Assembly: GCA_013178015.1 (NCBI GenBank)
Contig: JABLXR010000030.1
Span: forward strand, 51,238-115,237
Length of the DNA: 64,000 nt
Direction of reading: 5' to 3'
Source of the DNA: Anaerolineae bacterium
GTDB lineage: Bacteria > Chloroflexota > Anaerolineae > DRVO01
Shown here: in pieces, positions 1-64,000 of the stretch
Layout of the letters: the number at the start of each line of letters is the position of its first letter
Position numbering within the stretch: the first letter of the stretch is position 1
Made by a program: the position numbers and the translations under genes
Notes under the pieces: generated by a model
Seen by the model: the letters and a program-made list of their open reading frames with translations, nothing else
Told to the model about the DNA's origin: nothing
Database searches by the model: none

Positions 1-976
1 CGCCCTTGCTGCCCCCTGCTTCTTGGACACCACCGAGGTCAGCAAGCTGACTGCGTACTACGCGCTGTATGGCAAGACCGAGTCCTCCTTGGAGGCGGGT
101 GCCCGGGCCCTATTTCGGGAGCTGCCCCTCCGCGGGAAGCCCCCAGTGGACGTGCAGGCGGTCAACTACGAGCTCATTGTGCAGCTGGAGCCGGATCCGG
201 ACCAGGTGATCGAGCTGAGCATCGTCGGTGCTTCAGAGGCGGAGGGAGGCCAGCCGGTGGGGGTGAAGGTAGACAGCGTCATCACCGTGCGCACGGGCGT
301 CATCCTGGACCGCAATGGCAACCCGGTGCCGGATGAGACGCCGGTGGAGTTTCGGCTCTACTACCCCTCAGAGAGCCTGGAGCTACCTCGGCGTAAGGTG
401 ACCACGGTAGGTGGGGTGGCGGAGACGAGCATCAGGCTGGAACGGAGGGGTGAGCTGGAGGTCAGCGCCAGCACAAGCACTGGCACCGCCAGCACCACGC
501 TGGTGGTGTCCATTCGGGGCGACGAGCCTGCCACCTTCGCCACTATCGTGCCGCCCACTCCCACCCCTGAGCCGACCGAGACGCCCACTTCGGAGCCGGT
601 TGTCCAATCCACTGCGACCGGTGCACCCACTCCAGACACGAGCGGCGTTCGCGCGTCGGAGCCGCAGGTTCAGAGACTCCTCGGCGCGGCCGGGGCGTTG
701 GCGGATCGGGGCTTGCTGGCCTGGGCGCTGGCGGGTATCGCCGCCGGAGGTGCGGGGCTGAACCTGGCGCTCGGGCGCCGACTGCGCTCGCCCGAGCGCA
801 GGATGAGGATGACGCTGTGGAGCGTGATCTTCGGACTGGCCGCCTACTGTGGCTATCTGTTGGGGTGGTTGGGCCCGTTGGCGGTGCCAGGATGGCCGCC
901 GGGGGTGGCGGCGCTGGCGGTGGCAGGGGTGGCGGCGCTGGTGCCAGGGCTAGGTTTCGTCACGGCATCCCGGTGA
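1..976 (+). CDS. Hypothetical membrane-anchored protein, 5'-truncated by window edge. Soluble domain, Pro/Thr-rich linker ([16 protein letters not shown]), C-terminal hydrophobic helices
   Basis: The frame is open back to the window start (the listed ORF begins at an internal TTG at 23). It has coding-like composition, a low-complexity PT linker followed by two or three predicted TM helices ([41 protein letters not shown]). No family is recognised. Confidence 0.5.
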
Positions 977-1970
977 AGCGTGGCGGCGGCCAATAGGTGA
1001 GGTAGGTTGCTGCGGCCAGCAAGAGGAGCGCCAGGAGGAGCAGGAGCGCGTTGGAGCGCAGGGCGGCACGCCAGTCGGAGCTGCCCGGCAGGGCGCCGCG
1101 GCCCAAGAGTGCGGCTCGGAACTGGGCGATGGAAGAGGGCCGGTCGTCCGGGTGCATCGCCAGGGCCCAGCAGATGGCGGCATCGGTGCGCTCGGATAAG
1201 CTCGGGTTGAGTTCCTGGGGGGGCGGCAGGGCATCGGGGCGCAGGAAACGGTCCTTGGCAGGAAGCGGGGGCTGGCCGGTGAGCAGGTGATACAGGGTAG
1301 CGCCCAGGCCGTAGATGTCGGCCCTAGTGTCGGTGTGCCCCGTCTCTCCGCCGTACTGCTCCAGGGGAGTGTAGCTGGCGGTGCCCCGTCCGTGCACCAC
1401 AGTGACAGTACGGGTCTGGTCGGGGGCCATGAGCTTGACCAGCCCGAAGTCCACCAGCTTCACCAACCCGCTGGCGGTCAGGCGGATGTTGGCGGGCTTG
1501 ATGTCTCGGTGGAGCACGGGTGGCTCCTGTGAATGCAGGTACTCAAGGGCATCACAAAGCTGCTCTGCCCACTCGAGAACTTGCTTCTCGCTCAGGCGCC
1601 TGCCCTCGGCGTTAGCCTTGTCTACGATGGTCTGCAAGTCCGGACCGGGGACAAAGTCCATTACCAGGTAGTCGCGGTCATTCTCGGAGAAGTGATCGGA
1701 CACCTTGGGCAGGTTGGGGTGGTCGAGACGGGCCAGGGTGCTGGCCTCCCGGTAGAACTGCTCCCGGGCATCTTCAGGATCGGTGAGCCCGTCCTCAGGG
1801 CACATAATCTCCTTGAGGGCGCACTCGCGGCCGCTGAGGCGCAGGTCATCCGCCCGGTACACCGCGCCCATGCCCCCTTGGGCGACGAGCTCCGTTATCC
1901 TGTACCGGGAATGCAGGACAATGCTCCCATCCAGAACCCGGGCCACCCGCTTCTCCTCCCGCGCCCGCAA
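960..1970 (-). CDS. Hanks-type Ser/Thr protein kinase with C-terminal transmembrane anchor
   Basis: Gly-rich loop [13 protein letters not shown], AxK (ALKEI), catalytic loop [14 protein letters not shown] (VDFGLVKL) and APE-like motifs; C-terminal [18 protein letters not shown] segment. Confidence 0.9.
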
Positions 1971-2160
1971 CTCACATCGAAGCCTATCGCAGCCGCGGCG
2001 TCGGTGTCAATAGGACGGGTAGGGGATTTAGGGCTTTCTCAGAGTTGAGCTAGCGTTGGGCGAGCCGCCATCTGGCGCGGGCCAGGAACCACTGCCAGCC
2101 AGCGACCAGACAGGGAACAGAAGCGATGCAGCGTCCGGATAGCGCCCAGCCTGGCTCCGA

Positions 2161-2290
2161 TAGCCATCTCTGGTGGCTTGCCGCAGGACTGTGAGAAAGC
2201 CCCAGCCGTAGGGGCGAACCTCGTGTTCGCCCGCAGTATCCTCCGGTAGTCATCTCTAGTGGCCTGCCCCAGGACTTTGAGAAAGCCCTA
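2161..2290. repeat. Two ~44-bp imperfect direct repeats (2161-2204 and 2247-2290; tagYcatctctRgtggcYtgccNcaggactKtgagaaagcccYa) flanking a 26-bp palindromic element GTAGGGGCGAACCTCGTGTTCGCCCG (2208-2233)
   Basis: Read directly from sequence. The same 26-mer (1-2 mismatches) recurs twice in inverted orientation at 53769-53794 and 53840-53865. It lies in the divergent intergenic region between the kinase and the FHA regulator. Confidence 0.6.
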
Positions 2291-2432
2291 TGTACGGAAC
2301 GGGGCGCATGAGGTAGCGACCGTCTCCTGCAACGGCGTTGCGGTCGTTCTCCCTGCTAGCTGCAGCCTGCCCCTCACTTTGTCCCGGAGGGCGGCTTGCG
2401 GGACAATGGGGGGTACGAAGAGGGGGTCGGCG

Positions 2433-3077
2433 ATGGAGGACGATGCCATCCTGATAGTGAAGGAGGGGCCCGAGCGCGGTCGACGCTGGCCGCTGGTGCG
2501 GGACAGGATCGTCATTGGCCGCAGTCCGGAGGCCGATGTCTGCATACCGGATCGCCGCATTTCCAGCAGCCACGCCGAGATCAGCCGTCGGGATGGGCGG
2601 TACCACTTGCGCGATCTGGGGAGTAAGAACGGCACGTACGTGAACGGCCAGCTTCTGGACTCGGAGCGCGTGCTGACGGACGGCGACGAGATACACCTGG
2701 CTCTGGTAGTAACCCTGACTTTCGTGGATGCAGGGCGGACGATGCCCCTCATTTTCGGCGGTGCTCTGGAGCCGGGCCTCAAGCTGGATCCCCAGTCCCG
2801 GCGGGTCTGGGTGAGTGGCTGTGAGCTGGAGCCTCCGCTGTCCCAGGCGCAGTTCCGGCTGCTCCAGTTGTTGGTGGAGGCCAAGGGCGCGGTGTGCTCC
2901 CGGGACGAGGTCATGGCGGCTGTCTGGCCGGGCGAGGCGGAGGAGGGCATCACGGAGCAGGCCATCGATGCCCTGGTGCGGCGCCTTCGGGAACGACTGG
3001 CAGAGGTGGACCCCGACCACAGTTACGTTCTGACGGTTCGGGGGCACGGTTTCCGGCTGGAGCAGAAGGGGGTGTGA
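2433..3077 (+). CDS. FHA-domain protein fused to a C-terminal OmpR/PhoB-type winged-helix DNA-binding domain (putative transcriptional regulator)
   Basis: FHA signature (RIVIGRSPEADVCIPDRRISSSHAEISRRDGRYHLRDLGSKNGTYVNGQLL). C-terminal trans_reg_C-like segment (LSQAQFRLLQLLVEAKGAVCSRDEVMAAVWPGE...TVRGHGFRLE). The ATG at 2433 is preceded by GAAGAGGGGG; alternative starts are at 2406 and 2259. Confidence 0.8.
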   Translation: MEDDAILIVKEGPERGRRWPLVRDRIVIGRSPEADVCIPDRRISSSHAEISRRDGRYHLRDLGSKNGTYVNGQLLDSERVLTDGDEIHLALVVTLTFVDAGRTMPLIFGGALEPGLKLDPQSRRVWVSGCELEPPLSQAQFRLLQLLVEAKGAVCSRDEVMAAVWPGEAEEGITEQAIDALVRRLRERLAEVDPDHSYVLTVRGHGFRLEQKGV

Positions 3078-3322
3078 CGGCGTGCCAGCTCCGCGGGGCG
3101 ATAGGCTTCGTGGTTGTGGCTGCCACATGATGGTGGTAGAGGGAGCGGGTGCCGCCAGAGTCTGCCGGCAGGCAGGAGACTTGAACCAAACAACAGAATA
3201 TGTGCTAGACTAAGGGCGAACCAAGATAGCCGCAGGGCACGCCGGGAACATTTCAGCAGCGGGCGGAGGCTACGGCTATCGCACAACTGCGGCGTGCCGA
3301 TGCTCCGCCATGGGAGGTCCAC

Positions 3323-3616
3323 ATGGAGGATAGCCTGGGCAAGGTCAATGCTTGGGCCAGCCGCGGGACGCTGGAGCAGTTCCGGACGGAAGCCCGAGCA
3401 CGCCTGGACGCGCAGAGGTTCGACATCGAATTGGTGGGCGATTCGCTCATGTTCTACCAAAAGCGGAAGGAGGGTGGCATTCTCGGCTTGGGTGCCAAGT
3501 GGGTGCGCAAGCCCGTGCTGCGCATCTCCACCACCGAGAACGGGCTGCAAGTACAACCGCAGCCGCTGGACCCTGAGTTCCTCGACTATTTGGCGGCACG
3601 GCTCTCCGTGCACTAA
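3323..3616 (+). CDS. Small hypothetical protein (97 aa)
   Basis: GGGAGG Shine-Dalgarno 5 nt upstream of the ATG; coding-like codon usage; no recognisable family. Confidence 0.5.
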   Translation: MEDSLGKVNAWASRGTLEQFRTEARARLDAQRFDIELVGDSLMFYQKRKEGGILGLGAKWVRKPVLRISTTENGLQVQPQPLDPEFLDYLAARLSVH

Positions 3617-3886
3617 GCGGCATGCCCGACGGGCTCGCGCTTGTCGGAGATGAAGGACGGTGCCACCCCCCGACGTGCCTCTGGCCGGACCGGGCCTTCG
3701 TCACCAGGCTGGCGCTGTTCGTCACCCCGACTTGTCGGCCGTCGGTGATCCAGTCCTGGATCACCGACGGCTATCCCTGTTCCAGCGTCCCCGTGTGCCA
3801 GGAGTTCCGCGACTTCTGACTCCCCCAATGTAGCTGACCGGGGCACGTCACCGGCGGGCGGTTACTGTCGCCTTTCTTCCCCTTAT

Positions 3887-5122
3887 GTGCGACAATACCG
3901 TCACGTGGGCAAGGGGGAACCGGTGTCGGAGCCGCTCGACCGGGATACCGTTCACCAGGCGTTGCTGGCGCTGTACGACAACGTGCAGCTGGCGCAGGCC
4001 CGCCTCGTCGAGCATTTCCCCGGCGTCCAGGCTACCCTGGCTGTGGACGAGCGGGCGGAAGCCACGCGGTCGTTGCTTCTGGAGGCGCTCGACTCGTTGC
4101 GTCCAGCCCGGCCGTTGCCCTTTGGCTCCCCCGGCGCCCGCAGCTATGACGTACTCAGGCTGCGCTACCTGGAGCGCATGCGCATCTCTCGCATCGAGGA
4201 CGAGCTGTCTATCGGGCGCCGGCAAGTCTTCCGGGACCTGGAGGAGGCCGAGGCCAAGCTGGCCGAGGTCCTGACGTCCTGGGCCCGGTCGGGGAAGGAC
4301 GTGGGGGCTCTCGCGTCGGCAGATGATACCCTGAGCGACGAGTTGCTGGCCCTGGTCAGCAGTCCGGGACAGGTGAGCCTGGCCGAGGCGATAGCCGAGG
4401 CCCTGGCGGTGGTGCAGCCCCTGGCGGAAGAGCTGGGGAAGGCAGTGGAAGCCCCAGCCCCCGGCACCGCTGACGACTACGTCCTGGCCGACGCCAGCAT
4501 GCTCCGCCAGGTGTTGGTCCAGCTGCTCTGCTGTGCCGCTCAGGCCAGCTCCGGCCACGTCGAGCTGACGATGGCCGGGGACGGCGACCCCGAGGAGGCG
4601 GTGGTGGAGCTGCGGTTCCAAGGTCGGGTGGATGCCACCCAGGAGCGCCGCCTGGCGGACGCCCGACGAATCGCCCTCTCCCAAGGCATTGGTTGCCACC
4701 TCGGGGGCGGGCCGGAGGATGGCTGGGCCATCAGCCTCCACCTGCGGCGGGGGCGGCCGGTGTCGGTGCTGGTGGTGGAGGACAACCCCGGCGCCATCGA
4801 GCTCTACCGGCGCTACCTCTCTGCCCGTTGCTGGCGAGTGCACAGCCTCTCGGATCCCCGAGTGACGGCGGAAGTGGCCCGCCAGTCTCTCCCTGACGTG
4901 ATCGTCCTCGACATAATGATGCCTCGCCTGGACGGGTGGAGCGTACTGAGGCACCTGCGACAGCAACCGGAGACGGCCAACATCCCGGTGCTAGTCTGTT
5001 CGGTAGTAGAGCAGCCCGAGTTGACGACGATCCTGGGGGCCAATGCCTACCTGACCAAGCCAGTATCGGAGGGAGCCTTCATTGCCGCTCTTCGCCGTTG
5101 CCTGGCGGAGCCGGGGCGGTAG
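3887..5122 (+). CDS. Multi-domain regulator: sigma-70 region-4-like HTH, then a HATPase_c-like segment (no obvious DHp/H-box), then a C-terminal receiver (REC) domain
   Basis: HTH segment YDVLRLRYLERMRISRIEDELSIGRRQVFRDLEEAEAKL resembles ECF sigma region 4. HATPase-like region: LRQVLVQLLCCAAQAS...VELRFQGRVD...GIGCHLGGGPEDGWAISLHL. REC domain: VLVVEDNPGAIELYRRYL...VIVLDIMMPRLDGWSVLRHLR...AYLTKP. The exact start is uncertain. The 3' end overlaps the convergent kinase by 44 nt. Confidence 0.65.
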   Translation: MRQYRHVGKGEPVSEPLDRDTVHQALLALYDNVQLAQARLVEHFPGVQATLAVDERAEATRSLLLEALDSLRPARPLPFGSPGARSYDVLRLRYLERMRISRIEDELSIGRRQVFRDLEEAEAKLAEVLTSWARSGKDVGALASADDTLSDELLALVSSPGQVSLAEAIAEALAVVQPLAEELGKAVEAPAPGTADDYVLADASMLRQVLVQLLCCAAQASSGHVELTMAGDGDPEEAVVELRFQGRVDATQERRLADARRIALSQGIGCHLGGGPEDGWAISLHLRRGRPVSVLVVEDNPGAIELYRRYLSARCWRVHSLSDPRVTAEVARQSLPDVIVLDIMMPRLDGWSVLRHLRQQPETANIPVLVCSVVEQPELTTILGANAYLTKPVSEGAFIAALRRCLAEPGR

Positions 5123-7283
5123 AGCCGCGCAAGGACGTCTCCAGCAGAGCCACCAGCTCCCCGGGACGGAACGTGCCCCGCTTGCTCAGGGAGAAGGCTG
5201 CGCCTTCGGTGGTGAGCTGGTCCTCGCCGGGTGTGGCGGCGCTCACGGCCACTACAGGGATGTGCTCCAGGCCGGGGTCGGTTCGCATCTGCCGGAGTAC
5301 CTCGAAACCGCTGACCTCGGGCATGACCAGATCGAGCAGGACCAGATCCGGCGGGGATTGCCGCAACTTGGCCAGTGCTGCTCGGCCGTTGTAGGCAAAC
5401 TGAAGACTGTAGCGCCGATCGCTCGCTGACTCGATCATGCGGCTGAGAAGCTGCACAAATCCCCGGTCATCGTCAACCAGCAGCAGGCTGGCCTCGGCTG
5501 GCCCTGGCGGCAAGACCTCCGCCAGCACCGCCATCACGTCCTCTTCCGACACGGGCTTCACCAGGGTGGCGGCGAATCCGCTCCCCTGGGCCAGGGACTC
5601 TCTTCTGGGCAAGCTGGCCCGAATGAGGGAAGCGCCCTCGGGCAGGTCGAGGAGGAGCTCGGCACCGGAATACCCGTCCGCTTCGGCGGAGCCCAGGATG
5701 ACCGCCACCGGGCGTAGCCTCTCGGAGGCGGCGGCCAATTCCTCGCGGCTGCGGACGGTGATGAAGTCATAGGCATCGAGGCGACGGCTGAGGTAGGCAG
5801 CGGAGCCGCCTTCACCGTCCAGTACCAGGACCTTGGGCTTCTCCCGCGGCTGGCTCACCGGCAGCGGGGTGACCTGTCCCACTCGAGCGGTGCTCTTATC
5901 CTGGACGGGGAGGGCGAAGGTGAAGGTAGTTCCCTGACCCAGGACGCTCTCCGCCCAGATGCGCCCACCATGAAGCTGCACCAGACGCTTGGCGATGGCC
6001 AGGCCCAGCCCCTTGCCCGCCTCCGGTTCCTCTTTGGGCCGGCCGACCTGATAGAACTCGTTGAAGATGGTGCTCAGTTCCGCCTCCGGGATGCCCCGGC
6101 CGGTGTCGGTCACGCTCACCACCACTTCCCCCGCTTCTAGGGCGGCCCGCACCGTGACCGAGCCCCGATCGGTGAAGCGGATGGCATTGACCAGGAGGTT
6201 GAACAGCACCTGCCGTATGCGCTGGGGGTCTATCAGGAGAGTGGGCAGCTCGGGTGCCAGGTCCACGGCCAGGGTGAGCCCCTTCTCCAGAGCCAAGCTG
6301 CTGACCACCTGGACTACGTCCTGGATGAGAGGCTGCAGGCCGGTGGGCTGGCGTTGGATGGGCATGGCCAGCGCGTCTATGCGGGCCAGGTCCACCACAT
6401 CGTCCACCAGGCGGGAGAGGTAGGCGGCGTTGCTTTGGATCTCGGCCAGGTCGCGCATCAGGGCCTCGCTCCAGGAAGTGTAGCCGTAGAGGTGAGGCTT
6501 GCGGCAGATGAGCTTGCTAAAGCCGAGGATGATGTTGAGGGGAGTACGCAGTTCGTGGCTGAGGTTGGTGGCGAAGCGGTGTCTCAGGTCTCGGAGGAGG
6601 TCGGCCTCATTTCGAGCTAAGGCCAGGTCGTAGTTGGTCTGCTGGAGGAGCTGGTAGGAAGCGTCGAGGTCTCGGATGGTGCGGTTGAGCTTGCCGCGCT
6701 GGTCCTGGAGTTGTTCGGCGAGGACGGTGGACTCCAGGCTTCGCTGCCAGGACCAGTTGAGGAGGTGGTAGAGGGGGCGGAGGACGAGCCAGGTGACGAT
6801 GCCGGTGGCGATGGGGAGAAGGATTAGCGGCCACTCCGGGTGGGGACGCATGACGAAGCTGGCCACGGCCGCGGTACCGATACCCCAGACTGCGGCCCAG
6901 GCGGGGCGGAGGAGGACTCCTGATATGACCACTGGCAGGGTCAGGAAGGCGAGAGCCGACCGGGGCTCACCCAAGCGAACGCCGAGGCAGACCAGAGCCA
7001 CCAGCCCTAGGCACAGAGCTAGGGCAGCCAGCTGCGGGGAACGCTGCTGCAGGGTGTAGCCGGCCACGGCCAGGAAGGAGCCCAACGAAACCAGGGCAAG
7101 CAGGGCCGCATCCGATGGCACGTTGACCAGTCCGTACCATCCAAGGAAGGCTGCCAGCGCCAGGGTGACAAGCAGGGAGTTGAGGACTGGACGCCTCAGG
7201 TCATCATCATGCAGCGCAGGGACAGATCGCTTTCGGGGCTGGCCGAGCTCTCGAGACATGAGCACCGCTTCCCTTCTGATCAA
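5079..7283 (-). CDS. Membrane-bound hybrid sensor histidine kinase (polytopic N-terminal sensor, HisKA, HATPase_c, two receiver-like domains)
   Basis: Multiple N-terminal TM helices. H-box FATNLSHELRTPLNIILGF. G-boxes DTGRGIPEAEL...GKGLGLAIAKRLVQLHGGRIWAESVLGQGTTFTF. C-terminal REC: LLLVDDDRGFVQLL...LVLLDLVMPEVSGFEVLRQMR...VVAVSA, plus an upstream degenerate REC-like segment. Confidence 0.9.
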   Translation of the reverse strand: MIRREAVLMSRELGQPRKRSVPALHDDDLRRPVLNSLLVTLALAAFLGWYGLVNVPSDAALLALVSLGSFLAVAGYTLQQRSPQLAALALCLGLVALVCLGVRLGEPRSALAFLTLPVVISGVLLRPAWAAVWGIGTAAVASFVMRPHPEWPLILLPIATGIVTWLVLRPLYHLLNWSWQRSLESTVLAEQLQDQRGKLNRTIRDLDASYQLLQQTNYDLALARNEADLLRDLRHRFATNLSHELRTPLNIILGFSKLICRKPHLYGYTSWSEALMRDLAEIQSNAAYLSRLVDDVVDLARIDALAMPIQRQPTGLQPLIQDVVQVVSSLALEKGLTLAVDLAPELPTLLIDPQRIRQVLFNLLVNAIRFTDRGSVTVRAALEAGEVVVSVTDTGRGIPEAELSTIFNEFYQVGRPKEEPEAGKGLGLAIAKRLVQLHGGRIWAESVLGQGTTFTFALPVQDKSTARVGQVTPLPVSQPREKPKVLVLDGEGGSAAYLSRRLDAYDFITVRSREELAAASERLRPVAVILGSAEADGYSGAELLLDLPEGASLIRASLPRRESLAQGSGFAATLVKPVSEEDVMAVLAEVLPPGPAEASLLLVDDDRGFVQLLSRMIESASDRRYSLQFAYNGRAALAKLRQSPPDLVLLDLVMPEVSGFEVLRQMRTDPGLEHIPVVAVSAATPGEDQLTTEGAAFSLSKRGTFRPGELVALLETSLRGSTAPAPPGNGEERQ

Positions 7284-7521
7284 TCGTGGGGCGACAGGCG
7301 TTACCGGTTGCTTGCCGCATCGAGTACGGCCGCATGGGCGGGAACATAGGCAAGAATAGCATCTCCACGTCTTTCTGTCATCGATCTACTGCGCCACGGG
7401 GATCAGGTCTCTGTCACCCTTGTGTCACCTCTGCACCATCACACTTGCGGCCGGTAATGGAGTAAGATGGCGCTGTCGGCTCTCCGCTGGTCTCGTGCCT
7501 CTGCCGATTGAGGAGGGAAAG

Positions 7522-8952
7522 ATGAGCAAGGAAGGAAAGGTCTCGCGGCGTTCGTTCGTCCTCGGAGGGTCTAGGCTCGTGGGTGCCGCAGGCGCAATGG
7601 CGGCGCTCTCCGCCTGTGCCGCTACGCCGCAGGTGGTGGAGAAGGTAGTCAAGGAGACCGTGGAGGTCGAGAAGGTCGTCAAGGAAACGGTGGTGGTCGA
7701 GGCCACAACAGCCCCGCGATCGGCTGTAGTCCAGATTCTCATGCCGGAGTTTGGCGAGTACTACGATCAGATCCTGGTGGATACGAGCGACTGGTTCAGG
7801 GAGGATCACCCCGAGGTGACTTTCGAATGGTCATTCGCGCAGCAACACCAGGAGAAGCTGCTGACTCAGATCGCCAGCGGGTTGGCACCCGACATAACGT
7901 ACGTCAACTACATCAACGGTGTCAGCATAGCGTACCGCGGCGTGCTGCTGCCCATGGACGAGTGGTTTGCCGCCGCAGGGCTCAGCACCGATGACTTCCT
8001 CTATGGTGTGATGCACTCCTACATCTGGCGGGGCAGGGCCTATGCTATGCCCATCACTTACGATGCCATGGGCTTCTACTGGAACAAAAATGTCTATGAA
8101 GAGGTAGGGCTGGATCCAGAGCAGCCACCCAGGACCATCGCTGAGCTTGAGGCGCACTCCGACAAGATTCTCTTGAAGGACGACGCTGGCAACATCCAGC
8201 GAATCGGCTACAGCCCCAGCTCGAGCACTTTCGTTCTGTTCGCCTTCATGCGGGGCGGGCAGTTCTACGACGCGGAGAACGACCTCGTCACTGCCGATGA
8301 TCCGCCCAATGTCGAGGACCTGGAGTGGGAGGTAGCTCAAGTCGAGAAGCTGGACGTGGATCGGATGAGTTCGTTCTGGTCGGCAGCTCCTGGCTACTCA
8401 TCTCCAGGGAACCCCTTCACCGTGAATACCCAGGGCCTGGTCTATGGCGGTTGGTGGAACGCTGACTTCTACGAGAAGGTAGAGGGGCTCCGGTATGGGT
8501 TCACCAATGTGCCTTCGCTCACAGGAGATCCCGCAGAGCAGGAGAAGCTGTTCCAGCCATCCTGGGCCGTGGCGGTGCCGCAAGGGGCCAAGGAGCCAGA
8601 ATGGGCCTGGCGGTACATCAAGTACTTCACCGTCGACAACGGGGTGGAGTGCGGCCTGCACGCCGAGCAGTCGTGCTGCTACCTCCCCATCGTGGAGGAG
8701 TGGATAGACCGCTGGGTCGAGGAGAAGATGGCGGGCCAGATCAAGGAGTATGGCAAGGAGTTCTTCACCAATGCCATGCTCTCGGCGCGCTGGTGGCCGG
8801 CCATGCCTGTGGCGGCTATGTACAACACCGAGGTCTCGCGCGCCTACGACTTCGCTATCCACGGCCAGGGGACACCGGCGGAGGTATTGGCCAAGACGAG
8901 GGAGACGGTGCAGGCAGAGCTCGACGGCGTGTTGGCGGCGCTGGGCGGCTAG
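7522..8952 (+). CDS. ABC transporter extracellular solute-binding protein (carbohydrate/CUT1-like) with Tat-type signal
   Basis: AGGAGGG Shine-Dalgarno before ATG 7522. RRSFVLGGS twin-arginine signal. Duplicated lipobox-proximal linker (VVEKVVKETVEVEKVVKETVVVE). Family-1 SBP features. First gene of a long + strand cluster. Confidence 0.85.
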   Translation: MSKEGKVSRRSFVLGGSRLVGAAGAMAALSACAATPQVVEKVVKETVEVEKVVKETVVVEATTAPRSAVVQILMPEFGEYYDQILVDTSDWFREDHPEVTFEWSFAQQHQEKLLTQIASGLAPDITYVNYINGVSIAYRGVLLPMDEWFAAAGLSTDDFLYGVMHSYIWRGRAYAMPITYDAMGFYWNKNVYEEVGLDPEQPPRTIAELEAHSDKILLKDDAGNIQRIGYSPSSSTFVLFAFMRGGQFYDAENDLVTADDPPNVEDLEWEVAQVEKLDVDRMSSFWSAAPGYSSPGNPFTVNTQGLVYGGWWNADFYEKVEGLRYGFTNVPSLTGDPAEQEKLFQPSWAVAVPQGAKEPEWAWRYIKYFTVDNGVECGLHAEQSCCYLPIVEEWIDRWVEEKMAGQIKEYGKEFFTNAMLSARWWPAMPVAAMYNTEVSRAYDFAIHGQGTPAEVLAKTRETVQAELDGVLAALGG

Positions 8953-9180
8953 AGCCCAGGCCAGCGCGCCAGTGTCGTTCCAAGAACGGGTAACCATGCC
9001 TGACCCAGAGCCACTCCAACGGCGGGGATGGGTCCCGCCTTACAGAGAGAAGCCGCTTCACTCTGCTGGCGGACCCCCGTCCAGCAGAGCAGCCGACAGG
9101 CGACCGCCGCTACGGTAGCAGGGCCGTCCCCGGAGGATTGGTCCGATCCTCTGGGGACGGCGGGACCTGAGGAGATAGCC

Positions 9181-10551
9181 TTGACGAGCCAGGATTGGGA
9201 CAGCGAGGAACTCAAGCGAGACGCTCTCCGATACATCCTGCCCAACTTTGCCGACAACGTGGAACTGGGCAAAGAACGTCCCTACATCTTTGTCCGGGGC
9301 GAAGGCTGCTACGTCTACGACATAGACGGCAACCGGTATCTGGACACCTTTGCTTCGCTCCTAACGACCATATCGGGCCACAACCGGCCCGAGGTGGCTC
9401 GAGCGGTGCAGGAGCAAATGAGCCAGCTGGAGTTCTTCCCCAACTACGTTGACGGGTTCACGGTTCCGGCGATCAGGTTGGCCAAGAAGCTGGCGGAGAT
9501 AGCGCCGGGGGACCTCTCGGTGACGTTCTTCGTCAACGACGGATCGGAGGCGTGCGAGACGGCCATCAAGTTGGCCAAGCAGTACTTCTGGGAGAAAGGT
9601 GAGCGGAGCCGGTACAAGATCGTGGCCCGGCGCTACTGCTACCATGGCGCGACCTATGGGGGGCTTTCGGCCACCGGGCTGCCCTGGTTCCGGGAGCCCT
9701 TCCACCCACTCACGCCAGGCTTCGTCCACGTGATGCCCCCATACTGCTATCGCTGCGAGCTGGGTCTGGAGCCTTCTTCCTGCGGCATCGCCTGTCTGCG
9801 TCAAACCGAGGAGGTCATCCGCTGGGAGGGCCCCAAGTCGGTGGCGGCGGTGATAGTAGACCCCATCGCGGGATCGAACACAGGCTATCCGGTACCGCCC
9901 GACGGCTACTTGCAGGGTCTGCGCGAGTTGTGCGACCGGTACGGCATTCTGCTCATCTTCGACGAGGTCCAGACGGGGTTCGGCAAGACGGGGAGAATGT
10001 TCGGCTGCGAGCATTGGGGTGTCGCTCCTGACATCATGGCCATTGCCAAGGGGTTCTCGGGTGGCTACCTTCCCCTGGGGGCGACCCTACTCACTCCTAG
10101 GATAGCAGAGGCTTTCAGCAAGCCGGGCTCAGAATTCAGGCACGGGCACACCTATGCCGGGCACCCCACGGCCTGCGCTGCTGCCCTGGCGAACATCGAG
10201 ATCATCGAGCGAGAAGACCTGGTGGCGCGCGCCGCTCGGATGGGCGATTACCTGAGAAGCCGGCTGGAAGACCTCTACCGCTATCCGGTGGTGGGAGACG
10301 TGCGGGGCATTGGGTTGCTGCTGGCAGTCGAACTGGTGGCCGACAGGGTGAAGAGGACCCCGATCGAGCCCTCAATGGCAGTGGGCAGCTGGATCCGGAA
10401 CCGCTGCTACGAGTTGGGTATCATCCTGCGCAACAACGGCGATATCCTGGTACTGGCACCATCGCTCATCCTTACCAAGGAGCAAGCGGACGAGACGGTG
10501 GATACACTGCACCGGGTGATTCCTGAGGCGATTGATAGGTTCGGGCTGTGA
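9181..10551 (+). CDS. Class-III pyridoxal-phosphate aminotransferase (omega-transaminase family)
   Basis: Conserved DEVQTGFGKTGRMFGCEHWGVAPDIMAIAKGFSGGYLPLGA (PLP-Lys region) and YHGATYGG motifs. Probable TTG start at 9181 (GAGGAG upstream); the ORF is open from 9028. Confidence 0.85.
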   Translation: MTSQDWDSEELKRDALRYILPNFADNVELGKERPYIFVRGEGCYVYDIDGNRYLDTFASLLTTISGHNRPEVARAVQEQMSQLEFFPNYVDGFTVPAIRLAKKLAEIAPGDLSVTFFVNDGSEACETAIKLAKQYFWEKGERSRYKIVARRYCYHGATYGGLSATGLPWFREPFHPLTPGFVHVMPPYCYRCELGLEPSSCGIACLRQTEEVIRWEGPKSVAAVIVDPIAGSNTGYPVPPDGYLQGLRELCDRYGILLIFDEVQTGFGKTGRMFGCEHWGVAPDIMAIAKGFSGGYLPLGATLLTPRIAEAFSKPGSEFRHGHTYAGHPTACAAALANIEIIEREDLVARAARMGDYLRSRLEDLYRYPVVGDVRGIGLLLAVELVADRVKRTPIEPSMAVGSWIRNRCYELGIILRNNGDILVLAPSLILTKEQADETVDTLHRVIPEAIDRFGL

Positions 10552-10674
10552 GGTTTGGTCCGGGGGCAGAACCGTGGACCGCGGGTCGGGTAGACTGCGA
10601 GGGCCGCGGCCGGACGACGTCACTGCTCGCCTGGTGGGGACATGAGGCGGGAAACTAGGGATGGGGCGTAGCGA

Positions 10675-11625
10675 ATGACCACGTTAGGTGACAGGGCCGT
10701 CCTCGGCGGCAAGAGGATGGGCATTGTGCGCTTGAGCCCCAGGGTAAGACGGAAACTGCGGAACGGCCTTCTGTTTACGTCTCCATGGCTCCTTGGCACG
10801 CTCATATTCACCATATACCCCATTGTGGCTTCTCTGTACTACAGCTTCACCGACTACAGCGTTCTCGCGTCCGGCCGGTGGGTTGGTCTCCTGAACTACC
10901 GAGTCATGTTCTTGCGAGACGAACGCTTCTACACTGCGCTCAAGAACACCCTCGTCTATGCTTGCCTTCTCGTGCCCATGAGTCTGACCCTGGGCATCAG
11001 CATCGCGGCCCTTCTGAATCTCAAGCTGAGGGGCATGGGGATATACCGCGCTGCCATCTACCTGCCCACGGTCATCCCGGCCGTAGCGGCCTCCATCGTG
11101 TGGCTGTGGCTCCTGGATCCTCAGTACGGGGTGGCGAACGACATTCTGCGGCGCCTGGGGGCACCGACGATTGGATGGCTGAGCGACCCAAAGTGGGCCA
11201 AACCCTCCCTGGTGCTTATCAGCACGTGGGGGCTGGGGACCACCGTCATCATCTATCTCGCAGGGCTCCAAGATGTACCGGTGTCGCTCTATGAGGCCGC
11301 CGAACTGGACGGTGCTGGCGTGCTGCGGCGATTCCGGCACGTGACCCTGCCCATGCTCAGCCCGACCATCTTCTTCAACTTGGTGATGACGCTCATAGGC
11401 GCGTTTGGCTACTTCACCACTGTGTTCGTGCTCACTCGAGGGCAGGGAGGGCCAGTGGACTCCACGCTGGTCTACTCCCTTCTGCTCTATAACAACGCCT
11501 TCGTCTACTACAAGATGGGCTACGCTTCCGCCATGGCCTGGATTCTCTTCATCATGGTGTCACTGGTCACCTACCTGGTGTTCAGAAGCTCCGGTCGGTG
11601 GGTGTACTACGGGGGTGGCGGGTGA
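10675..11625 (+). CDS. ABC transporter permease (MalF/UgpA-like, binding-protein-dependent inner membrane component)
   Basis: Six TM helices and the EAA loop EAAELDGAGVLRRFRHVTLPMLSP. Adjacent to a second permease. Confidence 0.85.
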   Translation: MTTLGDRAVLGGKRMGIVRLSPRVRRKLRNGLLFTSPWLLGTLIFTIYPIVASLYYSFTDYSVLASGRWVGLLNYRVMFLRDERFYTALKNTLVYACLLVPMSLTLGISIAALLNLKLRGMGIYRAAIYLPTVIPAVAASIVWLWLLDPQYGVANDILRRLGAPTIGWLSDPKWAKPSLVLISTWGLGTTVIIYLAGLQDVPVSLYEAAELDGAGVLRRFRHVTLPMLSPTIFFNLVMTLIGAFGYFTTVFVLTRGQGGPVDSTLVYSLLLYNNAFVYYKMGYASAMAWILFIMVSLVTYLVFRSSGRWVYYGGGG

Positions 11626-12524
11626 GTACCGAACAACTGCGCTCGGCGGAGCAGACGTCATACCTGAAGGTCACCCTGGGCTGGAAGGCGCGGCGGCGGG
11701 CTCGGAGGGCTCTGGAAGCCGTGTTCGGGTATCTGCTTCTCACGCTGGTGGCCGCGGCGTTCCTCGTGCCGTTCGTGCGCATGGCAACTACGTCTCTCAT
11801 GCCTGTGGAGCAGATCCTGGAAGTGCCCCTGACCTGGGTGCCCCGGCGCTACATCTGGTCAAACTACCCCGCTGCACTGATCTACTTCCCCTTCTTTCTC
11901 TTTCTGCGCAACACCATGATCATCTGTGTCTTCACCGTGGTGGCCACGGTGGCGTCGTGTGCCCTGGTGGCCTACGGCTTCTCTCGAATCAGCTGGCCCG
12001 GACGCAACCTGGTGTTCGCCATTCTGATTGCCACCATGATGATCCCATACCATGTCACTCTGATCCCGACCTTCTTGATCTACAAGTGGCTGCGATGGCT
12101 GGACACCCTGAAGCCCCTGACGATCCCTGCTCTCACCGGCAGTGCCTTCTACATCTTCCTCCTCCGCCAGTTCTTCATGACTATCCCCAATGATCTGTCA
12201 GAGATGGCGGAGATGGACGGCGCGGGTGACTTCCGGGTCTTCTGGAACATGATCCTGCCCCTCTCCAAACCGGCGCTGTCTGCGGTGGCGGTGTTCACCT
12301 TCCTGGGAAGCTGGAATGACTTCCTCTGGCCCCTGCTGGTGCTGAACAGCGAGGACAAGTACACGCTGTCGCTGGGGCTCTATCGCTACATCGGTCGCTA
12401 CAGCGCCCAGTGGGGCCTGCTCATGGCTGCCTGCACCATGGTCACCGTGCCGGTGATCGTGCTGTTCTTCGTGGCCCAAAGGTATTTCGTTCAGGGCATC
12501 ACGCTGACCGGCATCAAGGGGTAG
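11622..12524 (+). CDS. ABC transporter permease (MalG/UgpE-like)
   Basis: EAA loop EMAEMDGAGDFRVFWNMILPLSKPAL. GTG start overlaps the upstream stop (GTGA). TM-rich. Confidence 0.85.
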   Translation: MSTEQLRSAEQTSYLKVTLGWKARRRARRALEAVFGYLLLTLVAAAFLVPFVRMATTSLMPVEQILEVPLTWVPRRYIWSNYPAALIYFPFFLFLRNTMIICVFTVVATVASCALVAYGFSRISWPGRNLVFAILIATMMIPYHVTLIPTFLIYKWLRWLDTLKPLTIPALTGSAFYIFLLRQFFMTIPNDLSEMAEMDGAGDFRVFWNMILPLSKPALSAVAVFTFLGSWNDFLWPLLVLNSEDKYTLSLGLYRYIGRYSAQWGLLMAACTMVTVPVIVLFFVAQRYFVQGITLTGIKG

Positions 12525-12674
12525 CCACATAGCCACGGAAGACGCAGAGACTCAGCGCAAAGGAGCCGTGACTCGCCGGAGGGAGGGGGCCCGAGGAATC
12601 AGGGGACGGACAGTGTACCGTGGTCTGCCCCTCTTTGCTGCCTCCCTCTATGGCTCATTCCCCAGGAGGTGGCA

Positions 12675-13463
12675 ATGGCGTCCGTAAGCATGAAAGACGT
12701 AGGTTGGGTATGGGAAGGCCAGGGCATGGACCCGGGCGTCCCTCCCTCGGTGTTCGGCGTGGGCGAAGGAGCGGAGTTCTTCGGTCTGCGCCGGGCGATC
12801 TACATCTTCCACCCCAACGACGACCTCGGGCTGGGGAAACTCAGCCACCTGGACGAAGTCGCGTGCGACATCTCCAAGTGGAAGTTCGAAGAGACGAGTC
12901 GGGGAAGCTGGAAGAACTACATCGACTCCAGACCAGACGTGGTCCGGGCCGAGGCCGAGAACCTGAGCCGGCTGTCCCTCAAGTATCGCAACGTCACCGG
13001 CGGCTTCCACGACGATATGTGGGGCCTGGTCAAGCGAGAGGGCTACACCCCGCAGCAGTACGCGGACATCCACGCCGCCCTGCGCAGCGCCAACCCCGAC
13101 CTCAAGCTGTGGGTGGTGGTCTACACCCACGAGCTAGATCCGGCCAACTGGCAGCCCTTCCTTCCCTACATAGATGTCGTCAACCTGTGGGTGTGGAACG
13201 CGAAGGAGCTGCCGGGCTTGGAGGATGCCGTCAGGCGGTGCCGGGCGATCTTCCCGGGCAGGCCTCTGAACGTGGGCTGCTACCTGCGCGACTACCCCAC
13301 GGCTGCGCCCGTGCCTATGGACCTGCTCAAGCTGCAGTGGGAGTACGTCCGTCGCGGCCTCGATGGGGGCGAGATAGACGGCTTTTCCATCCTCGCGACG
13401 GTGCTGATAGACGGGCAGCAGGAGCAGGCCGAGTGGGTGCGCAGATTCATCGCTGCGCACTAG
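12675..13463 (+). CDS. Hypothetical protein (possible TIM-barrel glycosidase-like fold, unassigned)
   Basis: AGGAGGTGG Shine-Dalgarno before the ATG at 12675 (the ORF is open from GTG 12669). Alternating hydrophobic strand motifs (VVVYTHELDP, IDVVNLWVW, NVGCYL) suggest a beta/alpha barrel. No confident family assignment. Confidence 0.55.
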   Translation: MASVSMKDVGWVWEGQGMDPGVPPSVFGVGEGAEFFGLRRAIYIFHPNDDLGLGKLSHLDEVACDISKWKFEETSRGSWKNYIDSRPDVVRAEAENLSRLSLKYRNVTGGFHDDMWGLVKREGYTPQQYADIHAALRSANPDLKLWVVVYTHELDPANWQPFLPYIDVVNLWVWNAKELPGLEDAVRRCRAIFPGRPLNVGCYLRDYPTAAPVPMDLLKLQWEYVRRGLDGGEIDGFSILATVLIDGQQEQAEWVRRFIAAH

Positions 13464-13541
13464 GCACCCGGTGCTGCGGCGACCTAGGCGTGCTGTGTCC
13501 CCCTGCACAGGAGCGGCGTATCCGGCCACAGGAGGCGTGTT

Positions 13542-14738
13542 GTGACTAGACTGAAGATCGCTGTCGTGGGCGCTGGAGTGGGGAGAGCGCAGAGTTGGAT
13601 GTCCACGCTGCGGAAGCTGTCCCAGCTTAGCGACCTCTACCAGTTCACGGCCTTGTGTGAGGCCATCCCGAAGCGGGCCAGGGAGAACGCCGAGCGCTGG
13701 GGGGTGAAAGGCTTCACCAACCTGCTGGCGATGCTGGACGAGGCGAAGCCCGACGTAGTCCTCAATTGCGCCCCCTCGGACAGCAACTCGATGGTGCTCG
13801 GCCTCTGTGCCCCGCGAGGGGTGAACCTGATCACCGAGATACCCATCGCGCCCACGCTTGGCATCGGTGACTGGATGATGGCCATGGCGAAGGAGCACGG
13901 CATCAAGCTCGAGATCACCGAGCAGGTCTACCTGTGGGCCCGGGAGCAGCTGAAGCGCAAGATACTCGACTCCGGAATCATCGGCGAGATCACGCACGCC
14001 CGGCTCTGGTACGTGAACAAGGCGGACTACCATGGGCTCAATGGCGTGCGTATGCTGATCGGCAGCGAGGCCAGGCGGGTGTTGGGCTATACCGGCAGGG
14101 CTCCGGTGCCCCACTTCGTCGGCTACGAGGGCGACCTGGTGACCGAGGATGCCTGGGACGCGGCCATCATTGAGTTCGACAGCGGAGTCGTCTGTCTCTT
14201 CGAAGACCCGCCCAGGGGGCGGCTTACCGCCCGCTGGGACATCGAGGGGAGTGAAGGCCAGATAGTGGGCAGCGACCTCTACATCGGTCCTCTGGAGGGT
14301 GCGTCTCAGCACTACCCGTTCCGACACGAGTACACTGAAGCCAACGGCACCAGGATTCTTGACCATGTGCGCGTGGACACCTCTCCGCCCATCGTGTTCG
14401 AGAATCCATACAAGGAGTACCAGGCAGCCGATGACGACGAAGTGGCACGCATGCAGCTTCTGGTCGGCTTCCACCGGGCGGTCACCGAAGATACCGAGCC
14501 CGAGTACGGGCCGCAGAACGCGCGCAAGGATCTAGAGCTGCTGTTCGCTCTGCGGGAGAGCGCGCGCCTCGGCAACGCTTGGGTCGAGCTGCCGCTGCGC
14601 GGACCGACGGAACTGGAGAAGCGGCTCGAAGAGGAGTTCCTTCGCCTGTACGGTCACTCGCCATTCGACGCCCAGGCGCTGGCCGGCGTGCGCATCCCCC
14701 GCGGTGGAGTGCGTTGGCGCGTGGCCGGTTGGGACTAG
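13542..14738 (+). CDS. Gfo/Idh/MocA-family NAD(P)-dependent oxidoreductase
   Basis: N-terminal Rossmann motif KIAVVGAGVGRAQ. Family-typical length and a C-terminal alpha/beta domain. GTG start with CAGGAGG Shine-Dalgarno. Confidence 0.85.
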   Translation: MTRLKIAVVGAGVGRAQSWMSTLRKLSQLSDLYQFTALCEAIPKRARENAERWGVKGFTNLLAMLDEAKPDVVLNCAPSDSNSMVLGLCAPRGVNLITEIPIAPTLGIGDWMMAMAKEHGIKLEITEQVYLWAREQLKRKILDSGIIGEITHARLWYVNKADYHGLNGVRMLIGSEARRVLGYTGRAPVPHFVGYEGDLVTEDAWDAAIIEFDSGVVCLFEDPPRGRLTARWDIEGSEGQIVGSDLYIGPLEGASQHYPFRHEYTEANGTRILDHVRVDTSPPIVFENPYKEYQAADDDEVARMQLLVGFHRAVTEDTEPEYGPQNARKDLELLFALRESARLGNAWVELPLRGPTELEKRLEEEFLRLYGHSPFDAQALAGVRIPRGGVRWRVAGWD

Positions 14739-14766
14739 CCAACCACTCACTACGTAGGAGGGCATT

Positions 14767-17532
14767 GTGTCGGAGAATGGGCCCATCGCCAGGAGTGACA
14801 GGCTCTGGTGGCATGATTGCCAGGAAGGACGGAGCGATGCCGTCCTGCCCCCTTGGACACCCCTGGCGGTCTCGCTAGAGGATGGCACAATGACCGTTGA
14901 GGCATGGGGCCGCTGCTATGCCTTCAGCGGGCTGCCCTTCCCCAAGGGCGTCGTTTCCACCGAAAGCGACATCCTCGCCGGGCCGGTACGGCTCGTCACA
15001 GTGGTGGAGGGCAGGGAGCAGTCGTGGTCGGGCCGACGGCTGGAGATCGCCCAGCAGAGCGAGGCCAGGGTGACCCTTCGATCGGCCGCCGAGGCGGCTG
15101 ACCTGGAGCTCGAGGCGCAGGTGAGCGTGGAGTACGACGGCATGGTCCGGGTGGATTGGCAGGCCATCCCCAGGCGTTCGCTCCGCCTCGACCGGCTCGT
15201 CCTCGAGATTCCGTTCAAGCCAGAGCACGCCGGCTACCTGTACTTCTTCCCTGGCCGGTGGGCCAGCACCTATAACGCCATGGCTCTGCCCCCAGAGGGC
15301 AAGGCCATGCCCTTCCAGCCACTCGTCTGGCTGGGGAGCGAGGACCGCGGCCTGGCTTGGTTCTGCGAGAGCGACCACAACTGGCTGAGCGACGAGTCCG
15401 ATGCCGTGACCGAGATCGAGCGCCGGGACGACCGCGTCATCCTCCGGCTGAACATAGTCAAACGGCCGGTGGAACTCGTTCCTGGAGCCCCCAAGCTGGA
15501 CCGGCAGCGGGCGCTCACCCCCACCGAGCCGGTGGGCGAGTTGGCCTACACGTTCGGCTTCCAGGCTACGCCGGTGAAGCAGCCGGACAAGGATGCCTGG
15601 GACTACCGCCTGACGCACAACGGCGACTACGGCATCGAGTCCATCCCGGCCGACTTCGCCACCCTCACCTACAGCGCCTGGGGCAACGTGACCTTGGACC
15701 GGGGTAGCCTGGAGCTGTGGCTGCAGCCGGTCTTCGGCTTCACGTATGACTATGGACAGAGGCGGCCCATCGTCAGCCTCGACCTCCCGGGGGAGGCCGG
15801 TCTAGCGTGGTTCTGGAACCAGAACGACCGCAAGGTGCACTTCCAAGTGCGCGAGCAGGGTCGGGTGGTGGCGGACCTCTCCGGACCGGCCGATTGGCGG
15901 CCGGGCCAGTGGCACCATCTGGCCACCACCTGGGGCGAGGCCCTCAGGCTCTACGTGGACGGGGACCTGGTCTCAGAGACGAAGAGGCGGGGGACGGTGG
16001 AGGCTCCCCTCGCCAACGCCTTGCTGGTGTTCGGTGGCTCGCTGTGCGGGTTTACTCTGGATGAAATCCGCACCTCTTGGATCGCTCGCTCCCCCGAGGA
16101 GATCGAAGCCGCTGCCGGCGGTGCGTTCCCGTACGACAGTGAGGACGTGCACGTCCTTTTGCTGGATCACCTGGACAACACCTATGACCCCGGGAACATT
16201 GAGCACCTGGACAGCTATGGCACCTTCACCCGGCCTGCGATCTTCGGGCGTCGGTTCGGGGGGCAGGCAGGCAGGGACGCCGTCCGCTACGTCAACGGAT
16301 ACACCGGCATGGGCTTGGTGGATGGCGCGGGCCGCTTCGTGCCGGGCAAGTTCGGGCAGGGCCTGCAGCTAGGGGGCTGGCAGGAGCCAGTGCTAGACCG
16401 GCTCGCGCGCGAGGGCGTCAGGGGGGTCTGCTTCCACGAACACTGGACCGACTGGCAATCCTACCCGTGCACGGACAAGTATGCCGCCGAGATGCGCAGC
16501 CTGGTGCAAGGCTGCCACGAGCGGGACATCCAGCTGCTGCTCTACTATGGCTTCGACTTCTCGGCCCTGGCGCCGGAGTTCGAGGCCTACCACGAGGAGT
16601 GCCTGGTGAAGCCGCACCACGGCGGACGCACCTATACCTGCACCCCGGCGCCCTTGCAGCGCACTTTCACCGTCTGCTACCAGAGCGTGTGGCAGGATGC
16701 CATCGTGGCCGGTATCGCCCACATGATGGATGAGTACGACGTGGACGGCGTCTACCTAGACGGCACTGAGTATCCGCACGCCTGCGCCAACCTGGCCCAC
16801 GGCTGCGGGTACGTGCGCGAGGATGGCAGTGTGGCTCAGACGTACCCCATCTTCGCCACCCGGGAGATCATGCGCCGCATCTACACCGTGGTGAAGTCTC
16901 GCAAGCCCGACGGCCAGGTGAACGTGCACAACTCCACCTGCATGACCATCCCCACCATTGCCTGGGCCACCAGCTTGTGGGACGGGGAGCAGTTCGGTCA
17001 CATAGAACCTGGGCCGCACGCGCTGACGGTACTGCCGCTGGACGCCTTCCGCACCGAGTTCATGGGGCACCAGTGGGGCGTGCCGGGGGAGTTCCTCTGC
17101 TACGAACGGCCCTTTACCTACCAGCAGTCGCTCTCGGTGACGCTCCTGCATGATGTCCCAGTGCGGCCCATAGGCGCCGGCCCTAACCTCGACGTGGCGG
17201 GCAAGCTCTGGCGCACCATGGATGCTTTCGGGCGCAAGGAGGCGGAGTGGCTGCCCTACTGGCGCAACCAGGGGTTCGTTCAGGTAAGCCCTGAGGGTGC
17301 CCTGGCCAGCCTGTACCGCCACCCGGAGAACGGCGTCCTGATGGTGCTCTCCAACCTGGGACGCAGGTCAGCGCCGGTCACAGCGCGATTGAACCTGGAG
17401 CAGCTTGGGCTGGGAGTGGGCGCGATTGCCACGGACGCGATGAGCGGCGAGGTGCTCCCCTTGCGCGAGGGGGCCTTGCGGGTGGACTTGCCTTCTATGG
17501 GCTGGGTGCTGGCCTGGCTGAAGCAGCGGTGA
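14767..17532 (+). CDS. Large (921 aa) multidomain protein: N-terminal beta-rich domain, central LamG/concanavalin-A-like domain, C-terminal putative glycoside-hydrolase-like catalytic region
   Basis: The LamG-like pattern WHHLATTWGEALRLYVDGDLVSE...ALLVFGGS is recognisable. The C-terminal half is rich in aromatic and acidic residues, typical of carbohydrate-active enzymes (GVYLDGTEYPHACANLAHGCGY). GTG start with AGGAGGG Shine-Dalgarno. No signal peptide is evident. Confidence 0.7.
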   Translation: MSENGPIARSDRLWWHDCQEGRSDAVLPPWTPLAVSLEDGTMTVEAWGRCYAFSGLPFPKGVVSTESDILAGPVRLVTVVEGREQSWSGRRLEIAQQSEARVTLRSAAEAADLELEAQVSVEYDGMVRVDWQAIPRRSLRLDRLVLEIPFKPEHAGYLYFFPGRWASTYNAMALPPEGKAMPFQPLVWLGSEDRGLAWFCESDHNWLSDESDAVTEIERRDDRVILRLNIVKRPVELVPGAPKLDRQRALTPTEPVGELAYTFGFQATPVKQPDKDAWDYRLTHNGDYGIESIPADFATLTYSAWGNVTLDRGSLELWLQPVFGFTYDYGQRRPIVSLDLPGEAGLAWFWNQNDRKVHFQVREQGRVVADLSGPADWRPGQWHHLATTWGEALRLYVDGDLVSETKRRGTVEAPLANALLVFGGSLCGFTLDEIRTSWIARSPEEIEAAAGGAFPYDSEDVHVLLLDHLDNTYDPGNIEHLDSYGTFTRPAIFGRRFGGQAGRDAVRYVNGYTGMGLVDGAGRFVPGKFGQGLQLGGWQEPVLDRLAREGVRGVCFHEHWTDWQSYPCTDKYAAEMRSLVQGCHERDIQLLLYYGFDFSALAPEFEAYHEECLVKPHHGGRTYTCTPAPLQRTFTVCYQSVWQDAIVAGIAHMMDEYDVDGVYLDGTEYPHACANLAHGCGYVREDGSVAQTYPIFATREIMRRIYTVVKSRKPDGQVNVHNSTCMTIPTIAWATSLWDGEQFGHIEPGPHALTVLPLDAFRTEFMGHQWGVPGEFLCYERPFTYQQSLSVTLLHDVPVRPIGAGPNLDVAGKLWRTMDAFGRKEAEWLPYWRNQGFVQVSPEGALASLYRHPENGVLMVLSNLGRRSAPVTARLNLEQLGLGVGAIATDAMSGEVLPLREGALRVDLPSMGWVLAWLKQR

Positions 17533-17572
17533 GAGTAGCGGTGCTGCTCATCCGGACGCGAGAGGAGATCGC

Positions 17573-19060
17573 ATGGGAGAAGTGCCTGACGAGGTGTACG
17601 AGCTACTGGCGATGACCGGCTCCAGAGCGACGGGGGCCTTCTGTGTCCTGGACCAGTCTGACGTGGACCGCCTGGCAGAGGCGGCGCTCACCATTCTCGA
17701 CCGGCTGGGCATGACCTGTCAGAGCCCCACTCTGCTCAAGGCTCTGGAAAGCTGGGGGGCGCGGGTGGATCTGGCGGCTCAGCAGGTCACCTTCCCCCGC
17801 TCCCTGGTAGAGGATTTCGTCCGTAGGACGCGAGCAGAGGCTCAACCCGACAATGCCGCCCCGGCGTTCTTCCGGGCGCCGCCCATGCCCTGGACCTTCC
17901 ATCCCCTGGCGGTCTACTTCTATGACGACGCCGGGCAGCAGAAGCGGGCTGGCAATCGAGATGACTTCATAGCCATGACCAAACTCGGCGACGTCCTGCA
18001 CCCCGAGCGCGGCGTGGGCCATTCCCTGCTGCTCTCCGACGTTCCCTCCGAGGTGGAGCCGCTCGAGGCAGCCCTCCTGCTGTGCGAGTGGGGGCACCGG
18101 CCGCGCGGGGTCTACGTCCAGGATGTGCGCCAGATCCCCTACCTGCAGGAGATGGAGGACATCGCCGGCATCAGCGACCCATACTGGCACTGGATGGCGA
18201 ACGTGAGCTTCTCCACCCCCTTGCGGCTGGGGCGCGACATCGCCGAACGGTTCGTGCGCATGGTGAGAAGCGGGCACTACCCGGCCCAGGTCTACAACTT
18301 CGCTGTCAGCGGGGTCAATATGCCGGCCACCGTGGCTGGGTGTGCTGCTCTGGCCGGGGCAGAGCTGCTTGCCCTGTGGATGGCGGCCCGAGCGCTGAGC
18401 CCGGATATCTCTCTGGAGGGAGGGCTGGCCTGGATCGCCACGGCGGACATGCGCACCGGGGACATCAGCTACTCCGGATACGACGCCACCATACGCAGCC
18501 TGGCCACCTGTGAGTTCCTCCGTCGCTGGACGGGCGTGACCGTCTCGCCGGGCGGCGGTGAGTACAACCCTTCCAGCATTCCCGGTACCTACACCGCTCT
18601 GGAGAAGGCGTACCGGGCCATGACCGTGGCTGCCTTCACCGGCGTGCACCCGGCGGTGGGGCTGGGGCACGTCGAGGCCGGACTCAGCCTGAGCCCCGTC
18701 CAACTCCTGCTGGACCGCGAGGTCACTGCCGGACTGGGCCTGCTAGAGCATCCGCCGGTGGACGAGGACACCTTGGGTCTGGACACCATCCTCTCGGTGG
18801 GCCATGGCGAGCACGGCACCTATCTGGAGACGGAACACACCCTGCGTCACTTCCGCTCCGCTCTGTGGCAGCCACGCCTCTTCGACCGGGGCGGGTGGGC
18901 TGGCATCGAGTCGGAGCAGGCAGTGCTGGCTCGGGCCCAGGATCGCGTCCGGGAACTGCTCGCCGAATATCGGAAGCCCGAGTTCGACCCGGACCGCTTG
19001 GAGAAGATGCGGGCTGTGGTGGCCCGGGCACGGCGCGAGATGCAGGGGGATCGTGGATAG
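17573..19060 (+). CDS. MttB-superfamily methyltransferase (trimethylamine methyltransferase family, non-pyrrolysine member)
   Basis: Length (~495 aa) and N-terminal pattern (LSDSDVDRLAEAALTILDRLGM...LLKALESWGA) match the MttB/MtgB family. The ORF is continuous with no in-frame amber codon. A paralog lies at 58313-59722 (alignable throughout). Confidence 0.8.
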   Translation: MGEVPDEVYELLAMTGSRATGAFCVLDQSDVDRLAEAALTILDRLGMTCQSPTLLKALESWGARVDLAAQQVTFPRSLVEDFVRRTRAEAQPDNAAPAFFRAPPMPWTFHPLAVYFYDDAGQQKRAGNRDDFIAMTKLGDVLHPERGVGHSLLLSDVPSEVEPLEAALLLCEWGHRPRGVYVQDVRQIPYLQEMEDIAGISDPYWHWMANVSFSTPLRLGRDIAERFVRMVRSGHYPAQVYNFAVSGVNMPATVAGCAALAGAELLALWMAARALSPDISLEGGLAWIATADMRTGDISYSGYDATIRSLATCEFLRRWTGVTVSPGGGEYNPSSIPGTYTALEKAYRAMTVAAFTGVHPAVGLGHVEAGLSLSPVQLLLDREVTAGLGLLEHPPVDEDTLGLDTILSVGHGEHGTYLETEHTLRHFRSALWQPRLFDRGGWAGIESEQAVLARAQDRVRELLAEYRKPEFDPDRLEKMRAVVARARREMQGDRG

Positions 19061-19152
19061 GGCGTGATGGCGAGCGGTGAGTCACTGGCAAAGAGTGCTG
19101 GCTTACGGACCGCTATCCACTCACCACTCACCACTGTCTAGGAGAGAGCAAC

Positions 19153-20136
19153 GTGGGCATGAGCGATGATGGCGCACGACTGGTTGGCATGTTGCGCACG
19201 ATGTACCGCATTCGCTTCTTCGAGGAGCGGGTGAAGGAGCTGTTCGGGCAGAACCTAATCTGGGGCGGAGTGCACCTTTACATCGGCCAGGAGGCGGTGG
19301 CTACGGGTGCGTGCGCCGCCCTGCGCCGCGATGATTACCTGGTGAGCACGCACCGAGGTCATGGCCACTGCCTGGCCAAAGGGGGTGACATCCGACGCAC
19401 TATGGCCGAGCTCATGGGGCGAGACACCGGCTATTGCAGGGGCCGCGGCGGCTCCATGCACCTCTTCGACCCAGAGATCGGACTGCTGGGCGGCAACGGC
19501 ATCGTGGGCGCGGGACTTCCCATTGCTCTAGGGGCCGCCCTCTCCGCCCAGTACCGAGGCAGTGACCAGGTCTGTGCATGCTTCTTCAGCGACGGGGCGT
19601 CCAATCAGGGCACCTTCCACGAGTCGCTCAACCTGGCTGCGCTGTGGAAGCTGCCTTTGGTATACATCTGCGAGAACAACCTCTATGCCGCCACCACCCC
19701 GGCCTCCAAGACGCTGCCCTTGCCGGACATCTACGTCCGGGCAGCCGCTTACGGGATCCCCGGAGTGTCAGTGGACGGCAACGACGTAGAAGCGGTGTAC
19801 CAGGCGGTCAGCCAAGCGGTGACGCGGGCCCGGGGTGGGGAGGGGCCATCACTGGTGGAGTGCAAGACCTACCGCATCGAGGGGCACTGCATGGTGCTGG
19901 ATTGCCACCGCGATCCCGAGGAGCTGGCAGCCTGGAAGGAAAGGGATCCCATCCGAATGTTCGAGGGCCGTCTGCTGGAGATGGGCGTCATAGCCACTGA
20001 TGACATCGCTGAGCTGCGCTCGCAGGCGGAGGCAGACGTCCGGGAGGCAGTCGAGTACGCCCAGGCCAGTCCCTTCCCTTCGGCGGATGACCTGGGATTG
20101 GCGGATCTTCCTGCCGCCGTGGTCGCCGGGTTCTAG
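19153..20136 (+). CDS. Thiamine-diphosphate-dependent 2-oxoacid/acetoin dehydrogenase E1 component, alpha subunit
   Basis: TPP-binding region GGNGIVGAGLPIALGAALSAQYRG...CFFSDGASNQGTFHESLNLAALWKLPLVYICENNLYA. The phospho-loop-like YRIEGH is present. Confidence 0.9.
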   Translation: MGMSDDGARLVGMLRTMYRIRFFEERVKELFGQNLIWGGVHLYIGQEAVATGACAALRRDDYLVSTHRGHGHCLAKGGDIRRTMAELMGRDTGYCRGRGGSMHLFDPEIGLLGGNGIVGAGLPIALGAALSAQYRGSDQVCACFFSDGASNQGTFHESLNLAALWKLPLVYICENNLYAATTPASKTLPLPDIYVRAAAYGIPGVSVDGNDVEAVYQAVSQAVTRARGGEGPSLVECKTYRIEGHCMVLDCHRDPEELAAWKERDPIRMFEGRLLEMGVIATDDIAELRSQAEADVREAVEYAQASPFPSADDLGLADLPAAVVAGF

Positions 20137-20192
20137 CGGCCTGGTGCCTAGCTGGGGCCGGATACTTCGCTCATGGATAGAGGTGTGACCAA

Positions 20193-21170
20193 GTGCGCGA
20201 GTTGATGTACGTCCAGGCTCTCAATGAGGCTCTCGTCGAGGAGATGGGGCGTGACGCCTCGGTGTTTCTCATAGGAGAGGACATCGGCTACTCCGGCGGA
20301 GGTGTCTTCCGGGTCACCACCGGGCTGGCGGACAGGTTTGGCGACGGGCGAGTCAGGGAGACGCCCATATCGGAGTCGGCCATCATTGGCACGGCCGTGG
20401 GGGCCGCAGCAACCGGCCTCAGGCCCGTAGCCGAGATCATGTATATGGACTTCATTACCTGCGGCATGGACCAGGTGGCGAACCAGGCTGCCAAGATTAG
20501 CTTCATGTCCGGGGGACAGGTGAGGCTACCGCTGGTGATCAGAACACCCTCGGGGATGGGAACGCGGGAGGCGGCCCAGCACAGCCAGAGCCTCGAGGCC
20601 TGGTTCGTGCACACTCCTGGCCTGAAGGTGGTCATGCCGGCGACGGTGTATGACGCCAAGGGGCTGCTCAAGTCTAGCATCCGCGACGATGGCCCGGTGC
20701 TCTTCATCGAGAACCGTATGCTTTACTATGAGAAGGAGAGCGTGCCGGAGGGCGAGTGGGTGGTGCCGCTGGGCCAGGCTGCCATCAGGCGGGAGGGCGA
20801 TCAGCTCACCGTCGTGGCCACCGCCTACGCTCTGCACAAGGCTCTGAAGGCGGCGGAGATGGTGGCGGGCGAAGTCAGCGTAGAGGTCATAGATCCCCGC
20901 ACTCTAGTGCCCCTGGACATGGAAGCCATCACCCGCTCTCTAGAGAAGACGGGTCGCCTGCTGGTGGTACACGAAGCCCCCGTTCGGGGAGGCTTTGGGG
21001 CTGAGGTGGTGCGCCGGGCGATGGAGAGCGCGTTCGAGTACCTGGACTGCGCTCCCCGGGTGCTGGGTGGCGCCGCCACGCCCATGCCCTACAGCCCGCC
21101 GCTGGAGGATGCCTGCGTGCCGCAGGTGGAGGACATCGTGGCGGCCATGCGGGCCATGGTTGGCAGGTAG
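20193..21170 (+). CDS. 2-oxoacid/acetoin dehydrogenase E1 component, beta subunit (transketolase-like)
   Basis: FLIGEDIGYSGGGVFRVTTGLADRFG...RVRETPISESAIIGTAVGAAATGLRP is typical of E1 beta. It follows E1 alpha after a 56-nt gap. No E2 or E3 in the window. Confidence 0.9.
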   Translation: MRELMYVQALNEALVEEMGRDASVFLIGEDIGYSGGGVFRVTTGLADRFGDGRVRETPISESAIIGTAVGAAATGLRPVAEIMYMDFITCGMDQVANQAAKISFMSGGQVRLPLVIRTPSGMGTREAAQHSQSLEAWFVHTPGLKVVMPATVYDAKGLLKSSIRDDGPVLFIENRMLYYEKESVPEGEWVVPLGQAAIRREGDQLTVVATAYALHKALKAAEMVAGEVSVEVIDPRTLVPLDMEAITRSLEKTGRLLVVHEAPVRGGFGAEVVRRAMESAFEYLDCAPRVLGGAATPMPYSPPLEDACVPQVEDIVAAMRAMVGR

Positions 21171-21257
21171 TGGTTAGGGGGTGGCGGCTAGTTTGGTGGA
21201 AGACGCCGCTCGCTCTCCACTGCTCATCAACCGCTATCCACTCCTCAGGAGGGTTAC

Positions 21258-22334
21258 GTGACGCCACGAGAGAGGTTGCTGGCCGCCATCAACCGCAGGA
21301 AGCCGGACAGGCTGCCGAAGGCCATATCGTTCACCGAGCCAGCGCTGAGGGTATTCCGGGAGAAGACCGGGGCGACCGATCCTCAGGAGTACTTCGGGGT
21401 GGAGACCAGGTGGGTGAGCTTCGGCCCAACTAAGGTCAAGACAGACTGGACGCGGTTCCTGCCTGATCTGCCTGAGGGCGCCGAGTTCAGCGAGTGGGGG
21501 GTCGGATACCTCAAACGTCCCGACACCCACTACTTCCGATACGCGGGGCCCATGCGCAGCTTCACCACAGTGGAGCAGATCCGCTCCTATCCCTATCCGG
21601 ACATCACCGCCGACTACCGCCATGCCGACCTGGAAGAACGGGTGGCAGCCCTGCAGGACCGGGGCTACGCCGTGGCCGGAAGCGTGACCCCCGAGGGTGG
21701 TGCCTTCTTCGAGGCCGCCTGGGTACTACGCGACTTGGATCAGCTTCTGGTTGATTTCGCCGCCAACCCCGAGATGGCCGACGCGTTGCTGGACGAGGTG
21801 TCGGAGCGCAGCGCCTTCATGTCCCGGCGGTTTGCCGAAGCCGGCGTGGACCTCATCTACACTGGTGACGACGTCGGCACGGAGCGGGCCATGCTCATCA
21901 GCCCGGCCACCTGGCGCCGGTTCATCAAGCCCCGGTTCGCCCGGGTCATCGCGGCGGCGCGGGAGGTGCGGCCCGACATCCCCGTGTTCTACCACTGCGA
22001 CGGCTACTGCGAGCCCATCATCCCGGAGCTGATCGAGATCGGGGTGACCATCCTCAACCCGGTGCAGCCGGAGTGCATGGACCCCATCAAGCTCAAGCGG
22101 CGGTACGGCGACCAACTGGCGTTCTGGGGCACCATCGGCACCCAGACTACCATGCCTTTCGGCACCCCCGATGAGGTGCGGGCGGCGGTGAAGCGCATGT
22201 TCGAGACGGTGGGCGAGGGAGGGGGGTTGGTCATCGCCCCCACGCAGGTGATCGAGCCCGACGTCCCGTGGGAGAACATCGTCGCCTTCGCCGAAGCCGT
22301 GGCGGAGTGCGTTTATACGGTCGCTGACGCTTAG
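21258..22334 (+). CDS. Uroporphyrinogen-decarboxylase (URO-D) family protein, MtaA/CmuA-like methyltransferase-type
   Basis: N-terminal ERLLAAINRRKPDRLP and overall URO-D-like length (~358 aa). The genomic context (MttB-family neighbour) fits the methylcobamide-type methyltransferase subfamily rather than HemE. GTG start with AGGAGGG Shine-Dalgarno. Confidence 0.7.
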   Translation: MTPRERLLAAINRRKPDRLPKAISFTEPALRVFREKTGATDPQEYFGVETRWVSFGPTKVKTDWTRFLPDLPEGAEFSEWGVGYLKRPDTHYFRYAGPMRSFTTVEQIRSYPYPDITADYRHADLEERVAALQDRGYAVAGSVTPEGGAFFEAAWVLRDLDQLLVDFAANPEMADALLDEVSERSAFMSRRFAEAGVDLIYTGDDVGTERAMLISPATWRRFIKPRFARVIAAAREVRPDIPVFYHCDGYCEPIIPELIEIGVTILNPVQPECMDPIKLKRRYGDQLAFWGTIGTQTTMPFGTPDEVRAAVKRMFETVGEGGGLVIAPTQVIEPDVPWENIVAFAEAVAECVYTVADA

Positions 22335-22341
22335 GCCAGGT

Positions 22342-23979
22342 GTGAGACCCCTGCCGTTCTTCGACATCAATGGAGCTATCGGCGAGCCTGTGTACTCCGC
22401 CGCCACCGGGCAGTTCGCCGGCTACCGCAGCGCCTCCGACTTGTTGGCGGAGATGGACCGCTGTGGGGTAGAGCGGTCGCTGGTCTGCCACTGGGAGGCG
22501 CTCAAGGTGCACCCCGCCTCGGGCAACGCACGCCTCATCGAGGAGGCGGGCGGGCACGAGCGACTCTTACCTTGCTGGGTGGTGCTGCCCCACTACACCG
22601 GCGAGATGTCCCGGCCGGCGGACCTGCTGAGCCGCATGCGCACCCTCGGCGTGAGGGCGGTGCGGCTGGTGCCGCACCTGTTCGGCTTCAGCCTGGACGA
22701 CTGGTGTTCGGGAGAGCTCCTCGCCGTCTTGGAGAAGGAGCACATCCTCACCATAGTGGAGGCGACGCCGGCCGAACTGGCATTCTTGTGCGAACGATTC
22801 CCTCGTCTGCCGCTGGCGGGCACGGACACCAACCTGCGCCAGATGTACCCCCTGCTGGCTCGATACTCCAACCTCTACCTGAGCCTCGAGGGCGCCTCTC
22901 ACCCGGAGATGGTGGAGGATGTGTGCCGGCGCTTCGGGCCCGGGCGTCTGCTCTTCGGTAGCCAGCGTCAAGCGCCCGTGTTTCCCACTGGAGACGTGGT
23001 GTATGAGCCGGGGGCATGGCGCTTGGGGCCTTCGTTGGCCACGGTGGCGTACGCCCGGGTATCCCGGAAGGCAAAGGAAGCCCTCGCCGGCAATACCCTG
23101 GCGACGCTCCTGGGGCTGCCCGCGGGTCGAGGCATGGCGCCCCAGGGCGAGGGAGAGATCATCGCTGCCGGGGCTGCTGGAGTCCCGGTGCCGGCCCGGG
23201 TGCTTGACGCCCACTTCCACCTGGGGCCGTGGGCCTACGGCCACCAGCCGGGAACTGACGTTGACGCCGCCCTGGCCATGATGGACGCAGCCGGGGTAGA
23301 GGTGGCCTGCGTCAGTTCAGCGTCGGCCGTGCAGGGCGGCGATCACTACCGCGGAAACCGGGAAGTGGCCCTGGTGTGCCGGGACCATCCCGACCGGTTC
23401 GTGGGCTTCGGCGTCATCAACCCGCATTTCCCGGACACCAGGGACGAGATTCGACGCTGCACAGAGCTCTACGGCTTCCGGGGACTGAAAGTGCACCCGC
23501 GCACTCACCAATGCAGCCTGGCCGATCCGAAGTACGTGCCTGTGTGGGAGGCGGCGGAGGACCCGGGGGTGCTGGTGCAGGCCCACACCGGCGAGCGCCA
23601 GACCGGCGCCAGCCCGAGGGCCTTCGAGGAGATCGCCAGCCGCTACCCTCGAGGCGTCTTTCACTTGGTACACTCCGGGGACAACCTGGAAGGGCTGCGC
23701 GTGTGTCTCGACCTCGCTTCCAAGCACCCGAACCTGTATCTCGGCACGTCGGACGTAGCCTTCATGTATGAGGGCATGCTGGAACACGCCGTTCGGCGAC
23801 TGGGAGCTGACCGCATAGTGTTCGAGTCCGACTGTGCCACCATTGGCCTCAATCACTCCCTCGGGATCGTGCTGTTCTCGGCTCTGAGCGACCGCGACAA
23901 GGCTCTAATCCTCGGCGGCAACCTGGCCCGACTTCTTGGTCGCGGATGCCCGGACGCGCCGGCGGGCCGGAGCGCATAG
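22342..23979 (+). CDS. Tandem-duplicated amidohydrolase-2 (PF04909-like TIM-barrel metal-dependent hydrolase) fusion protein
   Basis: The second half carries the HxH metal motif (VLDAHFHLGP) and ...VHPRTHQ...QAHTGE. The first half is alignable to the second (CHWEALKVHPASG / RGLKVHPRTH). Total 545 aa, about twice the single-domain size. Confidence 0.7.
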   Translation: MRPLPFFDINGAIGEPVYSAATGQFAGYRSASDLLAEMDRCGVERSLVCHWEALKVHPASGNARLIEEAGGHERLLPCWVVLPHYTGEMSRPADLLSRMRTLGVRAVRLVPHLFGFSLDDWCSGELLAVLEKEHILTIVEATPAELAFLCERFPRLPLAGTDTNLRQMYPLLARYSNLYLSLEGASHPEMVEDVCRRFGPGRLLFGSQRQAPVFPTGDVVYEPGAWRLGPSLATVAYARVSRKAKEALAGNTLATLLGLPAGRGMAPQGEGEIIAAGAAGVPVPARVLDAHFHLGPWAYGHQPGTDVDAALAMMDAAGVEVACVSSASAVQGGDHYRGNREVALVCRDHPDRFVGFGVINPHFPDTRDEIRRCTELYGFRGLKVHPRTHQCSLADPKYVPVWEAAEDPGVLVQAHTGERQTGASPRAFEEIASRYPRGVFHLVHSGDNLEGLRVCLDLASKHPNLYLGTSDVAFMYEGMLEHAVRRLGADRIVFESDCATIGLNHSLGIVLFSALSDRDKALILGGNLARLLGRGCPDAPAGRSA

Positions 23980-24358
23980 CCCCGGTCTTCCGTCCCACTC
24001 CTAGAAGCATCTCCACAGTCGACCTGGACCTGCGAGGGCGACAGGGTGAAGCCACCGCTGGGAGCCAGCGCCCCCTTCGGCAGCCGGAAGCTGGCCGTAC
24101 AGTGACGGCGACAGAGGCGGGCCCCTTCTTGTCGAGCCCGGCGAACGATCAGCTCCACGGAGGAGTTTGGTGCCGCCTGGGCGGCCCGCACGGCCCACTT
24201 GGGGATGAAGCTGGTAAGCTGACCCAGAGGCCCGAGTGAGAGCGCCGCGAGGGCGACCCTGGTAGGCGGGGTGGTCCAGGTTGGCCATTTGGGCTATATT
24301 GGAGCAGCGCATTGGGTAGTCCAACCTAGGTGGACACACGACAGGGGAAGGAGGAGAC

Positions 24359-25312
24359 ATGAGCTCGAATCGCCGCCTGATTAGGGTCCCATCCGAGACG
24401 TACGTGTATGCCGAGATAGACCCTGATGACCTCCAGAAGAGTGCCTCCAACATCATGCTGAAGCTGGCCGGCTTCCGCAGTTTCACCTACCTGCATCCCT
24501 ACGAGGAAGTAGATCCGGCCGCTGCCCCCGAGGACATCCGCGAGCAGTATGAGAGCGGCAACTTGGCGCGGCAGTTCCCCTTGGAGGAGGAGCCTTCGGA
24601 GGACGACGAGGAGGAGCCTATCGAGCTCAGCTTCACCGACGGAGCCCAGCCGCAGGCTGGCATGGCGGTATGCCGACTCCATTCCGCCACCTATGTGGCC
24701 ATCGAGGCCCCGGAAGACCCGGAGAAGACCTGGGAGGCGGTCCGAGCGCTTCTGGGCACGCAGAAAGCGGTGTCAGTGGCAGAGGCGGAGGTGCAGGTGG
24801 TGCCTTTGGAGCGGGCCCCGGAGGACGTTCGGCTCTGGGTGTACTACGCTGCCGCCGATCGGGTGGTGGTGCCGCTATGGCCGGAGGAGCAGATAGAGGA
24901 CCCCGAGCGGGTGATGGCGTGGAAGGACATGCCCCGGAAGTTGGCTCAGCCTGAGCCCTACACCGGACCCTACGTGAGAGTGGTGGCCGTCCATCCCGAG
25001 CATGTGCGGGGGATGCTCTGCCGAATGTGGCATCAGCGTCGGGACGAGAGCTCAGGCATCGGTACCGTACGGGGGAAGTACCCGGTAGATGTCGCTGTGT
25101 CCGTGCCCAGCGAAAAGCGTACGCCTCACATACACTCCTTCTCCTCGGTGGCGACGCGCGACTGGCGCCCGGGCCTGGTGTTCTACAGCAGGACAGACGA
25201 GGACGGTTGTCCACTCTCCTACGTGGGGGAGCGGCTGGAGCAGTACTGCGTGCCCCGCGGCTGGGTGTCGGAGAAGGTGTGGCGCTCCTGGCTGAAGGAT
25301 GAGGGCAAGTAG
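24359..25312 (+). CDS. Hypothetical protein with central acidic tract (EEEPSEDDEEEP)
   Basis: Strong Shine-Dalgarno (GGAAGGAGGAGAC) before the ATG; coding-like composition; no recognised domain. Confidence 0.6.
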   Translation: MSSNRRLIRVPSETYVYAEIDPDDLQKSASNIMLKLAGFRSFTYLHPYEEVDPAAAPEDIREQYESGNLARQFPLEEEPSEDDEEEPIELSFTDGAQPQAGMAVCRLHSATYVAIEAPEDPEKTWEAVRALLGTQKAVSVAEAEVQVVPLERAPEDVRLWVYYAAADRVVVPLWPEEQIEDPERVMAWKDMPRKLAQPEPYTGPYVRVVAVHPEHVRGMLCRMWHQRRDESSGIGTVRGKYPVDVAVSVPSEKRTPHIHSFSSVATRDWRPGLVFYSRTDEDGCPLSYVGERLEQYCVPRGWVSEKVWRSWLKDEGK

Positions 25313-25327
25313 CAGCAATGAGAGGAG

Positions 25328-26611
25328 ATGAGTCACGAGACCACTAGCGGCCAGGCGGTGAAGGCCGGGGACGGCGGAGTGGCCAAGGGCTGCAGACCGG
25401 ACGCATCCCAAGTGGGGGCGCTGAGGGTGGCGTCGCCGAGCCGTGGGACGTCGGTGGAGCGCGTCGCTCTGGTGGCGCCGTACGACTACGCCTACCGGGG
25501 AGGGGTCAACACCCACATCTCCAGCTTGGCACGTACCTACCAGGGGCTCGGCCTGCACGTGCGGGTGATTGCTGCCTGCTCGGAGACGGAGAACCCCCCC
25601 GAGCTGCTCATCAGCGCCTCTAGCAGCACCATTCCCATCCAGTACAGCGGCAGCACCGCCTACGTTAGCCTCTCGGCTCGCGCTTACGGTCGCATTCGGG
25701 ACGTGCTTCGCACTGAGGCATTCGATGTCATCCACCTCCACGAGCCGTTGACGCCGACCATCCCTTTCTACGCCCTTCTTCACTCCCAGACCCTGAATGT
25801 GGGGACGTTTCACGCTTACCGCGACTCGCGCTTCAGCTTGTACCAGGCAGCAGTGGCACTGCGGCCGCTGATGGATAAGCTGGACGGGCGGGTGGCCGTC
25901 AGCCCGGCGGCTCGGGACTACGTAGCCCGCTTCTTCCCTGGTGAGTACGTCATCATACCCAACGGGATCAACTACGAGTTCTTTGCCGCCGAGGGGGTGA
26001 GCCGCGTGCAGCGCTTCGGCGATGGGCGGCCCAACATCCTCTTCGTAGGACGGTTGGACAAGCGCAAGGGGTTCAAGTTCTTGCTGCGGGCCTACGAACA
26101 GGTGAAGCGAGCTTGCCCGGAGGTTCGGCTACTGGCGGTCGGAGGGTTTGATCAGGAAGAGGCAAGCGAGTTTTTGGATTTCGCCGAGGAACGGCGGCTA
26201 CCCGATGTTCACATGATCGGCTACGTGAGCGACGAAGAGCTCCGGGCCTACTACAACACCAGTGACGTGGTATGCGTGCCCTCTACCGGGTTCGAGTCTT
26301 TCGGGTACGTGCTGATAGAGGCCATGGCGGTGGGCAAGCCGGTGGTCGCCTCTGACATCGCTGGCTACCGGTTCGTCCTTGAGCATGGGCGTCAGGGCCT
26401 TCTCGTGCCGCCGGAGGACCCGGGAGCGCTGGCGGAGGCGCTCATCCGCCTCCTGCGCCAGCCGGAGCAGCGACGAGCGATGGGCCAGGCGGGTAAGGCG
26501 CGGGCTGCCGAGTTTTCCTGGAAGCGGGTGGCGCGGTCTTTGGTGGACTACTACGAAGAACTGCTACAACGTCGCCGGAAGAGGGCCAGCGCATGGTATC
26601 AGATCGGCTGA
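25328..26611 (+). CDS. GT-B glycosyltransferase, family 4 (PimA-like mannosyltransferase-type)
   Basis: C-terminal GT1/GT4 signature FVGRLDKRKGFKFLL...VVCVPSTGFESFGYVLIEAMAVGKPVVASDIAGY (E-x7-E). Immediately followed by a CDP-alcohol phosphatidyltransferase gene. Confidence 0.85.
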   Translation: MSHETTSGQAVKAGDGGVAKGCRPDASQVGALRVASPSRGTSVERVALVAPYDYAYRGGVNTHISSLARTYQGLGLHVRVIAACSETENPPELLISASSSTIPIQYSGSTAYVSLSARAYGRIRDVLRTEAFDVIHLHEPLTPTIPFYALLHSQTLNVGTFHAYRDSRFSLYQAAVALRPLMDKLDGRVAVSPAARDYVARFFPGEYVIIPNGINYEFFAAEGVSRVQRFGDGRPNILFVGRLDKRKGFKFLLRAYEQVKRACPEVRLLAVGGFDQEEASEFLDFAEERRLPDVHMIGYVSDEELRAYYNTSDVVCVPSTGFESFGYVLIEAMAVGKPVVASDIAGYRFVLEHGRQGLLVPPEDPGALAEALIRLLRQPEQRRAMGQAGKARAAEFSWKRVARSLVDYYEELLQRRRKRASAWYQIG

Positions 26612-27189
26612 GGGCTCTCCTCAGCCCCGTGCTCAACAGCATCGCCGGGCGCTTGGCCCGGCTGGGCCTGACCCCCAACAGCCTGACCGTCATTGGGCTG
26701 GTCCTCAACGTCGGCGTGGCCCTCGTGCTGGCTTCCGGGTGCCTCCGGTGGGGGGGCGTGCTCATCCTGGTGGCCAGCCTGGCCGACGGGCTGGACGGGG
26801 CGCTGGCACGTCATACTGGCAGTGTGACTCGGTTTGGAGCCTTCTTTGACTCTACGCTGGACCGCTACGCTGAGGCCGCCCTGTTCACGGGCCTGGTGTG
26901 GCACTTCGCCACGGTCGGAGCGCGCACAGAGGCGGTTCTGGCGGTGGTGGCCCTGTTCGGCAGCCTGGCCGTGTCCTACGCTCGGGCCCGAGCCGAGGGG
27001 CTGGGCATCTCCTGCACGGTGGGGCTCCTGACCAGAGCGGAGAGGATGATAGTGCTGGCGCTGGGCCTGGCGGCAGGGCTGACGCTCGCGACTCTGTGGG
27101 TGTTGGCCGTCTTCACCCACATCACCGCTATCCAGCGCATTCTGCACGTGCACAAGGTGGCCGCAGCGGAGGGGCAGACGCTCCGGTAG
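26593..27189 (+). CDS. CDP-alcohol phosphatidyltransferase (phosphatidylinositol-phosphate synthase-like)
   Basis: Canonical D-x2-DG-x2-AR-x8-G-x3-D-x3-D motif (DGLDGALARHTGSVTRFGAFFDSTLDRYAE). Six TM helices. Overlaps the upstream GT4 gene by 19 nt. Confidence 0.85.
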   Translation: MVSDRLRALLSPVLNSIAGRLARLGLTPNSLTVIGLVLNVGVALVLASGCLRWGGVLILVASLADGLDGALARHTGSVTRFGAFFDSTLDRYAEAALFTGLVWHFATVGARTEAVLAVVALFGSLAVSYARARAEGLGISCTVGLLTRAERMIVLALGLAAGLTLATLWVLAVFTHITAIQRILHVHKVAAAEGQTLR

Positions 27190-27374
27190 GGCCATCGGTG
27201 CTGGCCACCTCTTTCCCTCATTCCGCCGGAGGCCACCGGGACTTCGGCAGCATCGGGGGCAGCAGAGTCCACGGCACTGCCGGATCGGCCTGCCCGGCCG
27301 CTCTCTACCGATCGAGCCGGTCGCCTTTCATCCGCAGGTTGCCGGCGGTGTCCTTCCTGGGGGCTTGTGCCTCC

Positions 27375-28289
27375 CTACCTACCCGGCAAGGGGTGCTCCT
27401 GGAAGAACTCCCACATGGTCTGGGTGGCGTCTATGTCGTACGTGGTGCGGTTGGCGATCAACTCGGGCAGAGCTATGCCTCCCGGCCAGGTGTGTCCCCC
27501 GCCGGCGATCACGTAGAAGACTACGTCTGCCTCGCAGTCAGTGAACTGACGGCCGGTTACCTCGTCGCTGATGGAGAGCTCCCTCGGCGGCCCGTTACAG
27601 CCGTTTCGCCTGGCCAGGGTTTCGACCCACTCGGGAACATTGGGGAAGGGTGAGCCGAAAGGCCGACTCGGTCCTCCGTCAAAAGGCACTATGGGATCAT
27701 CGGTGCCGTGGAAGACGATGGCGGGCACCGGACGCGCCGGGTTGCATTCCTCCCAAGGGAGGACGTAGGCACCGGCGACCATGCCTACAGCCGCGATACG
27801 CTCCGACAAGGCACAGGCCAGTAAGAAGGACATCCCGCCCCCGTTTGACAGCCCGTTCACGTATATGCGGTCAGGAGCGATGTTGTACTTGCTCTCCAAG
27901 TGGGCGATGAGATCGGAGACAAACCTGACGTCCACCTGAGGATCGTCTCCAGCGGCGGAGACGCCCCCCGCCCGCCAGCGGCGGGGGAAGCCGGTCCCGG
28001 AGGGGTACACCACGATGAACCCATGCTGGTCGGCTAGGGCGTTCCATCGGCTTAGCTGCATCTGGTGGGCGGGCCACTGGGCGAAGCCGTGGATGGTGAT
28101 GACGAGAGAGGTAGGGGTGGCAGGGTCGTAGCTGTCGGGAACATAGAGCAGGTACGTCCGCTCCTGGCCCGACGACACCAAGGACCCGTTGGTTTGGTCA
28201 AGCAGCCGGAACCCCACCGCTGCTGCGAGGAAGAGAAGGGCGAGGAGTCCCATTAGCACCAGAGCAGGTCTGGCCAGGCGCCTCATCAT
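27375..28289 (-). CDS. Secreted alpha/beta-hydrolase esterase (polyhydroxybutyrate depolymerase / feruloyl-esterase-like family)
   Basis: N-terminal signal/TM (LVLMGLLALLFLAAAVG). GxSxG nucleophile elbow (VNGLSNGGGMSF). LLYVPDSY...ITIHGF pattern typical of esterase/PHB depolymerase family. Confidence 0.8.
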   Translation of the reverse strand: MMRRLARPALVLMGLLALLFLAAAVGFRLLDQTNGSLVSSGQERTYLLYVPDSYDPATPTSLVITIHGFAQWPAHQMQLSRWNALADQHGFIVVYPSGTGFPRRWRAGGVSAAGDDPQVDVRFVSDLIAHLESKYNIAPDRIYVNGLSNGGGMSFLLACALSERIAAVGMVAGAYVLPWEECNPARPVPAIVFHGTDDPIVPFDGGPSRPFGSPFPNVPEWVETLARRNGCNGPPRELSISDEVTGRQFTDCEADVVFYVIAGGGHTWPGGIALPELIANRTTYDIDATQTMWEFFQEHPLPGR

Positions 28290-28392
28290 CTATCTGTCCA
28301 CTCCATGTTTGGCCTGGATGCCGGCCGAGGCAGCGGAGGCGGCCCGAAGCGCATCTCCCGCAGCGCTCGGGCTACCGGGGAGACGGGCTGAG

Positions 28393-28977
28393 TCATCGAG
28401 ATCGGAGGATCTCCTTGATCTCGCGGACCTCCTTGAGCAACTGACCCAGCGCACGGTCGATCTCCGGCTCGGGGGCGCCTTCGGTGGTGGTGGCGCCACT
28501 GATCCGGCGGTAGCGACGCAACTCCTCTCGCACCAGTTCGTGCACGGCTTCGTAGTCGCGCAGCCCCGAAAGTACGGCCTCAGAGGCAGTCTGCCCAGAC
28601 AATCCGGCCGTTTCGACTTTGAGCGTCCCCATCCCCAGCAGCCTGTCGAGCGGACCGCGGGCCAGATGGAGGTTGGTGACCGTCCGGTAGGGCACTACCT
28701 TCACTGAGCGGGTGATGATGCCCTTGAACACCACGATCTCATCTTCTCTCAGTTCGTAGCGAATGGACCGGAAGTATAGGGGCAGTAGGATAGAGGTGGG
28801 CACCAGCCAGAGGGCATTAGCGATCAGGAACAGGATCACGTAGGCCCAGCCCAGCTCGGGAATGAGCCCCAGCAAGACAAGGGGGAAGATGAACACCAGG
28901 AAGATGAGCAAGGTGTTCAGGTAGAGCTTGACCAGGTAGGCCCGGTCGGGGAGTACCACTCTCGTGGCCTGGCTCAT
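28393..28977 (-). CDS. Bacterial PH-domain (bPH_2/YdbS-like) membrane protein
   Basis: Two N-terminal TM helices followed by the LREDEIVVFKGIITRSVKVVPYRTVTNLHLARGPLDRLLGMGTLKVETAG pattern characteristic of bPH_2. Confidence 0.7.
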   Translation of the reverse strand: MSQATRVVLPDRAYLVKLYLNTLLIFLVFIFPLVLLGLIPELGWAYVILFLIANALWLVPTSILLPLYFRSIRYELREDEIVVFKGIITRSVKVVPYRTVTNLHLARGPLDRLLGMGTLKVETAGLSGQTASEAVLSGLRDYEAVHELVREELRRYRRISGATTTEGAPEPEIDRALGQLLKEVREIKEILRSR

Positions 28978-29073
28978 CGGTTTCTCCTTGGCCTGCCGAG
29001 TGGATAGCAGCTAGCGGTGCCGAACTAGCGGGCCGTGCCTCAATGACTGCCCACCGTCCGGCATCCGCTGCCG

Positions 29074-30033
29074 CTAGTACGCGAACAGAGGCGCCACCGA
29101 CTCGCCGGTAAGGTTGCGCCGGATGGCCTCGCCAAACACGGGCGCCACCGACAGGACCTTCATGTTGGGGAGGCGCCTCTCCGGGGGGATGGGAACGGTG
29201 TTGGTGACCACGATCTCGGCGATCTCAGGTATGTTCGCCAGGCGCTCGATCGCGGGACCGCTGAAGAGGCCGTGAGTACAGGTGACGTAGAACTCCTCCG
29301 CCCCCTCTTCCCGGAGCAGCCGGATGATCTCTACCATGGACCCAGCAGTGGCGATCTCGTCATCGTAGACGATGCAGCGCCTGGTGTGGACGGTGCCGAT
29401 AAGGCCGTGTACCTCCACTCGATCGTCGCTCACCCTCTCCTTGTTGCCGGCGACCAGGGGCAGGCCCAGTGCACGGGCGAATTTGCTGGCTCGCTTGGCG
29501 TTGCCGATGTCCGGGGTGACCACGCAGGTGTCGGATAGGTCCTTGCCCTGGAAGTACTGCACGAAGGTGGTCTGGGCGGAGAGGTGGTCCATGGGGACGC
29601 TGAAGAAGCCGTGCACCTGAGGAGAGTGCAAGGTCATGGTCATGACGTGCTGCGCGCCTGCAGTGACCAGCAAGTCGGCCACCAGACGGGCGGCGATGGA
29701 TATGCGGGGTTCATCCTTCTTGTCGGAGCGGGCGTAGGAGAAGTAGGGGATGACAGCATTGATCCGGTGGGCCGAAGTGCTGCGGGCCGCGTCTAGCAGA
29801 AGCAGCAATTCCATGAGGTGCTCCTGTGCCGGGGGCGAGAGGGTCTGCACGATGAAGACCTCGCCCTCGCGCACCGTTTCCAGGAGCTGCACGTACAAGT
29901 TGTCGTTGCTGAATCGGACGATGCGGCAAGGGCTCACTTCCAGGCCCAGGTAGCTGGCAATCTCCTGAGCCAGCTCGGGATGGGATGAGCCGCTGAAGAT
30001 GCGCGGACGGCGACCCTCACTGCTCGTCGGCAC
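29074..30033 (-). CDS. prs: Ribose-phosphate pyrophosphokinase (PRPP synthetase)
   Basis: RIFSGSSHPELAQEIASYLG N-terminus. PRPP-binding loop VYDDEIATAGSM. Probable GTG start at 30033; the ORF is open to 30135 with a non-conserved Arg-rich extension. Confidence 0.9.
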   Translation of the reverse strand: MPTSSEGRRPRIFSGSSHPELAQEIASYLGLEVSPCRIVRFSNDNLYVQLLETVREGEVFIVQTLSPPAQEHLMELLLLLDAARSTSAHRINAVIPYFSYARSDKKDEPRISIAARLVADLLVTAGAQHVMTMTLHSPQVHGFFSVPMDHLSAQTTFVQYFQGKDLSDTCVVTPDIGNAKRASKFARALGLPLVAGNKERVSDDRVEVHGLIGTVHTRRCIVYDDEIATAGSMVEIIRLLREEGAEEFYVTCTHGLFSGPAIERLANIPEIAEIVVTNTVPIPPERRLPNMKVLSVAPVFGEAIRRNLTGESVAPLFAY

Positions 30034-30409
30034 TTTCCCTCGCCTCCCATTCCGCCAGTGTCTGTCGGTACTCCTCCTCACTGATGATCGTGCCGCCCTG
30101 GGCCTGCTGTGACTCCGGGCGCTTCTGCTTGTCAAAGGTAAGGTCCACCTCGATGGGGACGTAGCAGCGGCGGCTGCCGATCACCGTCTTGTGGCTGCTG
30201 TAGTAGTCGGGGTAGTCGGAACCGCCTGCCGACGTGCTGTGCCACTCGGGGCTGAGGTCGTTGCGCAAGTCGACCCGGAGGGCCAGGGGCTCGCCGCAGG
30301 TGTTGCAGCGGAGATACACGGTGTGCGTCTGGCTCTCGGAGGAGCGAGGTCCACCGGAGAACAGCGCCTTCAGCTTGTCGAGGAAACCCACGTCCTCCCT
30401 CCTACCCAT
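30017..30409 (-). CDS. Small zinc-ribbon protein (Cys-x2-Cys...Cys), hypothetical
   Basis: ATG overlaps the upstream stop (TAATG at 30407-30411). Contains CNTCGEP...RRC and an acidic C-terminus. Lies between the GT39-like gene and prs on the same strand. Confidence 0.55.
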   Translation of the reverse strand: MGRREDVGFLDKLKALFSGGPRSSESQTHTVYLRCNTCGEPLALRVDLRNDLSPEWHSTSAGGSDYPDYYSSHKTVIGSRRCYVPIEVDLTFDKQKRPESQQAQGGTIISEEEYRQTLAEWEARESADEQ

Positions 30410-31887
30410 TACAGGAACCGGCTGACGTAGTATAGCGCCCCGGCCAGGTCTAGTGCCCACAGCGCCAGCAGCGGCAGGGCCGATACCGCCGGCCATCGCC
30501 GTAAGGCCCACCGCCAGACGAAGAGGCCGGCCGCCGCGGCGGCCAGCAGCGCCAGGAGCAGGCCAGGCACATCTCCCCGGGCCCACCCGAGGGCGAACAG
30601 CGCCGCGCCCAGCAGGCCCAGGCCGGCGCAGGCCGCCAGGGGGCGCTCCCGCGCCGTTACCATACCCACCACCATGGCCGCGCTCCACACTGGCAGGGCG
30701 GCGTAGAGGTAACGGCCCTGGTACTGCACGAACTTCATATTATACCAAAGCAAGCCGCAGATCGAGAACGAACCCCAGGCAGCGAGCAGAATGACGTGAG
30801 CTCGCCGACGAACACCCGGCCCGCCCCCGGAGCCGGCAAGCTGCCGCAACAGGTGCGGCGCTCCCGCAATCACCAACCCCAGGACGGCGGTGGCGGACAC
30901 CACGGCCAGGAGCAGGTAGACCGGCTCGTGCATGGGGACGCCCATCCAGCCGAACACGCCCCAGAAGCTCTTGAAGGTGAGGGTAGTGCCCTCGGTAAGA
31001 ACGCGCACCGGACTGAACTCCGCCAGGAGTTCGGCGGTAGTGAGCTGGCTGGCGGCGATGGCGTCGTGACGGGTCAGGCCCAGGGGGTCGCGCAGCCCGT
31101 AGGTGACCAGGTTGCGGGCCACCCAAGGCAGCCAGAGGATGGCGGCCGGCAGGGCGACCCTGGCGCCGGACCTCAGGACCCTCGCCCACGGGGGACGGTG
31201 CAGCCGACGGTGCAACAGCAGGCCAGCCAGCACCAGGGGCACTGCGATGTAGGCGGTGGTCTTGGTGAGGAGGCACAGGCCGAGGAGGATGCCCAAGATC
31301 GTGAGGCGCTTGGGTGCAGGGGCGGGGGAGTGGACGAGGGCGCGCAAGGTCAGCAGGGTCACCGAAGCGGTGAGGGCCTCGGCCAGGACGTCGTTGTTGA
31401 TGCCGGCGCTCATGGCGGTGTGCATGGGTATGAAAGCGACCGTCGCTGCCAGAGCCGCCGCCCGGCCCTGCCGCCGCGGCCAGAGGGCCAGCCCCAAGGA
31501 GTAGGCCATGGCGAGGGCGGCCACGCCGTTGGTGACGGTGAAGAGGCGCAACGCGCGAACCTGGAGGGGTACGGGATCGCCGGCGAAGGCCGTCAGCACC
31601 GGGGCCGCCAGCAGGTAGTAGAGGGGCGGCTGGTGGCTCTCGTAGCGGATGGCACTGACGTCGCTCCCCTCGGGGAAGCCAGCGGCCTTCAGTTGGTCCA
31701 GGTAGCGGGACGGGAAGTCTCCCATCTGGAGCACGGGCAGGGAGCCCTCGATCACCAGATGACGGATGTAGTTGTAGTGGGCCGGCTCGTCGGCCGCCTG
31801 CCACGTCGGGGTGATGACGGCATAGGCGAGGGCAGCGGCTAGGTAGGCCGCCAAGGTCATCGCTATGGGAAGCGTCTGCCTAGTCAC
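30409..31887 (-). CDS. GT-C fold glycosyltransferase, family 39/83-like (ArnT/PMT-like)
   Basis: First-loop DE motif (ADEPAHYNY), PPLYY motif and about 11-13 TM helices, typical of the ArnT/PMT_2 family. Confidence 0.75.
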   Translation of the reverse strand: MTRQTLPIAMTLAAYLAAALAYAVITPTWQAADEPAHYNYIRHLVIEGSLPVLQMGDFPSRYLDQLKAAGFPEGSDVSAIRYESHQPPLYYLLAAPVLTAFAGDPVPLQVRALRLFTVTNGVAALAMAYSLGLALWPRRQGRAAALAATVAFIPMHTAMSAGINNDVLAEALTASVTLLTLRALVHSPAPAPKRLTILGILLGLCLLTKTTAYIAVPLVLAGLLLHRRLHRPPWARVLRSGARVALPAAILWLPWVARNLVTYGLRDPLGLTRHDAIAASQLTTAELLAEFSPVRVLTEGTTLTFKSFWGVFGWMGVPMHEPVYLLLAVVSATAVLGLVIAGAPHLLRQLAGSGGGPGVRRRAHVILLAAWGSFSICGLLWYNMKFVQYQGRYLYAALPVWSAAMVVGMVTARERPLAACAGLGLLGAALFALGWARGDVPGLLLALLAAAAAGLFVWRWALRRWPAVSALPLLALWALDLAGALYYVSRFL

Positions 31888-32279
31888 TTCCGTCGTCTCC
31901 GGTGCACGCCAGTGCCCGCCGGGGAAAGGGCGGGCGCCCCCGTGGCCCGATGATACACGGGCCGGGCCGTGGGGGTAAACCGGGAGCCTCTTCGGTGCGG
32001 ACCCAAGGGAACTGCAGCTTCTTCAGCCCCGCGGCTGCCACTGGCGAGTGTCATATGCCGCTGCCCCACCTGTCCCGAAGCCATGTCAGGTGTGCGATGC
32101 GGGCGGGTCCCAGCCTCGGCCCAGGGCAGGCGCGGTGGCCTGCCCCCACCGGCGGGAGTCTGAGCGCTGGATGCAGTCGCCCTGGGTGCCGGTGATGCAG
32201 ACGTGCCGGAGACGGGTGACTCGGGTACAATGGCGGGCGCCCCTGTGCCCGACAGGCGAATACACGCCGCGCGAGGTGG

Positions 32280-33164
32280 TTGTTGGCCGGCATCGCAGCC
32301 ATTATGGTGCTCGTCTCCGCCTTCATTCACGCTTCCTGGAACATACTGGCCCGGCGTAGTCGTGCCGAGACTCACTTCATCGGCCGGATGCTCCCCATAC
32401 TAGCCGGAACGGGGCTGGCGCCGGCGCTGGTGGGCCAGTACCTGACCGGAACCATGAGCGCACGGGTGTGGCTCTACGTGATAGGCTCCGGCCTCTGCTG
32501 CGGCTTCTACTTCATCTCGCTGGGGCGAGCGTACGAGGCCGCCGACTTCACCACCGTGTACCCAGTGGCCAGGGCCCTACCGGTACTGCTGGTGGCGGTG
32601 GGGGACAGCCTGCGCGGCGCCGTGCCCAGCGTCGCAGGCTGGCTGGGGATGACCCTGGTGGTGGCTGGATGCGTGATGGCGCCCCTGCGCACCCGACGTG
32701 ACCTGCGCCTGGACCGCTACTGGAACCGTGCCAGCCTGTGGATGGTCCTCACCGCCCTGGGAACGGTGGGCTACTCGCTCCTGGACAAGCAGGCGGCCGA
32801 TCTGCTTCGCCCCGGGCCGGTGTCGGCGGTGATCTACTGCTACTTTTTCTACCTCTTTGCCTACGTCGGCTATGGGATCTTCTCCCGCCTCCTGCTTCCG
32901 TCGGCGAAGGCAACGAACCCACCGAACACGTCGGTGTGGCTTCCCACCGCCGCCGGGTTCATGAGCTTCGCCGCCTACTTCCTGGTGGTATGGGCTTACC
33001 AGATCGTACCTCATGCCAGCTACGTGGTGGCCTTCCGGCAATCTAGCCTGATCATCGCCGTGCTCATGGCTTTCGCCCTCTACCGGGAGGAGCGGCACCG
33101 GTCGCGGCTGGCCTCGGTACTGGTGATCACTGCTGGCCTGGTGCTTATCACCGTAGGAGGGTGA
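32280..33164 (+). CDS. DMT-superfamily (EamA-like) transporter
   Basis: Ten predicted TM helices in a duplicated 5+5 arrangement, ~294 aa. Confidence 0.7.
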   Translation: MLAGIAAIMVLVSAFIHASWNILARRSRAETHFIGRMLPILAGTGLAPALVGQYLTGTMSARVWLYVIGSGLCCGFYFISLGRAYEAADFTTVYPVARALPVLLVAVGDSLRGAVPSVAGWLGMTLVVAGCVMAPLRTRRDLRLDRYWNRASLWMVLTALGTVGYSLLDKQAADLLRPGPVSAVIYCYFFYLFAYVGYGIFSRLLLPSAKATNPPNTSVWLPTAAGFMSFAAYFLVVWAYQIVPHASYVVAFRQSSLIIAVLMAFALYREERHRSRLASVLVITAGLVLITVGG

Positions 33165-33314
33165 TGGGCCTGGCGGTGGAACGCAAGCAACGCTATACTG
33201 ATGTGACGCTCAGTCCCACCCCCAGGGCCGTCCGAGCTTCTGGGCCCGCCTGTGGCTTCGTTGTGTCGGGCGTGATGGGGCTGCTTGCGGCGCACCTCCT
33301 CCGAGGAGACAAGA

Positions 33315-33566
33315 ATGGAGTGCCCGAACTGCGGCACCTACAACCCGGAAGATCGCACTCAGTGCTGGAAGTGCGACGAGCTGCTTCCCACCAAGAAGGA
33401 AGAGCGGCCAAAGCGTAACGAGCAGGGCAGGCTCAGCCCCTGGACCTGGCTGGTGCTGATAGTGCTGGGAGGAGTGTGGTTCTTCACCCAGTGCAGCAGC
33501 CCCCTGCGGCAGGAGCCGACCACGCGTCACCAGCCCCCACCGCCCGTGGTTCGCCCCCTGATCTAG
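33315..33566 (+). CDS. Small zinc-ribbon membrane protein (CPNCG...CWKC plus one TM helix)
   Basis: MECPNCGTYNPEDRTQCWKCDELLP zinc ribbon followed by WTWLVLIVLGGVWFF TM and a Pro-rich tail. The ORF is open from 33285. Confidence 0.45.
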   Translation: MECPNCGTYNPEDRTQCWKCDELLPTKKEERPKRNEQGRLSPWTWLVLIVLGGVWFFTQCSSPLRQEPTTRHQPPPPVVRPLI

Positions 33567-33644
33567 CCGGCAGGAACGAGCTCGAAGCCTGGCAGCGACC
33601 ACTACGGATCGGGCACCAGCGGGGTCCAGCGGCCGCCGTCAGCC

Positions 33645-34784
33645 TCAGAGGGCGCTGCGCAGCAGGTTCACCACGTCTTCCTCGGTCATGCGCCGCGGAT
33701 TGTGCTCCATGCTAGATGACATCGATTGGCGCGCTACCTCTTCCAGGTCTATCCGCGTCACCCCGGCGTCTCTGAGCCTGCCCGGTATCCCTAGTTGGGT
33801 CAGCAACTCCCGTACCCAGTCCACCGCCGCCCGGGCTGCCTGAGCTTCGCTCTGCCCGGCGGTGTCCAGGCCCAGGAGCGAGGCCACCTCGGCGTAGCGA
33901 GGGGCGGCGACGGGCAGGTTCCACTCCATGACGTAGGGCAGGAGTAGCCCGCACACCAGCCCGTGAGGGAGACTGTGATGGCAGCCGAGCGGGTGGGCCA
34001 TCCCGTGTACCGCCCCCAGCCGGGCATTGGCTAGAGCCATCCCCGCCATCAGGCTGCCGTAATGCAGATCGCGTCGGTAGGCGATCTGGGCGCCATCGCG
34101 GTAGGCGGGCAAAAGGGATCGGCCGATGAGCCGGATGGCATCCCGGCACAGGGCATCGGTGACAGGCATGGCTCCCACCGACACGAAGGACTCGATGGCT
34201 TGGGTAAGGGCATCGGCCCCCGTGTAGGCGGTGACGGAGGGGGGCAGGCTGAGGGTCAGCGTGGGGTCTACCAGCGCCACCTGGGCGAACCACGAGCGTC
34301 CGCGGATGCTCTTCTTGGTGCCGCTATCGGGGTCAATGAGGACGGCGTTCATGGTGACCTCGGCCCCAGTGCCGCTGGTGGTGGGTATGGCCACCCAGGG
34401 CAGAGGATCGCCGTCCAGCGGGCGTCCTTCCAGGTATTCCCTGGGCGAGCCAGCGAGCGGGGCCAGCCCGGCGATGGCCTTGGCTGCATCCATGGCGCTG
34501 CCCCCGCCCAGGCCCACCAGCACGTCGGCGGCTCGGCCCCTAGCACAGGCGATGCCCTCGGCCACCACTTGGAGCGTGGGCTCTCCCCGCACGCGGTCGA
34601 ACACCTCAGCGGCGACGCCCGCCTGGTTCAGGGAGTCGAGGGCGCGGCCAAGGGTGCCGGAGGCGCGGGCGGAGGCGCCACAGACTAGAAGCGCTTGCGT
34701 CCCCAGAGGGGCCACCTGGGCACCCAACTGGGCGATGCAGCCATCGCCGGTGACGACTGTGACCGGGAGATGGAAGCTTTTCAT
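33645..34784 (-). CDS. Iron-containing (group III) alcohol dehydrogenase
   Basis: GGGSAMDAAKAIA NAD-binding motif. Metal-binding His cluster (HGMAHPLGCHHSLPHG). ATG at 34784 overlaps the upstream stop (ATGA). Confidence 0.85.
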   Translation of the reverse strand: MKSFHLPVTVVTGDGCIAQLGAQVAPLGTQALLVCGASARASGTLGRALDSLNQAGVAAEVFDRVRGEPTLQVVAEGIACARGRAADVLVGLGGGSAMDAAKAIAGLAPLAGSPREYLEGRPLDGDPLPWVAIPTTSGTGAEVTMNAVLIDPDSGTKKSIRGRSWFAQVALVDPTLTLSLPPSVTAYTGADALTQAIESFVSVGAMPVTDALCRDAIRLIGRSLLPAYRDGAQIAYRRDLHYGSLMAGMALANARLGAVHGMAHPLGCHHSLPHGLVCGLLLPYVMEWNLPVAAPRYAEVASLLGLDTAGQSEAQAARAAVDWVRELLTQLGIPGRLRDAGVTRIDLEEVARQSMSSSMEHNPRRMTEEDVVNLLRSAL

Positions 34785-35392
34785 ACGGCCTGATCCAGGT
34801 GCCCGCCCGGCATGCAAACGATCTCCACCACTCCCAGGTCGAAGAAGCGCATGGCATTGGCGGCCCGGAGCACCACGGCGGTGTCGGCTCCGCGCCCGGT
34901 GCCGGCTATGGCCATCACCTCCTCGCCTGTGTGGACTAGCCCGGCGTCGGCTGCCATGAGGGTGATCTCGACCGCCACCTTCATCCCCTCGCCGAACAGG
35001 CGGAGGGTGTAAGCCACGATCTCATCGAGCTCGTAGGTGCCAAGCTTCATGCGCACCGCGCGCCCCACCCCGCCGAAGGCGTGCTGGCAGGTGAGCACCG
35101 CAGCCCCCTCGTCGCGGATGGCCTGCAATACGTCCGAGGGAGCCTCCTGCATGTTGGGTTGGCGGAAGCCAGTGGAATGGGTGACGGCCACCACGCTGTA
35201 GCCGCGGAAGGTTCGAGCGGCCTGGAGGCCGGTCTGGCCGGTGGTGGTGGCCACCAGCACGCTGCGGAGGCCGAGGGCGGCCATCCGCTCGCGAGCCAGT
35301 GCGAGCGTCTTGTCCGTGTTGTTGGGTCCCGGTGGAGTGAAATAGGTGATCTCGCGCTGCAGAGTAGCCATCTCGATACGACCTCCGGTCAA
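34781..35392 (-). CDS. Pyruvate-kinase C-terminal (alpha/beta) domain-like protein
   Basis: VLVATTTGQTGLQAARTFRGYSVVAVT resembles the PK_C fold motif. Translationally coupled to the downstream Fe-ADH. Confidence 0.55.
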   Translation of the reverse strand: MTGGRIEMATLQREITYFTPPGPNNTDKTLALARERMAALGLRSVLVATTTGQTGLQAARTFRGYSVVAVTHSTGFRQPNMQEAPSDVLQAIRDEGAAVLTCQHAFGGVGRAVRMKLGTYELDEIVAYTLRLFGEGMKVAVEITLMAADAGLVHTGEEVMAIAGTGRGADTAVVLRAANAMRFFDLGVVEIVCMPGGHLDQAV

Positions 35393-35440
35393 TAGGTTAC
35401 CGGTTGCAGGGAACAGGGGGCGAGGAGTGCCCTCCTGAGC

Positions 35441-36502
35441 CTACTCCCGTCTGAGCAGGTAGATGTTGGCGGTCATCTGGCGATCTCGGTATGGGATGCG
35501 GACGGGAACGACACGGTCGAGGAACCACGCACCTCCTTCCTGTTGCAGCGCCGAGCGGAAAACACGTGTGGCGGCAGTGACGGCCACCAGCACCGCGCGC
35601 GGGGCAGCCAGTCGGGCCGCCTCGCGCAGGAGAGCGGGATATAGCTGCCGGTTCTCCTCGCTGCTACCCACTAGCATGCCGTAGGGCAGGTCCACCACCA
35701 TCGTGTCCACCGATCCTGAAGCCAGCGGCACCCGAGTGACGTCGCCGCGTATCAGAGCGACCTGGGCCAGGTGTCCGCTCGCCCGCAGGTTGGCCTCGGC
35801 GCACTCGATCGCCCCGGCGCTGGCGTCCACGCCCAGGGCGAACCGCGCGGGCAGATGCTCCAGCCGTTCCACGAGGAGCGTTCCCGAGCCGCAGGCCAGG
35901 TTCAGGAAGCGATCATGGCGGCGCGGGCCCGCCAATCGGATCATAGCATGGGCAATAGTAGCGTTGAGGGCGCCGGGCATGCTGCACACGCGCCAGGCTC
36001 GGGCTGACAGAGGACGGGGAGTGGTCCGGGCCAGCACCTCCCAGCCAGGCGATCCGTCCGCGGGGCGACGTACTGACACTAGGAGATCGCCTTCCCCGCC
36101 GGTAGCTGCCAGGCCGAGCGCCCGCTCCAACTCCTCTTTCAGCCGAATGAAGACCGAGGAGCCCGAGCCGGCGGCACTGATCCTCACCGAGGCGAAAGCT
36201 CCCCGAGGCTGGCGGGAGACGATGCTGCTCAAAAGGGCTGCAAGCCGGGTGAAGTGCTGGTGACCTAGGAGGGCGCGCGGCCTGGGCACGTCGAACCGGG
36301 CTAGGAGATGCACAGCCACGGCGCAGCGCAGGCGCTCCAGTATCCACGGCTCTCCCAGGATCCTCACCGCTATCCGACCCGGTGCGGGACGGCCAATCAC
36401 GTGCCTCCTGCTCGCCATGAGCCCGGCCAGCTCTTCCTCAACGATACTTTCGAGGCCGGGCAAGACCTCGATCTCAACGTCCTGCCATTCCTCCATGGTC
36501 AA
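35441..36502 (-). CDS. THUMP-domain class-I SAM-dependent RNA methyltransferase (N2-G/N6-A type, RlmL/Trm14-like)
   Basis: N-terminal THUMP-like region. SAM-binding LNLACGSGTLLVE. Catalytic DLPYG (D/N-PP-Y-like) motif. Confidence 0.8.
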   Translation of the reverse strand: MTMEEWQDVEIEVLPGLESIVEEELAGLMASRRHVIGRPAPGRIAVRILGEPWILERLRCAVAVHLLARFDVPRPRALLGHQHFTRLAALLSSIVSRQPRGAFASVRISAAGSGSSVFIRLKEELERALGLAATGGEGDLLVSVRRPADGSPGWEVLARTTPRPLSARAWRVCSMPGALNATIAHAMIRLAGPRRHDRFLNLACGSGTLLVERLEHLPARFALGVDASAGAIECAEANLRASGHLAQVALIRGDVTRVPLASGSVDTMVVDLPYGMLVGSSEENRQLYPALLREAARLAAPRAVLVAVTAATRVFRSALQQEGGAWFLDRVVPVRIPYRDRQMTANIYLLRRE

Positions 36503-36656
36503 ACTGCCGGTTACAGGTCACAGGAGATGTGCGATAGGGCAACACCCGCACCGGAGCGGTGGGGCTCCACTGCCGTGCGCCGGAAGCGGAACCGCCCCGT
36601 TTCCTATTCCCCGTGACCTATCCCCTGCGCTCCACTTGTGGTATGCTGTCGCCGCC

Positions 36657-37691
36657 ATGATGCCGAAGCGGGATCAAGAGGCAGCTCGCCACAAGCTAAC
36701 ATCTCTGCTGGCGCTTGCCAAGGGCAATCGCCGGGTGCTCATCGTTACCCACAACGATCCGGACCCGGATGCAATTGGTTCGGCCCTGGGCCTGGGGGAG
36801 CTATTGCAGCGCCGAGCTGGCCTGGAGACGGTTCTGGCTTACAGCGGCATCGTGGGCCGGGCAGAGAACAAGGCCATGGTGGCGGAGCTGAACATACCGC
36901 TTCGGCCGCTTTACACTCTGGATTGCGACCAGTTTGACTTGGTTGCACTGGTGGACACGCAGCCGGGCCACGGTAACCAGCCCTTCAGCTCAGGGTGCCC
37001 GCCTCACATTGTGGTGGACCATCACCGCCTGCGGCCGGAGACCGCCTCTGCTGCCTTCTACGACGTCCGAGAGGACTACTCTGCCACTTCCACCATAGTC
37101 ACCTGGTACCTGCGAGATGCCCGGGTGCGCATCACCCCCCGGATTGCCACAGCGCTGTTCTACGGGATCAAGGCTGATACCTTGGGCCTGGCCCGGCCCT
37201 CGCACCCGGATGACGCTCGGGCCTACGTCTTCCTACAACAACGGGTGGACCCGCAGGCGCTGGTACGCATCGAGAGCGCCAGCCTGTCTCCAGAGTACTA
37301 CCAGACGCTGGATAAGGCTCTCCACCACACCCGCCTGTACGATGGCCTGGTGGTGGCACGGCTGGGGGAGATGCGCTACCCGGACATGGCGGCTGAGGTG
37401 GCGGACTTCCTGCGACGTCTAGAGGACGTGAAGATCGTGCTGGCGGTAGGCAACTACGCCGGAGACGTGATCGTGTCTCTGAGATCGCCGGAGCGGGGGA
37501 TGCGGCTGGACGAGCTGATTCAGCAGGTGATCACGCACGATGGCGCTGCTGGGGGGCACGACTACATGGCGGCCGGCCGGGTACGCGCTTCCTTAGCCGG
37601 AGCGGTGGAGGAGACCGAGATGGAGATTGTGCGCCGCTTCACCCAGGCCCTGGGTGTGGATCCTCACCGCGGCCGCCCCCTGCTAGACTGA
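36657..37691 (+). CDS. DHH/DHHA1 phosphoesterase (NrnA-like oligoribonuclease / pAp phosphatase)
   Basis: DHH motifs VTHNDPDPDAIGSA and DHH (VVDHHR). DHHA1-like C-terminus with GGH (AAGGHDYMAAG). Confidence 0.85.
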   Translation: MMPKRDQEAARHKLTSLLALAKGNRRVLIVTHNDPDPDAIGSALGLGELLQRRAGLETVLAYSGIVGRAENKAMVAELNIPLRPLYTLDCDQFDLVALVDTQPGHGNQPFSSGCPPHIVVDHHRLRPETASAAFYDVREDYSATSTIVTWYLRDARVRITPRIATALFYGIKADTLGLARPSHPDDARAYVFLQQRVDPQALVRIESASLSPEYYQTLDKALHHTRLYDGLVVARLGEMRYPDMAAEVADFLRRLEDVKIVLAVGNYAGDVIVSLRSPERGMRLDELIQQVITHDGAAGGHDYMAAGRVRASLAGAVEETEMEIVRRFTQALGVDPHRGRPLLD

Positions 37692-37733
37692 TTCCGTAAG
37701 CTCGGCCCACCCAGGCCTGCCTCGCTCTGGGAA

Positions 37734-38375
37734 CTACTTGCTCTCGGCCCGACGGCGGCGGTAGAAGCGCCGGGCCTTAGCCCGGTTGCCGCAGTCTGAC
37801 ATGGCGCACCAGCGACGGCTGCGGTTGCGGCTCCGGTCGAGGAACAGCCAGCCGCATGGGTCTCCGGCGCACTGCCGCACCCGTCCTAGGTCTCCCTGGG
37901 TGAGCAGATCGGCGGCGGACCGGACCACCGGCCAGAGGACCCGGTCCAGCGGCGGCTGATCGGACCAGCCCCAGACGTAGCCTCCCCCGACGAAGACAAT
38001 CCGGGCCTGAGCCATGGCCTCCCCCAGGAAGGCGTTCACCGTCTCCAGGTCTTGAGCCGGCGGGGTACCCTCATGGGCCACGGCGGCGAAAACGCGGTAG
38101 ATGGACTCGCGCAGCCGGAGAGCGCGCTGCAGAGCGGCGGCGGCCTCCTCCGGCCGACGCTCTGCGTGTCGCAGCAGCTCTTGGGCCTGCTCGGGTTCTA
38201 GAGCTCCGGCATGCTGTCCCCAGGCGATCAGGTCCCCGTAGGTCTTCAGCCACTCGATGGGCGCCTCGCTCAGCCGCCAGTCCACGGTGTTGGCGAAATC
38301 CAGGCAGAGCTGCCCGCCCAGCAGTTGCAGATCTACTACGCGCCTGTCGGACGTCGAATCAGCCATCATAACCAC
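37734..38375 (-). CDS. ABATE-domain / CGNR zinc-finger protein
   Basis: C-terminal CxxC...CGNR motif (CAGDPCGW...CAMSDCGNRAKARRFYRRRR). Confidence 0.85.
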   Translation of the reverse strand: MVMMADSTSDRRVVDLQLLGGQLCLDFANTVDWRLSEAPIEWLKTYGDLIAWGQHAGALEPEQAQELLRHAERRPEEAAAALQRALRLRESIYRVFAAVAHEGTPPAQDLETVNAFLGEAMAQARIVFVGGGYVWGWSDQPPLDRVLWPVVRSAADLLTQGDLGRVRQCAGDPCGWLFLDRSRNRSRRWCAMSDCGNRAKARRFYRRRRAESK

Positions 38376-38504
38376 CTAAACGCTCTTGACAGGTTAGGCC
38401 AGCTGTACTACACTCTAACCACTGTAGAGAGAATAGCCGGTCATCACGCAGGTGGCAAACTCCGAGCATCGCATGGCAGGCCGACAGCGGGGGCAGGAGG
38501 GGGA

Positions 38505-38801
38505 ATGATCAACCTCTACGCACTGGAGGAGTTGGCGAGGCAGAAGCGGGAGCGGTACGAAGAGGAGGCCCGGCGCGAGCGCTGGCTACGCCAGGTTGCC
38601 CCCGACCGTGCGTCCCTGTGGCGGTGGGCGTTCAACAGGGCCGGTCAGGTCCTGGTGGTGCTGGGCTTATGGCTGGAGCTCAGGTCCGGGGCTCTCGTGC
38701 CACCGTCTGCGATAGCCGATCACGCACACATCCCAGACTACCTCGATGCCGTTCTCTCGGCAGAACCGAACCGCCTCCGCAGACTCCGCCCCTGGCTGTA
38801 G
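38505..38801 (+). CDS. Questionable small ORF (98 aa) with C-terminal hydrophobic segment
   Basis: Good Shine-Dalgarno (GGCAGGAGGGGGA) before the ATG, but the 3' half is antisense to the CoA-binding gene, whose antisense frame is also open in its paralog. Possibly spurious. Confidence 0.25.
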   Translation: MINLYALEELARQKRERYEEEARRERWLRQVAPDRASLWRWAFNRAGQVLVVLGLWLELRSGALVPPSAIADHAHIPDYLDAVLSAEPNRLRRLRPWL

Positions 38802-39086
38802 CCACACTCGAGTCAGACCGAGATCGGCGCACTGGCGGAGGACCGGCTCGGCCTCCGCGGGAGGCACGACCATACTGACTACTTCGGGCTTGACCGGGAG
38901 GTGGGCCAGCGTGGGGTAGACTGGGCGTCCTAGGATCTGGTCAGCGTTGGGGTTCACCCCGTATACCTCGTATCCGGCCCGGAGCAGAGAGGCGTAGACC
39001 CGATGTCCGTACTTGTTCGGGTCCCGACTGGCCCCCACCACCGCCCAGCGCCTCCGGGCAGTGAAGTCCTCGACGCGCTCGATCAT
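38667..39086 (-). CDS. CoA-binding domain protein (YccU-like)
   Basis: RRWAVVGASRDPNKYGHRVY...GYEVYGVNP Rossmann-like CoA-binding motif, ~139 aa. Confidence 0.8.
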   Translation of the reverse strand: MIERVEDFTARRRWAVVGASRDPNKYGHRVYASLLRAGYEVYGVNPNADQILGRPVYPTLAHLPVKPEVVSMVVPPAEAEPVLRQCADLGLTRVWLQPGAESAEAVRFCRENGIEVVWDVCVIGYRRRWHESPGPELQP

Positions 39087-39135
39087 GCCGTGGACATCTA
39101 CCAACGCTGCCTCCCAGCAGGAGATGAGGGCACCA

Positions 39136-39531
39136 TCAGTCCCAGGAGCGGCGCCGGTGCACCATGGCACAGGCATCCCAGACCACCTGAATACCGTTCT
39201 CCAGGCAGAAGCGGATGGCCTCCTCCGATTCGGCCCCTGGCTGCATCCAAACCCGGGTCAGGCCCAGCTCGGCGCACTGGCGCACGATCTGCTCAGTGAT
39301 CGAGGGAGGGACGACCACGTTCACCACGTCCGGCTTCTCCGGCAGGTCGGCCAGGGTGGGGTAGATGGTCTGGCCCAGTACCTCGCCGCCTTTGGGGTTC
39401 ACGCCCTGGACCCAGTAGCCCGATTCGAGAAGCACAGAGAAGACCTTGTGTCCGTATTTCGCCGGGTCCTGGCTGACGCCCACCACCGCCCAGCGGCGGC
39501 GGGAGATGAAATCCTCTATCCGAGCCGCCAT
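39136..39531 (-). CDS. CoA-binding domain protein, tandem paralog
   Basis: RRWAVVGVSQDPAKYGHKVF...GYWVQGVNP; alignable throughout with the downstream copy. Confidence 0.8.
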   Translation of the reverse strand: MAARIEDFISRRRWAVVGVSQDPAKYGHKVFSVLLESGYWVQGVNPKGGEVLGQTIYPTLADLPEKPDVVNVVVPPSITEQIVRQCAELGLTRVWMQPGAESEEAIRFCLENGIQVVWDACAMVHRRRSWD

Positions 39532-39690
39532 CTCGTTCACCGTCTGCTCCCAGGTGGCGCGCCACCGGCACCACCTACTCATCCAGATGACCGACGTCCA
39601 TGTAGACTACCGCAGAGCCGCGGCATACACCAGCCCAGCCCCGGTCTGCCATTCGCTCCAGCAGCGGACTCAGAAGGGCAAGCCGGACCC

Positions 39691-40116
39691 CTAAGAGGAG
39701 AGGGCCTGCCCGGGGATGGCCGCGTCCAGGCCATCTGGCCAGCCCCACCCGCAGACGAGTTTCTCCAGCCCCGCCTCATCCATGGCTATCGCGTCGGCCT
39801 GGTCGGCGGCGAGATCGTGCCAGAGGTTGCCCCAGGCCAGTGCCTCCCGCGAGAGGCGGTGCAAACCCTACGCATCGCCAGTCCGCACTCGATGAGCCAG
39901 CACCCTGCTCTGGCCGGAGCCGATGCGGGCCACCCATCTGCCCACCTGCCGCTGGCCCTGGGAGCGACTGAGCCAGAGGAGGCCGCCGCATCGGGGGCCG
40001 CCACGCTCAAACCGTGCCACGACGTGGCGACAGAGAGAGGTCTTGCCGCTGCCGGGCTCACCTGTGACCAGGACGGTTGGGTCAGGGTCTGCCCCTCCAG
40101 ACGGCCGCCGCCTCAA
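39691..40116 (-). pseudogene. THEP1-like P-loop NTPase interrupted by an in-frame TAG (39868-39870)
   Basis: Walker A VTGEPGSGKTSL sits upstream of the TAG. In the same frame downstream come the Walker B-like AIAMDEAGLEKL and the rest of the domain, ending at TAG 39691-39693. The ATG overlaps the upstream gene stop (ATGA). Confidence 0.55.
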
Positions 40117-41081
40117 GGTCCGCCCTCCCGGAGGCGACGAACCAGGTCGGGGTAAGCTCGAACGAGCCGACGCTTCCTCAGGTTCTCCCTCAGGATCCAG
40201 GCCAGGTCCCGGTCCTGGGAGCGGGCCAACCTGGCCAGGAGAGCCGGTCCGCTCTCCGGATGAGCTACGGCAACCACGCTGATGGTGTATCCGAGAGCTT
40301 GCCGGAAAACACGGAAATCACCTGTCCGATCTTCGGCTGTCTCCACCTGGTCCAGCAACCGCTGGTGCAGAGCTACGGCCTCTGCCGCCACCCAGGGTCG
40401 GGCAAGCACGACGGGATCGGCGACCCCGGCCGCCACCGCCCTCATCTCCAGCCACGCTCCCGAACCGATCCAGGAGCTCAGCGCCTCCAAGGTCTCCTGT
40501 GGGCGCGCCGTCAGCAAGGCCTGGAGCCCGTTGGCCACCGCCTCGCGCAGACGCCAGCGCTGGTCACGGGAGAGCGCCTTCAGTCGCTCCCGGGCCTCCT
40601 CTACGCGCTGGCCAGTGACGGCGGCGATGGAGCCGAGGGCCCAGGCTCCGCAGAAGGGCAGGAGCTCCAGTGGGTCACCCGTGGGGGCCAGGGAGTGATG
40701 GATCCCCGTCCAGCTCAGGGAGAGTGACCACGTCCGGTCGAGCTCGTGATGGGCGGCTTGTGTGGCCTCCTGGACGAAGGCGGCGGCCAGCTCCAGGTTG
40801 CCCCGAGGACCGGGGAGGCCGCTGTGCTGCATCAGATAGGCGCGGAGAGGACCCTCGTCTCCCGCATGGAGGCAGTGACACACCAAGGGTTCTAGCTCCC
40901 GGCGAAAGGCCTGCCGCCGGCTACCGACTGCTGCCATGGTCGCTCCCGGGCTCGCGTCCGCGGACTCTGGGCAAGTGTAGCTGAGGGCTGCTCCTCCGTC
41001 ACGTGCTTTGGCTCCGACGGCCGTAGACCTGGCGGTGGGGGACAGCGGCCTTGGTTGCCGGAAGCCCTTGACTTCTGCCAC
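40113..41081 (-). CDS. Hypothetical alpha-helical (HEAT/ARM-like) repeat protein
   Basis: Repetitive helical segments (LELAAAFVQEA..., LREAVANGLQALL..., LAWILRENL). Alternative ATG at 40937. No confident family. Confidence 0.5.
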   Translation of the reverse strand: MAEVKGFRQPRPLSPTARSTAVGAKARDGGAALSYTCPESADASPGATMAAVGSRRQAFRRELEPLVCHCLHAGDEGPLRAYLMQHSGLPGPRGNLELAAAFVQEATQAAHHELDRTWSLSLSWTGIHHSLAPTGDPLELLPFCGAWALGSIAAVTGQRVEEARERLKALSRDQRWRLREAVANGLQALLTARPQETLEALSSWIGSGAWLEMRAVAAGVADPVVLARPWVAAEAVALHQRLLDQVETAEDRTGDFRVFRQALGYTISVVAVAHPESGPALLARLARSQDRDLAWILRENLRKRRLVRAYPDLVRRLREGGP

Positions 41082-41148
41082 AATGTCACCTTAGGCGGGC
41101 AGGAATGCAGCTACAGGCGGGAAGAAGGCCCCGCCGCACAAAGAAGGG

Positions 41149-41937
41149 ATGATGTCTTACACGATTGCGGTTAGCGGCAAAGGAGGCACCGGCAAGACTG
41201 CGGTGGCGGCTCTCTTGATTGACACTCTGCTGCGGTCCACCGAGGCGACCTTGTTGGCGGTGGACGCTGACCCGGCCAGCAACCTCCATCTGGCACTGGG
41301 CATGCCCTTGCACCGGACGGTGGGCGACATACGGGAGGAGGCCCTCGGCCTGACGCGAAGTGGATCCTTCCCGGTGGGTATGAGCAAGCAAGACTATCTG
41401 GAGTACCAGATAGAGGACCTGCTGGTGGAGGGCGAGCGGGTGGACCTACTGGCCATGGGTCGCCCAGAAGGCCAGGGATGCTACTGCGCCGCCAACAACA
41501 TGCTCCGGGCCATCCTGGATCGGATGGCGCGGTCGTACGACTACGTGGTGATAGACACCGAGGCGGGCATGGAGCACCTGAGTCGCCACACTACCCGGGA
41601 TGCCGATTACCTGCTGTTGGTGTCCGATCCCATAGTACGGGGGATAGCCTCGGCTGGGGTGATGGCCCGTATGGTGCCCCAGCTGGAGATCTCGGTCGGC
41701 CGGATCGGGTTTGCCCTCAACCGGGTGCCGGGTGGAGAGTTGGCCAACTTGCCTGATGAGGTGCGGGAGGCGATCGAACGGGAGGGATTGGAGCTGGTGG
41801 CCGTGTTGCCAGCGGACCCGCTGGTGGGTCAATTCGATGCCGTCGGTCGACCGCTGGCGCAGCTTCCGCAGGACTCCCCTTTCCGACTGGCGGTCGAAGC
41901 GCTGGTGCGCCGGGAGTTCGTGCCCTCGCCGCCATGA
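41149..41937 (+). CDS. CooC/AcsF-like nickel-insertion ATPase (MinD/ParA superfamily)
   Basis: Deviant Walker A VSGKGGTGKT, plus the CxC metal motif (GCYCAANNMLR) characteristic of CooC-type maturases. AAGAAGGG Shine-Dalgarno. Confidence 0.75.
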   Translation: MMSYTIAVSGKGGTGKTAVAALLIDTLLRSTEATLLAVDADPASNLHLALGMPLHRTVGDIREEALGLTRSGSFPVGMSKQDYLEYQIEDLLVEGERVDLLAMGRPEGQGCYCAANNMLRAILDRMARSYDYVVIDTEAGMEHLSRHTTRDADYLLLVSDPIVRGIASAGVMARMVPQLEISVGRIGFALNRVPGGELANLPDEVREAIEREGLELVAVLPADPLVGQFDAVGRPLAQLPQDSPFRLAVEALVRREFVPSPP

Positions 41938-42136
41938 CCCACCACTCAACCGGGCCATGGCGCAGCAGCTCAGCATGGAGGGTACGAGTGTAGACAGCCG
42001 GCAGTTGCACGGGGTGGGGCAGCGCAGCGATTCTCTCATGGGCTCCCAGGGCAGACCTTTCGCCTGGCTCCGAGGGAAAGGCGATGGCGTTCGAGTCCTC
42101 CTTGAGGATTGAACGTCCCCAGGCGCGGCAGGCACA

Positions 42137-42310
42137 CATGCACAGGGCGCGCGTGGGCGCGCGCACTCCTCGAACGGGGGGTGCTCCGGGCGGGGTGGCA
42201 TATGTGCAGGGCGCGCGCACTCCTCGGGCGAGGGTGCTCCGCGCGCGGTGGGCACCTGTGCAGGGCGCGCGTGGGCGGGCGCACTCCTCGAGGGAGGGTC
42301 TAGTGCAGCG
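42137..42310. repeat. Intergenic GC-rich tandem repeat, ~55-65-bp unit in ~3 copies (core tgtgcagggcgcgcg[tgggcgNgcg]cactcctcgRRSgRgggtgctccgNgcgNggtgggcaY)
   Basis: Read directly: copies at about 42137-42202, 42201-42255 and 42256-42300, with a partial fourth start (tagtgcag). Located between the CooC-like gene and the ABC exporter. Confidence 0.7.
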
Positions 42311-42418
42311 AAGGACCTGAGCGGCGGTGCCGGCCAGAATCCACGCCCGCGATCCTGAGCGGTCACACGGTTGGCTCGGCGAAGGTACTACCGTATACTG
42401 GAGACAATACAGAAAGGC

Positions 42419-44350
42419 ATGGGCGCCGCAGAGCCGCGGCGCCCGAACGGCGTCCGGACTTGCCACGGGCGTCTCGTCGGTCTTGGCCGTCCGGCTGAGC
42501 GCGTGAGGGACGCAGGGACAGGGTCGGAGGCGGCGTCAGAGGCGGTTTCCCCGGAGGATCGGGACTTGAGTACCCTCAAGTTTGTGTTTTCGTATGCCCG
42601 CAACTACTCGAAGGCCATGGCGCTCACTATAGGGGCCATGGTGGCGCTTGTCGGACTGGACCTGGTGGGTCCGCTGGTGATTCGCCGGCTCATCTCCGTG
42701 GTGGGGGACCCGGCCATGGGGGCACGGGCCGTGGGCGGGGTGGCGCGCCTGGCCTTGCTCTACCTCGGCGTCTCGGCCCTTCGGGGGGTCTTCGAGTTCG
42801 TGAGCAGCTACATGGGGCACGTGGCCGGCTGGGGCGTGGTGGCGGACACCCGCCGGCTCACGTACCAGCACGTGCAGCGGCTGTCCCTTCGCTTCTACGA
42901 GGACCAGAAGACGGGCGAGCTGATGTCTCGGGTGGTCAACGATACAAACCTGTTCGAAGCCATCATCGCCCATGCTGTTCCCAACACGCTGGTCAACGTG
43001 CTCACCTTGATCGGGATCAGCGCCATACTGACGGTGCTGAACTGGAGGTTGATGCTGCTGACGTTGGTACCGGTACCTCTTGTTGTCGTGGCCATGCGCG
43101 CCTTCGCCAAATACGTGCGTCCTGCCTTCCGCGATCGGCAGAAGGAATTGGCCGAGCTCAATGCCTCCATCAACGACAACCTGTCGGGCATCCGGGAGAT
43201 CAAGGCCTTCAGCCGCGAGGAGTCGGAGGCGGCGCGGGTAGGGCGGCACATAGATCGCTACCGGGATTCGTTGCTCCGGGCACTCCGGCTTATGGCGACG
43301 TTCAATCCCTTCGTTCAGTTCTCGTCCCAGATTGGCTACATCATCGTGATCTACTTCGGCGGTCGCCTGGCCTTTCAGAACGTACTGCCGGTGGCCGACC
43401 TGATCACCTTCTTCCTCTACCTGGAGCGGTTCTACCAGCCGGTCCGGATGTTGGCGGGAAGCTGGGAGCAGGTGCAGGAAGCTCTGGCGGGGGCCGATAG
43501 GGTAGCGGAGCTACTGCAGCAGGAGCCCGAGGTGAGCGAGCGGCCGGGAGCGGTGGCTCTCGCTCGTCGGGCCGAGGGGCACATCCAATTCCACAACGTC
43601 AGCTTCCGGTATGACAAGGGCGAGATGGTACTGCGTCACGTAGACCTCGATATCCCTGCCGGGACGGTAGTGGCCCTGGTGGGGCCAACGGGCGTAGGCA
43701 AGACCACACTCGCGAGTCTCATCCCGCGCTTCTACGACGTGACGGAAGGGTCCATCACTCTTGACGGGCACGATCTGCGGGACCTAACGCTCAAGAGCCT
43801 GCGCGAGCAGATCAGCATGGTGCTCCAGGACGTGTTCTTGTTCCACGGCACGGTGAGGGAGAATATCCTCTTTGGCCGCCCCAACGCTACCGACGCCGAG
43901 GTGATCGAGGCGGCCAAGGTGGCCAACGCTCACGACTTCATCGTCAACGACCTGTCGGATGGCTACGACACCATCATCGGCGAACGCGGGGTGAAGCTGT
44001 CAGGCGGACAGAAGCAACGCATCTCCATCGCTCGGGCAGTGCTCAAGGATGCACCCATCCTGATCCTGGACGAAGCTACCTCGAGCGTGGACACCGAGAC
44101 CGAGTTGCTCATCCAGCAGGCCCTGGATCGCCTTACCGAAGGCCGGACTACGCTGATCATCGCCCATCGGCTCTCCACTATCCGCAATGCGGATCAGATC
44201 GTGGTTCTGGCTGAGGACGGCATCGCGGAGATGGGCACACACGCGGAGCTGATGGCCCGGGACGGCCTCTACCGACACCTGTGCGAGATTCAGACGCGCG
44301 TGGCCCAGGGCGACCTCGCTGCAGCCAGGAGTCAGCGCCGCACGGCATAG
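42419..44350 (+). CDS. ABC exporter, fused transmembrane and ATP-binding domains (MsbA/multidrug-type)
   Basis: Six TM helices followed by the NBD with Walker A (GPTGVGKTT), signature LSGGQKQRISIARA and Walker B ILILDEATS. Start uncertain (ORF is open from 42371; the ATG at 42419 has a GAAAGG Shine-Dalgarno). Confidence 0.85.
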   Translation: MGAAEPRRPNGVRTCHGRLVGLGRPAERVRDAGTGSEAASEAVSPEDRDLSTLKFVFSYARNYSKAMALTIGAMVALVGLDLVGPLVIRRLISVVGDPAMGARAVGGVARLALLYLGVSALRGVFEFVSSYMGHVAGWGVVADTRRLTYQHVQRLSLRFYEDQKTGELMSRVVNDTNLFEAIIAHAVPNTLVNVLTLIGISAILTVLNWRLMLLTLVPVPLVVVAMRAFAKYVRPAFRDRQKELAELNASINDNLSGIREIKAFSREESEAARVGRHIDRYRDSLLRALRLMATFNPFVQFSSQIGYIIVIYFGGRLAFQNVLPVADLITFFLYLERFYQPVRMLAGSWEQVQEALAGADRVAELLQQEPEVSERPGAVALARRAEGHIQFHNVSFRYDKGEMVLRHVDLDIPAGTVVALVGPTGVGKTTLASLIPRFYDVTEGSITLDGHDLRDLTLKSLREQISMVLQDVFLFHGTVRENILFGRPNATDAEVIEAAKVANAHDFIVNDLSDGYDTIIGERGVKLSGGQKQRISIARAVLKDAPILILDEATSSVDTETELLIQQALDRLTEGRTTLIIAHRLSTIRNADQIVVLAEDGIAEMGTHAELMARDGLYRHLCEIQTRVAQGDLAAARSQRRTA

Positions 44351-44358
44351 AACGATAG

Positions 44359-44485
44359 GTGATGCGTGATGCGTGATGCGTGATACGTGATACGTGATGC
44401 GTGAAGAGTGATGCGTCACTCATGGTGCAATGTTTCACGCATCACGTATCACGCATCACGCATCACGTATCACTCTTCACGTATC
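44359..44485. repeat. Long imperfect inverted repeat built from tandem heptamers GTGATRC (left arm) and GYATCAC (right arm), forming a ~55-bp stem with ~16-nt loop
   Basis: Read directly from sequence. Lies between the convergent ABC exporter (stop 44350) and FrhB-like gene (stop 44470). The right arm overlaps the last ~5 codons of the FrhB-like gene. Confidence 0.75.
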
Positions 44486-45651
44486 GCCTTCCGTCGTGCG
44501 GTGCCCCGCTCGCGCTTGAGCCGGGAGAAGTGGGCAATCTTGGCCAGGATGCCTGCCTTCCGGTCCTGCATCTCGGCTGCATCCCGGTAGGTCTCTTCCT
44601 CCACGTAACCGGCCCGCATCGCCTCGGTGTAGAGGCGGCGTCCCCTCTCGGTGCGCACCACCAAGGTAGTGTAGCCGCGATTTGAGCCCAGGCCGCCGGC
44701 GGACAAATCGGCGTACTCGTTGGCGAACTCGACGCAGGCCAGGCAGGCAGGCCGCGCCCATTCCTCCAGCTGAGCCAGGGGAAAGCTTAGCTCCCGGCCA
44801 TCGCGGAGGGTGACCAGAAACTCGTCCTTGACGTTGATCCCGGCCACGTCGGCCTCGCTGATGCCCAGCCGAGCCTGGAAGTCCTCAGGGGTGAAAGAGA
44901 AGCTCTCCAGGCAGAAGAGCCCGATGGCGTAGGTTATGGCATCCGCCGGCACGATGCCCAGACACTGCATCTTGCGCATGGCGATGACCTGACAGGGGGT
45001 ACCGACCAGGGCCACTCGATGCAGCCGATCGCCCTCCAGGCTCTTCACGGCCGAGATCGAAGGGGTGTAGGTGGTGTAGCGGGATCCCAGCTGCTCCAGG
45101 TGAGCGGTGCCGGAGAAGTGGGAGCCGGCCGCCGCGACGATCTGGGCCCTGGTGGTGGCCACTGTCGGTGTCCGGCCGCCGGACTCGGTCCTGGTGGATA
45201 CTATGGCCCCGTCAATGAGCCGCTTATCCAGCAGGTAGAGCAGCAGAGAGGTGACCACACCCCCGTCGGTGGCCACTTGACGCACCGCAGGGTCGGTTGC
45301 CCGTGCTGAAGCGACGGTGCCGCTGTCGGCTGCCCCTCTGGAACGAGCGAACCTTTCCTGAAGCTCGCCATCCAACTCGTGGGTCACAGGGCAGACGAGG
45401 TAGCAGAGGCCACAGGCGAGGCACCTGCGGCGGTCGGTGAAGCGCGGCAGGCCCCTCTCGTCCAGGGCAAGGGCGTGGAGCTGCCCCGCGGAGCAGAATG
45501 AGACACACCCTCCGCACTGAGCACAGAGGCCTGGCTTCACCACCTCGCTCTCGAGCTCGACGAACGTCTTCACCATCGCTGGCTGTAGGGTCAACTCCCC
45601 TCCTGTGATGGTGGGGTGGCACCGGAGGCGGGACACGAGCTTTTCCACCAT
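44470..45651 (-). CDS. FrhB/FdhB-family protein (coenzyme F420 hydrogenase/dehydrogenase beta-subunit-like) with N-terminal 2x[4Fe-4S] ferredoxin domain
   Basis: Two CxxCxxCxxxCP motifs (CAQCGGCVSFC, CLACGLCYLVCP) followed by the FrhB-like N and C domains. Confidence 0.75.
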   Translation of the reverse strand: MVEKLVSRLRCHPTITGGELTLQPAMVKTFVELESEVVKPGLCAQCGGCVSFCSAGQLHALALDERGLPRFTDRRRCLACGLCYLVCPVTHELDGELQERFARSRGAADSGTVASARATDPAVRQVATDGGVVTSLLLYLLDKRLIDGAIVSTRTESGGRTPTVATTRAQIVAAAGSHFSGTAHLEQLGSRYTTYTPSISAVKSLEGDRLHRVALVGTPCQVIAMRKMQCLGIVPADAITYAIGLFCLESFSFTPEDFQARLGISEADVAGINVKDEFLVTLRDGRELSFPLAQLEEWARPACLACVEFANEYADLSAGGLGSNRGYTTLVVRTERGRRLYTEAMRAGYVEEETYRDAAEMQDRKAGILAKIAHFSRLKRERGTARRKAIREE

Positions 45652-45961
45652 GATGCCACAACCCTCGCACCGCAGCCATAAGGAGCCTAACCGGCTGCAT
45701 TCGCGACTACCTGCTGTCTCTGAAGGCGCCCTGCGGCCACCGCGCTGGCGGCACCGCCAAGCTAGGGTTTCACAGGTTCTTTACGAGGGTCGGTGGCTGG
45801 GCCGTCTTAAGCCAACACCGGAGGCTGCCGATACCTGTGGTAGAGCACGGGCGCCGGGCCTCCAACACCGCGCCTGCAGTGGCGGAGGCGCATTCCGGTC
45901 TCTGCCGACGACCATTCGCTTAGGGACGAACTCCATGCGAAGGGCTGATCCTTAGTTCTAG

Positions 45962-46510
45962 ATGGGCGAGGGTGGCGGATTGCTGACCCAGGGGGCTTAT
46001 GACGATGCCGCCGGTGCTGACGCCGACCGCCGGCGGGTGCGGTCGGTGGGGCCGGGGCAGATGTTGGTCACTACTGACCCAGAGGAAGTGCTGGCGGCCT
46101 ATGGCTTGGGCTCATGTATTGCAGTGCTAGGGTATGAGCCCAAGGCCGGGGTGGGCGGGCTGCTGCATGCACTGCTGCCTCAGAGCTGCCCTGGCGAAGG
46201 CGATGCAGCCAAGTTCGCTGACACCGGGATTCGCCTCCTGGTGGGCGAGATGGAACGCCTGGGATCCGACCGCGACGCCACCGCCTGGTACCTGGTGGGC
46301 GGTGCGGACGTGTTGCAGGGATCGAAGACGACCGCAGGCCTGAACATCGGCAGAGGGAACGTCGCCATGGCGGAGTCCGTCATGAGGGAAGAAGGTATGG
46401 CCATCCGGAGCCGTGAGGTCGGGGGCTCTGTGGCTCGCACGGTCAGATTGAGCATGCGGGACGGTACAGTAACAGTGACGCCGGTAGGCGGAGATGAGCA
46501 GACACTGTGA
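45962..46510 (+). CDS. cheD: Chemoreceptor glutamine deamidase CheD
   Basis: CheD signature GLGSCIAVLGY...GGLLHALLP, ~180 aa. Confidence 0.85.
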   Translation: MGEGGGLLTQGAYDDAAGADADRRRVRSVGPGQMLVTTDPEEVLAAYGLGSCIAVLGYEPKAGVGGLLHALLPQSCPGEGDAAKFADTGIRLLVGEMERLGSDRDATAWYLVGGADVLQGSKTTAGLNIGRGNVAMAESVMREEGMAIRSREVGGSVARTVRLSMRDGTVTVTPVGGDEQTL

Positions 46511-46692
46511 GGGTCGCCGGCAGGCCAGCTTCAGCTTCGCCAGGGGCGGCTCCGGTATCGGAGGCGAACACCGGTGGCCGGACGTCAGCAGGATGGGGCA
46601 CATCGACCAAGGTGTCCGCTGAGGCCCTGAGGGCAGAAGGGAGCGCTCGACGGGCCGTGCAGAGAGACTGTTCGCCCTGGACGAGGAGGCCA

Positions 46693-47754
46693 ATGTCCAC
46701 AACTCGCGTGGTGGTGGCAGATGACTCCGCCTTCGTGCGGTACACCGTCAGCCATCACCTCTCCTGCCAGCCCGACCTGGAAGTAGTGGGGCTGGCGTCC
46801 AACGGGGTAGAGGCGGTGGAGCAGGTGGAGGCCCTGCGCCCCGACGTGGTGGTTCTGGACGTGGAGATGCCGCTAATGGACGGGCTGTCGGCGCTGCGGC
46901 AGGTCATGTCTCGACGTCCGACGCCGGTCGTGATGATGATGAACGGACTCGCCCGCGAGGGAGCTGCTAGCACGGTAGAGGCCCTCGTGTCAGGAGCGGT
47001 GGACTTCATCACCAAACCTGGCCAGCTCACTGGCGTGCATCAGGTGCTGGGCGAGCTGGGCCACAAGGTGCGCCAGGCGGCAGGCGCGCGGGTGCGAGCT
47101 CACCGTCCGCTGCGGCAGCGAGCGTTGTCGCGAGAGGGGGAGAGTGCGGGGCCCTCGGAGCATCTGGTTCTAGTCGGTACCTCGGGCGGAGGACCGGCGG
47201 CGCTAGGCGAGGTGATCGGCAGGTTGCCTGCGGACCTGGACGCGTGCGTGGTGGTGGTGCAGCACATGGGTGCCCCCTTCACCCGGGCGCTGGCCGAGCA
47301 GCTCGACCGCATCTCCCTCCTGCCAGTGAGGGAAGCCGCCGCGGGTGACCGGGTGGAAAGGAGGCAGGTGCTGATCGTACCCGGAGGGAGGTACTTGACG
47401 CTGACCGAGGAGAGAGAACTGTGCCTGACCGCCGGACCGCCAGGCGGCGGGAGGCGGCTGACCCTGGATCTCGCTCTGGAATCGGCGGCGCAAGTGTTCG
47501 GGCGACGGGCGCTGGCGGCGATCCTCACCGGGCTAGGACGCGACGGGCTGGCGGGAGCCCGAGCTCTCAAGGAGCGGGGTGGTCGGGTCCTGGCCCAGGA
47601 TGAGGCCACCAGCGTGTTCTACGAGATGCCGGGCAGCGTCGTAGAGGCGGGCCTGGCCGATGAGGTGGTGCCGCTGGACCTGATGGCCGACACCATAGCG
47701 GAGATGGTGAAAGCGACGGAGCCGCGGCCGGGAGCGAAAGGGCCGGCTGGGTGA
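46693..47754 (+). CDS. cheB: Chemotaxis response regulator protein-glutamate methylesterase CheB
   Basis: REC domain (VVVADDSAFVR...VLDVEMPLMDG). Methylesterase domain (LVLVGTSGGGPAAL...VVVQHM). GAGGAGG Shine-Dalgarno before the ATG. Confidence 0.9.
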   Translation: MSTTRVVVADDSAFVRYTVSHHLSCQPDLEVVGLASNGVEAVEQVEALRPDVVVLDVEMPLMDGLSALRQVMSRRPTPVVMMMNGLAREGAASTVEALVSGAVDFITKPGQLTGVHQVLGELGHKVRQAAGARVRAHRPLRQRALSREGESAGPSEHLVLVGTSGGGPAALGEVIGRLPADLDACVVVVQHMGAPFTRALAEQLDRISLLPVREAAAGDRVERRQVLIVPGGRYLTLTEERELCLTAGPPGGGRRLTLDLALESAAQVFGRRALAAILTGLGRDGLAGARALKERGGRVLAQDEATSVFYEMPGSVVEAGLADEVVPLDLMADTIAEMVKATEPRPGAKGPAG

Positions 47755-48596
47755 ACGACAGCGAGTTCCGCTCTATCACCGCCTACCTGGATCGTGTGCA
47801 CGGGCTGGACCTGAGTGCCTACAAGAGCACGGCCATGAAGCGGCGCCTGGAGGCGTACTTGACGCGAATGCGGGCCGGCAGCTGGGCCGAATACGTGGTC
47901 AGGCTCGAGCGGGAGCCGGAGGAAGGGCACCGCCTGAGGGATTACCTCACCATCAGCGTCACTAGCTTCTTCCGCGATGCCGACAGGTACGAGGTGCTGC
48001 GCCGGGAGATCCTGCCGGAGCTGCTTGACACTACCCGCAGCCTGGCCGCGTGGAGCGCGGGCTGCTCCGATGGGCCGGAGCCCTACACGCTGGCCATGCT
48101 TTTCCACTCCCTGGCGCCCCGGAGACGTGTGCGCATTTGGGCTACAGACATAGACCGGCAGGGACTGGCCAGGGCCAGGGCAGGCGGGCCGTATTCAGCT
48201 TCCGCCATCCAACTGCTGCCGTCTGACCTGTCGTCGCGGTACCTGGTGCCTATGGCCGGCGGATTTGGGGTGGTGCCCTCCCTGGTGAGGCGCGTCACCT
48301 TCCAGGAGCATGACGTGCTGCGGGATCCGATCTCTGGCAGCTTTGACCTGATCGCGTGTCGCAACGTGATCATATACCTCACCGAGGAGGCCAGGACGAG
48401 GCTGTTTGATCGCCTTGCCTCTAGCCTTCGGCCGGGGGGCGTGCTCTTCGTCGGCGCCGCCGAGAGTGTCCCCATGGATCAGGCGCGAGCCTTGGGGTTG
48501 GAGCGGCTGCGGATGTCCTTCTACCGCCGTGTGACGGCAGGAGACAACATCGTCTCCCCCAACCTGTGGGTTGGGATGGGTGTATCTGACGGCTAG
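47751..48596 (+). CDS. cheR: Chemotaxis protein methyltransferase CheR
   Basis: CheR N-terminal helical and SAM-MTase domains (AWSAGCSDGPEPYTLAMLF, IACRNVIIYL). GTG overlaps the cheB stop (GTGA). Confidence 0.9.
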   Translation: MNDSEFRSITAYLDRVHGLDLSAYKSTAMKRRLEAYLTRMRAGSWAEYVVRLEREPEEGHRLRDYLTISVTSFFRDADRYEVLRREILPELLDTTRSLAAWSAGCSDGPEPYTLAMLFHSLAPRRRVRIWATDIDRQGLARARAGGPYSASAIQLLPSDLSSRYLVPMAGGFGVVPSLVRRVTFQEHDVLRDPISGSFDLIACRNVIIYLTEEARTRLFDRLASSLRPGGVLFVGAAESVPMDQARALGLERLRMSFYRRVTAGDNIVSPNLWVGMGVSDG

Positions 48597-48690
48597 ACCG
48601 ATGTGGTGCCGTCCCGCGGCGCGTCCTGGCTCCGGCTTCTAACCAGAACGGCCTGCCGGGCGCCCAACCGCCCCAACCGACCACCGCCAG

Positions 48691-49272
48691 TCACCCCTCT
48701 TCCAGGGAGATGGCGTCGTAGCGCCAAGGCTGTCGCCAGACGAGACCGGAATGGCCCTCCCAGAGGGCGCCCATGTTCGCGGCCAGGCTCAGAATCCGGT
48801 TCGTGACTTGAGCATCGAGCCTGGCATCCCAACTCAGCCGATCGGCCACCCAGTCGCAGTGGAAGAAGATGCGACAGAGCACTGGGCGAACGGTGTATAC
48901 CTGACAGCGTCCATCCAGGCTGAGGAAGGGGCAACTGGTGGCCTTACCATGCGCCCCGACATCACCATGGCCCTCACCGGTGAGCATGTACGTGCCGGTG
49001 AATGGGCTGAGAGAGCAGTATCTCTCCACTGTCTGTTCCACGGCGCCGCGGAGCGAGGCGAAGTTGCGGGGGCGCTCCAGATACCCGGCCAGGGCGATCA
49101 AGTCGGGCAGAGTGACGGCCACCACCCGGCCTCCGGTGTTCTCAAGAGCGCGGCAGCAGTCGCTCCCGCACTGACGCTGCCGGGTCGGGGGGCAGAGTCC
49201 GGCGGCCTGGCGTTCCAGTTCTTGGACGGCGTCCCAGAGGGTATACGAGGCGGAGGCTCTAGTCTGCCCCAA
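48691..49272 (-). CDS. YkgJ/UPF0153-family putative Fe-S/zinc-chelating protein (CxxCxxCC-type)
   Basis: QCGSDCCR and C..L.GRCQVYTVRPVLCRIFF motifs. Start chosen as TTG at 49272, because all earlier in-frame positions lie inside the LysM gene. The ORF is open to 49467. Confidence 0.6.
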   Translation of the reverse strand: MGQTRASASYTLWDAVQELERQAAGLCPPTRQRQCGSDCCRALENTGGRVVAVTLPDLIALAGYLERPRNFASLRGAVEQTVERYCSLSPFTGTYMLTGEGHGDVGAHGKATSCPFLSLDGRCQVYTVRPVLCRIFFHCDWVADRLSWDARLDAQVTNRILSLAANMGALWEGHSGLVWRQPWRYDAISLEEG

Positions 49273-50722
49273 GGTAGAAGTCTTGTGGCTCCGTGCGAGG
49301 ACCGGCCGACTCGAAGCGGGGCTGGCCGGCGCCAGCGACAGCGATCTCGCGGCCGATGCCCACGTCCCAAAACAGGTGAGCGCCCGCGCCCCAGCGGGCG
49401 ACCAGATCTTCGGTAGATCGCCAGGAAGTAGCCCGAGTCCAGCCTGTGAGGGTATCGCCGGGCTCACCCACGCGCCAGATGTGGACCACGTACCACAGGT
49501 CCGGGGCGAGATCGCCCACTCCGGTCCACATCAGGATGAGCTCGCGGGGGACGACCCTGGCACCGCCCCGCGGCGAGAGAGGCTCCAGGGCTCGAGGCTG
49601 GGCCGGCCCGCCCAGGGACAGCAGGGAGGCGGTGGCCGTGGGGGCGGCCGCCAAGGCGGTGGCTCCGGCGGTGGGGACAGCCTCGGCCGCCGCCGCGGTA
49701 GGGGTGGGATCCGGGCCGCCCGACTGCGAGGGCACGGGAACTCTCACTTTCTGGCCCACGCTCAATATGGTGTACTTGGTAAGCCCGGGGTTCGCAGCCA
49801 GGATCTCCTCCAAGGTGGTACCGTACTTGTTGGCCAGATAACCCAGAGTATCGCCCCGCTCGATGGCGTGCTCGATGAACTGGGGCTCGGGGGTGGCAGT
49901 GGGCTCTGGTTCAGGTGCAGCTGAGGCCGTTTCCGCAGTCGGCGTGGGGACAACGATCTTCTGCCCCAGGCTCAGGATGCTGTTGCGGGTGAGCCCGGGG
50001 TTGGCAGCTATGATGTCGCTAACGGTGGTACCGTACTTATCGGCCAGATACAGGAGGTTGTCACCCGTTTCAACGGTGTGTACGAGGGGCTCGGCAACCG
50101 GGAGGGGCTCCTGGTCGGCAGCCTCGCCGGATGCTGAAGCAGGTATGACGATCTCCTGCCCCACCCGCAGGATGGAGCGCTCCGTCAGGCCCGGGTTGGC
50201 AGCTAGGATGTCCTGCACCTCCAAGTCGTACTGGAGGGCGATGGAGCCCAGCACGTCTCCCGATTGAACCACGTGGACCCTAGGCCCGGTCGTGGGGGCA
50301 GGGGTGTCCAGCGGCTCTGGAGTTGGGGTCTGCGTCCCGGTAGGAGAGGACGTGGCCGTAGGGGTAGGGGGGACTGGAGTGGACGTGACCAATCGGACCG
50401 TCCCAGGGGAGGGTGTGGCCGCGTCCACAGCTTGCTGTGCCGTTTCCTTCGCCGGGGGCGAGAGGGCCGCCATGGCCACAGCGGCTGGCTTCCCTGGCGT
50501 CGCGTTCGGAGCGCCGGACGAAGGCTCTGCGCTCCCCGACCTATCGCGCAACCCGGCCAGCACCGCTCCTGCTACCATCGCCAGTGCCACCAGAGCCAGG
50601 GCCGGCTGAAGGTAGCTGGGTGACCGCAGTTCCTGTCCGCACAGGAGGCAGGACCGAGCCTGCTGGGCGACGCGAGCCCCACAACGGGGGCACCGACGAG
50701 GCTCTCGGTTAATGGTTGCCAT
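49259..50722 (-). CDS. LysM-repeat protein with N-terminal zinc ribbon and TM anchor (three LysM domains, Pro/Thr-rich linkers, C-terminal globular domain)
   Basis: N-terminal CPRCG...CLLCG zinc ribbon then TM. Three LysM motifs (VQSGDVLGSIALQY, VETGDNLLYLADKYGTT, IERGDTLGYLANKYGTT). Confidence 0.8.
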   Translation of the reverse strand: MATINREPRRCPRCGARVAQQARSCLLCGQELRSPSYLQPALALVALAMVAGAVLAGLRDRSGSAEPSSGAPNATPGKPAAVAMAALSPPAKETAQQAVDAATPSPGTVRLVTSTPVPPTPTATSSPTGTQTPTPEPLDTPAPTTGPRVHVVQSGDVLGSIALQYDLEVQDILAANPGLTERSILRVGQEIVIPASASGEAADQEPLPVAEPLVHTVETGDNLLYLADKYGTTVSDIIAANPGLTRNSILSLGQKIVVPTPTAETASAAPEPEPTATPEPQFIEHAIERGDTLGYLANKYGTTLEEILAANPGLTKYTILSVGQKVRVPVPSQSGGPDPTPTAAAAEAVPTAGATALAAAPTATASLLSLGGPAQPRALEPLSPRGGARVVPRELILMWTGVGDLAPDLWYVVHIWRVGEPGDTLTGWTRATSWRSTEDLVARWGAGAHLFWDVGIGREIAVAGAGQPRFESAGPRTEPQDFYLGAD

Positions 50723-52442
50723 GGGGATTCCTGCTAGTATGATCCCGCCCGGGCGACAGGCCTAGAACGGCAATGCCCATCACTGCTGCTAGACTAACCC
50801 AATCTGAGGCCAGGCGCAAGGGGGTCTCACCGAAATGGATGGTGACCCGGTGTTCGCCCGCCGGCAGGTCGAGGGCGATGACCCCTAGGGGGCCTGCTGG
50901 GCGGACCGGTGCAGGAACCCCGTCCACGTAAGCCCGCCATCCCGGGTAGTAGTACGTGTGGAAACGAAGCTCCCCCGCCGTCTCCGAGCGCACCCGGACG
51001 ATCTGCACGTGTCCCCCCAGGTGGAGGGGCTCGACCGAGGCGCCCGGTGCGTCTGTCTCCGCCAGAGGTAGCGCCTCTCCGGCCAGGTAGGCGGCAACTT
51101 TGGGCGAATCCTGAGGCATGTGCTGGGTCCAGGCGGTCATGCCTCGCATGTCGGTGTACTCGAGCTCGAACTCCACCGTGCCCACTGGCTGTTCGGCGCG
51201 GGGGTCGGGGGCGGTATGCTGGGGGCGGGCGTAGGGCAGGCTCGCGACCACGACGGCCAGCGCCAGCAGCAATGCGCTCCCCTGCCCCGCTCGATCGGCC
51301 AGGCGGGCACCGGCGATGGCGGCCAGGCCGGCGGCACAGAGCGCAACTATCCCGAGCAGGCGCCAGGGGAACTGCGCCAGCGACAATAGGGACACGGCGC
51401 GCCATATCGCCCCACTGGCTCCGGTCATCAGGAAGGTGTAGGTCACGAGCCCGAGACCGAGCAGCACCGCCGCAGGGCGGAAGCAGCGACTGCGAGTCCC
51501 CAGGGCCAGGCCCGCCAGGGACAGGGCTACGGGGGCGAGGCCCTGCTGGAACGGCATGGTATCTTCAGGGCCAGCCACAGCGTAGCCGTAATCCCACAGT
51601 GGCGACAACAGCTGGCCCGGGTAGACGAAGTGATCGGTGAGGTTGTAGGTGGCCCTGGTCCACTGCTCCTGCCTGATGTAACCGCGCTCGGCCAGCGAGG
51701 GGATGAGGGAGAAGGCTGCCAGAGCGACCCCTAGAGCCCCGGCCGCGATCGGCCCCAGCCACGCTCTCGCCGACGGCAGGCGGCCGGAGGCAGCCAGGGC
51801 GATGATGATGGCGGCTCCCAGGAGAGGGGTGAAGAGCAAGGCGGTGACGTTGTGGGCCGCCAGCAGCAGCCCGTAGGTGGCGGCGGCAGCGGCGATTCGA
51901 CGGCGTGAGGGAGCCGTCGCCAGTGACCAGAAAGCCCACAAAGCCCAGGGGAAGAGGGAGAGGGCCCAGGACTCGGCCAGGGCGGCGCGAACGTAGATGT
52001 CCACGAATCGGTAAGGAGCATAGGTGTAGACGACGGCAGCCACCGCCGCCGCGGCGCCGAACCCTCTCGAATCGGTCGGTGCCTGACGTAGCAGCGCTTC
52101 GGCCAGGAGGAACATGCCCACGCAGGACACCAGGATAGACAGGGCGAAAGCCGCTTTGATGGCAGCGGCGATCCCCAGGCCGGTCAGGTGGAACCCCTCA
52201 GCCACGTAGTAGGCCAGGGGGGAGTAGAAGACGAAGGTGGGGTAACCGTAGCCCAGGGCATGGTCGGGCCCCCAGCGGGGGATGAGTACGCCGTCGGCGA
52301 CGGCCCGGTCGAACTGGACCAGGAAGAACAGGGTATGGGGTCCGTCGTGGGCGCCCAGAAAGTAGCCCGGGGCCAGCAGAGGCCAGGCGGCGAAGACGGC
52401 CAGGATGAGGGCCAGGCCTAGGTAACGGCGGCGCTCGCTCAT
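50709..52442 (-). CDS. Polytopic GT-C-like membrane protein, paralog 1 of 3 (putative envelope glycosyltransferase; PTPS-related/DUF-type)
   Basis: Many TM helices. Conserved N-terminal block shared with paralog 2 (PGYFLGAHDGPHTLFFLVQFDRAVADGVLIPRWGPDHALGYGYPTFVFYSPLAYY). Probable ATG at 52442 overlapping the upstream stop (ATGA). Confidence 0.7.
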   Translation of the reverse strand: MSERRRYLGLALILAVFAAWPLLAPGYFLGAHDGPHTLFFLVQFDRAVADGVLIPRWGPDHALGYGYPTFVFYSPLAYYVAEGFHLTGLGIAAAIKAAFALSILVSCVGMFLLAEALLRQAPTDSRGFGAAAAVAAVVYTYAPYRFVDIYVRAALAESWALSLFPWALWAFWSLATAPSRRRIAAAAATYGLLLAAHNVTALLFTPLLGAAIIIALAASGRLPSARAWLGPIAAGALGVALAAFSLIPSLAERGYIRQEQWTRATYNLTDHFVYPGQLLSPLWDYGYAVAGPEDTMPFQQGLAPVALSLAGLALGTRSRCFRPAAVLLGLGLVTYTFLMTGASGAIWRAVSLLSLAQFPWRLLGIVALCAAGLAAIAGARLADRAGQGSALLLALAVVVASLPYARPQHTAPDPRAEQPVGTVEFELEYTDMRGMTAWTQHMPQDSPKVAAYLAGEALPLAETDAPGASVEPLHLGGHVQIVRVRSETAGELRFHTYYYPGWRAYVDGVPAPVRPAGPLGVIALDLPAGEHRVTIHFGETPLRLASDWVSLAAVMGIAVLGLSPGRDHTSRNPHGNH

Positions 52443-54478
52443 GGCCGCATGGCTCCGGGGCGGCAGAGGATGCGGGCCACCGCGGCCAGGCCGTACGCCA
52501 TCCCCGTGAGCAAGGTCAGACCGGTTCCCAGCCGCCGGACGGGCGTGTCCTCGAATACCAGAAGCAGGACATGGCGGCCTTGGGGCACAGGCACGCTGAT
52601 GAGCCCCAGTTCTCCCTCCGGCACGACCGGGGCCGTGCCGGAGACCTCGCCTGTGTCCTCGTCCAGGATGTAGGCGTTCCAGCCGGGGTGGTAGAAGGTG
52701 TGGAAGCGGATGACCTGAGCGTCGTCTTCGGCCTGGAACCACACCCTCTCGTAGGTGGTACCCATCTCCAGCGAATGCACCGCCAGGCGACCGGTAGCGT
52801 AGGCTTGGACGTAGTCCACCTTGGTGGTGATCTCGATCCCGGCCATGATCTGATCTGCCAGCGGCGACCAGCGGGGGATCTCCTGCACCCAGGCGGTGGA
52901 GCCGGTCATCTCATCGGCGCTCTGTTGGAAGCGCATCAGTCCCTGAAGGGACACGGGTCCCTCAGGTGGGGGCCGGACCTCGCTGTGCAAATAGGGGTAG
53001 ACCGGCAGGATGACCAGCAGGGCCCAGAGCCCGGTGAGGGCCAGGGCGCTGCGATCGGGGTGCCAGCGGGTGAAAGGGCCCGTTCCTAGGAAGGCAAGGC
53101 AGACGATGGTGAGCGCCAGCAGTCGCCAGGGGAACTGAGCGAACCTCACTAGCCCCAGGGCATCCCACACTGGTTCGGAGAGGGGGAGCATCAGGAAGAC
53201 GACGCCGAGGGTGACGGCGCCTAGGTACAGGGCACTCCGGCGCCACGCCTGCGGCAGCCGCGGCCAGTAAAGAAGGCTAAGCGCTGCCAGCGTCAGAGGG
53301 GCCAGGCCCAGCTGGAAGGACATGCCATCGTCCGGTCCCGGGAGGCTCACTCCGAACCCCCAGTCGAGGCGGAAGAGCTGGAAGGGATAGACGAAGTGGT
53401 GGCGATACTCGTAGTAGCCACCGACCCACTGGTCGGTGCGGACGTAAGCGTACTCCAGGAAGGCGGGCAGCCAGAAGATGGCGCTCAGCCCCAACCCCAG
53501 GAGCACGGCGCCGGCAGCAGGCGCCATGGTATGGATGGCGTGACCCAGAACCGAGGGCCAGGACTGGCGGGAGAGCGGCCGCCACGTCGGGGTCGAGCGG
53601 CAGAGGTGCCAGGCTCGGAGCAGAGTGTAGCCGCCCAGGATGGGAGAGAAGAGCAGCGCCACCAGGTTGCTGCTCAGCATCAGCCCGGCGTAGGCTAGCC
53701 CAGCCAGCAGAACCCCCGTGACGTTCGGGAGACGATGGGCTCGTCCCAGATCTGCCTGGGCCCCTGCCGTAGGGGCGAACCTTGTGTTCGCCCGTTTCAA
53801 CGCCATGTTCGCCCGCTTGTGCCTCAAGCGGATGCGTTGCGGGCGAACACAAGGTTCGCCCCTACGGTCGGTGGGCCGGGGTGTGGGTTCGGCCGTATGG
53901 TCGCTGGGGTGGGGTGCCATGGGTGGCGCCGGGGAGCGTTGGCGCAGGCCCGGGTAGAGGCGCCCGAAGGCCCAGAGGCACAGGGGCACAAAGGCCAGGG
54001 CCACCGTCTCTGCCAGGGAAGCCCGCACGTAGAGGTCGGCCAGATGATAGGGAGCGTAAAGGTACAAGAGGGCCCCCAGCAGCGCCCCGGGCGGATGGCT
54101 GTAGAGGCGAAGCCACAGGTAGGCCGTGAGGGCCGAGGCCACCGCTGCCAGGCCGAACACCCCCTTGACGGCCTCTACCAGACCCAGACCAAGCAGATGC
54201 AGGGCCTCGCCCAGGTAGGAGGACAGTGGGCCGTAGATGTTGAAGAAGGGATAGCCGTAGCCGAAGGTGAAGTCTGGCGCCCACCGGGGATAGAGGATGC
54301 CGTCCTGGATGGCGCGGTCGAACTGATGCAGGAAGTAGACGCTGTGGCGGGCGTCCTGGGCGCCCCAGTGGTAGCCGGGCATGAACAGGGGCCCGACGCT
54401 GAATAGGGAGAGGGCCAGGAGGAGTAACACCCAGACCCACTCCGGCACCGCCTCTATCGCGGTCCGATCAGTCCTCAC
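52439..54478 (-). CDS. Polytopic GT-C-like membrane protein, paralog 2 of 3, with ~70-aa lineage-specific insertion
   Basis: N-terminal block PGYHWGAQDARHSVYFLHQFDRAIQDGILYPRWAPDFTFGYGYPFFNIYGPLSSY is homologous to paralog 1. The insertion (…PTDRRGEPCVRPQRIRLRHKRANMALKRANTRFAPTAG…) coincides with the palindromic repeat at 53769-53865. Confidence 0.7.
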   Translation of the reverse strand: MRTDRTAIEAVPEWVWVLLLLALSLFSVGPLFMPGYHWGAQDARHSVYFLHQFDRAIQDGILYPRWAPDFTFGYGYPFFNIYGPLSSYLGEALHLLGLGLVEAVKGVFGLAAVASALTAYLWLRLYSHPPGALLGALLYLYAPYHLADLYVRASLAETVALAFVPLCLWAFGRLYPGLRQRSPAPPMAPHPSDHTAEPTPRPTDRRGEPCVRPQRIRLRHKRANMALKRANTRFAPTAGAQADLGRAHRLPNVTGVLLAGLAYAGLMLSSNLVALLFSPILGGYTLLRAWHLCRSTPTWRPLSRQSWPSVLGHAIHTMAPAAGAVLLGLGLSAIFWLPAFLEYAYVRTDQWVGGYYEYRHHFVYPFQLFRLDWGFGVSLPGPDDGMSFQLGLAPLTLAALSLLYWPRLPQAWRRSALYLGAVTLGVVFLMLPLSEPVWDALGLVRFAQFPWRLLALTIVCLAFLGTGPFTRWHPDRSALALTGLWALLVILPVYPYLHSEVRPPPEGPVSLQGLMRFQQSADEMTGSTAWVQEIPRWSPLADQIMAGIEITTKVDYVQAYATGRLAVHSLEMGTTYERVWFQAEDDAQVIRFHTFYHPGWNAYILDEDTGEVSGTAPVVPEGELGLISVPVPQGRHVLLLVFEDTPVRRLGTGLTLLTGMAYGLAAVARILCRPGAMRP
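53769..53865. repeat. Perfect 26-bp inverted repeat pair (GTAGGGGCGAACCTTGTGTTCGCCCG ... CGGGCGAACACAAGGTTCGCCCCTAC) flanking a 45-bp partly palindromic core; MITE/REP-like element embedded in-frame in a coding sequence
   Basis: Read directly. Same 26-mer family as at 2208-2233. Each arm is itself a small hairpin (GGGCGAAC...GTTCGCCC). Confidence 0.7.
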
Positions 54479-56018
54479 GGCCCAGCTCCACCGCGGTGGT
54501 TCCGTCCGACAGGGTCAGCCGTTCCCCCGTTCCCAGGTCATACAGACCCACTAACACCCGATAGCCCTCCCGAGGGCCATCGAGGTCCACGTGGACGAGA
54601 TGGTCGTCCACCACCACTTCGCCCGGGCGCCAGGACGTGGTCGGGCGGGTGCCGTCCACGGGCCAGGAATCGCGCTGGCCCCACTTGCGATCGGCCTGAT
54701 CCACCACGTGCACGAACACGGTGTAGTTGCGCTCCAGGGGCTGGGTGGCTTGCCAGAACAGACGCAGCCTGGGAGTAGCCCCGTGGCGCAAGGGGCCGTG
54801 GAGCTCGGCTCGTACCAGGAGTATGCGTCCGTCGTCGAAGGCCGCCAGGGGGCGGGCGGCCGGCGTCACTGGGCTCAGGGGGACATCCAGAAAGGGCAGG
54901 GCCAGAAGGAGGGCGAGGAGAGCCAGGGCCCCTCCGGAGAGCGCCTGGGTGGGCAAGAGCTGGACCACGGGCGGGGCGGAGGCCCACAGGAGCACGAAGG
55001 AAGCAAGGGCCACCAACTGCCAGGGACCGTCCAGGGCCCATGCGAGGCGCCCTTCCCACAGCGGGCGCGCTAACTCGGTGGACAGGAGCAGCAGCACGAC
55101 AGCGACCGCCCCCACCACGACACACCGGGCGCGGAGACCGGGCTGCACGAGCAGGCACGCGGCGGCGAAGAGCCCGACGGGGAGGAGGCCCAGTGTCAGG
55201 GGAGCGGGTACGCCCGGACCCCAGGGGGCGCTGTGCGCGGCGTAGCCGGCCGTGTGCCCGAGCCACTGGTAAGGCCAACTGAACTGGCGGAACGATGCCG
55301 ACGCAGTGCCCGGTGCGGCGATTAGACCAGCAGTTCCGGTCAGGAGCAGCCCGACCAGTGGCCGCAGGTTCACGCGGCGGTGGGCTACCAGGGCGACGGC
55401 TGCCAGAACCGCCCCGGCGATAAGGGCGAACCCGGGATGGGCTAGCCCCAGCGCCAGGCCCGGCAGTATCGGGGCCACCGAGCGCCACGAGGTTGCGCCC
55501 CCAGGCGCTGGGTAAGCCAAAGCCAGCGCCAGCCAGGGCAGCATCCCGAGGGCGAGGGACCCCCCTGGCCAACCGCGCACGTAGATGGACGCCAGTACCA
55601 TAGGCGAGCCGGCCCAGGCCAAAGCTAACCCAAGCGCAATGCTGCCCCCGGTCGCACCGCTCCGGTGGCCTCGGAAGAGGGCGAGCGCTCCGCCGACGGC
55701 CAAGAGCACGGCCAGGGCGTAGACCGCCTTCACGGCGCTCGGTCCGTCGGCGCCCATCAGGCGGAAGAGGAATGCCAGGCAGTAGGACAGGACGCCGTCG
55801 CCACCTGCAGAGCCAGTTAGGGAGGATGCGGGCAAGCCGTCAATGGGCCGGCCAGCGGCTTCCCAGGCGTAGAGGGTGTACACCGGCTGGAAGCCGGAGT
55901 GGGGCTGGAAGTACCCGGGGTAGCCCAGGGGTGCCAGCAGGAAGCCACTGAGCAGGAGCAGGGAGGCGGCGACGCGCCATCCCTGGCCCGACGCCCTGCG
56001 GTCCGCGGTTGCGCTCAC
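54468..56018 (-). CDS. Polytopic GT-C-like membrane protein, paralog 3 of 3 (more divergent)
   Basis: TM-rich. Shares the GYPGYF...Y..W N-terminal theme. Start chosen as GTG at 56018 to avoid overlap with the HD gene; the ORF is open to 56231. Confidence 0.6.
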   Translation of the reverse strand: MSATADRRASGQGWRVAASLLLLSGFLLAPLGYPGYFQPHSGFQPVYTLYAWEAAGRPIDGLPASSLTGSAGGDGVLSYCLAFLFRLMGADGPSAVKAVYALAVLLAVGGALALFRGHRSGATGGSIALGLALAWAGSPMVLASIYVRGWPGGSLALGMLPWLALALAYPAPGGATSWRSVAPILPGLALGLAHPGFALIAGAVLAAVALVAHRRVNLRPLVGLLLTGTAGLIAAPGTASASFRQFSWPYQWLGHTAGYAAHSAPWGPGVPAPLTLGLLPVGLFAAACLLVQPGLRARCVVVGAVAVVLLLLSTELARPLWEGRLAWALDGPWQLVALASFVLLWASAPPVVQLLPTQALSGGALALLALLLALPFLDVPLSPVTPAARPLAAFDDGRILLVRAELHGPLRHGATPRLRLFWQATQPLERNYTVFVHVVDQADRKWGQRDSWPVDGTRPTTSWRPGEVVVDDHLVHVDLDGPREGYRVLVGLYDLGTGERLTLSDGTTAVELGRED

Positions 56019-56074
56019 GGCCCAGACCGGCGACAGGCGTGGGCAGGAGACGCCAGAGTGTCCAAGCAGGCAGC

Positions 56075-56662
56075 CTAGCCGGGCTCGCCCGCCAGGCCCA
56101 GATCGTCGGCGATGCCCTGCATAGCCTCGAGCACGACGGCTATGTGCTCGTTGAGTTCCACCCCCAGCTCGGCAGCGCCTTGCTCGATGTCCTGCCGGTT
56201 GATGGCGGCAGCGAAGGCTTTGTCCTTCCACTTGTTGCGCACGGACTTCACCTTGACGTCCATGATGGACTTAGAGGGGCGCACCAGGGCCACGGCCGAG
56301 ATGAGCCCGGTAAGCTCGTCCACGGCGAAGAGGGCCTTGCGTAGCAGGGTGTCCCGGGGAACGCCAGCGTACTGAGCGTGGGAGAGGACATCCTGGACGA
56401 CCTCCTCCGGGTAGCCGCGTTCGCGCAGGATGCGGGCCCCGGCGAAGCAGTGCCACCTTTCCTGCGGCAGGTCGCCGCCCATCTCCGGGTGCTGCTCGAA
56501 GTCGAAGTCGTGGACCAGGCCGATAGCGCCCCAGTATTCCTCGTCCTCGCCGAACCGGCGAGCGTAAGCGCGCATAGCTGCCTCCACGGCGAGCATGTGC
56601 CGGCGCAGGCTAAGGCTTTGAATGTGCTCGGTCACCAGGCTCCAGGCCTCGTCACGGGTCAT
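56075..56662 (-). CDS. HD-domain metal-dependent phosphohydrolase
   Basis: H...HD motif (LRRHMLAVEAAM...GLVHDFDF) and downstream conserved His/Asp (HCFAGARIL, AVDEL). Confidence 0.8.
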   Translation of the reverse strand: MTRDEAWSLVTEHIQSLSLRRHMLAVEAAMRAYARRFGEDEEYWGAIGLVHDFDFEQHPEMGGDLPQERWHCFAGARILRERGYPEEVVQDVLSHAQYAGVPRDTLLRKALFAVDELTGLISAVALVRPSKSIMDVKVKSVRNKWKDKAFAAAINRQDIEQGAAELGVELNEHIAVVLEAMQGIADDLGLAGEPG

Positions 56663-56730
56663 GTCTGCTGCTCCGCATGGGATAGGCTATTATGTTCGCC
56701 GCCCGCGGCCCGGGCAACCAGGGGAATGGA

Positions 56731-56807
56731 ACGCTGATGGCGCTGATGGTACGCTGATTTACGCTGATAGATAAAGAGATGACATGGAAGGGTCAGCGGA
56801 GATCAGC
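56731..56807. promoter_or_regulatory. Four phased direct repeats of CGCTGAT(R) at ~10-bp spacing (56732, 56741, 56752, 56762) plus an inverted copy (ATCAGCG ~56801) upstream of the HD-domain gene
   Basis: Read directly (acgctgatgg cgctgatggt acgctgattt acgctgatag). Helical-turn phasing suggests a multimeric regulator binding site. No cognate regulator identified. Confidence 0.4.
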
Positions 56808-56822
56808 GTCCCATCCTCGTCA

Positions 56823-57992
56823 TCAGCGCCCTATGTCCGAGACGTCCATCAGGTACACTTGGCGCTCGCCTTCGTGGGCGGAGTCGAAGCAGACCTGGGT
56901 CCCGTCGCGGCTCCAGCGGGGGTGCAGGTCGGTACGGAACTCGCCGTCCAACTCCGGAGGAGCGTAGAAGCGGCCCACGTCCACGCGGGTGTTGCTCTCT
57001 GGATGGTAGAGCATGAGGGTGCGCTCGCGGGTCTCCCGGTCGGGGTAGGTGTCGTTGAGGATCCACTGCCGGTCGGGGCTGTAGGAGCAGTGGCCATCCT
57101 GAGGCAGTGTGTCGGCTCCTACCACCTCCACTTGGTCGGAACGGTCGCGGTAGAGGTGAAAGTGAGCCTCGCCCCGGTGGCGGGACCAGGCCAGGATGTG
57201 GTCGTCGTCGCGCCAGTCGAAGTGAGAGACGAGCCCCGAGCGCTCCAGTAGCACCAGGTCGCTGCCATCGGGGCGAGCGGTATAGAGTCGAGTCTGGCGG
57301 AAGGGGCCACCGCGGGGGTCGCGCCAGCGATGCAGGAAGAGGAAGCGGCTGCCGGAGGGGTTGAACTGGAGGTGGTTGAACCAGTGCTCGGCGCCATCCA
57401 TGTCCGGCTCCGGCTCGATCTGGCTGATCTGCCGCAGACTGACGATCAGGCGCGACTCCCCGGACTCAAGGTCCATCCAGTAGATGCCGTCCTCAGCGGG
57501 AGCCCGGTCGCCGGCCCAGGGGTCGGGCACGCCGACGTAGCCGTAGCCGGGGCGGGTGCGGGCCACGCGGGAGAAGTTGAGCGTGACCGCCTGTCTGCCA
57601 TCGGCGGAGAGGGCGTAGATGGGCCGGGGAAGCAGGCGGGACTCGCCGCTGTGGACGTCGAGGACGCAGGCGGCGTAGTGATCGCGCTGGCGGGTGTTGA
57701 ACGCGATCAAGCGGTCGGGGGCCGACCCCAACCACTGGAGGTGAGTGCCCTGTTGCCAGTTCCAGGCGGTGGTCTCGGCCAAGGGGCGCCAGGCTCGGTC
57801 TCGCTCCAGGTCCACCATTCCGATGACGGCGATGTCTTCCGGCGTGGGAGGGCGGTGCATGAAGGCTACGCGCAGGGAGAGCAGGTAGCGTCCGGTGGCG
57901 TCCCAGGGGCACTTGTCATAGTAGCCGAAGAAGTGGTACAGGGGGCCCTGGGTGGCCCGCTGAGCGGGGCGGAGAGAGGTAAGGATGGGCAT
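56823..57992 (-). CDS. TolB-like beta-propeller protein, oligogalacturonate-lyase (PL22)-like family
   Basis: N-terminal YHFFGYYDKCPWDATGRYLLSL and C-terminal DLHPRWSRDGTQVCFDSAHEGERQVYLMD blades resemble the Ogl/TolB fold. The internal ATG (ORF-frame arithmetic) removes a non-conserved 106-aa extension. Confidence 0.6.
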   Translation of the reverse strand: MPILTSLRPAQRATQGPLYHFFGYYDKCPWDATGRYLLSLRVAFMHRPPTPEDIAVIGMVDLERDRAWRPLAETTAWNWQQGTHLQWLGSAPDRLIAFNTRQRDHYAACVLDVHSGESRLLPRPIYALSADGRQAVTLNFSRVARTRPGYGYVGVPDPWAGDRAPAEDGIYWMDLESGESRLIVSLRQISQIEPEPDMDGAEHWFNHLQFNPSGSRFLFLHRWRDPRGGPFRQTRLYTARPDGSDLVLLERSGLVSHFDWRDDDHILAWSRHRGEAHFHLYRDRSDQVEVVGADTLPQDGHCSYSPDRQWILNDTYPDRETRERTLMLYHPESNTRVDVGRFYAPPELDGEFRTDLHPRWSRDGTQVCFDSAHEGERQVYLMDVSDIGR

Positions 57993-58312
57993 GGGTGCGC
58001 CTCCTGTGCGGGCATGACCGGACGCGGCTTCGCGCGGCACCCTCCTGCCCCTGGCCGGGTGCCACATGCGTAAGCGGGCGCAGTCAACCGGAGGGCCCAC
58101 GGGAGACCGTCGGCGAGAGGTGCAGGACAAGACACCTTCTGCTGCCGGATCCGCCTCAAGTATAGCGCGGGCAAGGGGATCCCGCAGCTCGAGAGCCATC
58201 GAGCTCACCGCCTGGAGCGAGGGCGGCCGGCGGAGTATAGTATGACCCCGGACAGATGCGGACCGGGACAGCCGGTGCCCGCTCGTCAAGGTGGGTACCA
58301 GGGGAGGCAACG

Positions 58313-59722
58313 ATGTTTCAGAGGGCCCTGCTCAGCGATTCCGATGTGCCAGTACTGGCGGACGCGGTCACGGAGATACTGGAACGCGTGGGGGTGCTGT
58401 GTCAGAACGACGAGATGATGGAGGCGCTGGAAGCGTGGGGCGCTACCGTGGACCGGGGGCGGCAGGAGGTGCGCTTCCCCCGTCGCCTGGTGGAGGAGTT
58501 CGCCTCGGGGCTCCGGGCGGAGTACGGCGGTCGCGACGAGGGGCAGCCCCGACTGAAGGCGCCGGAGCGCCCCGGCCTGGGCACCCAGGTGGCCCAGTTC
58601 TATCTCGATGACGAGACGGGGGAGCGCCGTGGGGGAACGCGCCAGGACCTGATCCGCCTGACCAAGTTCGGCGCCGTCTTGCACCCGGAGCACGCCGTGG
58701 GGCATTCGCTGCTGTTGCAGGACGTACCTCCCCTGGTGGAGCCCCTGGAAGCCGGCCTCATCCTGGCCGAGTACGCCCCCATCCCAGGGGAGCCCTTCGC
58801 CTGGGAGGCGCGGCAGGTGCCCTATCTGCTGGAGATGGGGCACGAGCTGGGGATAGAGAACTGGTTCACGCTAGGAGCCATCTGCTTCTCCCATCCGCTG
58901 CGCTTCGACAAGGACGTGACCGACCGGTTCGTGCTGATGGCCAGGCTGGGCCACCCGATCGGGCTGACGGGCATGCAGGTGGCGGGGGCCACCACGCCTG
59001 TCACCGTGGCCGGCTTCGTGGCCGTGAGTGCAGCCGAGTACGTGGCCACCTGGATCGCGGGGCGGGCTCTCAACCCGTCGGTGCCGCTGAGAGGCAGCAT
59101 CTGGGCAGCCACTCTGGACATGCGCGGAGGCGACGCCAGTTACAGCGCTCCGGACGCCATGCTCCGCGCCTTCGCCCTCAACGAGTTCCTCCGGCGCTGG
59201 TGTGGGTTGGCGGTCTACATCGGAGGCGGGGAGTACGCCAGCGCCAAGGTGCCGGGCCTGTACGCCACCCTGGAGAAAGCCTACAAGGCCCTGACCATCG
59301 CGGCCTTCAGCGGCCACCACCCGCCGATCGGGCAGGGGATGGTGGAGACGGGCAAGAGCATCAGCCTGGTGCAGCTGCTGCTCGATTACGAGATGACTAC
59401 TGCCCTAGAAAGCCTGACGCAGGAGTTCGAGGTCAACGCAGAGACCATCGGGATGGACACCATCCTCGCGGTAGGCTATGGCCTGCAGGGCAGCTACCTG
59501 ACCACCGAGCACACTCTCAGGCATTACCGGGCCAACACCTGGATGCCTCGCTTCGCCGATCGCAGCGGCTATCAGGGCAGCAAGACGGAGGAAGAGGCCC
59601 TGGCCAAGGCGCGGGCGCGGATACAGGAGCTGCTGTCGCAGTATCGCAAGCCGGAACGCGACCCGGCGGTCTTGGAACGGATGCGCGCCGTGGCGGAGCG
59701 GGCACGGCGGGAGCTGCTATAG
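58313..59722 (+). CDS. MttB-superfamily methyltransferase, second paralog (non-pyrrolysine)
   Basis: Alignable along its full length with the 17573-19060 product (e.g. EALEAWGATVD / KALESWGARVD; HSLLLQDVP / HSLLLSDVP). GGGGAGG Shine-Dalgarno before ATG 58313. No internal TAG. Confidence 0.8.
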   Translation: MFQRALLSDSDVPVLADAVTEILERVGVLCQNDEMMEALEAWGATVDRGRQEVRFPRRLVEEFASGLRAEYGGRDEGQPRLKAPERPGLGTQVAQFYLDDETGERRGGTRQDLIRLTKFGAVLHPEHAVGHSLLLQDVPPLVEPLEAGLILAEYAPIPGEPFAWEARQVPYLLEMGHELGIENWFTLGAICFSHPLRFDKDVTDRFVLMARLGHPIGLTGMQVAGATTPVTVAGFVAVSAAEYVATWIAGRALNPSVPLRGSIWAATLDMRGGDASYSAPDAMLRAFALNEFLRRWCGLAVYIGGGEYASAKVPGLYATLEKAYKALTIAAFSGHHPPIGQGMVETGKSISLVQLLLDYEMTTALESLTQEFEVNAETIGMDTILAVGYGLQGSYLTTEHTLRHYRANTWMPRFADRSGYQGSKTEEEALAKARARIQELLSQYRKPERDPAVLERMRAVAERARRELL

Positions 59723-59725
59723 ACC

Positions 59726-59911
59726 GTGGTCACGGACCTGGGAGTGGACCTGCCCGACCCGACCCCCGGCGCACAGGAGCGTCCGGATATGGAGGTACGG
59801 GCGCGTGAAGGCAGGAAGAGCCTGCGGCTGCTGCCGCCCGCTGGCCGGCCGGACAGGGGGAAGAAGGCGAAGCGCAAGCAGGCGAAAAAGTCACGGCGCC
59901 GCAACCGCTAG
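59726..59911 (+). CDS. Questionable small basic protein (61 aa, Lys/Arg-rich C-terminus)
   Basis: GTG start immediately after the MttB stop, no clear Shine-Dalgarno. The AAG/AAA-rich tail is unusual for this GC-rich DNA, which weakly argues for real coding. Confidence 0.25.
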   Translation: MVTDLGVDLPDPTPGAQERPDMEVRAREGRKSLRLLPPAGRPDRGKKAKRKQAKKSRRRNR

Positions 59912-60200
59912 CGGCTTGCCCGGGATACGCCTCTGGCGATTTCCCTGCCGCGGAACTGCCGCACCTGCAGGGCCGGCGGAAGCTCTGCGTCGGAGCCGGT
60001 GGCACGCCGGGCGGCGGGCCGAGCGCCGGTATCGAGTCACCGCCAGCGGGGGCACGAGAAATGGCGCTATGTACCGCGAGTCCTGAACGCGCTGGGGCGG
60101 TGGAGTGCCGGCAGACCTGGTGGGCTCGCCGCTTGCCACTGGCTGCTGGTTGTCTTACTCTTGTGGGGCAATGGGTAAGGTGCTGGCTGGGGGTGGCAAG

Positions 60201-60449
60201 ATGCTGACAACCCTTTCCTCGAAGGGGCAGGTCGTAATACCGAAGGACATCAGGAAGGCCTTGAGGCTTAGCCCAAGGACCAGGTTCCACGTCAGGGTCG
60301 TTGACGGCAGTATCGTCCTGGACCCCATCGGCACCTCGGCGATTGACGCGGCCTGTGGCATGTTCCAGGGGGTGGACCTGCTGTCGGACCTGGAGGAGGA
60401 GCACCGCAGAGAGGTCGCCGCCGATGAGCAAGAGCCGCTTCATCCTTGA
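60201..60449 (+). CDS. AbrB/MazE/SpoVT-family antitoxin
   Basis: Swapped-hairpin motif LSSKGQVVIPKDIRKALRL. Followed by, and overlapping, a PIN-domain gene. Confidence 0.7.
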   Translation: MLTTLSSKGQVVIPKDIRKALRLSPRTRFHVRVVDGSIVLDPIGTSAIDAACGMFQGVDLLSDLEEEHRREVAADEQEPLHP

Positions 60450-60849
60450 CACCTGGGCGATCCTGGCGTTTCTCCAGTCCGAAGAGCCCGCCGTAGCTCG
60501 CGTCAGGGAGCTGCTGACAGATGCCGAAGCGGGCGTGGCCGACGCCTGCATGTCGCTCATCAGCCTGGGCGAGGCGTTCTACATCGTCGCCAGGCGGCGG
60601 GGACGCAAACAGGCGAGAGCCACCGTAGCCGCCATCCGCAGCCTTCCGATCGGCCTTCTGGACGTGGCCGAGGAGCCAGTGCTCGCCGCCGCAGAAGTGA
60701 AGTCCAGGTACGCCATCTCCTATGCAGACGCCTTCGCGGTGGCAGCGGCGGCGGAGTTGGCGGGGACACTCGTCACCGGAGACCCGGAGATCGTGCGTTG
60801 GTGTCACGGGATCGTCGGGATCGAGCCTCTGCGCCGGGCGGGTCGGTAG
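60424..60849 (+). CDS. PIN-domain ribonuclease toxin (VapC-like)
   Basis: Conserved acidic residues in ILDTWAIL..., ...SYADAFAVAAA... and LVTGDPE; 141 aa. Overlaps the antitoxin by 26 nt. Confidence 0.8.
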   Translation: MSKSRFILDTWAILAFLQSEEPAVARVRELLTDAEAGVADACMSLISLGEAFYIVARRRGRKQARATVAAIRSLPIGLLDVAEEPVLAAAEVKSRYAISYADAFAVAAAAELAGTLVTGDPEIVRWCHGIVGIEPLRRAGR

Positions 60850-60913
60850 CCCGCAGCGTGGCGTAACGGACAGCCATTCGCCGGCGCACGCTGTGCCGGG
60901 GCCGGCCGCCTGC

Positions 60914-61195
60914 CTACAGCGTCTCCAACTGGAAGATGCGCTGCTTGTCCGGTTCGGTACGGGTGCTGAGCGCGAGCACCTCAATGCCGACGAGGCACCC
61001 TTCCTCGTCGAAATCGAGGATCACGCCCGACTCGAAGATCGGTGCCTCATCCAGGCGGAGGTAGAGGGTATCACTCTCCCTGTCTGTCTTTGGCTTCACA
61101 GCTCTCTCCGTAGCCTCCGGCCGCAGGGGAACGGTTCGCTGCGAAAGGGCCACGGTCACGGAAGCAGGCAACGCATCTGCATGACGCGGCATCAT
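60914..61195 (-). CDS. DUF2283-family small protein
   Basis: DTLYLRLDE...SGVILDFDEEGCLVGIEVLA matches the DUF2283 pattern. Confidence 0.6.
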   Translation of the reverse strand: MMPRHADALPASVTVALSQRTVPLRPEATERAVKPKTDRESDTLYLRLDEAPIFESGVILDFDEEGCLVGIEVLALSTRTEPDKQRIFQLETL

Positions 61196-61276
61196 ACGTC
61201 ACTGCACGGCTCCACAGCCATACGCCTGCTCGAACAGAAGGCTGAGGAGAGCCGTCGGCACAGTCTGGGCCCGGCG

Positions 61277-62560
61277 CTACTGCTTCAGCGGCCAGCGGGT
61301 GCGGTAGTAGGCGCTGCCCCAGTTCGCATCCTCTTTGAGCAGGAAGCAGCCGCCCCCGCGGAAGCGCCCTCCCGCCTCCAAGTGGGCGGCGAAGGCCCGC
61401 TGCATGGTGGTGCGGCGGGGCAGCCGAGCCAGATCCTCGGGGGACACGGTGCCGTCCCTCTCCTCGAAGCCGTAGCCGAAGACCCGGTGGATGAGCCCGC
61501 CCCCTCGGGGGATGGGGAAGAGGTACACCTCCCGCTGGAAGCGCACCAGATTGGACGAGGGGGGGAGCAAGTCGGGGAACTGGGAGTCCAGGATCCAGGA
61601 GTGGCAGGCGAAGCCCACGAAGGGCTTGTCGGGGAAGTGCCGGGGGAAGAAGTCCAGCGCTTGCCGGATCGAATCCCCGCAGCGGTCGAAGTCCATGGGC
61701 TCGCCGGCGGGAATGTGGATGTCGAGCACGGGGTGGCCGGGTGCCAGGGCCAGGGCCCACTCGGCCTCGGGCAGGGACACCGGCTCCGGCAGAGCGTACC
61801 CCCAGGGCGAGATGGGGTACCCGATGACCTCGCCCGCCCTCACTTCTAGGGTGGTGGTCCAGCGACCCTCCGGGTCGTACACGCCGGCGGAGCCGTCCCG
61901 CTGCCCGTCGGAGCGGTAGGTGAGGCCGGGCTCGGACAGGGCGACGACGGCGCCGGTCTGCTGGTGTCGGTAGGCCCGCAGGGGGCTGCGGAACTCGGAG
62001 GGCACGAACTGCAGCCGCCCCAGCCGATAGAGCTGACCCCACCAGTGAAGCAGGAGCCAGCCGAGGATGCCGGTGCCGATCCCCCAGCGCCCATGTTCCA
62101 GGCGGTAATCGCCCGTCTCCAGGTGCAGCTTGAGGTCCAGCACGGTAGCGCGGACGACCTCGGCGGGGATGCCGCGAGCGCGGTGAACTTCCTGCATGGC
62201 GGGCGTGCCCGACAGGAGCAGCAGCAGGTTGAACAGCCCGGCGTCGGCGCCCAGGGCCTGGGTGAGGAGGGGCCAGTCGCGAGGGTTGGGTCTGGTTTCG
62301 CCGGGGGCGAAGAGGCGGCAGTGGCAGTACCAGGCCAAGGCACGCAGGGCGGGCTGGGCGGCGATGCGGCCGGCGGCGGCCTGGGCCAGGTGGGTGACCT
62401 CGGGGGGCAGGTAGGCCTGCTCGCAGGCCCAGCGCACGTAGTCCGGCTCGAGGAAGGGGATCGTCTCCGGCAGGCGGGCGGTGATGCGGTCCCACCCGGG
62501 GGCGAGGGCCTCCTCCCAGTCGGCGATGCCCAGGGAGTGGAGGACGTGACGCCGGTTCAC
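61277..62560 (-). CDS. Hypothetical protein (427 aa), no confident family
   Basis: Long ORF with coding-like composition, upstream of and co-directional with DUF2283. Heavily overlapped by GC-driven antisense ORFs. Confidence 0.5.
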   Translation of the reverse strand: MNRRHVLHSLGIADWEEALAPGWDRITARLPETIPFLEPDYVRWACEQAYLPPEVTHLAQAAAGRIAAQPALRALAWYCHCRLFAPGETRPNPRDWPLLTQALGADAGLFNLLLLLSGTPAMQEVHRARGIPAEVVRATVLDLKLHLETGDYRLEHGRWGIGTGILGWLLLHWWGQLYRLGRLQFVPSEFRSPLRAYRHQQTGAVVALSEPGLTYRSDGQRDGSAGVYDPEGRWTTTLEVRAGEVIGYPISPWGYALPEPVSLPEAEWALALAPGHPVLDIHIPAGEPMDFDRCGDSIRQALDFFPRHFPDKPFVGFACHSWILDSQFPDLLPPSSNLVRFQREVYLFPIPRGGGLIHRVFGYGFEERDGTVSPEDLARLPRRTTMQRAFAAHLEAGGRFRGGGCFLLKEDANWGSAYYRTRWPLKQ

Positions 62561-62803
62561 GCCGGCGCCCCCGTGCCGCGCTGGCGGGCGTTGATGCAGG
62601 TGGCGGCGCTGCCCCGGCGGGGGAGGACGGCAGGCGATAGCGAGGCGAATTCGGTCATGGCGTGGTGTTCCCGAAGAGTGGCGTGCTGGGGGGAATGGTA
62701 CCCCGGAGGAGGGCGGCGGGCCAGTGGGGCCGGGGCAGGAGAAACCCCTCTCCTGAGAGGAGAGGGGTCAGGGGTGAGGTTGGTCCAGAAGCAGACGGAG
62801 GCG

Positions 62804-63097
62804 CTAGCGCCAGCCGCGACCGCCGCCGCGGCCTCCACCACCACCGCCGCGCTCGGGGCGGGGACGGGCCTCATTCACGGTCAGGTTGCGGTTGTTGAAC
62901 GGCTGGCCGTTCAGCCCCTGGATGGCGGCCTGGGCTTCGTTGTTGTTGGGCATCTCCACGAAAGCGAAGCCCTTGGACTGCCCCGTGTCCCGGTCCCGTA
63001 TCATCTGGACCGACTCCACTTCGCCGTAACCCTCGAACAGCTCCCGGAGATCCGACTCGGCGGCAGTGTACGGCAGGTTCCCTACGTAGATCCTCAT
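62804..63097 (-). CDS. RRM-type RNA-binding protein with Gly/Arg-rich tail
   Basis: RNP-2 IYVGNL and RNP-1 KGFAFVEM. C-terminal RGG repeats. Confidence 0.9.
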   Translation of the reverse strand: MRIYVGNLPYTAAESDLRELFEGYGEVESVQMIRDRDTGQSKGFAFVEMPNNNEAQAAIQGLNGQPFNNRNLTVNEARPRPERGGGGGGRGGGRGWR

Positions 63098-63639
63098 GTC
63101 ACCCTCTCTCAACCAGATTCGAGACCGGCGGCCTGACCTGTGCCGGCGTGTACTGACACTCGATACGGGCCGCTCTCGCTCGAACCCTTCGCAAGTGACA
63201 CTACCGACCTCGCCCTACCGTCACGCAGGGCGCCACCCGGCACCTTGTAGTGATCATAGCACGAATGGGGGCGGTTTGCTAGTGGGTAAGGCAGGTTTTA
63301 CGCTAAGTTGATGGGGGTATCCTCAAGGGGAGGTCGCCGCCTGCCGACAGACAGGTGTGGCGGGCCGGAGGGGAGCGGCGGGGGAAGGGACCTGATGAGA
63401 GAGCGACTTCAGCCGACGTGTGCCACGAACTCCCTGCCGTCGCCGGTGCTCTGGCCCGCCCGTCTGGCATTCACGGTCACCTCTCCGCAGTCGCACCGCC
63501 GTAGCTGCGGGCCCGGCAGGGGCGCGGCCTTGCCGGGCATGCATCGCCGCCGGCGAGCCTGTACCTCTCGGCGGCGCGTGGGGCAGTGGAGGCAGAAGTC
63601 TTGCCGGCCGACGGTGTCTTGAGTGATCAGGGAGGAGGC

Positions 63640-64000
63640 ATGAGGAGGGCAGCGACTGCGCCGGCAAGTGCGCGCGTGTGGCTCTTTCTGGAGTCCCGCC
63701 TCACGCTCGATCTGCTATGGACTCTGGTTGTTCCAGTGGCTCTGCTTGTGAGCCTGAACCTGAAGGTTGTCCACCCGAACGACTTCTGGTGGCACCTTCG
63801 CATGGGTGAGATCGTGTTGGAGGAAGGCCGAGTTCCCACCACCGATCGCTTCTCGTTCACTCACCATGGCGAGGCCTGGGTGGACCAGAATTGGCTCATG
63901 CAGGTGTTCATGTTTGCGGTGTACCGGCTGGGGGGCCTACCGCTCAACATCGCCGCGCACGCCCTGATGGTGACGGCGGGGTACTGCTGGCTGCTCGTTG
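63640..64000 (+). CDS. Polytopic membrane protein, 3'-truncated by window end (GT-C-like N-terminus?)
   Basis: GGGAGGAGG Shine-Dalgarno before the ATG. Two TM helices flank the HPNDFWWHLRMGE loop. The frame is open to the end of the window. Confidence 0.55.
   Translation, partial: MRRAATAPASARVWLFLESRLTLDLLWTLVVPVALLVSLNLKVVHPNDFWWHLRMGEIVLEEGRVPTTDRFSFTHHGEAWVDQNWLMQVFMFAVYRLGGLPLNIAAHALMVTAGYCWLLV

Follow-up and report, generated by a model that had tools for sequence, protein, structure and literature searches.

In the window, by which we mean the whole 64-kb stretch of Anaerolineae DNA analysed here, the spacer between a kinase gene and a gene for an FHA regulator at 2.2 kb carries a 26-nt palindrome bracketed by direct repeats, and nearly the same palindrome returns twice, inverted, inside a coding region at 53.8 kb. 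This arrangement raises the questions of what kind of element the palindrome is, how it came to lie at two such sites, and whether it serves the genes around it. The initial annotation had offered several answers, among them a small dispersed family of repeats and a regulatory role in the divergent promoter region, and these were examined by sequence comparison within the window, with relatives of the organism, and across bacterial genomes and metagenomes.

Anatomy of the Palindrome and Its Copies in the Window

The palindrome, GTAGGGGCGAACCTCGTGTTCGCCCG, was located at 2208-2233 on the plus strand, where it had been annotated. It consists of an unpaired GTAG head (2208-2211), an 8-bp stem of G and C (GGGCGAAC/GTTCGCCC; 2212-2219 and 2225-2232), a 5-nt loop reading CTCGT (2220-2224), and a trailing G (2233), in agreement with the 8-bp hairpin described before. 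Two further copies, each with one mismatch, were found at 53769-53794 on the plus strand and 53840-53865 on the minus strand; their loop reads CTTGT, which gives CTYGT for the three, and each again carries the unpaired GTAG (53769-53772, and 53862-53865 read on the minus strand). The inverted pair reported inside a coding region at 53769-53865 was thereby confirmed, the region being a 679-aa ORF. Folding, which the initial annotation had suggested for the transcript, was carried out on single-stranded DNA and yielded -9.8 kcal/mol (z -3.3) for the single copy and -53.6 kcal/mol (z -13.7) for the 53.8-kb pair. With up to three mismatches allowed, the 26-mer has three matches in the 64-kb window, against 0.00 expected from 100 shuffles, and a scan of the window for GTAG-headed hairpins revealed no member beyond these three.

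The 26-mer (REP string GTAGGGGCGAACCTYGTGTTCGCCC) is a canonical GTAG-tagged REP and belongs, as an unexceptional case, to a known class of small mobile repeats in bacteria. The tally of REP copies comes to three in the window, one intergenic and two intragenic, and two on a metagenome contig (L135) that is probably from the same organism. The earlier description of a dispersed palindromic family, REP- or MITE-like, proved apt in both words, as the element is a GTAG REP present in many genomes and a true MITE surrounds the 2.2-kb copy; the number of copies hints faintly at the expansion within this genome that had also been proposed. At the 2.2-kb locus, a second metagenome contig (L134), 99.2% identical over 1554 nt, has the loop CTTGT (L134:1456-1480) where the window has CTCGT (2208-2232), the two being alleles of the REP loop in the population.

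Occurrence of the Element in Other Genomes

One genome per species was scanned with the pattern GTAGGGGCGAAC-N5-GTTCGCCC, in which the loop was left free. Loop aside, the identical 25-mer was found at at least 120 loci in about 80 assemblies, which among the matches listed represent roughly 15-18 phylum-level groups: Armatimonadota/Abditibacteriota, Desulfobacterota, Deinococcota, Chloroflexota, Planctomycetota, Acidobacteriota, Nitrospirota, Bacteroidota (including the isolate Tannerella forsythia ATCC 43037), Gammaproteobacteria, Cyanobacteria, Firmicutes, and several candidate phyla. By our own arithmetic, with 20 fixed bases and ~1.2e12 positions, about one match was expected by chance. 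Among the same matches, the flanks are unrelated, the copies occur as singletons or as head-out dimers with variable spacers, and several other metagenome-assembled genomes (MAGs) hold two to five separate loci each.

Although the loop had been left free in the scan, it read CTTGT in 122 of the copies listed, CTCGT in 16, and CTGGT in 7, and its orientation with respect to GTAG never varied. The partner arms, which had not been selected for pairing, showed 14 compensatory double changes at four stem positions, besides six wobble changes and 23 broken pairs, the last mostly in decayed arms. The GTAG head was kept in nearly all related copies, with GTGG or GCAG in a few decayed arms, and full GTAG...CTAC ("double-foot") palindromes were present at L085, L099, and L120. 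Taken together, the dispersal, the fixed loop and head, and the compensatory changes indicate that selection maintains a hairpin that is strand-specific and whose head and loop are recognised.

These data leave practically no room for the view that the three copies resemble each other by accident, or stem from duplication within the locus alone, and belong to no wider family. The 64 kb do hold only three copies, and two of them are adjacent, but none was expected in the shuffled sequences, the identical 25-mer stands at the many loci described above, and more copies occur at another locus in the same metagenome (L135). The initial annotation had named three copies alone, with no conservation of the flanking structure, as the sign of coincidence or local duplication; what was found is a composite that recurs at that other locus with the same junctions.

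Several arrangements in other genomes were observed in the course of the scan. The 3' half of the REP, GTGTTCGCCC, together with the next ~10 nt, is repeated in tandem, up to at least four times, downstream of an intact REP in unrelated genomes (L001:2993-3040, L005:362-400, L013:5636-5690, and L089:1888-1960). The half-copy GTTCGCCCG of the window is the same in miniature, which suggests slippage or re-initiation at the hairpin. Reiteration of the REP with adjacent DNA also occurs in L001, L005, L013, L082, and L089. In Desulfobacterota MAGs (L006, L011, L045, L084, L097, L100, L105, and L108), REP dimers form the centre of a longer palindrome with arms of approximately ATACCAATTCGCAATCAAA..., a second kind of REP-in-MITE-like composite that is comparable to the Anabaena GTAG-15 case (PMC3733652). 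Two REP copies of the bacterial type were also seen in a contig of an Asgard archaeon MAG (L023; JAIWHJ010000013.1, labelled Promethearchaeota archaeon, coverage 0.33), which may be bacterial DNA binned in error and not a true archaeal case.

An Inserted Block in the Kinase-FHA Spacer

The neighbours of the 2.2-kb REP are as first annotated, with the REP in a divergent promoter region between them. On the left lies a Pkinase (Ser/Thr kinase) ORF on the minus strand, whose start is probably the GTG at 1944-1946, judging from the gene call in a relative (L129); on the right lies an ORF with FHA and Trans_reg_C domains, an OmpR-type winged-helix regulator, starting with the ATG at 2433. The orthologous kinase-FHA pairs of five relatives (L129-L133) were used for comparison, whose FHA proteins are 94% (L129) or ~71% (L130-L133) identical to that of the window. 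As had been proposed in the initial annotation, their intergenic regions were aligned with that of the window. The relatives' spacers measure 170-236 nt, against ~486 nt in the window, and the sequence on either side of 2019-2290 aligns well with all five, while the 272-nt block at 2019-2290 (plus strand) has no counterpart in any of them. The insertion thus accounts for the unusually long spacer. The block is made up of a MITE composite, described below, and 10 nt at its left edge, GTAGGGGATT (2019-2028), which stand between the conserved flank and the left inverted repeat of the MITE and may be what is left of a REP head or else a partial second copy of TAGGGCTTT, with which the inverted repeat starts. 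No recognisable target duplication was found at the edges of the window composite (TAGGGGATT versus TGTACGGAA).

Two other features of the locus were observed. A short-read assembly of the same organism (L121, the Logan contig of SRR6186653, corresponding to the window from 2263 onward) ends 30 nt past the REP, within the second direct repeat. This end is consistent with a repeat breaking the assembly graph, and the block probably explains why the assembly breaks there. Further, an inverted repeat, TTGTCCCG-N12-CGGGACAA (2379-2386 and 2399-2406), lies ~30 nt upstream of the start codon of the FHA/OmpR-type regulator, outside the 272-nt block, and, in contrast to the remaining spacer, has been kept in the orthologous spacers of L129-L132. 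For the kinase/FHA pair, it is a candidate operator or a candidate hairpin of the 5' leader.

The Direct Repeats as Ends of a MITE

The direct repeats around the REP, initially given as ~44 bp with ~85% identity, do exist, with a length of 48 nt and an identity of 88%; they occupy 2155-2202 and 2241-2288 and lie 86 nt apart from start to start. Their last 17 nt recur inverted, as a partial third copy at 2029-2045 that the initial annotation had missed. A metagenome scan with a pattern taken from the repeats returned three contigs (L134, L135, and L136), all of one JGI metagenome. L134 is the 2.2-kb locus itself and, being 99.2% identical to the window there, shows that the organism was present in that sample; L135 and L136, which share the metagenome with it, are probably from the same organism as well.

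A stand-alone element of 174 nt was found on L136 (1561-1734). It has 17-nt terminal inverted repeats, TAGGGCTTTCTCAAAGT and ACTTTGAGAAAGCCCTA, carries no REP, and is flanked by a perfect 9-bp target duplication, AGTGCCCGG. The window sequence 2029-2202 is 90% identical to L136:1561-1732, and its left terminal inverted repeat, TAGGGCTTTCTCAGAGT (2029-2045, plus strand), is the same end as L136:1561-1577. The first direct repeat (2155-2202, plus strand) is accordingly a first copy of the MITE right end, in which the inverted-repeat copy ACTGTGAGAAAGCCCCA extends to 2204, and the second (2241-2288, plus strand) is the duplicated right end, with the terminal inverted repeat ACTTTGAGAAAGCCCTA at 2274-2290 (MITE end string TAGGGCTTTCTCARAGT). 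The order of the module in the window is therefore right end, CAGCC, REP, CAGTATC, and right end. At a different locus, L135 (784-1126) carries the same MITE body followed by two units of [right end - GCC - REP - CAGTATT] and a final right end; the 9-nt flanks of this composite, CACCTCGGT and GACCTAGGT, are identical at seven of nine positions. The 86-nt module (right end + GCC + REP + CAGTAT) thus occurs once in the window and twice in L135.

These comparisons across copies identify the carrier at 2.2 kb as a genuine MITE of ~175 nt with 17-nt terminal inverted repeats and without an ORF. The REP adjoins its right end, 3-5 nt beyond it, and that end is duplicated. As the stand-alone MITE of L136 is without a REP, the REP does not belong to the MITE itself, and the occurrence of the composite at at least two loci with the same junctions suggests that it moved as one unit. 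Of the two readings first proposed for the direct repeats, membership of a larger composite therefore stood, as they are two MITE right ends, and target duplication did not. When the 272-nt block without its REP was compared by BLAST with the window and every fetched locus, no further copy came up, and blastn of the MITE against plasmids gave no match. The MITE end, GGGCTTTCTCA, may resemble the ends of the IS903 group (GGCTTTGTTGA, with 9-bp duplication).

The hairpin and its 48-nt repeats could also be read as a host regulatory module of the divergent kinase and FHA-OmpR promoter, for example as operator sites for a winged-helix regulator. OmpR-type regulators often bind direct repeats, the site lies between divergently transcribed signalling genes, and ACTNTGAGAAAGCCC is found at three places in the spacer, where 0.42 would be expected. 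However, all five orthologous spacers do without the 272-nt block, even that of the relative whose FHA protein is 94% identical; the repeats form the termini of a MITE, which is also present at unrelated loci, once with a target duplication; and the conserved TTGTCCCG-N12-CGGGACAA (2379-2406) lies outside the block. Such a module thus appears very improbable. The regulatory role that had been deduced from the position in a divergent promoter region found no support, given the absence of the block from the five orthologues and of any promoter- or terminator-like site in a search of 1900-2500.

Two candidate identities of the direct repeats were rejected on the structure itself, namely target duplications and operators, as the repeats are two copies of the MITE terminus with the REP between them.

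A REP Dimer within a Membrane Protein Gene

The 679-aa ORF that holds the 53.8-kb pair is continuous (52439-54478, minus strand) and is given by NCBI as one CDS (HPY83_12570) of an Anaerolineae MAG. The pair forms a head-out (HH), REPIN-like dimer (53769-53865) with arms of 26 nt each and a spacer of 45 nt, which holds an extra copy of the REP 3' half, GTTCGCCCG, at 53806-53814; it folds into a single long hairpin, as REPINs do. Around the dimer, an in-frame insertion of ~210 nt (65-73 codons; 53731-53950, minus strand, with approximate boundaries) was recognised in this GT39/PTPS-related membrane-protein gene. In a protein alignment, 11 homologues (594-665 aa, the closest 81% identical) are without 65-73 residues at this site, and the in-frame ~210-nt block is likewise absent from the DNA of three relatives. 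No REP was found in the ~60 kb of relatives' loci fetched for this comparison and for that of the kinase-FHA spacer. The insert also has a possible decayed third REP unit at ~53882-53907 (18 of 26 positions, by eye).

The inserted segment is hydrophilic, with a mean Kyte-Doolittle value of -1.17, and is flanked by two hydrophobic segments; the loop that it occupies already varies in length among the homologues. Its peptide, ...RRGEPCVRP...ANTRFAPT..., is the REP read in two of its stop-free frames, which explains this otherwise odd stretch. The REP cluster is tolerated in frame in a membrane protein.

The gene is the middle one of three tandem paralogues, all on the minus strand (50709-52742, 52439-54478, and 54468-56231), that encode large GT39/PTPS-related-like membrane proteins. 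All three have the same N-terminal motif, PGY..GAHD...FD...DG..YPRW.PD, and the REP cluster is present in the middle gene only. Their maximal ORFs overlap, and the true starts should therefore lie further downstream.

The two sites together bear on whether the hairpins are RNA elements, such as a terminator, a stabiliser of mRNA 3' ends, or an RNase site, kept for that function and not as mobile DNA; some REPs have been shown to play such roles. The hairpins are stable, some copies tolerate G-T pairs (the six wobble changes above), and many REPs are transcribed and situated downstream of genes, as suggested in PMC3733652. However, the 2.2-kb copy lies between divergent genes and not in a 3' untranslated region, the 53.8-kb pair stands within coding sequence, and neither site is followed by a T-run, the 2.2-kb hairpin being followed by CAGTATCC. 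In addition, the unpaired GTAG head and the loop sequence are both conserved across phyla, which fits recognition by a protein better than simple hairpin stability. We regard a role kept at the RNA level, a reading that would in any case be compatible with mobility, as improbable.

A search of the whole window against Rfam at gathering thresholds, and of 1900-2500 at permissive thresholds, gave chance-level matches to eukaryotic families only. A Rho-independent terminator was considered on its own account and rejected, since there is no T-run and 1900-2500 holds no terminator-like site.

A further possibility is that the REP is a mere passenger of the MITE in this organism, spread by a DDE transposase and captured once, with no involvement of RayT. 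Two of the three REP-bearing loci known for the organism are MITE composites with the same junctions (GCCCYA-GCC-GTAG...CCCG-CAGTAT), and eight of the nine bases 5' of GTAG in the left arm at 53.8 kb are shared with the MITE-linked copy (GCCCCTGCC versus CCCCAGCC), so this arm could have been copied from a MITE-borne REP. Against this, the 53.8-kb cluster has neither MITE body nor MITE inverted repeats, its head-out dimer is typical of RayT-linked REPINs, and the stand-alone MITE lacks a REP. We therefore consider the passenger status unlikely, and prefer a REP with a mobility of its own that is tied to RayT.

Association with RayT Transposases

A scan of all ORFs of at least 100 aa in the 64-kb window for the HUH...YxxxNP motif identified no RayT. 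The same scan over the 120 REP loci listed detected a RayT-like ORF at four of them, directly flanked by the REP in L036 only, and clustering of the ORFs of at least 100 aa from these loci yielded ubiquitous families only, such as ABC ATPases and kinases. In L036, a REP stands 6 nt upstream of the RayT-like ORF, an in-frame REP dimer follows right after the HUH motif (L036:843-949), and another GTAG hairpin lies past the stop codon. The RayT gene of L122 has one dimer 63 nt upstream and another inside it (L122:10230-10336), and the MAG to which it belongs has further dispersed dimers on other contigs (L006, L100, and L108). As in L036 and L122, a REP in frame within a RayT gene was confirmed by DNA in L123 (3363-3514).

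The RayT-like protein of L036, with the insert removed, was used as a query and retrieved 1373 homologues, many of which bear the JGI name "REP element-mobilizing transposase RayT". In most of the best 120 of the 1373, REP-coded peptides stand right after MPNHFH-x-I-x-x-I. Where the peptide is RRGEPCVRP...GEHKVRPY, it corresponds exactly to the present REP, read in two frames; stem variants are represented by RRGESCIRP, GDHKDRPY, VGAGLVPAP...TTRVAPT, and VGADLRVCP, the last in up to eight tandem units (P0173). Among these best 120, the inserts use two reading frames (VGA... or RRGE...) and range from none to ~140 residues. The scale of this in-frame insertion is striking, although the feature itself was already described in PMC6006769. 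The best NCBIfam match of the RayT homologue is the REP-associated tyrosine transposase, at 74 bits and so below the equivalog cut-off of 80, with IS200 at 18 bits; the sole match in the PDB is E. coli TnpA-REP (4ER8). The RayTs of L036 and L122 would belong to subclass 2.4, judging from features that PMC6006769 calls unique to it rather than from a tree.

Discussion

The most probable explanation, to which we assign a probability of roughly 0.85, is that the 26-mer is a REP of the GTAG superfamily, of the type with GGG/CCC at the stem bottom that accompanies group 4 (subclass 2.4) RayTs, with the 2.2-kb copy residing in a MITE composite and the 53.8-kb cluster in an in-frame insert. It builds on what was directly observed: the anatomy of the element, the strand-specific conservation of head and loop, the compensatory changes, presence and absence at both loci, the dispersal of the 25-mer, and the association with RayT elsewhere. 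In the proposed mechanism, the hairpins would form on single-stranded DNA, where a RayT (TnpA-REP, an HUH-tyrosine transposase) encoded elsewhere in the genome would recognise the GTAG foot, the stem, and the loop. Through its cutting and rejoining, copies of single REPs and, more than these, of inverted pairs (REPINs) would reach new sites, with no duplication of the target. Since the 64-kb window encodes no RayT, we infer both such an enzyme in this genome and the mobilisation of the window copies by it.

The REP at 2.2 kb most likely arrived not alone but with the MITE, presumably moved by a DDE transposase; the 86-nt unit of MITE end and REP would have been reiterated in tandem, and the composite appears to have moved in one piece. 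The 53.8-kb cluster would have landed in a variable hydrophilic loop of the membrane protein, surviving there because the reading frame was kept, with ~70 residues added.

A bolder combined reading takes the 2.2-kb structure as a working chimera, that is, a DDE-type MITE that captured a RayT-type REP at its right end, amplifies the 86-nt module in tandem, and transposes as a unit, and at the same time takes the identity of the 25-mer in ~80 genomes to imply either frequent cross-phylum transfer of group-4 RayTs with their REPs or an unusually rigid protein-DNA recognition code. As a whole we hold this to be doubtful, though less so than the passenger status considered above. If true, REPs would gain through the chimera a further path of dispersal that does not depend on RayT, and the MITE would acquire a strong hairpin.

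Comparison with Known Systems

The GTAG-tagged REP superfamily was defined by Di Nocera, De Gregorio & Rocco (2013; PMC3733652), who described HH dimers, intragenic in-frame REPs, clusters that reiterate REPs with flanking DNA, and some REPs embedded in other repeats. Members of the superfamily are palindromes of 20-40 bp with GT[AG]G at the 5' foot, and stand in many dispersed, mostly extragenic copies per genome. The present element shares with it the unpaired 5' GTAG tag directly followed by a G+C-rich stem of 6-13 bp and a short loop, the occasional in-frame intragenic copies, and the clusters with reiterated flanking DNA. As in that superfamily and in the REPINs of Bertels & Rainey (2011), its copies occur as singletons and as HH dimers with 20-100-bp spacers that form a single long hairpin. 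It differs in its low number of copies for a classical family (three in the window) and in that a REP embedded in a DDE-type MITE with target duplication is not among the REP associations described in PMC3733652. The exact REP sequence was not found in the text or supplements of that paper, nor in the searchable literature, and a literature search for the REP-coded peptides returned no paper.

Among RayT-linked systems, the REPs of TnpA-Y1 subclass 2.4 are characterised by a stem bottom of three G-C pairs and also exist in "double-foot" forms, and in-frame REPs inside tnpA-REP, between HuH and Y, were called unique to this subclass, which is patchily distributed over many phyla (Quentin et al. 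2018; PMC6006769). Group 4 RAYTs are common in Cyanobacteria, Chlorobia, and Caldilineae, and are linked to low-copy repeats, the flanking 16-mer occurring ~14 times (Bertels et al. 2017; PMC5581495). The present REP is likewise of the "long canonical" kind with three G-C pairs at the stem bottom (GGGCGAAC...GTTCGCCC) and double-foot forms, and is patchily spread over many phyla, including Chloroflexi-related classes. It departs from these systems in that the 64-kb window holds no RayT, the in-frame REPs in RayT genes being seen in other genomes (L036, L122, and L123).

The in-frame insert at 53.8 kb resembles the Rickettsia palindromic elements (RPE, cited in PMC3733652) and other intragenic REPs, as a palindromic mobile repeat that adds a peptide and leaves the ORF intact. 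In contrast to RPE, its sequence is unrelated, the host phylum is another one, and the insert is a GTAG REP cluster in the loop of a predicted membrane glycosyltransferase-like protein. The carrier at 2029-2290 resembles bacterial MITEs derived from DDE insertion sequences in its 17-nt terminal inverted repeats and lack of coding capacity; in contrast to these, the window copy shows no target duplication, and its right end is present twice, on either side of a REP.

No new mechanism is opened by these findings, as the main features were published between 2013 and 2018; only in the MITE-REP chimera, and in a 25-mer that is identical across phyla, do they go somewhat past published descriptions. 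The locus adds to the class of group-4 RayT REPs an example from the Anaerolineae with clean empty sites in close relatives, and provides a case in which a REP is nested at a MITE end and the junction is reiterated in tandem.

Follow-up and report, generated by a model that had tools for sequence, protein, structure and literature searches.

A conserved Anaerolineae response regulator combining a sigma-70 region-4-type helix-turn-helix, a kinase-type CA fold without ATP-binding motifs and a receiver, paired with a convergent hybrid kinase beside importer operons

The stretch of DNA analysed here (the window, 64,000 nt of contig JABLXR010000030.1 from an Anaerolineae bacterium) carries on its plus strand a regulator gene whose longest open reading frame in the ORF listing (3887..5122, GTG start) encodes 411 aa. 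The true start is probably the GTG at 3923, giving 399 aa, because GGGGGA, a Shine-Dalgarno sequence, precedes it by 4-10 nt, the N-termini of the aligned homologs coincide with it, and P0001 ('MAG: response regulator [Anaerolineae bacterium]', encoded on a 137-kb contig), a protein 100% identical to the window regulator, is modelled by NCBI with 399 aa as well. Profiles and an AlphaFold model place along this chain a helical sub-domain (residues 13-52, 3923..4042), a sigma-70 region-4-type helix-turn-helix or HTH (residues 53-135, 4043..4291), a flexible linker (residues 136-147, 4292..4327, with pLDDT <50 at 140-144), a Bergerat-fold domain related to histidine kinase CA domains (residues 148-290, 4328..4756) and a receiver or REC domain (residues 292-407, 4760..5107, the codon of D342 being 4910-4912). 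The three-domain order of HTH, HATPase-like segment and receiver in one polypeptide, as given by the original prediction, is therefore upheld by the profiles and the model, and the ORF is a single gene rather than two, since over 100 full-length homologs, between 390 and 440 aa long, are colinear with the regulator from end to end and the AlphaFold model is one continuous, confident chain (mean pLDDT 90.5). The pTM of the full model is 0.66, too low for the placement of the domains with respect to one another to be trusted.

On the minus strand, a hybrid histidine kinase of 734 aa (5079..7283) converges on the regulator gene, and a putative target operon (7522..17532, plus strand) diverges from the kinase gene's side of the pair. 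According to Pfam, this operon codes for a substrate-binding protein (SBP_bac_1, 7522-8952), a class-III aminotransferase (9028-10551), two BPD_transp_1 permeases (10675-12524), a Gfo/Idh/MocA oxidoreductase (13542-14738) and a GH123-like glycosidase with a Laminin_G_3 domain (14767-17532); an ORF of unknown function (12620-13549) lies between the permeases and the oxidoreductase.

Taken by itself, the window regulator yields a weak Pfam match to DUF1492 alone. When 58 family members were scanned individually, Sigma70_r4_2 matched 40, Sigma70_r4 matched 27 and the C-terminal part of Sigma70_ECF matched 19 (the last limited to model positions of about 134-185), with some distant members passing the curated Pfam cut-offs for these sigma-type domains, and neither Sigma70_r2 nor GerE matched any of the 58. 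The best solved relative of the N-terminal 126 residues in a profile search is the sigma-4 domain of SigF (E 0.0019), and true sigma-4 domains on -35 DNA score above PhyR as matches to the regulator HTH. These results agree with the earlier reading of the N-terminus as an HTH like ECF sigma region 4, for which the string quoted is present in the protein, and with the lack of region 2; the alternative of a generic LuxR-type HTH is set aside by the GerE scan. Column counts over the 58 members show R112, Q113 and R116 of the recognition helix to be invariant, and the N-terminal domain modelled alone reaches a pLDDT of 95 and a pTM of 0.87. Because about 70 of the 126 N-terminal residues align to sigma-4, residues 13-52 are assigned to an extra helical sub-domain, which the alignment and confident short helices support and which contains a conserved ALxxLYDNVxLA motif; this sub-domain has no structural match, and the residues ahead of the HTH have no sigma match.

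The middle domain is related to histidine kinases by profile and by fold. The Pfam models HATPase_c, HATPase_c_2 and HATPase_c_3 match none of the 58 members at E<=0.01. Against PDB sequences, however, a profile built from residues 139-292 retrieves histidine kinases only, with ShkA first (6qrj, 1.2e-6), HK853 at 4.7e-5 and about 22 kinase sequences below 0.02; the matches are two-component kinases, and none shows SpoIIAB/RsbW-type similarity. Aligned by hhalign to the neighbouring kinase, the domain matches kinase residues 306-395 with 95.7% probability (E 9.4e-9), and the alignment terminates precisely where the G1 box of the kinase starts. A Bergerat alpha/beta sandwich (GHKL) fold is present, the top Foldseek match is full-length ShkA, and the HK-type fold is retained together with its DHp-proximal helix. 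There is no HisKA match and the CA fold is preceded by the HTH and the linker, so a DHp or H-box is missing, as had been noted from the start.

What the domain lacks is equally consistent across the family. The position of the Mg-binding Asn (N366 of the kinase) holds Leu in 21, Cys in 13 and Ala in 12 of the 58 members, with no conserved Asn; the G1 (DxGxG) position is a variable loop and G2 (GxGxG) is absent in the same 58. From the N-box to the end of the domain there are a median of 77 residues against 95-97 in the partner kinases, and the ATP lid is shorter by about 20 residues. As the N-box Asn, G1, G2 and lid motifs are all missing, we infer that the middle domain is a pseudo-CA unable to bind ATP. 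The former ATP pocket carries conserved polar residues (Q212 in 55/58, Q219 in 57/58 and S215 in 48/58), Q212 and Q219 taking the place of kinase residues. Because Q212 and Q219 are strongly conserved while the ATP motifs are lost, the CA fold appears to be kept for a purpose other than ATP binding, which might be docking to the kinase DHp, clamping of the HTH, dimerisation or ligand binding. The description of this segment as the N/G-box core of a histidine kinase ATPase was correct as to fold and profile but overstated, there being neither a G-box nor the N-box Asn, and its proposed GHKL similarity holds through the kinase profile matches and the Bergerat fold but not through the HATPase Pfam models.

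The receiver was expected to be canonical (D-D-K), and it is: Pfam Response_reg recognises it above the curated cut-off, and D299, D342, S372, K391 and P392 are each present in 58/58 members and E298 in 57/58. It is 32% identical to the C-terminal receiver of the kinase, an ordinary value.

The partner kinase is identified by its ORF, Pfam and ortholog alignment. Its membrane region (residues 33-173, 6765..7187) consists by hydropathy of about 5-6 hydrophobic segments without a large extracytoplasmic domain. This is followed by a DHp domain (HisKA, residues 234-304, 6372..6584) with H243 invariant in orthologs, a CA domain (residues 352-461, 5901..6230; HATPase_c 3.1e-30) with intact N366, D393xGxG397 and G423xGxG427, a pseudo-receiver (about residues 483-590, 5514..5837, from the alignment and a weak REC-like match at residues 536-591) in which the acceptor Asp is absent and K576-P577 is retained, and a C-terminal receiver (about residues 599-720, 5124..5489; Response_reg 1.9e-17) with DDD604-606 and D651. 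This DHp-CA-pseudoREC-REC layout is that of ShkA. Pfam detects no Hpt domain in the kinase, and none is found among the conserved neighbours.

The predicted antiparallel 3' overlap of regulator and kinase is real: the two ORFs share 44 nt (5079-5122), in which alpha-5 and the tail of the regulator REC lie opposite the C-terminal tail of the kinase. A convergent, overlapping hybrid kinase of the same family occurs in 30 of 30 evaluable loci, with overlaps of 4-116 nt (median 44). Across the aligned orthologs the kinase C-terminal tails vary in sequence and length, and the conserved element is tail-to-tail packing without a spacer rather than any sequence. No terminator-like hairpin (intrinsic terminator) is found in or near the overlap, and antisense coupling of the expression of the two genes is possible. 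Elsewhere in the window, two further convergent ORF overlaps occur (23-976/960-1970 and 39013-40155/40113-41081) and might mean that this arrangement is common in the genome; three of the four ORFs involved have no Pfam match, and their status as genes is putative.

The regulator belongs to a large, undescribed family, specific to Anaerolineae, in which the order of the three domains is fixed. With residues 1-293 as the phmmer query, the receiver being left out, 1.84 billion representatives yielded 1,012 clusters (50% identity) at E<=1e-3, of which 164 reach E<=1e-10, so that the same architecture is indeed found in other sequences; nearly all of the top 150 clusters are 385-425 aa long with the match beginning at the N-terminus. 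Source names are all Anaerolineae except for one 3.4-kb contig binned as Dermatophilaceae. Family members are generally labelled 'response regulator' in the databases, and a literature search found no paper on an architecture of sigma-4 HTH, pseudo-CA and REC. Single-sequence phmmer of the N-terminal 293 residues against PDB gave chance apolipoprotein matches alone, and profiles were required; a scan of a genome collection with the full-length alignment returned mostly generic receivers and one true member (L007); and an N-terminal alignment of 37 sequences proved too diverse for the metagenome scan, which was repeated with 10 closer sequences. The topology of the regulator and its profile matches suggest that the family descended from a hybrid kinase with CA and REC domains, in which an HTH took the place of the DHp.

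Homolog loci were obtained by exact look-up (nine), from genomes (one) and from metagenomes (25), and all were searched with profiles of the regulator, the kinase, permeases and SBPs. In 19 pairs, a divergent SBP or permease gene lies within 1.5 kb of the regulator start (10 pairs) or of the kinase start (9 pairs). These make up all 19 informative pairs, and no pair is without such a gene where 1.5 kb or more can be read on each side. The accompanying enzymes vary by locus (aminotransferase, amidohydrolases, ceramidase-like, DUF4450, peptidase M55). Contigs L007, L096 and L107 have two regulator genes each; in L007 and L107 the kinase partner of either gene can be read, and L096 ends about 430 nt past its second regulator gene. 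The locus pattern is that of substrate-specific regulators of uptake and catabolic operons.

Candidate operators were sought in the regions flanking the gene pair. In the window, two direct repeats are put forward tentatively: TGTCACC occurring twice, 11 bp apart (7412..7429, plus strand), about 95-110 nt upstream of the SBP start, and TTCGTCACC occurring twice, 21 bp apart (3697..3726, plus strand), about 200 nt upstream of the regulator start. The two flanking intergenic regions contain 8 matches of the [GC]TGAC type versus 2.3 expected, and GTCACC, a 6-mer chosen post hoc, is found 5 times in the 544 nt that flank the gene pair versus about once per kb window-wide. An unbiased scan for exact 5-mers in at least three copies at 10-12 bp spacing detected chains in 3 of 15 short divergent regions (TGACG in L003, CTGCCA in L004 and TTGAC in L096), where 0.044 are expected from shuffles (P<0.002) and 0.097 from the background elsewhere in the same loci, neither control being promoter-matched. 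In L003 and L004, the sole such chains in about 15 kb fall in the regulator-importer intergenic region. Under the hypothesis drawn from L003, phased TGAC pairs are present upstream of the regulator in 4 of 35 other regions (L002, L089, L096 and L098) versus 0.63 in shuffles (P 0.003); these four share the gene orientation, and their final repeat unit generally lies 30-59 nt ahead of the start codon.

TGAC is also part of the ordinary -35 hexamer. By this crude test most loci have no phased array, and, although the recognition helix is invariant, the half-site changes from locus to locus (CTGCCA in L004 as against the TGAC type). Phased direct repeats of TGAC type about 11 bp apart, present upstream of some members, are a tentative candidate for the operator. 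Three wider schemes were discarded or demoted. Pooled enrichment of [GC]TGAC as a family-wide half-site is marginal beyond the discovery locus (P 0.045), and the motif is kept as a lead; a tolerant scan for phased repeats (6-mers with one mismatch) was non-discriminating, with a background of 3-5 regions per locus; and GCCA/TGGC phased pairs, enriched versus shuffles, show mixed orientations, duplicate sequences and a GC-rich bias, and are relied on in L004 alone.

The reading that we favour, at a probability of roughly 0.6, is that the regulator is the cognate, phosphorylation-controlled transcription factor of the convergent kinase and governs the adjacent uptake and glycan-utilisation operon. 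In such a scheme, the multi-pass membrane kinase would sense a cue connected with the importer or with the importer's substrate, and autophosphorylate on H243. D342 of the regulator would then receive the phosphoryl group either directly, in which case the receiver within the kinase would compete for it or regulate the transfer, or via a separate, putative Hpt protein. Against the scheme stands the fact that hybrid kinases normally reach a separate receiver through an Hpt protein, which neither the kinase nor its conserved neighbours provide. Phosphorylation may alter the contacts between receiver and pseudo-CA, or the oligomeric state, and so free or align the sigma-4-type HTH, which would bind DNA, perhaps by forming head-to-tail arrays over promoter-region direct repeats spaced by about 11 bp. 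The predicted outcome is control of the neighbouring importer and glycan/amino-sugar operon, and probably of the regulator's own gene too. The scheme gives the pseudo-CA no role of its own.

A role for that domain is the substance of the strongest alternative, in which the pseudo-CA is the key part and either docks on the DHp helices of the kinase, instead of or next to the kinase CA, making the regulator a stable kinase subunit or modulator, or clamps sigma-4 until the receiver is phosphorylated, much as GHKL anti-sigma factors do with sigma factors. We regard this as unlikely, but it draws on the retained HK-type fold with its DHp-proximal helix, on the obligatory pairing with one kinase type, and on the family-specific polar conservation in the former pocket (Q212, Q219 and S215), which implies a retained function; a kinase output domain repurposed as a sensor also has a precedent in DivL (PMC4211667). 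The missing similarity to SpoIIAB/RsbW-type domains speaks against it. This alternative is compatible with the transcription-factor explanation and does not exclude it.

Another possibility, modelled on PhyR and rather doubtful here, is a partner switch in which the sigma-4-like domain serves as a decoy for an anti-sigma factor or for RNA polymerase once phosphorylation of the receiver has exposed it, in the manner of the capture of NepR by PhyR. It is possible that the sigma-4 domain contacts protein rather than DNA, but a sigma-2-like region is absent, DNA-bound sigma-4 domains outscore PhyR, and the conserved neighbours are the kinase and the importer operon. The gene lists of nine homolog loci contain no ECF sigma or NepR-type anti-sigma gene, although a very small NepR-like ORF could escape such lists. 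The paralogous pairs in L007, L096 and L107, each by its own transporter, fit specific transcription factors better than a single global switch. The resemblance to partner-switching modules or anti-sigma systems suggested by the original prediction is accordingly not sustained, the middle domain also having no similarity to GHKL anti-sigma kinases.

A bolder version of the transcription-factor reading is comparably speculative. Here the sigma-4 domain would read -35-like hexamers of TGACA type, set in arrays with a phase of one helical turn (replacing, competing with or recruiting the housekeeping sigma region 4), the pseudo-CA would be the switch, and the overlap would couple expression. If it were true, the family would be a new class of signalling transcription factor, with the regulator, docked by its pseudo-CA on the DHp, as a detachable kinase subunit or with sigma-4 held until phosphorylation, and the conserved tail-to-tail overlap would couple both genes through 3' antisense transcripts.

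Catalytic activity of the middle domain, as an ATPase or a kinase, is very improbable: NCBI calls two members (P0003 and P0069) 'ATP-binding response regulator' and the GHKL fold is present, but the replacement of the Mg-binding Asn, the absence of G1 and G2 and the shortened lid extend to 58/58 members, no member has a HATPase Pfam match, and P0003 itself is without the motifs. An annotation artefact, whether by the merging of two genes or by one of the long spurious ORFs that are common in this GC-rich region (62-70% G+C, about 66-70% here), can practically be dismissed, because hundreds of full-length homologs of uniform length exist down to 28% identity and each of the three domains in the continuous, confident model is recognisable alone.

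Returning to the regulator as a transcription factor of importer operons, its family appears to be a main wiring of membrane sensing to nutrient uptake in Anaerolineae, given the hundreds of 50%-identity clusters and the several pairs per contig, each with its own importer. Members of this class are abundant and for the most part uncultured, and they break down carbohydrate and protein in sediments, digesters and hot springs; to our knowledge almost nothing is known of their gene regulation. Should the operator lead hold, these loci would be a source of ready-made parts (sensors, regulators and promoters) for defined substrates. The family is also a clear natural case of a CA domain stripped of all ATP-binding elements, yet strictly conserved within a response regulator, and it bears on the reuse of pseudo-enzymes by two-component systems and on the origin of new output architectures from hybrid kinases.

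Among known systems, PhyR likewise has an N-terminal sigma-derived domain and a C-terminal receiver, with the output ahead of the receiver. PhyR, however, has sigma-2-like and sigma-4-like parts and no kinase-derived domain, binds NepR and not DNA, and sits with nepR/ecfG, whereas the regulator has sigma-4 alone plus the pseudo-CA, invariant basic or polar residues in its recognition helix, and a kinase and an importer as neighbours. The NarL/FixJ transcription factors resemble it in that a receiver governs an HTH with four helices, from the broad superfamily that also includes sigma region 4, and in having histidine kinase partners, but the domain order is reversed in the regulator and GerE matches 0/58 members. 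Compared with SpoIIAB/RsbW, the regulator has no HATPase_c_2-type match, and STAS or sigma genes are absent from the neighbourhood in the listed loci. As to locus organisation, the YesM/YesN-type pairs of Firmicutes and the hybrid systems at polysaccharide utilisation loci in Bacteroides are importer-linked two-component systems, with many paralogs per genome, each by its own SBP/permease importer and glycan genes. It is this arrangement, many paralogs each beside its own importer and glycan-degrading genes, that suggests substrate-specific transcriptional control. Those systems differ in their AraC-type DNA-binding domains, in their sensors, in being co-directional or single-polypeptide, and in having no pseudo-CA. 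Hybrid kinases of the ShkA type share with the regulator a CA fold followed directly by a receiver, and the partner kinase is itself ShkA-like, but the regulator has no DHp or H-box, ATP motifs or membrane/sensor part, and a DNA-binding-type domain stands in the place of the DHp. Closest in concept come two histidine pseudokinases, DivL of Caulobacter (PMC4211667) and PsmA of Streptomyces (PMC12963549), in which catalysis is lost and HK modules are kept for regulation or scaffolding; these keep the DHp and the kinase architecture and have no HTH, while the regulator keeps the lidless CA fold alone.

The importer operon, which is divergent from the regulator-kinase pair, ends in the window with a gene for a 921-aa protein (14767-17532, + strand) that carries an N-terminal GH123 domain and a Laminin_G_3 (concanavalin-like) domain. 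Neighbouring genes code for a class-III aminotransferase and an oxidoreductase of the Gfo/Idh/MocA type, and the three products together suggest that the substrate of the system in the window is an amino-sugar or a glycan. In three other loci with homologs of the regulator, a -10 box resembling TATACT or TATAAT directly adjoins the phased repeats, the tentative operator, on their importer side: L003 (6880-6905, for example GTATACTGAGTATACT), L004 (6845-6860, for example TTATTATACTATG) and L001 (9435-9450). Given this proximity, the repeats would run from about -35 upstream of the predicted importer promoter at these loci.

In the window, some 150 nt separate the regulator start from a perfect 34-bp palindrome upstream of it (3738-3771). 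Its 16-nt arms (GCCGTCGGTGATCCAG and CTGGATCACCGACGGC) are separated by a 2-nt spacer, it directly follows two copies of the repeat TTCGTCACC, and it has no second copy within the 64-kb window. The arms contain GATCACC, which is similar to the GTCACC repeats. The palindrome could be a putative operator of a dimeric factor or, alternatively, an RNA hairpin. Just upstream of the regulator is also an ORF of 97 aa (3323-3616, + strand), at most a candidate gene, for which we found no Pfam match, no conservation beside the regulator homologs and, by eye, no likeness to Hpt. Immediately upstream of the two-component locus are two divergent genes. The product of one (960-1970, - strand) is a Ser/Thr protein kinase (Pkinase) whose C-terminal tail is hydrophobic; that of the other (2259-3077, + strand) has no receiver and consists of an FHA domain fused with a winged-helix DNA-binding domain of the OmpR type (Trans_reg_C). 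These two genes look like an EmbR-like, phospho-Thr-dependent regulator pair.

Three contigs each carry two genes of the regulator family close together (L007, 4622-11860; L096, 2451-7254; L107, 1732-8989). The two regulator-kinase pairs of L007 mirror each other (regulator>, <kinase, kinase>, <regulator). This arrangement suggests that the family grows by local duplication. In L087, an insertion at 5837-6994, made up of a DUF433 gene and a toxin-antitoxin pair (MazE/PemK), separates the importer operon from the regulator gene; in other loci the two abut.

The window has two further pairs of convergent ORFs with overlapping 3' ends, sharing 17 nt (960-976) and 43 nt (40113-40155), and such overlaps may thus be common in this GC-rich genome. 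The ORFs concerned are putative, with three of the four lacking a Pfam match.

The partner kinase contains, at residues ~483-590 (5514-5837, - strand), a receiver-like domain that lacks the acceptor Asp and is placed between the CA domain and the true receiver. The same layout, with a receiver-like domain between CA and receiver, is that of ShkA, a kinase controlled by c-di-GMP.

What the first reader, a model, noticed from the sequence alone, without database searches (positions are those of the whole stretch)
7522..23979. Sixteen-kilobase co-directional cluster coupling a sugar-type ABC importer to an aminotransferase, an MttB-family methyltransferase, an orphan E1 alpha/beta pair, a URO-D-like protein and a double amidohydrolase
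Twelve + strand genes are spaced by 0-120 nt, several with overlapping stop/start codons. The order is: solute-binding protein, class-III omega-aminotransferase, two permeases, an unknown barrel-like protein, a Gfo/Idh/MocA oxidoreductase, a 921-aa LamG/putative glycosidase, a non-Pyl MttB homolog, TPP-dependent E1 alpha and E1 beta without any E2/E3, a URO-D-family (MtaA/CmuA-like) protein, and a tandem amidohydrolase-2 fusion.

Characterised non-Pyl MttB homologs (MtgB, MtpB, MtcB) demethylate quaternary amines, but they use a cognate corrinoid protein and a pterin-type methyltransferase. Here no B12-binding protein is nearby. Instead a URO-D-type methyltransferase-like protein and an acetoin/2-oxoacid-type E1 pair follow.

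An aminotransferase embedded inside a CUT1-type transporter operon, together with a Gfo/Idh/MocA enzyme, suggests uptake and oxidation/transamination of an aminated or N-methylated glycoside or cyclitol. The whole arrangement does not match any pathway I know. It is the strongest candidate in this window for an undescribed catabolic system, possibly for a methylated amino-sugar or quaternary-amine glycoside.
Basis: partly seen in the sequence, partly recalled or inferred. Interest (0 to 1): 0.8.

Follow-up and report, generated by a model that had tools for sequence, protein, structure and literature searches.

The report
Sugar-amine operon with orphan MttB-like enzyme
A real, conserved 12-gene sugar-uptake and breakdown operon whose "trimethylamine methyltransferase-like" gene belongs to a widespread branch that never sits next to a vitamin-B12 carrier protein. 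It sits instead beside aminotransferases and sugar enzymes, so it probably does undescribed chemistry on amine-bearing sugars rather than methyl transfer.

Summary
The cluster exists as described: twelve co-directional genes at 7522-23979, and every domain call holds. One correction: gene 5 was read in the wrong frame. The real gene is 12669/12675-13463 and encodes a 262-aa glycosidase-like TIM barrel with no Pfam family.

The whole gene order recurs in two Anaerolineae MAGs. Its core recurs across at least five phyla: MttB-like, class-III aminotransferase, E1 alpha/beta, URO-D-like, Gfo/Idh/MocA and Amidohydro_2.

The MttB homolog has the MttB fold but forms a deep, separate clade:
- it scores only 73 bits to MtgB;
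- it has no pyrrolysine codon;
- the Arg conserved in all characterised quaternary-amine methyltransferases aligns with Ser, and the cation-pi Phe aligns with an invariant Gly.

No corrinoid protein was detected within about 10 kb in the window or the 57 related MttB-clade loci censused, and the few loci scanned have no cobalamin riboswitch. The URO-D-like protein is neither HemE nor an MtaA-type zinc-thiol enzyme.

Neighbours are glycosidase-like proteins, sulfatases, oxidoreductases, TPP enzymes and several aminotransferase classes.

Best reading: a catabolic operon for an imported amine-bearing glycoside, in which the MttB-like and URO-D-like barrels were recruited to corrinoid-independent sugar chemistry. 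The substrate is unknown. A corrinoid-dependent sugar demethylase remains the main rival (about 0.2).

The parts
7522..8952 (+). Lipoprotein solute-binding protein of a CUT1-type sugar ABC importer
   Evidence: PF01547 at 72 bits. RRSF motif plus LSAC lipobox after the Met at 7522. Best solved relative is 4r9f 'MBP1' at 93 bits. From memory, 4r9f is a manno-oligosaccharide-binding protein.
9028..10551 (+). Class-III (omega) aminotransferase; the true start is probably about 50 codons downstream
   Evidence: PF00202 at 356 bits. It stays below every NCBIfam equivalog cut-off. Best PDB match is 6io1 at 371 bits, among pyruvate-type omega-transaminases. Homologs lie within 2.5 kb on the same strand as the MttB-clade gene in 10 of 57 loci.
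10675..11625 (+). ABC permease 1
   Evidence: PF00528. Conserved in L002 and L003.
11598..12524 (+). ABC permease 2
   Evidence: PF00528.
12669..13463 (+). 262-264-aa cytoplasmic TIM barrel of a family with no Pfam model ('c4'), glycoside-hydrolase clan A-like.
13542..14738 (+). Gfo/Idh/MocA NAD(P)-dependent sugar oxidoreductase
   Evidence: PF01408 plus a weak C-terminal domain match. Only weak similarity to WbpB/WlbA-type and DgpA-type 3-dehydrogenases. The family is present in 20 of 57 related loci.
14767..17532 (+). 921-aa cytoplasmic glycosidase-like protein (GH123_N beta-sandwich, LamG, GHL-type barrel)
   Evidence: Pfam. No signal peptide. No relative in the PDB by sequence. Conserved in L002 and L003.
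17573..19060 (+). MttB-superfamily TIM barrel of a deep, non-pyrrolysine clade without a corrinoid partner
   Evidence: PF06253 at 150 bits. TIGR02369 scores 122 bits against a cut-off of 525. Scores 73 bits to MtgB and 60 bits to MttB. AlphaFold2 pLDDT 90; Foldseek TM 0.72 to 2qne, 9yce and 7xcl. MtgB R312, H348 and F356 align with S325, G363 and G370.
19153..20136 (+). TPP-dependent E1 alpha subunit (pyruvate-dehydrogenase type)
   Evidence: PF00676 at 280 bits. TIGR03182 scores 371 bits against a cut-off of 394. Human PDH E1 alpha scores 226 bits. Linked to the MttB clade in 9 of 57 loci.
20193..21170 (+). E1 beta subunit
   Evidence: PF02779 plus PF02780. PRK09212 scores 354 bits against a cut-off of 321. 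Linked in 10 of 57 loci.
21258..22334 (+). URO-D-family TIM barrel; neither HemE nor an MtaA-type zinc enzyme
   Evidence: PF01208 at 91 bits, residues 156-350 only. MtaA/CmuA model scores 71 bits against a cut-off of 235. MtaA 4ay7 scores 41 bits; HemE scores 19 bits. The clade motifs are FYH-S-D-G and APTHV, and the window protein has HCDG and APTQV.
22342..23979 (+). Double Amidohydro_2 protein. The N-terminal half is degenerate; the C-terminal half keeps the HxH metal motif.
   Evidence: PF04909 in two stretches. 'FFDINGA' in the N-terminal half versus 'DAHFH' in the C-terminal half. Only about 30 bits to LigW and gamma-resorcylate decarboxylases.

Best explanation
This is one operon of an Anaerolineae-type Chloroflexota bacterium for uptake and cytoplasmic breakdown of an amine-bearing oligosaccharide or glycoside.

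Shown:
- There are twelve co-directional genes.
- The order is conserved in relatives, and the core is conserved across phyla.
- The domain identities hold.
- No corrinoid partner is present.

Inferred pathway:
1. The lipoprotein binding protein and two permeases import the substrate. The ATPase is encoded elsewhere.
2. Two cytoplasmic glycosidase-like barrels (the 921-aa protein and the 262-aa 'c4' protein) release an unusual monosaccharide.
3. The Gfo/Idh/MocA enzyme and the omega-transaminase interconvert hydroxyl, keto and amino groups on it.
4. The Amidohydro_2 protein acts as a lactonase, hydrolase or decarboxylase.
5. The PDH-type E1 alpha/beta pair performs a TPP-dependent decarboxylation or C-C cleavage of the resulting 2-oxo or acyloin intermediate.
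6. The MttB-like and URO-D-like TIM barrels catalyse corrinoid-independent conversions of the sugar intermediate (isomerisation, dehydration, decarboxylation or similar) rather than methyl transfer.

The exact substrate and the reactions of the two barrels are not known.
For: Operon and synteny:
- Short gaps and no intergenic terminator-like sites.
- The identical gene order occurs in the Anaerolineae MAGs L002 and L003 at about 65% MttB identity.

Core module in other phyla:
- Desantisbacteria L006.
- Ruminiclostridium L016.
- Verrucomicrobiota L023.
- Pirellulales L026.

HMM census of 57 loci:
- Gfo 20, URO-D 18, class-III aminotransferase 11 (10 of them within 2.5 kb on the same strand).
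- E1 beta 10, E1 alpha 9, c4 8, Amidohydro_2 5.

Other neighbours:
- GH114, GH106, GH95, GH42, GH141-like and GHL10 proteins.
- BNR sialidase-like plus GDSL fusions.
- Sulfatases, including the N-sulfoglucosamine sulfohydrolase type.
- Xylose-isomerase-like barrels and 3-keto-disaccharide-hydrolase-like proteins.
- PfkB, ROK and LacI proteins.
- DegT, class I/II and class IV aminotransferases.

No corrinoid signal:
- No B12-binding family appears in any Pfam list.
- The only two hits to the DxHxxG..SxL..GG motif in 866 kb are an aldo-keto reductase and a protein with no Pfam hit.
- No cobalamin riboswitch was found.

The two barrels:
- MttB-like: the quaternary-amine site residues are absent.
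- URO-D-like: no His/Cys/Cys site. A 54%-identical homolog sits in a frl-like ROK/SIS/PfkB/GntR/ABC sugar-amine operon with no MttB.
- c4 is a clan GH-A-like barrel.
Against: - No protein of the cluster has a characterised close homolog, so every catalytic step is inferred from family-level knowledge.
- MttB-family and MtaA-like URO-D-family genes co-occur in 18 of 57 loci. These are exactly the pair expected for a corrinoid methyl-transfer system, and a corrinoid protein could be encoded elsewhere.
- The residue mapping rests on a phmmer alignment at about 21% identity, and MtgB Y97 could not be mapped.
- The E1 pair might simply borrow E2 and E3 from a housekeeping complex.
- Neighbour ORFs were called crudely in GC-rich DNA.
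- Singleton Pfam families in the census were not all visible, because only the top 25 of 87 are shown.
Confidence: 0.5

Rival explanations
1. A corrinoid-dependent demethylase module for an O- or N-methylated (amino)sugar. The MttB-like protein would act as methyltransferase I and the URO-D-like protein as methyltransferase II. They would use free cobamide or a corrinoid protein and activase encoded elsewhere. The rest of the operon would catabolise the demethylated sugar.
For: - The two families are the MT1 and MT2 families of methylamine methyl transfer, and they co-occur in 18 of 57 loci.
- The URO-D-like protein matches MtaA/CmuA models and the MtaA structure better than HemE.
- The MttB fold is retained.
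- From memory: many of the host lineages are anaerobic glycan degraders, and methylated sugars are common in algal and bacterial glycans.
Against: - No corrinoid protein, activase or cobalamin riboswitch was detected in the 64-kb window or within about 10 kb in the 57 related loci censused.
- From memory: characterised MT1 genes sit beside their corrinoid protein.
- MtgB R312, which is conserved in all characterised members, and F356 are not conserved here.
- The MtaA zinc ligands are replaced: Asp for Cys, and Gln/His for Cys.
- A close URO-D-like homolog and c4 both occur without MttB.
- The tightest partner of the MttB clade is an aminotransferase, not URO-D.
Confidence: 0.2
2. A biosynthetic or modifying cluster. 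The E1 alpha/beta pair would add a two-carbon branch, and the Gfo plus aminotransferase pair would make an amino sugar (as WbpB/WbpE-type pairs do). The product would go to a glycolipid or exopolysaccharide built by the downstream GT4 and CDP-alcohol phosphatidyltransferase.
For: - The Gfo enzyme has weak similarity to WbpB/WlbA.
- GT4 and CDP-OH_P_transf genes lie downstream at 25328-27189.
- From memory: orphan E1 pairs are known from branched-sugar biosynthesis.
Against: - The operon starts with a binding-protein-dependent importer and contains two glycosidase-like proteins.
- There are no nucleotidyltransferase or NDP-sugar enzymes in it.
- The GT4 region is separated by a 379-nt gap and an unrelated gene.
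- The GT4 region is not part of the conserved gene order seen in the related loci, though L002 and L003 end before that point.
- Neighbours elsewhere are degradative: sulfatases, GH families and kinases.
Confidence: 0.07
3. A fortuitous juxtaposition of unrelated genes or operons that merely share a strand.
For: None beyond the heterogeneity of the enzyme families.
Against: - The same twelve-gene order occurs in L002 and L003.
- Core combinations recur in five or more phyla.
- The aminotransferase adjacency in 10 of 57 loci is far above expectation. This is my own estimate: about 0.5% per locus for a family with about 10 copies in about 4000 genes.
Confidence: 0.03

Closest known systems
MtgB/MtgC/MtgA, and the MtcB, MtpB, MtyB and MthB quaternary-amine:corrinoid methyltransferase systems (non-Pyl MttB superfamily)
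   Same: Same Pfam family (PF06253) and the same TIM-barrel fold: TM 0.72 and 21% identity to MtgB. No pyrrolysine codon.
   Different: - Only 73 bits to MtgB, and only the C-terminal half aligns by sequence.
- R312, F356 and H348 of the MtgB substrate site are not conserved.
- No adjacent corrinoid protein, pterin methyltransferase or activase.
- The genomic partners are aminotransferases and sugar enzymes.
MttB/MttC/MtbA trimethylamine:CoM methyl-transfer system of methanogens
   Same: It pairs an MttB-family gene with a URO-D-family gene (MtbA and MtaA are URO-D family).
   Different: - No in-frame UAG.
- TIGR02369 scores 122 bits against a cut-off of 525.
- No MttC.
- The URO-D-like protein lacks the His/Cys/Cys zinc site and scores 71 bits against a cut-off of 235.
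Gfo/Idh/MocA-initiated sugar pathways (all recalled from memory): inositol catabolism (IolG, IolE and TPP-dependent IolD), 3-keto-glycoside and C-glycoside pathways, and WbpB/WbpE oxidation-transamination pairs
   Same: - An NAD-dependent oxidation of a sugar hydroxyl is coupled to a transaminase, TIM-barrel enzymes and a TPP-dependent C-C cleaving enzyme.
- Xylose-isomerase-like barrels, 3keto-disac_hyd and PfkB genes occur in related loci.
   Different: - The barrels here are MttB-like, URO-D-like and Amidohydro_2, not IolE- or DgpB-type.
- The TPP enzyme is a PDH-type E1 heterodimer, not IolD.
- Similarity of the Gfo enzyme to any characterised member is only 22-27 bits.
frl-type Amadori (fructosamine) utilisation operons
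   Same: A homolog of the URO-D-like protein (54% identical) lies inside a ROK/SIS/PfkB/GntR/ABC operon of this type in Bacillota. The theme is again a sugar carrying an amine.
   Different: The window operon has no SIS deglycase or PfkB kinase. It has a transaminase and an E1 pair instead.

Membership tests
MttB superfamily (PF06253) | Pfam PF06253 match above the gathering score | tested here: met
   150 bits against a cut-off of 25, covering residues 20-490.
MttB superfamily (PF06253) | MttB/MtgB TIM-barrel fold | tested here: met
   AlphaFold2 pLDDT 90. Foldseek TM 0.70-0.72 and E 1e-19 to 1e-22 to 2qne, 9yce, 7xcl and 4yyc; nothing else scores below 1e-3.
Trimethylamine methyltransferase MttB proper | In-frame UAG (pyrrolysine) and a score above the TIGR02369 equivalog cut-off | tested here: not met
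   Uninterrupted 495-codon ORF. 122 bits against a cut-off of 525.
Quaternary-amine:corrinoid methyltransferases (MtgB, MtcB, MtpB, MtyB, MthB) | The Arg equivalent to MtgB R312 (conserved in all characterised members) and the aromatic cation-pi residue F356 | tested here: not met
   These align with S325 (a variable column in the clade) and G370 (invariant Gly in the clade); H348 aligns with G363 (alignment, clade alignment, residue roles from PMC13080624). The alignment is at about 21% identity.
Quaternary-amine:corrinoid methyltransferases (MtgB, MtcB, MtpB, MtyB, MthB) | The second cation-pi residue, MtgB Y97 | not testable with these tools
Corrinoid-dependent methyltransferase systems (MT1, corrinoid protein, MT2, activase) | A cognate B12-binding corrinoid protein (and usually a RamA-type activase) encoded next to MT1 | tested here: not met
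   - None among the window ORFs scanned.
- None in the Pfam-annotated loci L002-L004 and L062-L067.
- None in the visible top-25 Pfam families of the census of 175 neighbours.
- The motif scan of 866 kb gave only two non-corrinoid hits.
- The rest of each genome could not be examined.
Corrinoid-dependent methyltransferase systems (MT1, corrinoid protein, MT2, activase) | Methylation of cob(I)alamin or a corrinoid protein by the MT1 | not testable with these tools
   This needs an enzyme assay.
MtaA/MtbA/CmuA methylcobamide methyltransferases (URO-D family) | A score above the TIGR01463 / NF004889 cut-offs | tested here: not met
   71 bits against 235, and 66 bits against 244.
MtaA/MtbA/CmuA methylcobamide methyltransferases (URO-D family) | His-x-Cys...Cys zinc site that activates the thiol acceptor | tested here: not met
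   The window protein has H-C-D-G, with Asp at the Cys position, and APTQV where MtaA has PGCG. The clade consensus is H-S-D-G and APTHV. The identity of the MtaA ligands is recalled from memory.
Uroporphyrinogen decarboxylase HemE | Full-length similarity to HemE | tested here: not met
   No HemE model appears among the NCBIfam hits. HemE 1j93 scores 18.8 bits. The Pfam match covers only residues 156-350.
2-oxoacid or acetoin dehydrogenase complex | E1 alpha and E1 beta subunits with the TPP motif | tested here: met
   PF00676 at 280 bits, plus PF02779 and PF02780. E1 beta passes PRK09212 (354 bits against 321). E1 alpha is just below TIGR03182 (371 bits against 394).
2-oxoacid or acetoin dehydrogenase complex | E2 (lipoyl acyltransferase) and E3 encoded alongside | tested here: not met
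   Neither is found in the window or in L002, L003, L006, L023, L026 or L051 next to the E1 pair.
CUT1-type carbohydrate ABC importer | A family-1 solute-binding protein plus two BPD_transp_1 permeases | tested here: met
   The lipoprotein signal is seen. No ATPase gene lies in the operon; from memory, shared ATPases are common for this type.

The most novel reading that the evidence does not exclude
This clade of the MttB superfamily is not a methyltransferase at all. It would be a corrinoid-independent TIM-barrel enzyme that works with an aminotransferase, a Gfo/Idh/MocA oxidoreductase and a PDH-type E1 pair. Together they would form a previously undescribed catabolic route for an amine-bearing sugar, shared by Chloroflexota, Planctomycetota, Verrucomicrobiota, Armatimonadota, Lentisphaerota, Omnitrophota, some Bacillota and some archaea. 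Many 'mttB' calls used to infer methylotrophy in metagenome-assembled genomes would then be wrong.
Probability: 0.45. Interest if true: 0.8.

Novelty: new variant of a known kind. Interest (0 to 1): 0.62.

Why it matters
PF06253 hits are routinely read as trimethylamine or betaine methyltransferases when methylotrophy is inferred from metagenomes. In the Brockarchaeota study, mttB was called by PF06253, while corrinoid genes were reported only beside mtaB (PMC8065059). A Brockarchaeota locus (L044) carries this very clade beside two URO-D-like genes and a sugar kinase.

If the clade works on sugars without a corrinoid, three things follow:
1. Those metabolic inferences need revising.
2. The MttB and URO-D superfamilies each gain a new reaction type.
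3. A widespread, uncharacterised route for amine-bearing glycans becomes testable in uncultured glycan degraders, with a defined 12-gene operon as the starting point. That operon includes a new 262-aa glycosidase-like family and an orphan E1 pair.

Tried and rejected
- Four literature searches found no description of such a cluster: MttB with aminotransferase and oxidoreductase; trimethylamine methyltransferase with URO-D, sulfatase and polysaccharide; Zipacnadia; and URO-D family with MocA and amidohydrolase. The Ace Lake paper describes a different MttB clade that does have MetH-module neighbours.
- Rfam at gathering thresholds on the window and five loci found nothing, including no cobalamin riboswitch.
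- The classical B12-binding motif regex gave two hits. One is an aldo-keto reductase and the other has no Pfam match. The regex had no positive control.
- PDB sequence searches gave no informative close relatives for the 921-aa protein, the Gfo enzyme or the double amidohydrolase.
- An exact-sequence lookup of the second MttB paralog found no record.
- I considered HemL/HemE-type tetrapyrrole genes (class-III aminotransferase plus URO-D) and rejected the idea. The aminotransferase groups with omega-transaminases and the URO-D-like protein is not HemE.
- I considered a primary pyruvate dehydrogenase and set it aside, because the E1 pair is syntenic with the MttB clade in several phyla and lacks E2 and E3.
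- Greedy ORF calling in GC-rich loci sometimes picked antisense ORFs. The final census therefore used HMMs against all stop-to-stop ORFs.
- Substrate guesses could not be tested, so none is claimed. The candidates were galactosamine or glucosamine oligomers, inosamines, sialic-acid-like sugars and manno-oligosaccharides. The hints were GH114, SGSH-type sulfatases, BNR proteins, and the 4r9f and GH113 similarities.

Full report
**Observation.** The window is GC-rich at 62-70%.

In order they are:
- a family-1 solute-binding protein;
- a class-III aminotransferase;
- two ABC permeases;
- a small unknown protein;
- a Gfo/Idh/MocA oxidoreductase;
- a 921-aa GH123_N/LamG/GHL-like protein;
- an MttB-family protein;
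- E1 alpha and E1 beta;
- a URO-D-family protein;
- a protein with two Amidohydro_2 stretches.

The binding protein most likely starts at 7522, where a twin-arginine-like RRSF motif and an LSAC lipobox follow the Met.

One gene was mis-read. The 309-codon ORF at 12620-13549 gives an Arg/Pro/Gly-rich translation with no relatives. The overlapping frame at 12669/12675-13463 is 62-72% identical to proteins at the same position in three other loci.

Corrected gaps are 75, 123, -28, 144, 78, 28, 40, 92, 56, 87 and 7 nt, followed by a 379-nt gap. No terminator-like site lies between genes, and the count found is below the shuffled expectation.

Pfam scans of the rest of the window found no B12-binding protein, no RamA-like activase, no E2 and no E3. 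These scans covered the ORFs of at least 200 aa plus selected shorter ones.

**Origin and synteny.** The MttB gene and its neighbours are identical to a 10.6-kb Logan contig from SRR6186653.
- The nearest MttB relatives (64-65% identity) are from Anaerolineae MAGs.
- In two of these MAGs the whole order is kept: binding protein, aminotransferase, two permeases, c4, Gfo, the 920-aa protein, MttB, E1 alpha, E1 beta and URO-D. They also carry an extra MttB paralog.
- Homologs of MttB (P0004), c4 (P0122) and URO-D (P0242) are each listed on a 22,005-bp JGI contig. This is probably another syntenic copy; I infer that only from the shared contig length.

**The MttB-like protein.**
- It passes PF06253 at 150 bits, but scores 122 bits against the 525-bit cut-off of the pyrrolysine MttB equivalog.
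- It has no internal stop codon.
- Against solved structures it scores 73 bits to MtgB and 60 bits to MttB, and only residues 215-490 align.
- Within its own clade it scores 440-780 bits across Anaerolineae, Omnitrophota, Planctomycetota, Latescibacteria, Armatimonadota, Lentisphaerae and Poribacteria.
- Among 1.84 billion cluster representatives, 2426 match at E<=1e-3 but only 87 at E<=1e-30. More than 150 representatives score above the MtgB level.
- An AlphaFold2 model (pLDDT 90) matches only MttB-superfamily structures, at TM about 0.72 and 17-21% identity.

A 2026 JBC study defines the MtgB glycine-betaine site (PMC13080624). Y97 and F356 make cation-pi contacts, and R312 and H348 bind the carboxylate. 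The study states that R312 is conserved in all characterised members.

I mapped these residues through the phmmer alignment, which is anchored by the shared GGG and TG motifs:
- R312 aligns with S325, a variable column in the clade.
- H348 aligns with G363.
- F356 aligns with G370, an invariant Gly in the clade.
- Y97 could not be mapped.

The clade instead keeps its own invariant acidic and His residues: D118, E162, E193, E264, D304, E344 and H359.

**The URO-D-like protein.**
- Only residues 156-350 match PF01208.
- It scores 71 bits against the 235-bit cut-off of the MtaA/CmuA model. No HemE model is hit.
- MtaA (4ay7) gives 41 bits and HemE gives 19 bits.
- Where MtaA has LHICG and PGCG (its zinc ligands, from memory), the window protein has YHCDG and APTQV.
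- In 31 homologs (50-84% identical) the consensus is FYHSDG, APTHV and an invariant NPVQPE. That suggests a His/Asp/His-type site at most.
- URO-D-like neighbours of the MttB clade come from several subfamilies.
- A 54%-identical homolog lies in a Bacillota operon of ROK, SIS, PfkB, GntR and two sugar ABC systems, with no MttB. From memory, this is the layout of Amadori-compound (frl) operons.

**Other parts.**
- *921-aa protein.* It has no signal peptide and no solved relative by sequence.
- *Aminotransferase.* It groups with pyruvate-type omega-transaminases; the best match is 6io1 at 371 bits.
- *E1 pair.* It is of the pyruvate-dehydrogenase type.
- *Double amidohydrolase.* It keeps the HxH motif only in its C-terminal half, and is only remotely related to LigW-type decarboxylases.
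- *Binding protein.* Its best solved relative is 4r9f at 93 bits.

**Neighbourhood census.** A scan of one genome per species with the clade alignment returned 55 loci from more than ten phyla, all of them MAGs.

HMMs built from the recurring neighbours were searched against all stop-to-stop ORFs of the 57 MttB-clade loci then held:

| Family | Loci (of 57) |
|---|---|
| Gfo/Idh/MocA | 20 |
| URO-D | 18 |
| Class-III aminotransferase | 11 (10 within 2.5 kb, same strand) |
| E1 beta | 10 |
| E1 alpha | 9 |
| c4 | 8 |
| Amidohydro_2 | 5 |

The richest copies are these:
- Desantisbacteria (L006): URO-D, MttB, c4, unknown, E1 alpha, E1 beta, DUF6785/6784, URO-D, SDR, Amidohydro_2.
- Ruminiclostridium (L016).
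- Verrucomicrobiota (L023): includes a sulfatase and an SDR.
- Pirellulales (L026): includes ROK, two TPP pairs, two MttB genes and three Gfo genes.

Pfam counts over 175 first and second neighbours add further families:
- xylose-isomerase-like barrels, split transketolases, PfkB and LacI proteins;
- BNR, beta-helix, GH95, GH42 and FAD_oxidored proteins;
- sulfatases with the SGSH_C domain, ceramidase-like proteins and creatininase;
- DegT, class I/II and class IV aminotransferases.

Six further fully annotated loci show GH114, GH106, GHL10, GxGYxYP, LamG, 3keto-disac_hyd and URO-D. They also show a BNR+GDSL fusion ending 16 nt before MttB.

No B12-binding family appears in any of these lists:
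- A regex for the classical DxHxxG..SxL..GG motif over 866 kb in six frames hit two ORFs. One is an aldo-keto reductase and the other has no Pfam match.
- No cobalamin riboswitch was found.

**Mechanism.** Co-directionality, conservation, domain content and the absence of a nearby corrinoid partner are shown. The pathway itself is inferred:
1. The substrate is imported by the lipoprotein-dependent ABC system.
2. The two glycosidase-like barrels hydrolyse it in the cytoplasm.
3. The Gfo enzyme and the omega-transaminase interconvert hydroxyl, keto and amino groups.
4. The Amidohydro_2 enzyme acts as a lactonase, hydrolase or decarboxylase.
5. The E1 pair performs a TPP-dependent decarboxylation or C-C cleavage.
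6. The MttB-like and URO-D-like barrels act as corrinoid-independent sugar-converting enzymes.

The recurring link to aminotransferases of four classes points to a sugar that carries an amine. So do the polygalactosaminidase-type GH114, the N-sulfoglucosamine-type sulfatases and the frl-like operon. I cannot name the sugar.

**Rivals.**
- *Corrinoid-dependent sugar demethylase (about 0.2).* It is kept alive by the MttB/URO-D family pairing and the retained fold. It is weakened by the missing corrinoid protein, the missing substrate-site residues and the missing zinc site.
- *Biosynthetic reading (about 0.07).* It conflicts with the importer, the glycosidase-like genes and the degradative neighbours.
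- *Chance juxtaposition (about 0.03).* It is excluded by synteny.

**Novelty and limits.** I found no description of this arrangement.
- The nearest published remark concerns a different MttB clade linked to MetH modules.
- MAG studies have read PF06253 hits as trimethylamine methyltransferases without an adjacent corrinoid gene. A Brockarchaeota locus (L044) carries this clade next to URO-D and PfkB genes.

I rate it a new variant of a known kind: a sugar catabolic operon built around unassigned branches of the MttB and URO-D superfamilies.

Limits:
- All related sequences come from MAGs.
- Neighbour ORF calling was crude.
- Only the top 25 Pfam families per census were visible.
- The residue mapping rests on a low-identity alignment.
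- Genomes could not be searched beyond 10-kb flanks.
- No step has experimental support.

Noticed in passing
window 58256-59722 (+): A second gene of the same MttB clade: 488 aa, Pfam MTTB at 156 bits, 49% identical to the cluster copy and 45% identical to the extra paralog P0007 of L003. It is isolated from the cluster. Its neighbours are an HD-domain protein (56075-56662, -), a PIN protein (60301-60849, +) and a GNAT-like protein (61277-62560, -). No corrinoid protein is nearby.
   Followed up: partly
window 12669-13463 (+); homologs P0121-P0240: The small barrel protein belongs to a strongly conserved family with no Pfam model: 394 homologs at 54-89% identity, from Verrucomicrobia to Theionarchaea. 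Its predicted fold resembles clan GH-A glycosidases. It evolves more slowly than the MttB gene beside it.
   Followed up: yes
window 22342-23979 (+): The N-terminal Amidohydro_2 half has 'FFDINGA' where the C-terminal half has the metal-binding 'DAHFH'. The first half is therefore probably catalytically dead.
   Followed up: partly
L068-L070, 8001-9059: A URO-D-like protein 54% identical to the window one sits in a Bacillota operon with two ROK genes, two SIS genes, two PfkB genes, GntR, a class II aldolase and two sugar ABC systems. The layout is like Amadori-compound (frl) operons, and there is no MttB.
   Followed up: no
window 3887-5122 (+) and 5079-7283 (-): A receiver-domain protein and a hybrid histidine kinase lie just upstream of the operon. 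The kinase is transcribed divergently from the operon. They are possible regulators, but this was not tested.
   Followed up: no
window 24359-27189 (+): After a 379-nt gap come an acidic 317-aa protein with no Pfam match, a GT4 glycosyltransferase and a CDP-alcohol phosphatidyltransferase. This looks like a separate glycolipid-type biosynthetic unit.
   Followed up: no
L006 7661-9592: In the Desantisbacteria copy of the module a DUF6785+DUF6784 protein sits between E1 beta and URO-D, and no ABC-transporter genes were recognised in that locus. It may be an alternative transporter.
   Followed up: no
L064/L065 7712-9985 and L062 8907-9818: In an Armatimonadota-related locus a BNR sialidase-like plus GDSL esterase fusion ends 16 nt before the MttB-clade gene. 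In another locus a GH114 gene lies just upstream of the MttB-clade gene; from memory, GH114 is the polygalactosaminidase family.
   Followed up: no
window 44470-48596: An FrhB/FdhB-like iron-sulfur protein (44470-45651, -) and a CheB/CheR pair (46507-48596, +). They are unrelated to the finding.
   Followed up: no
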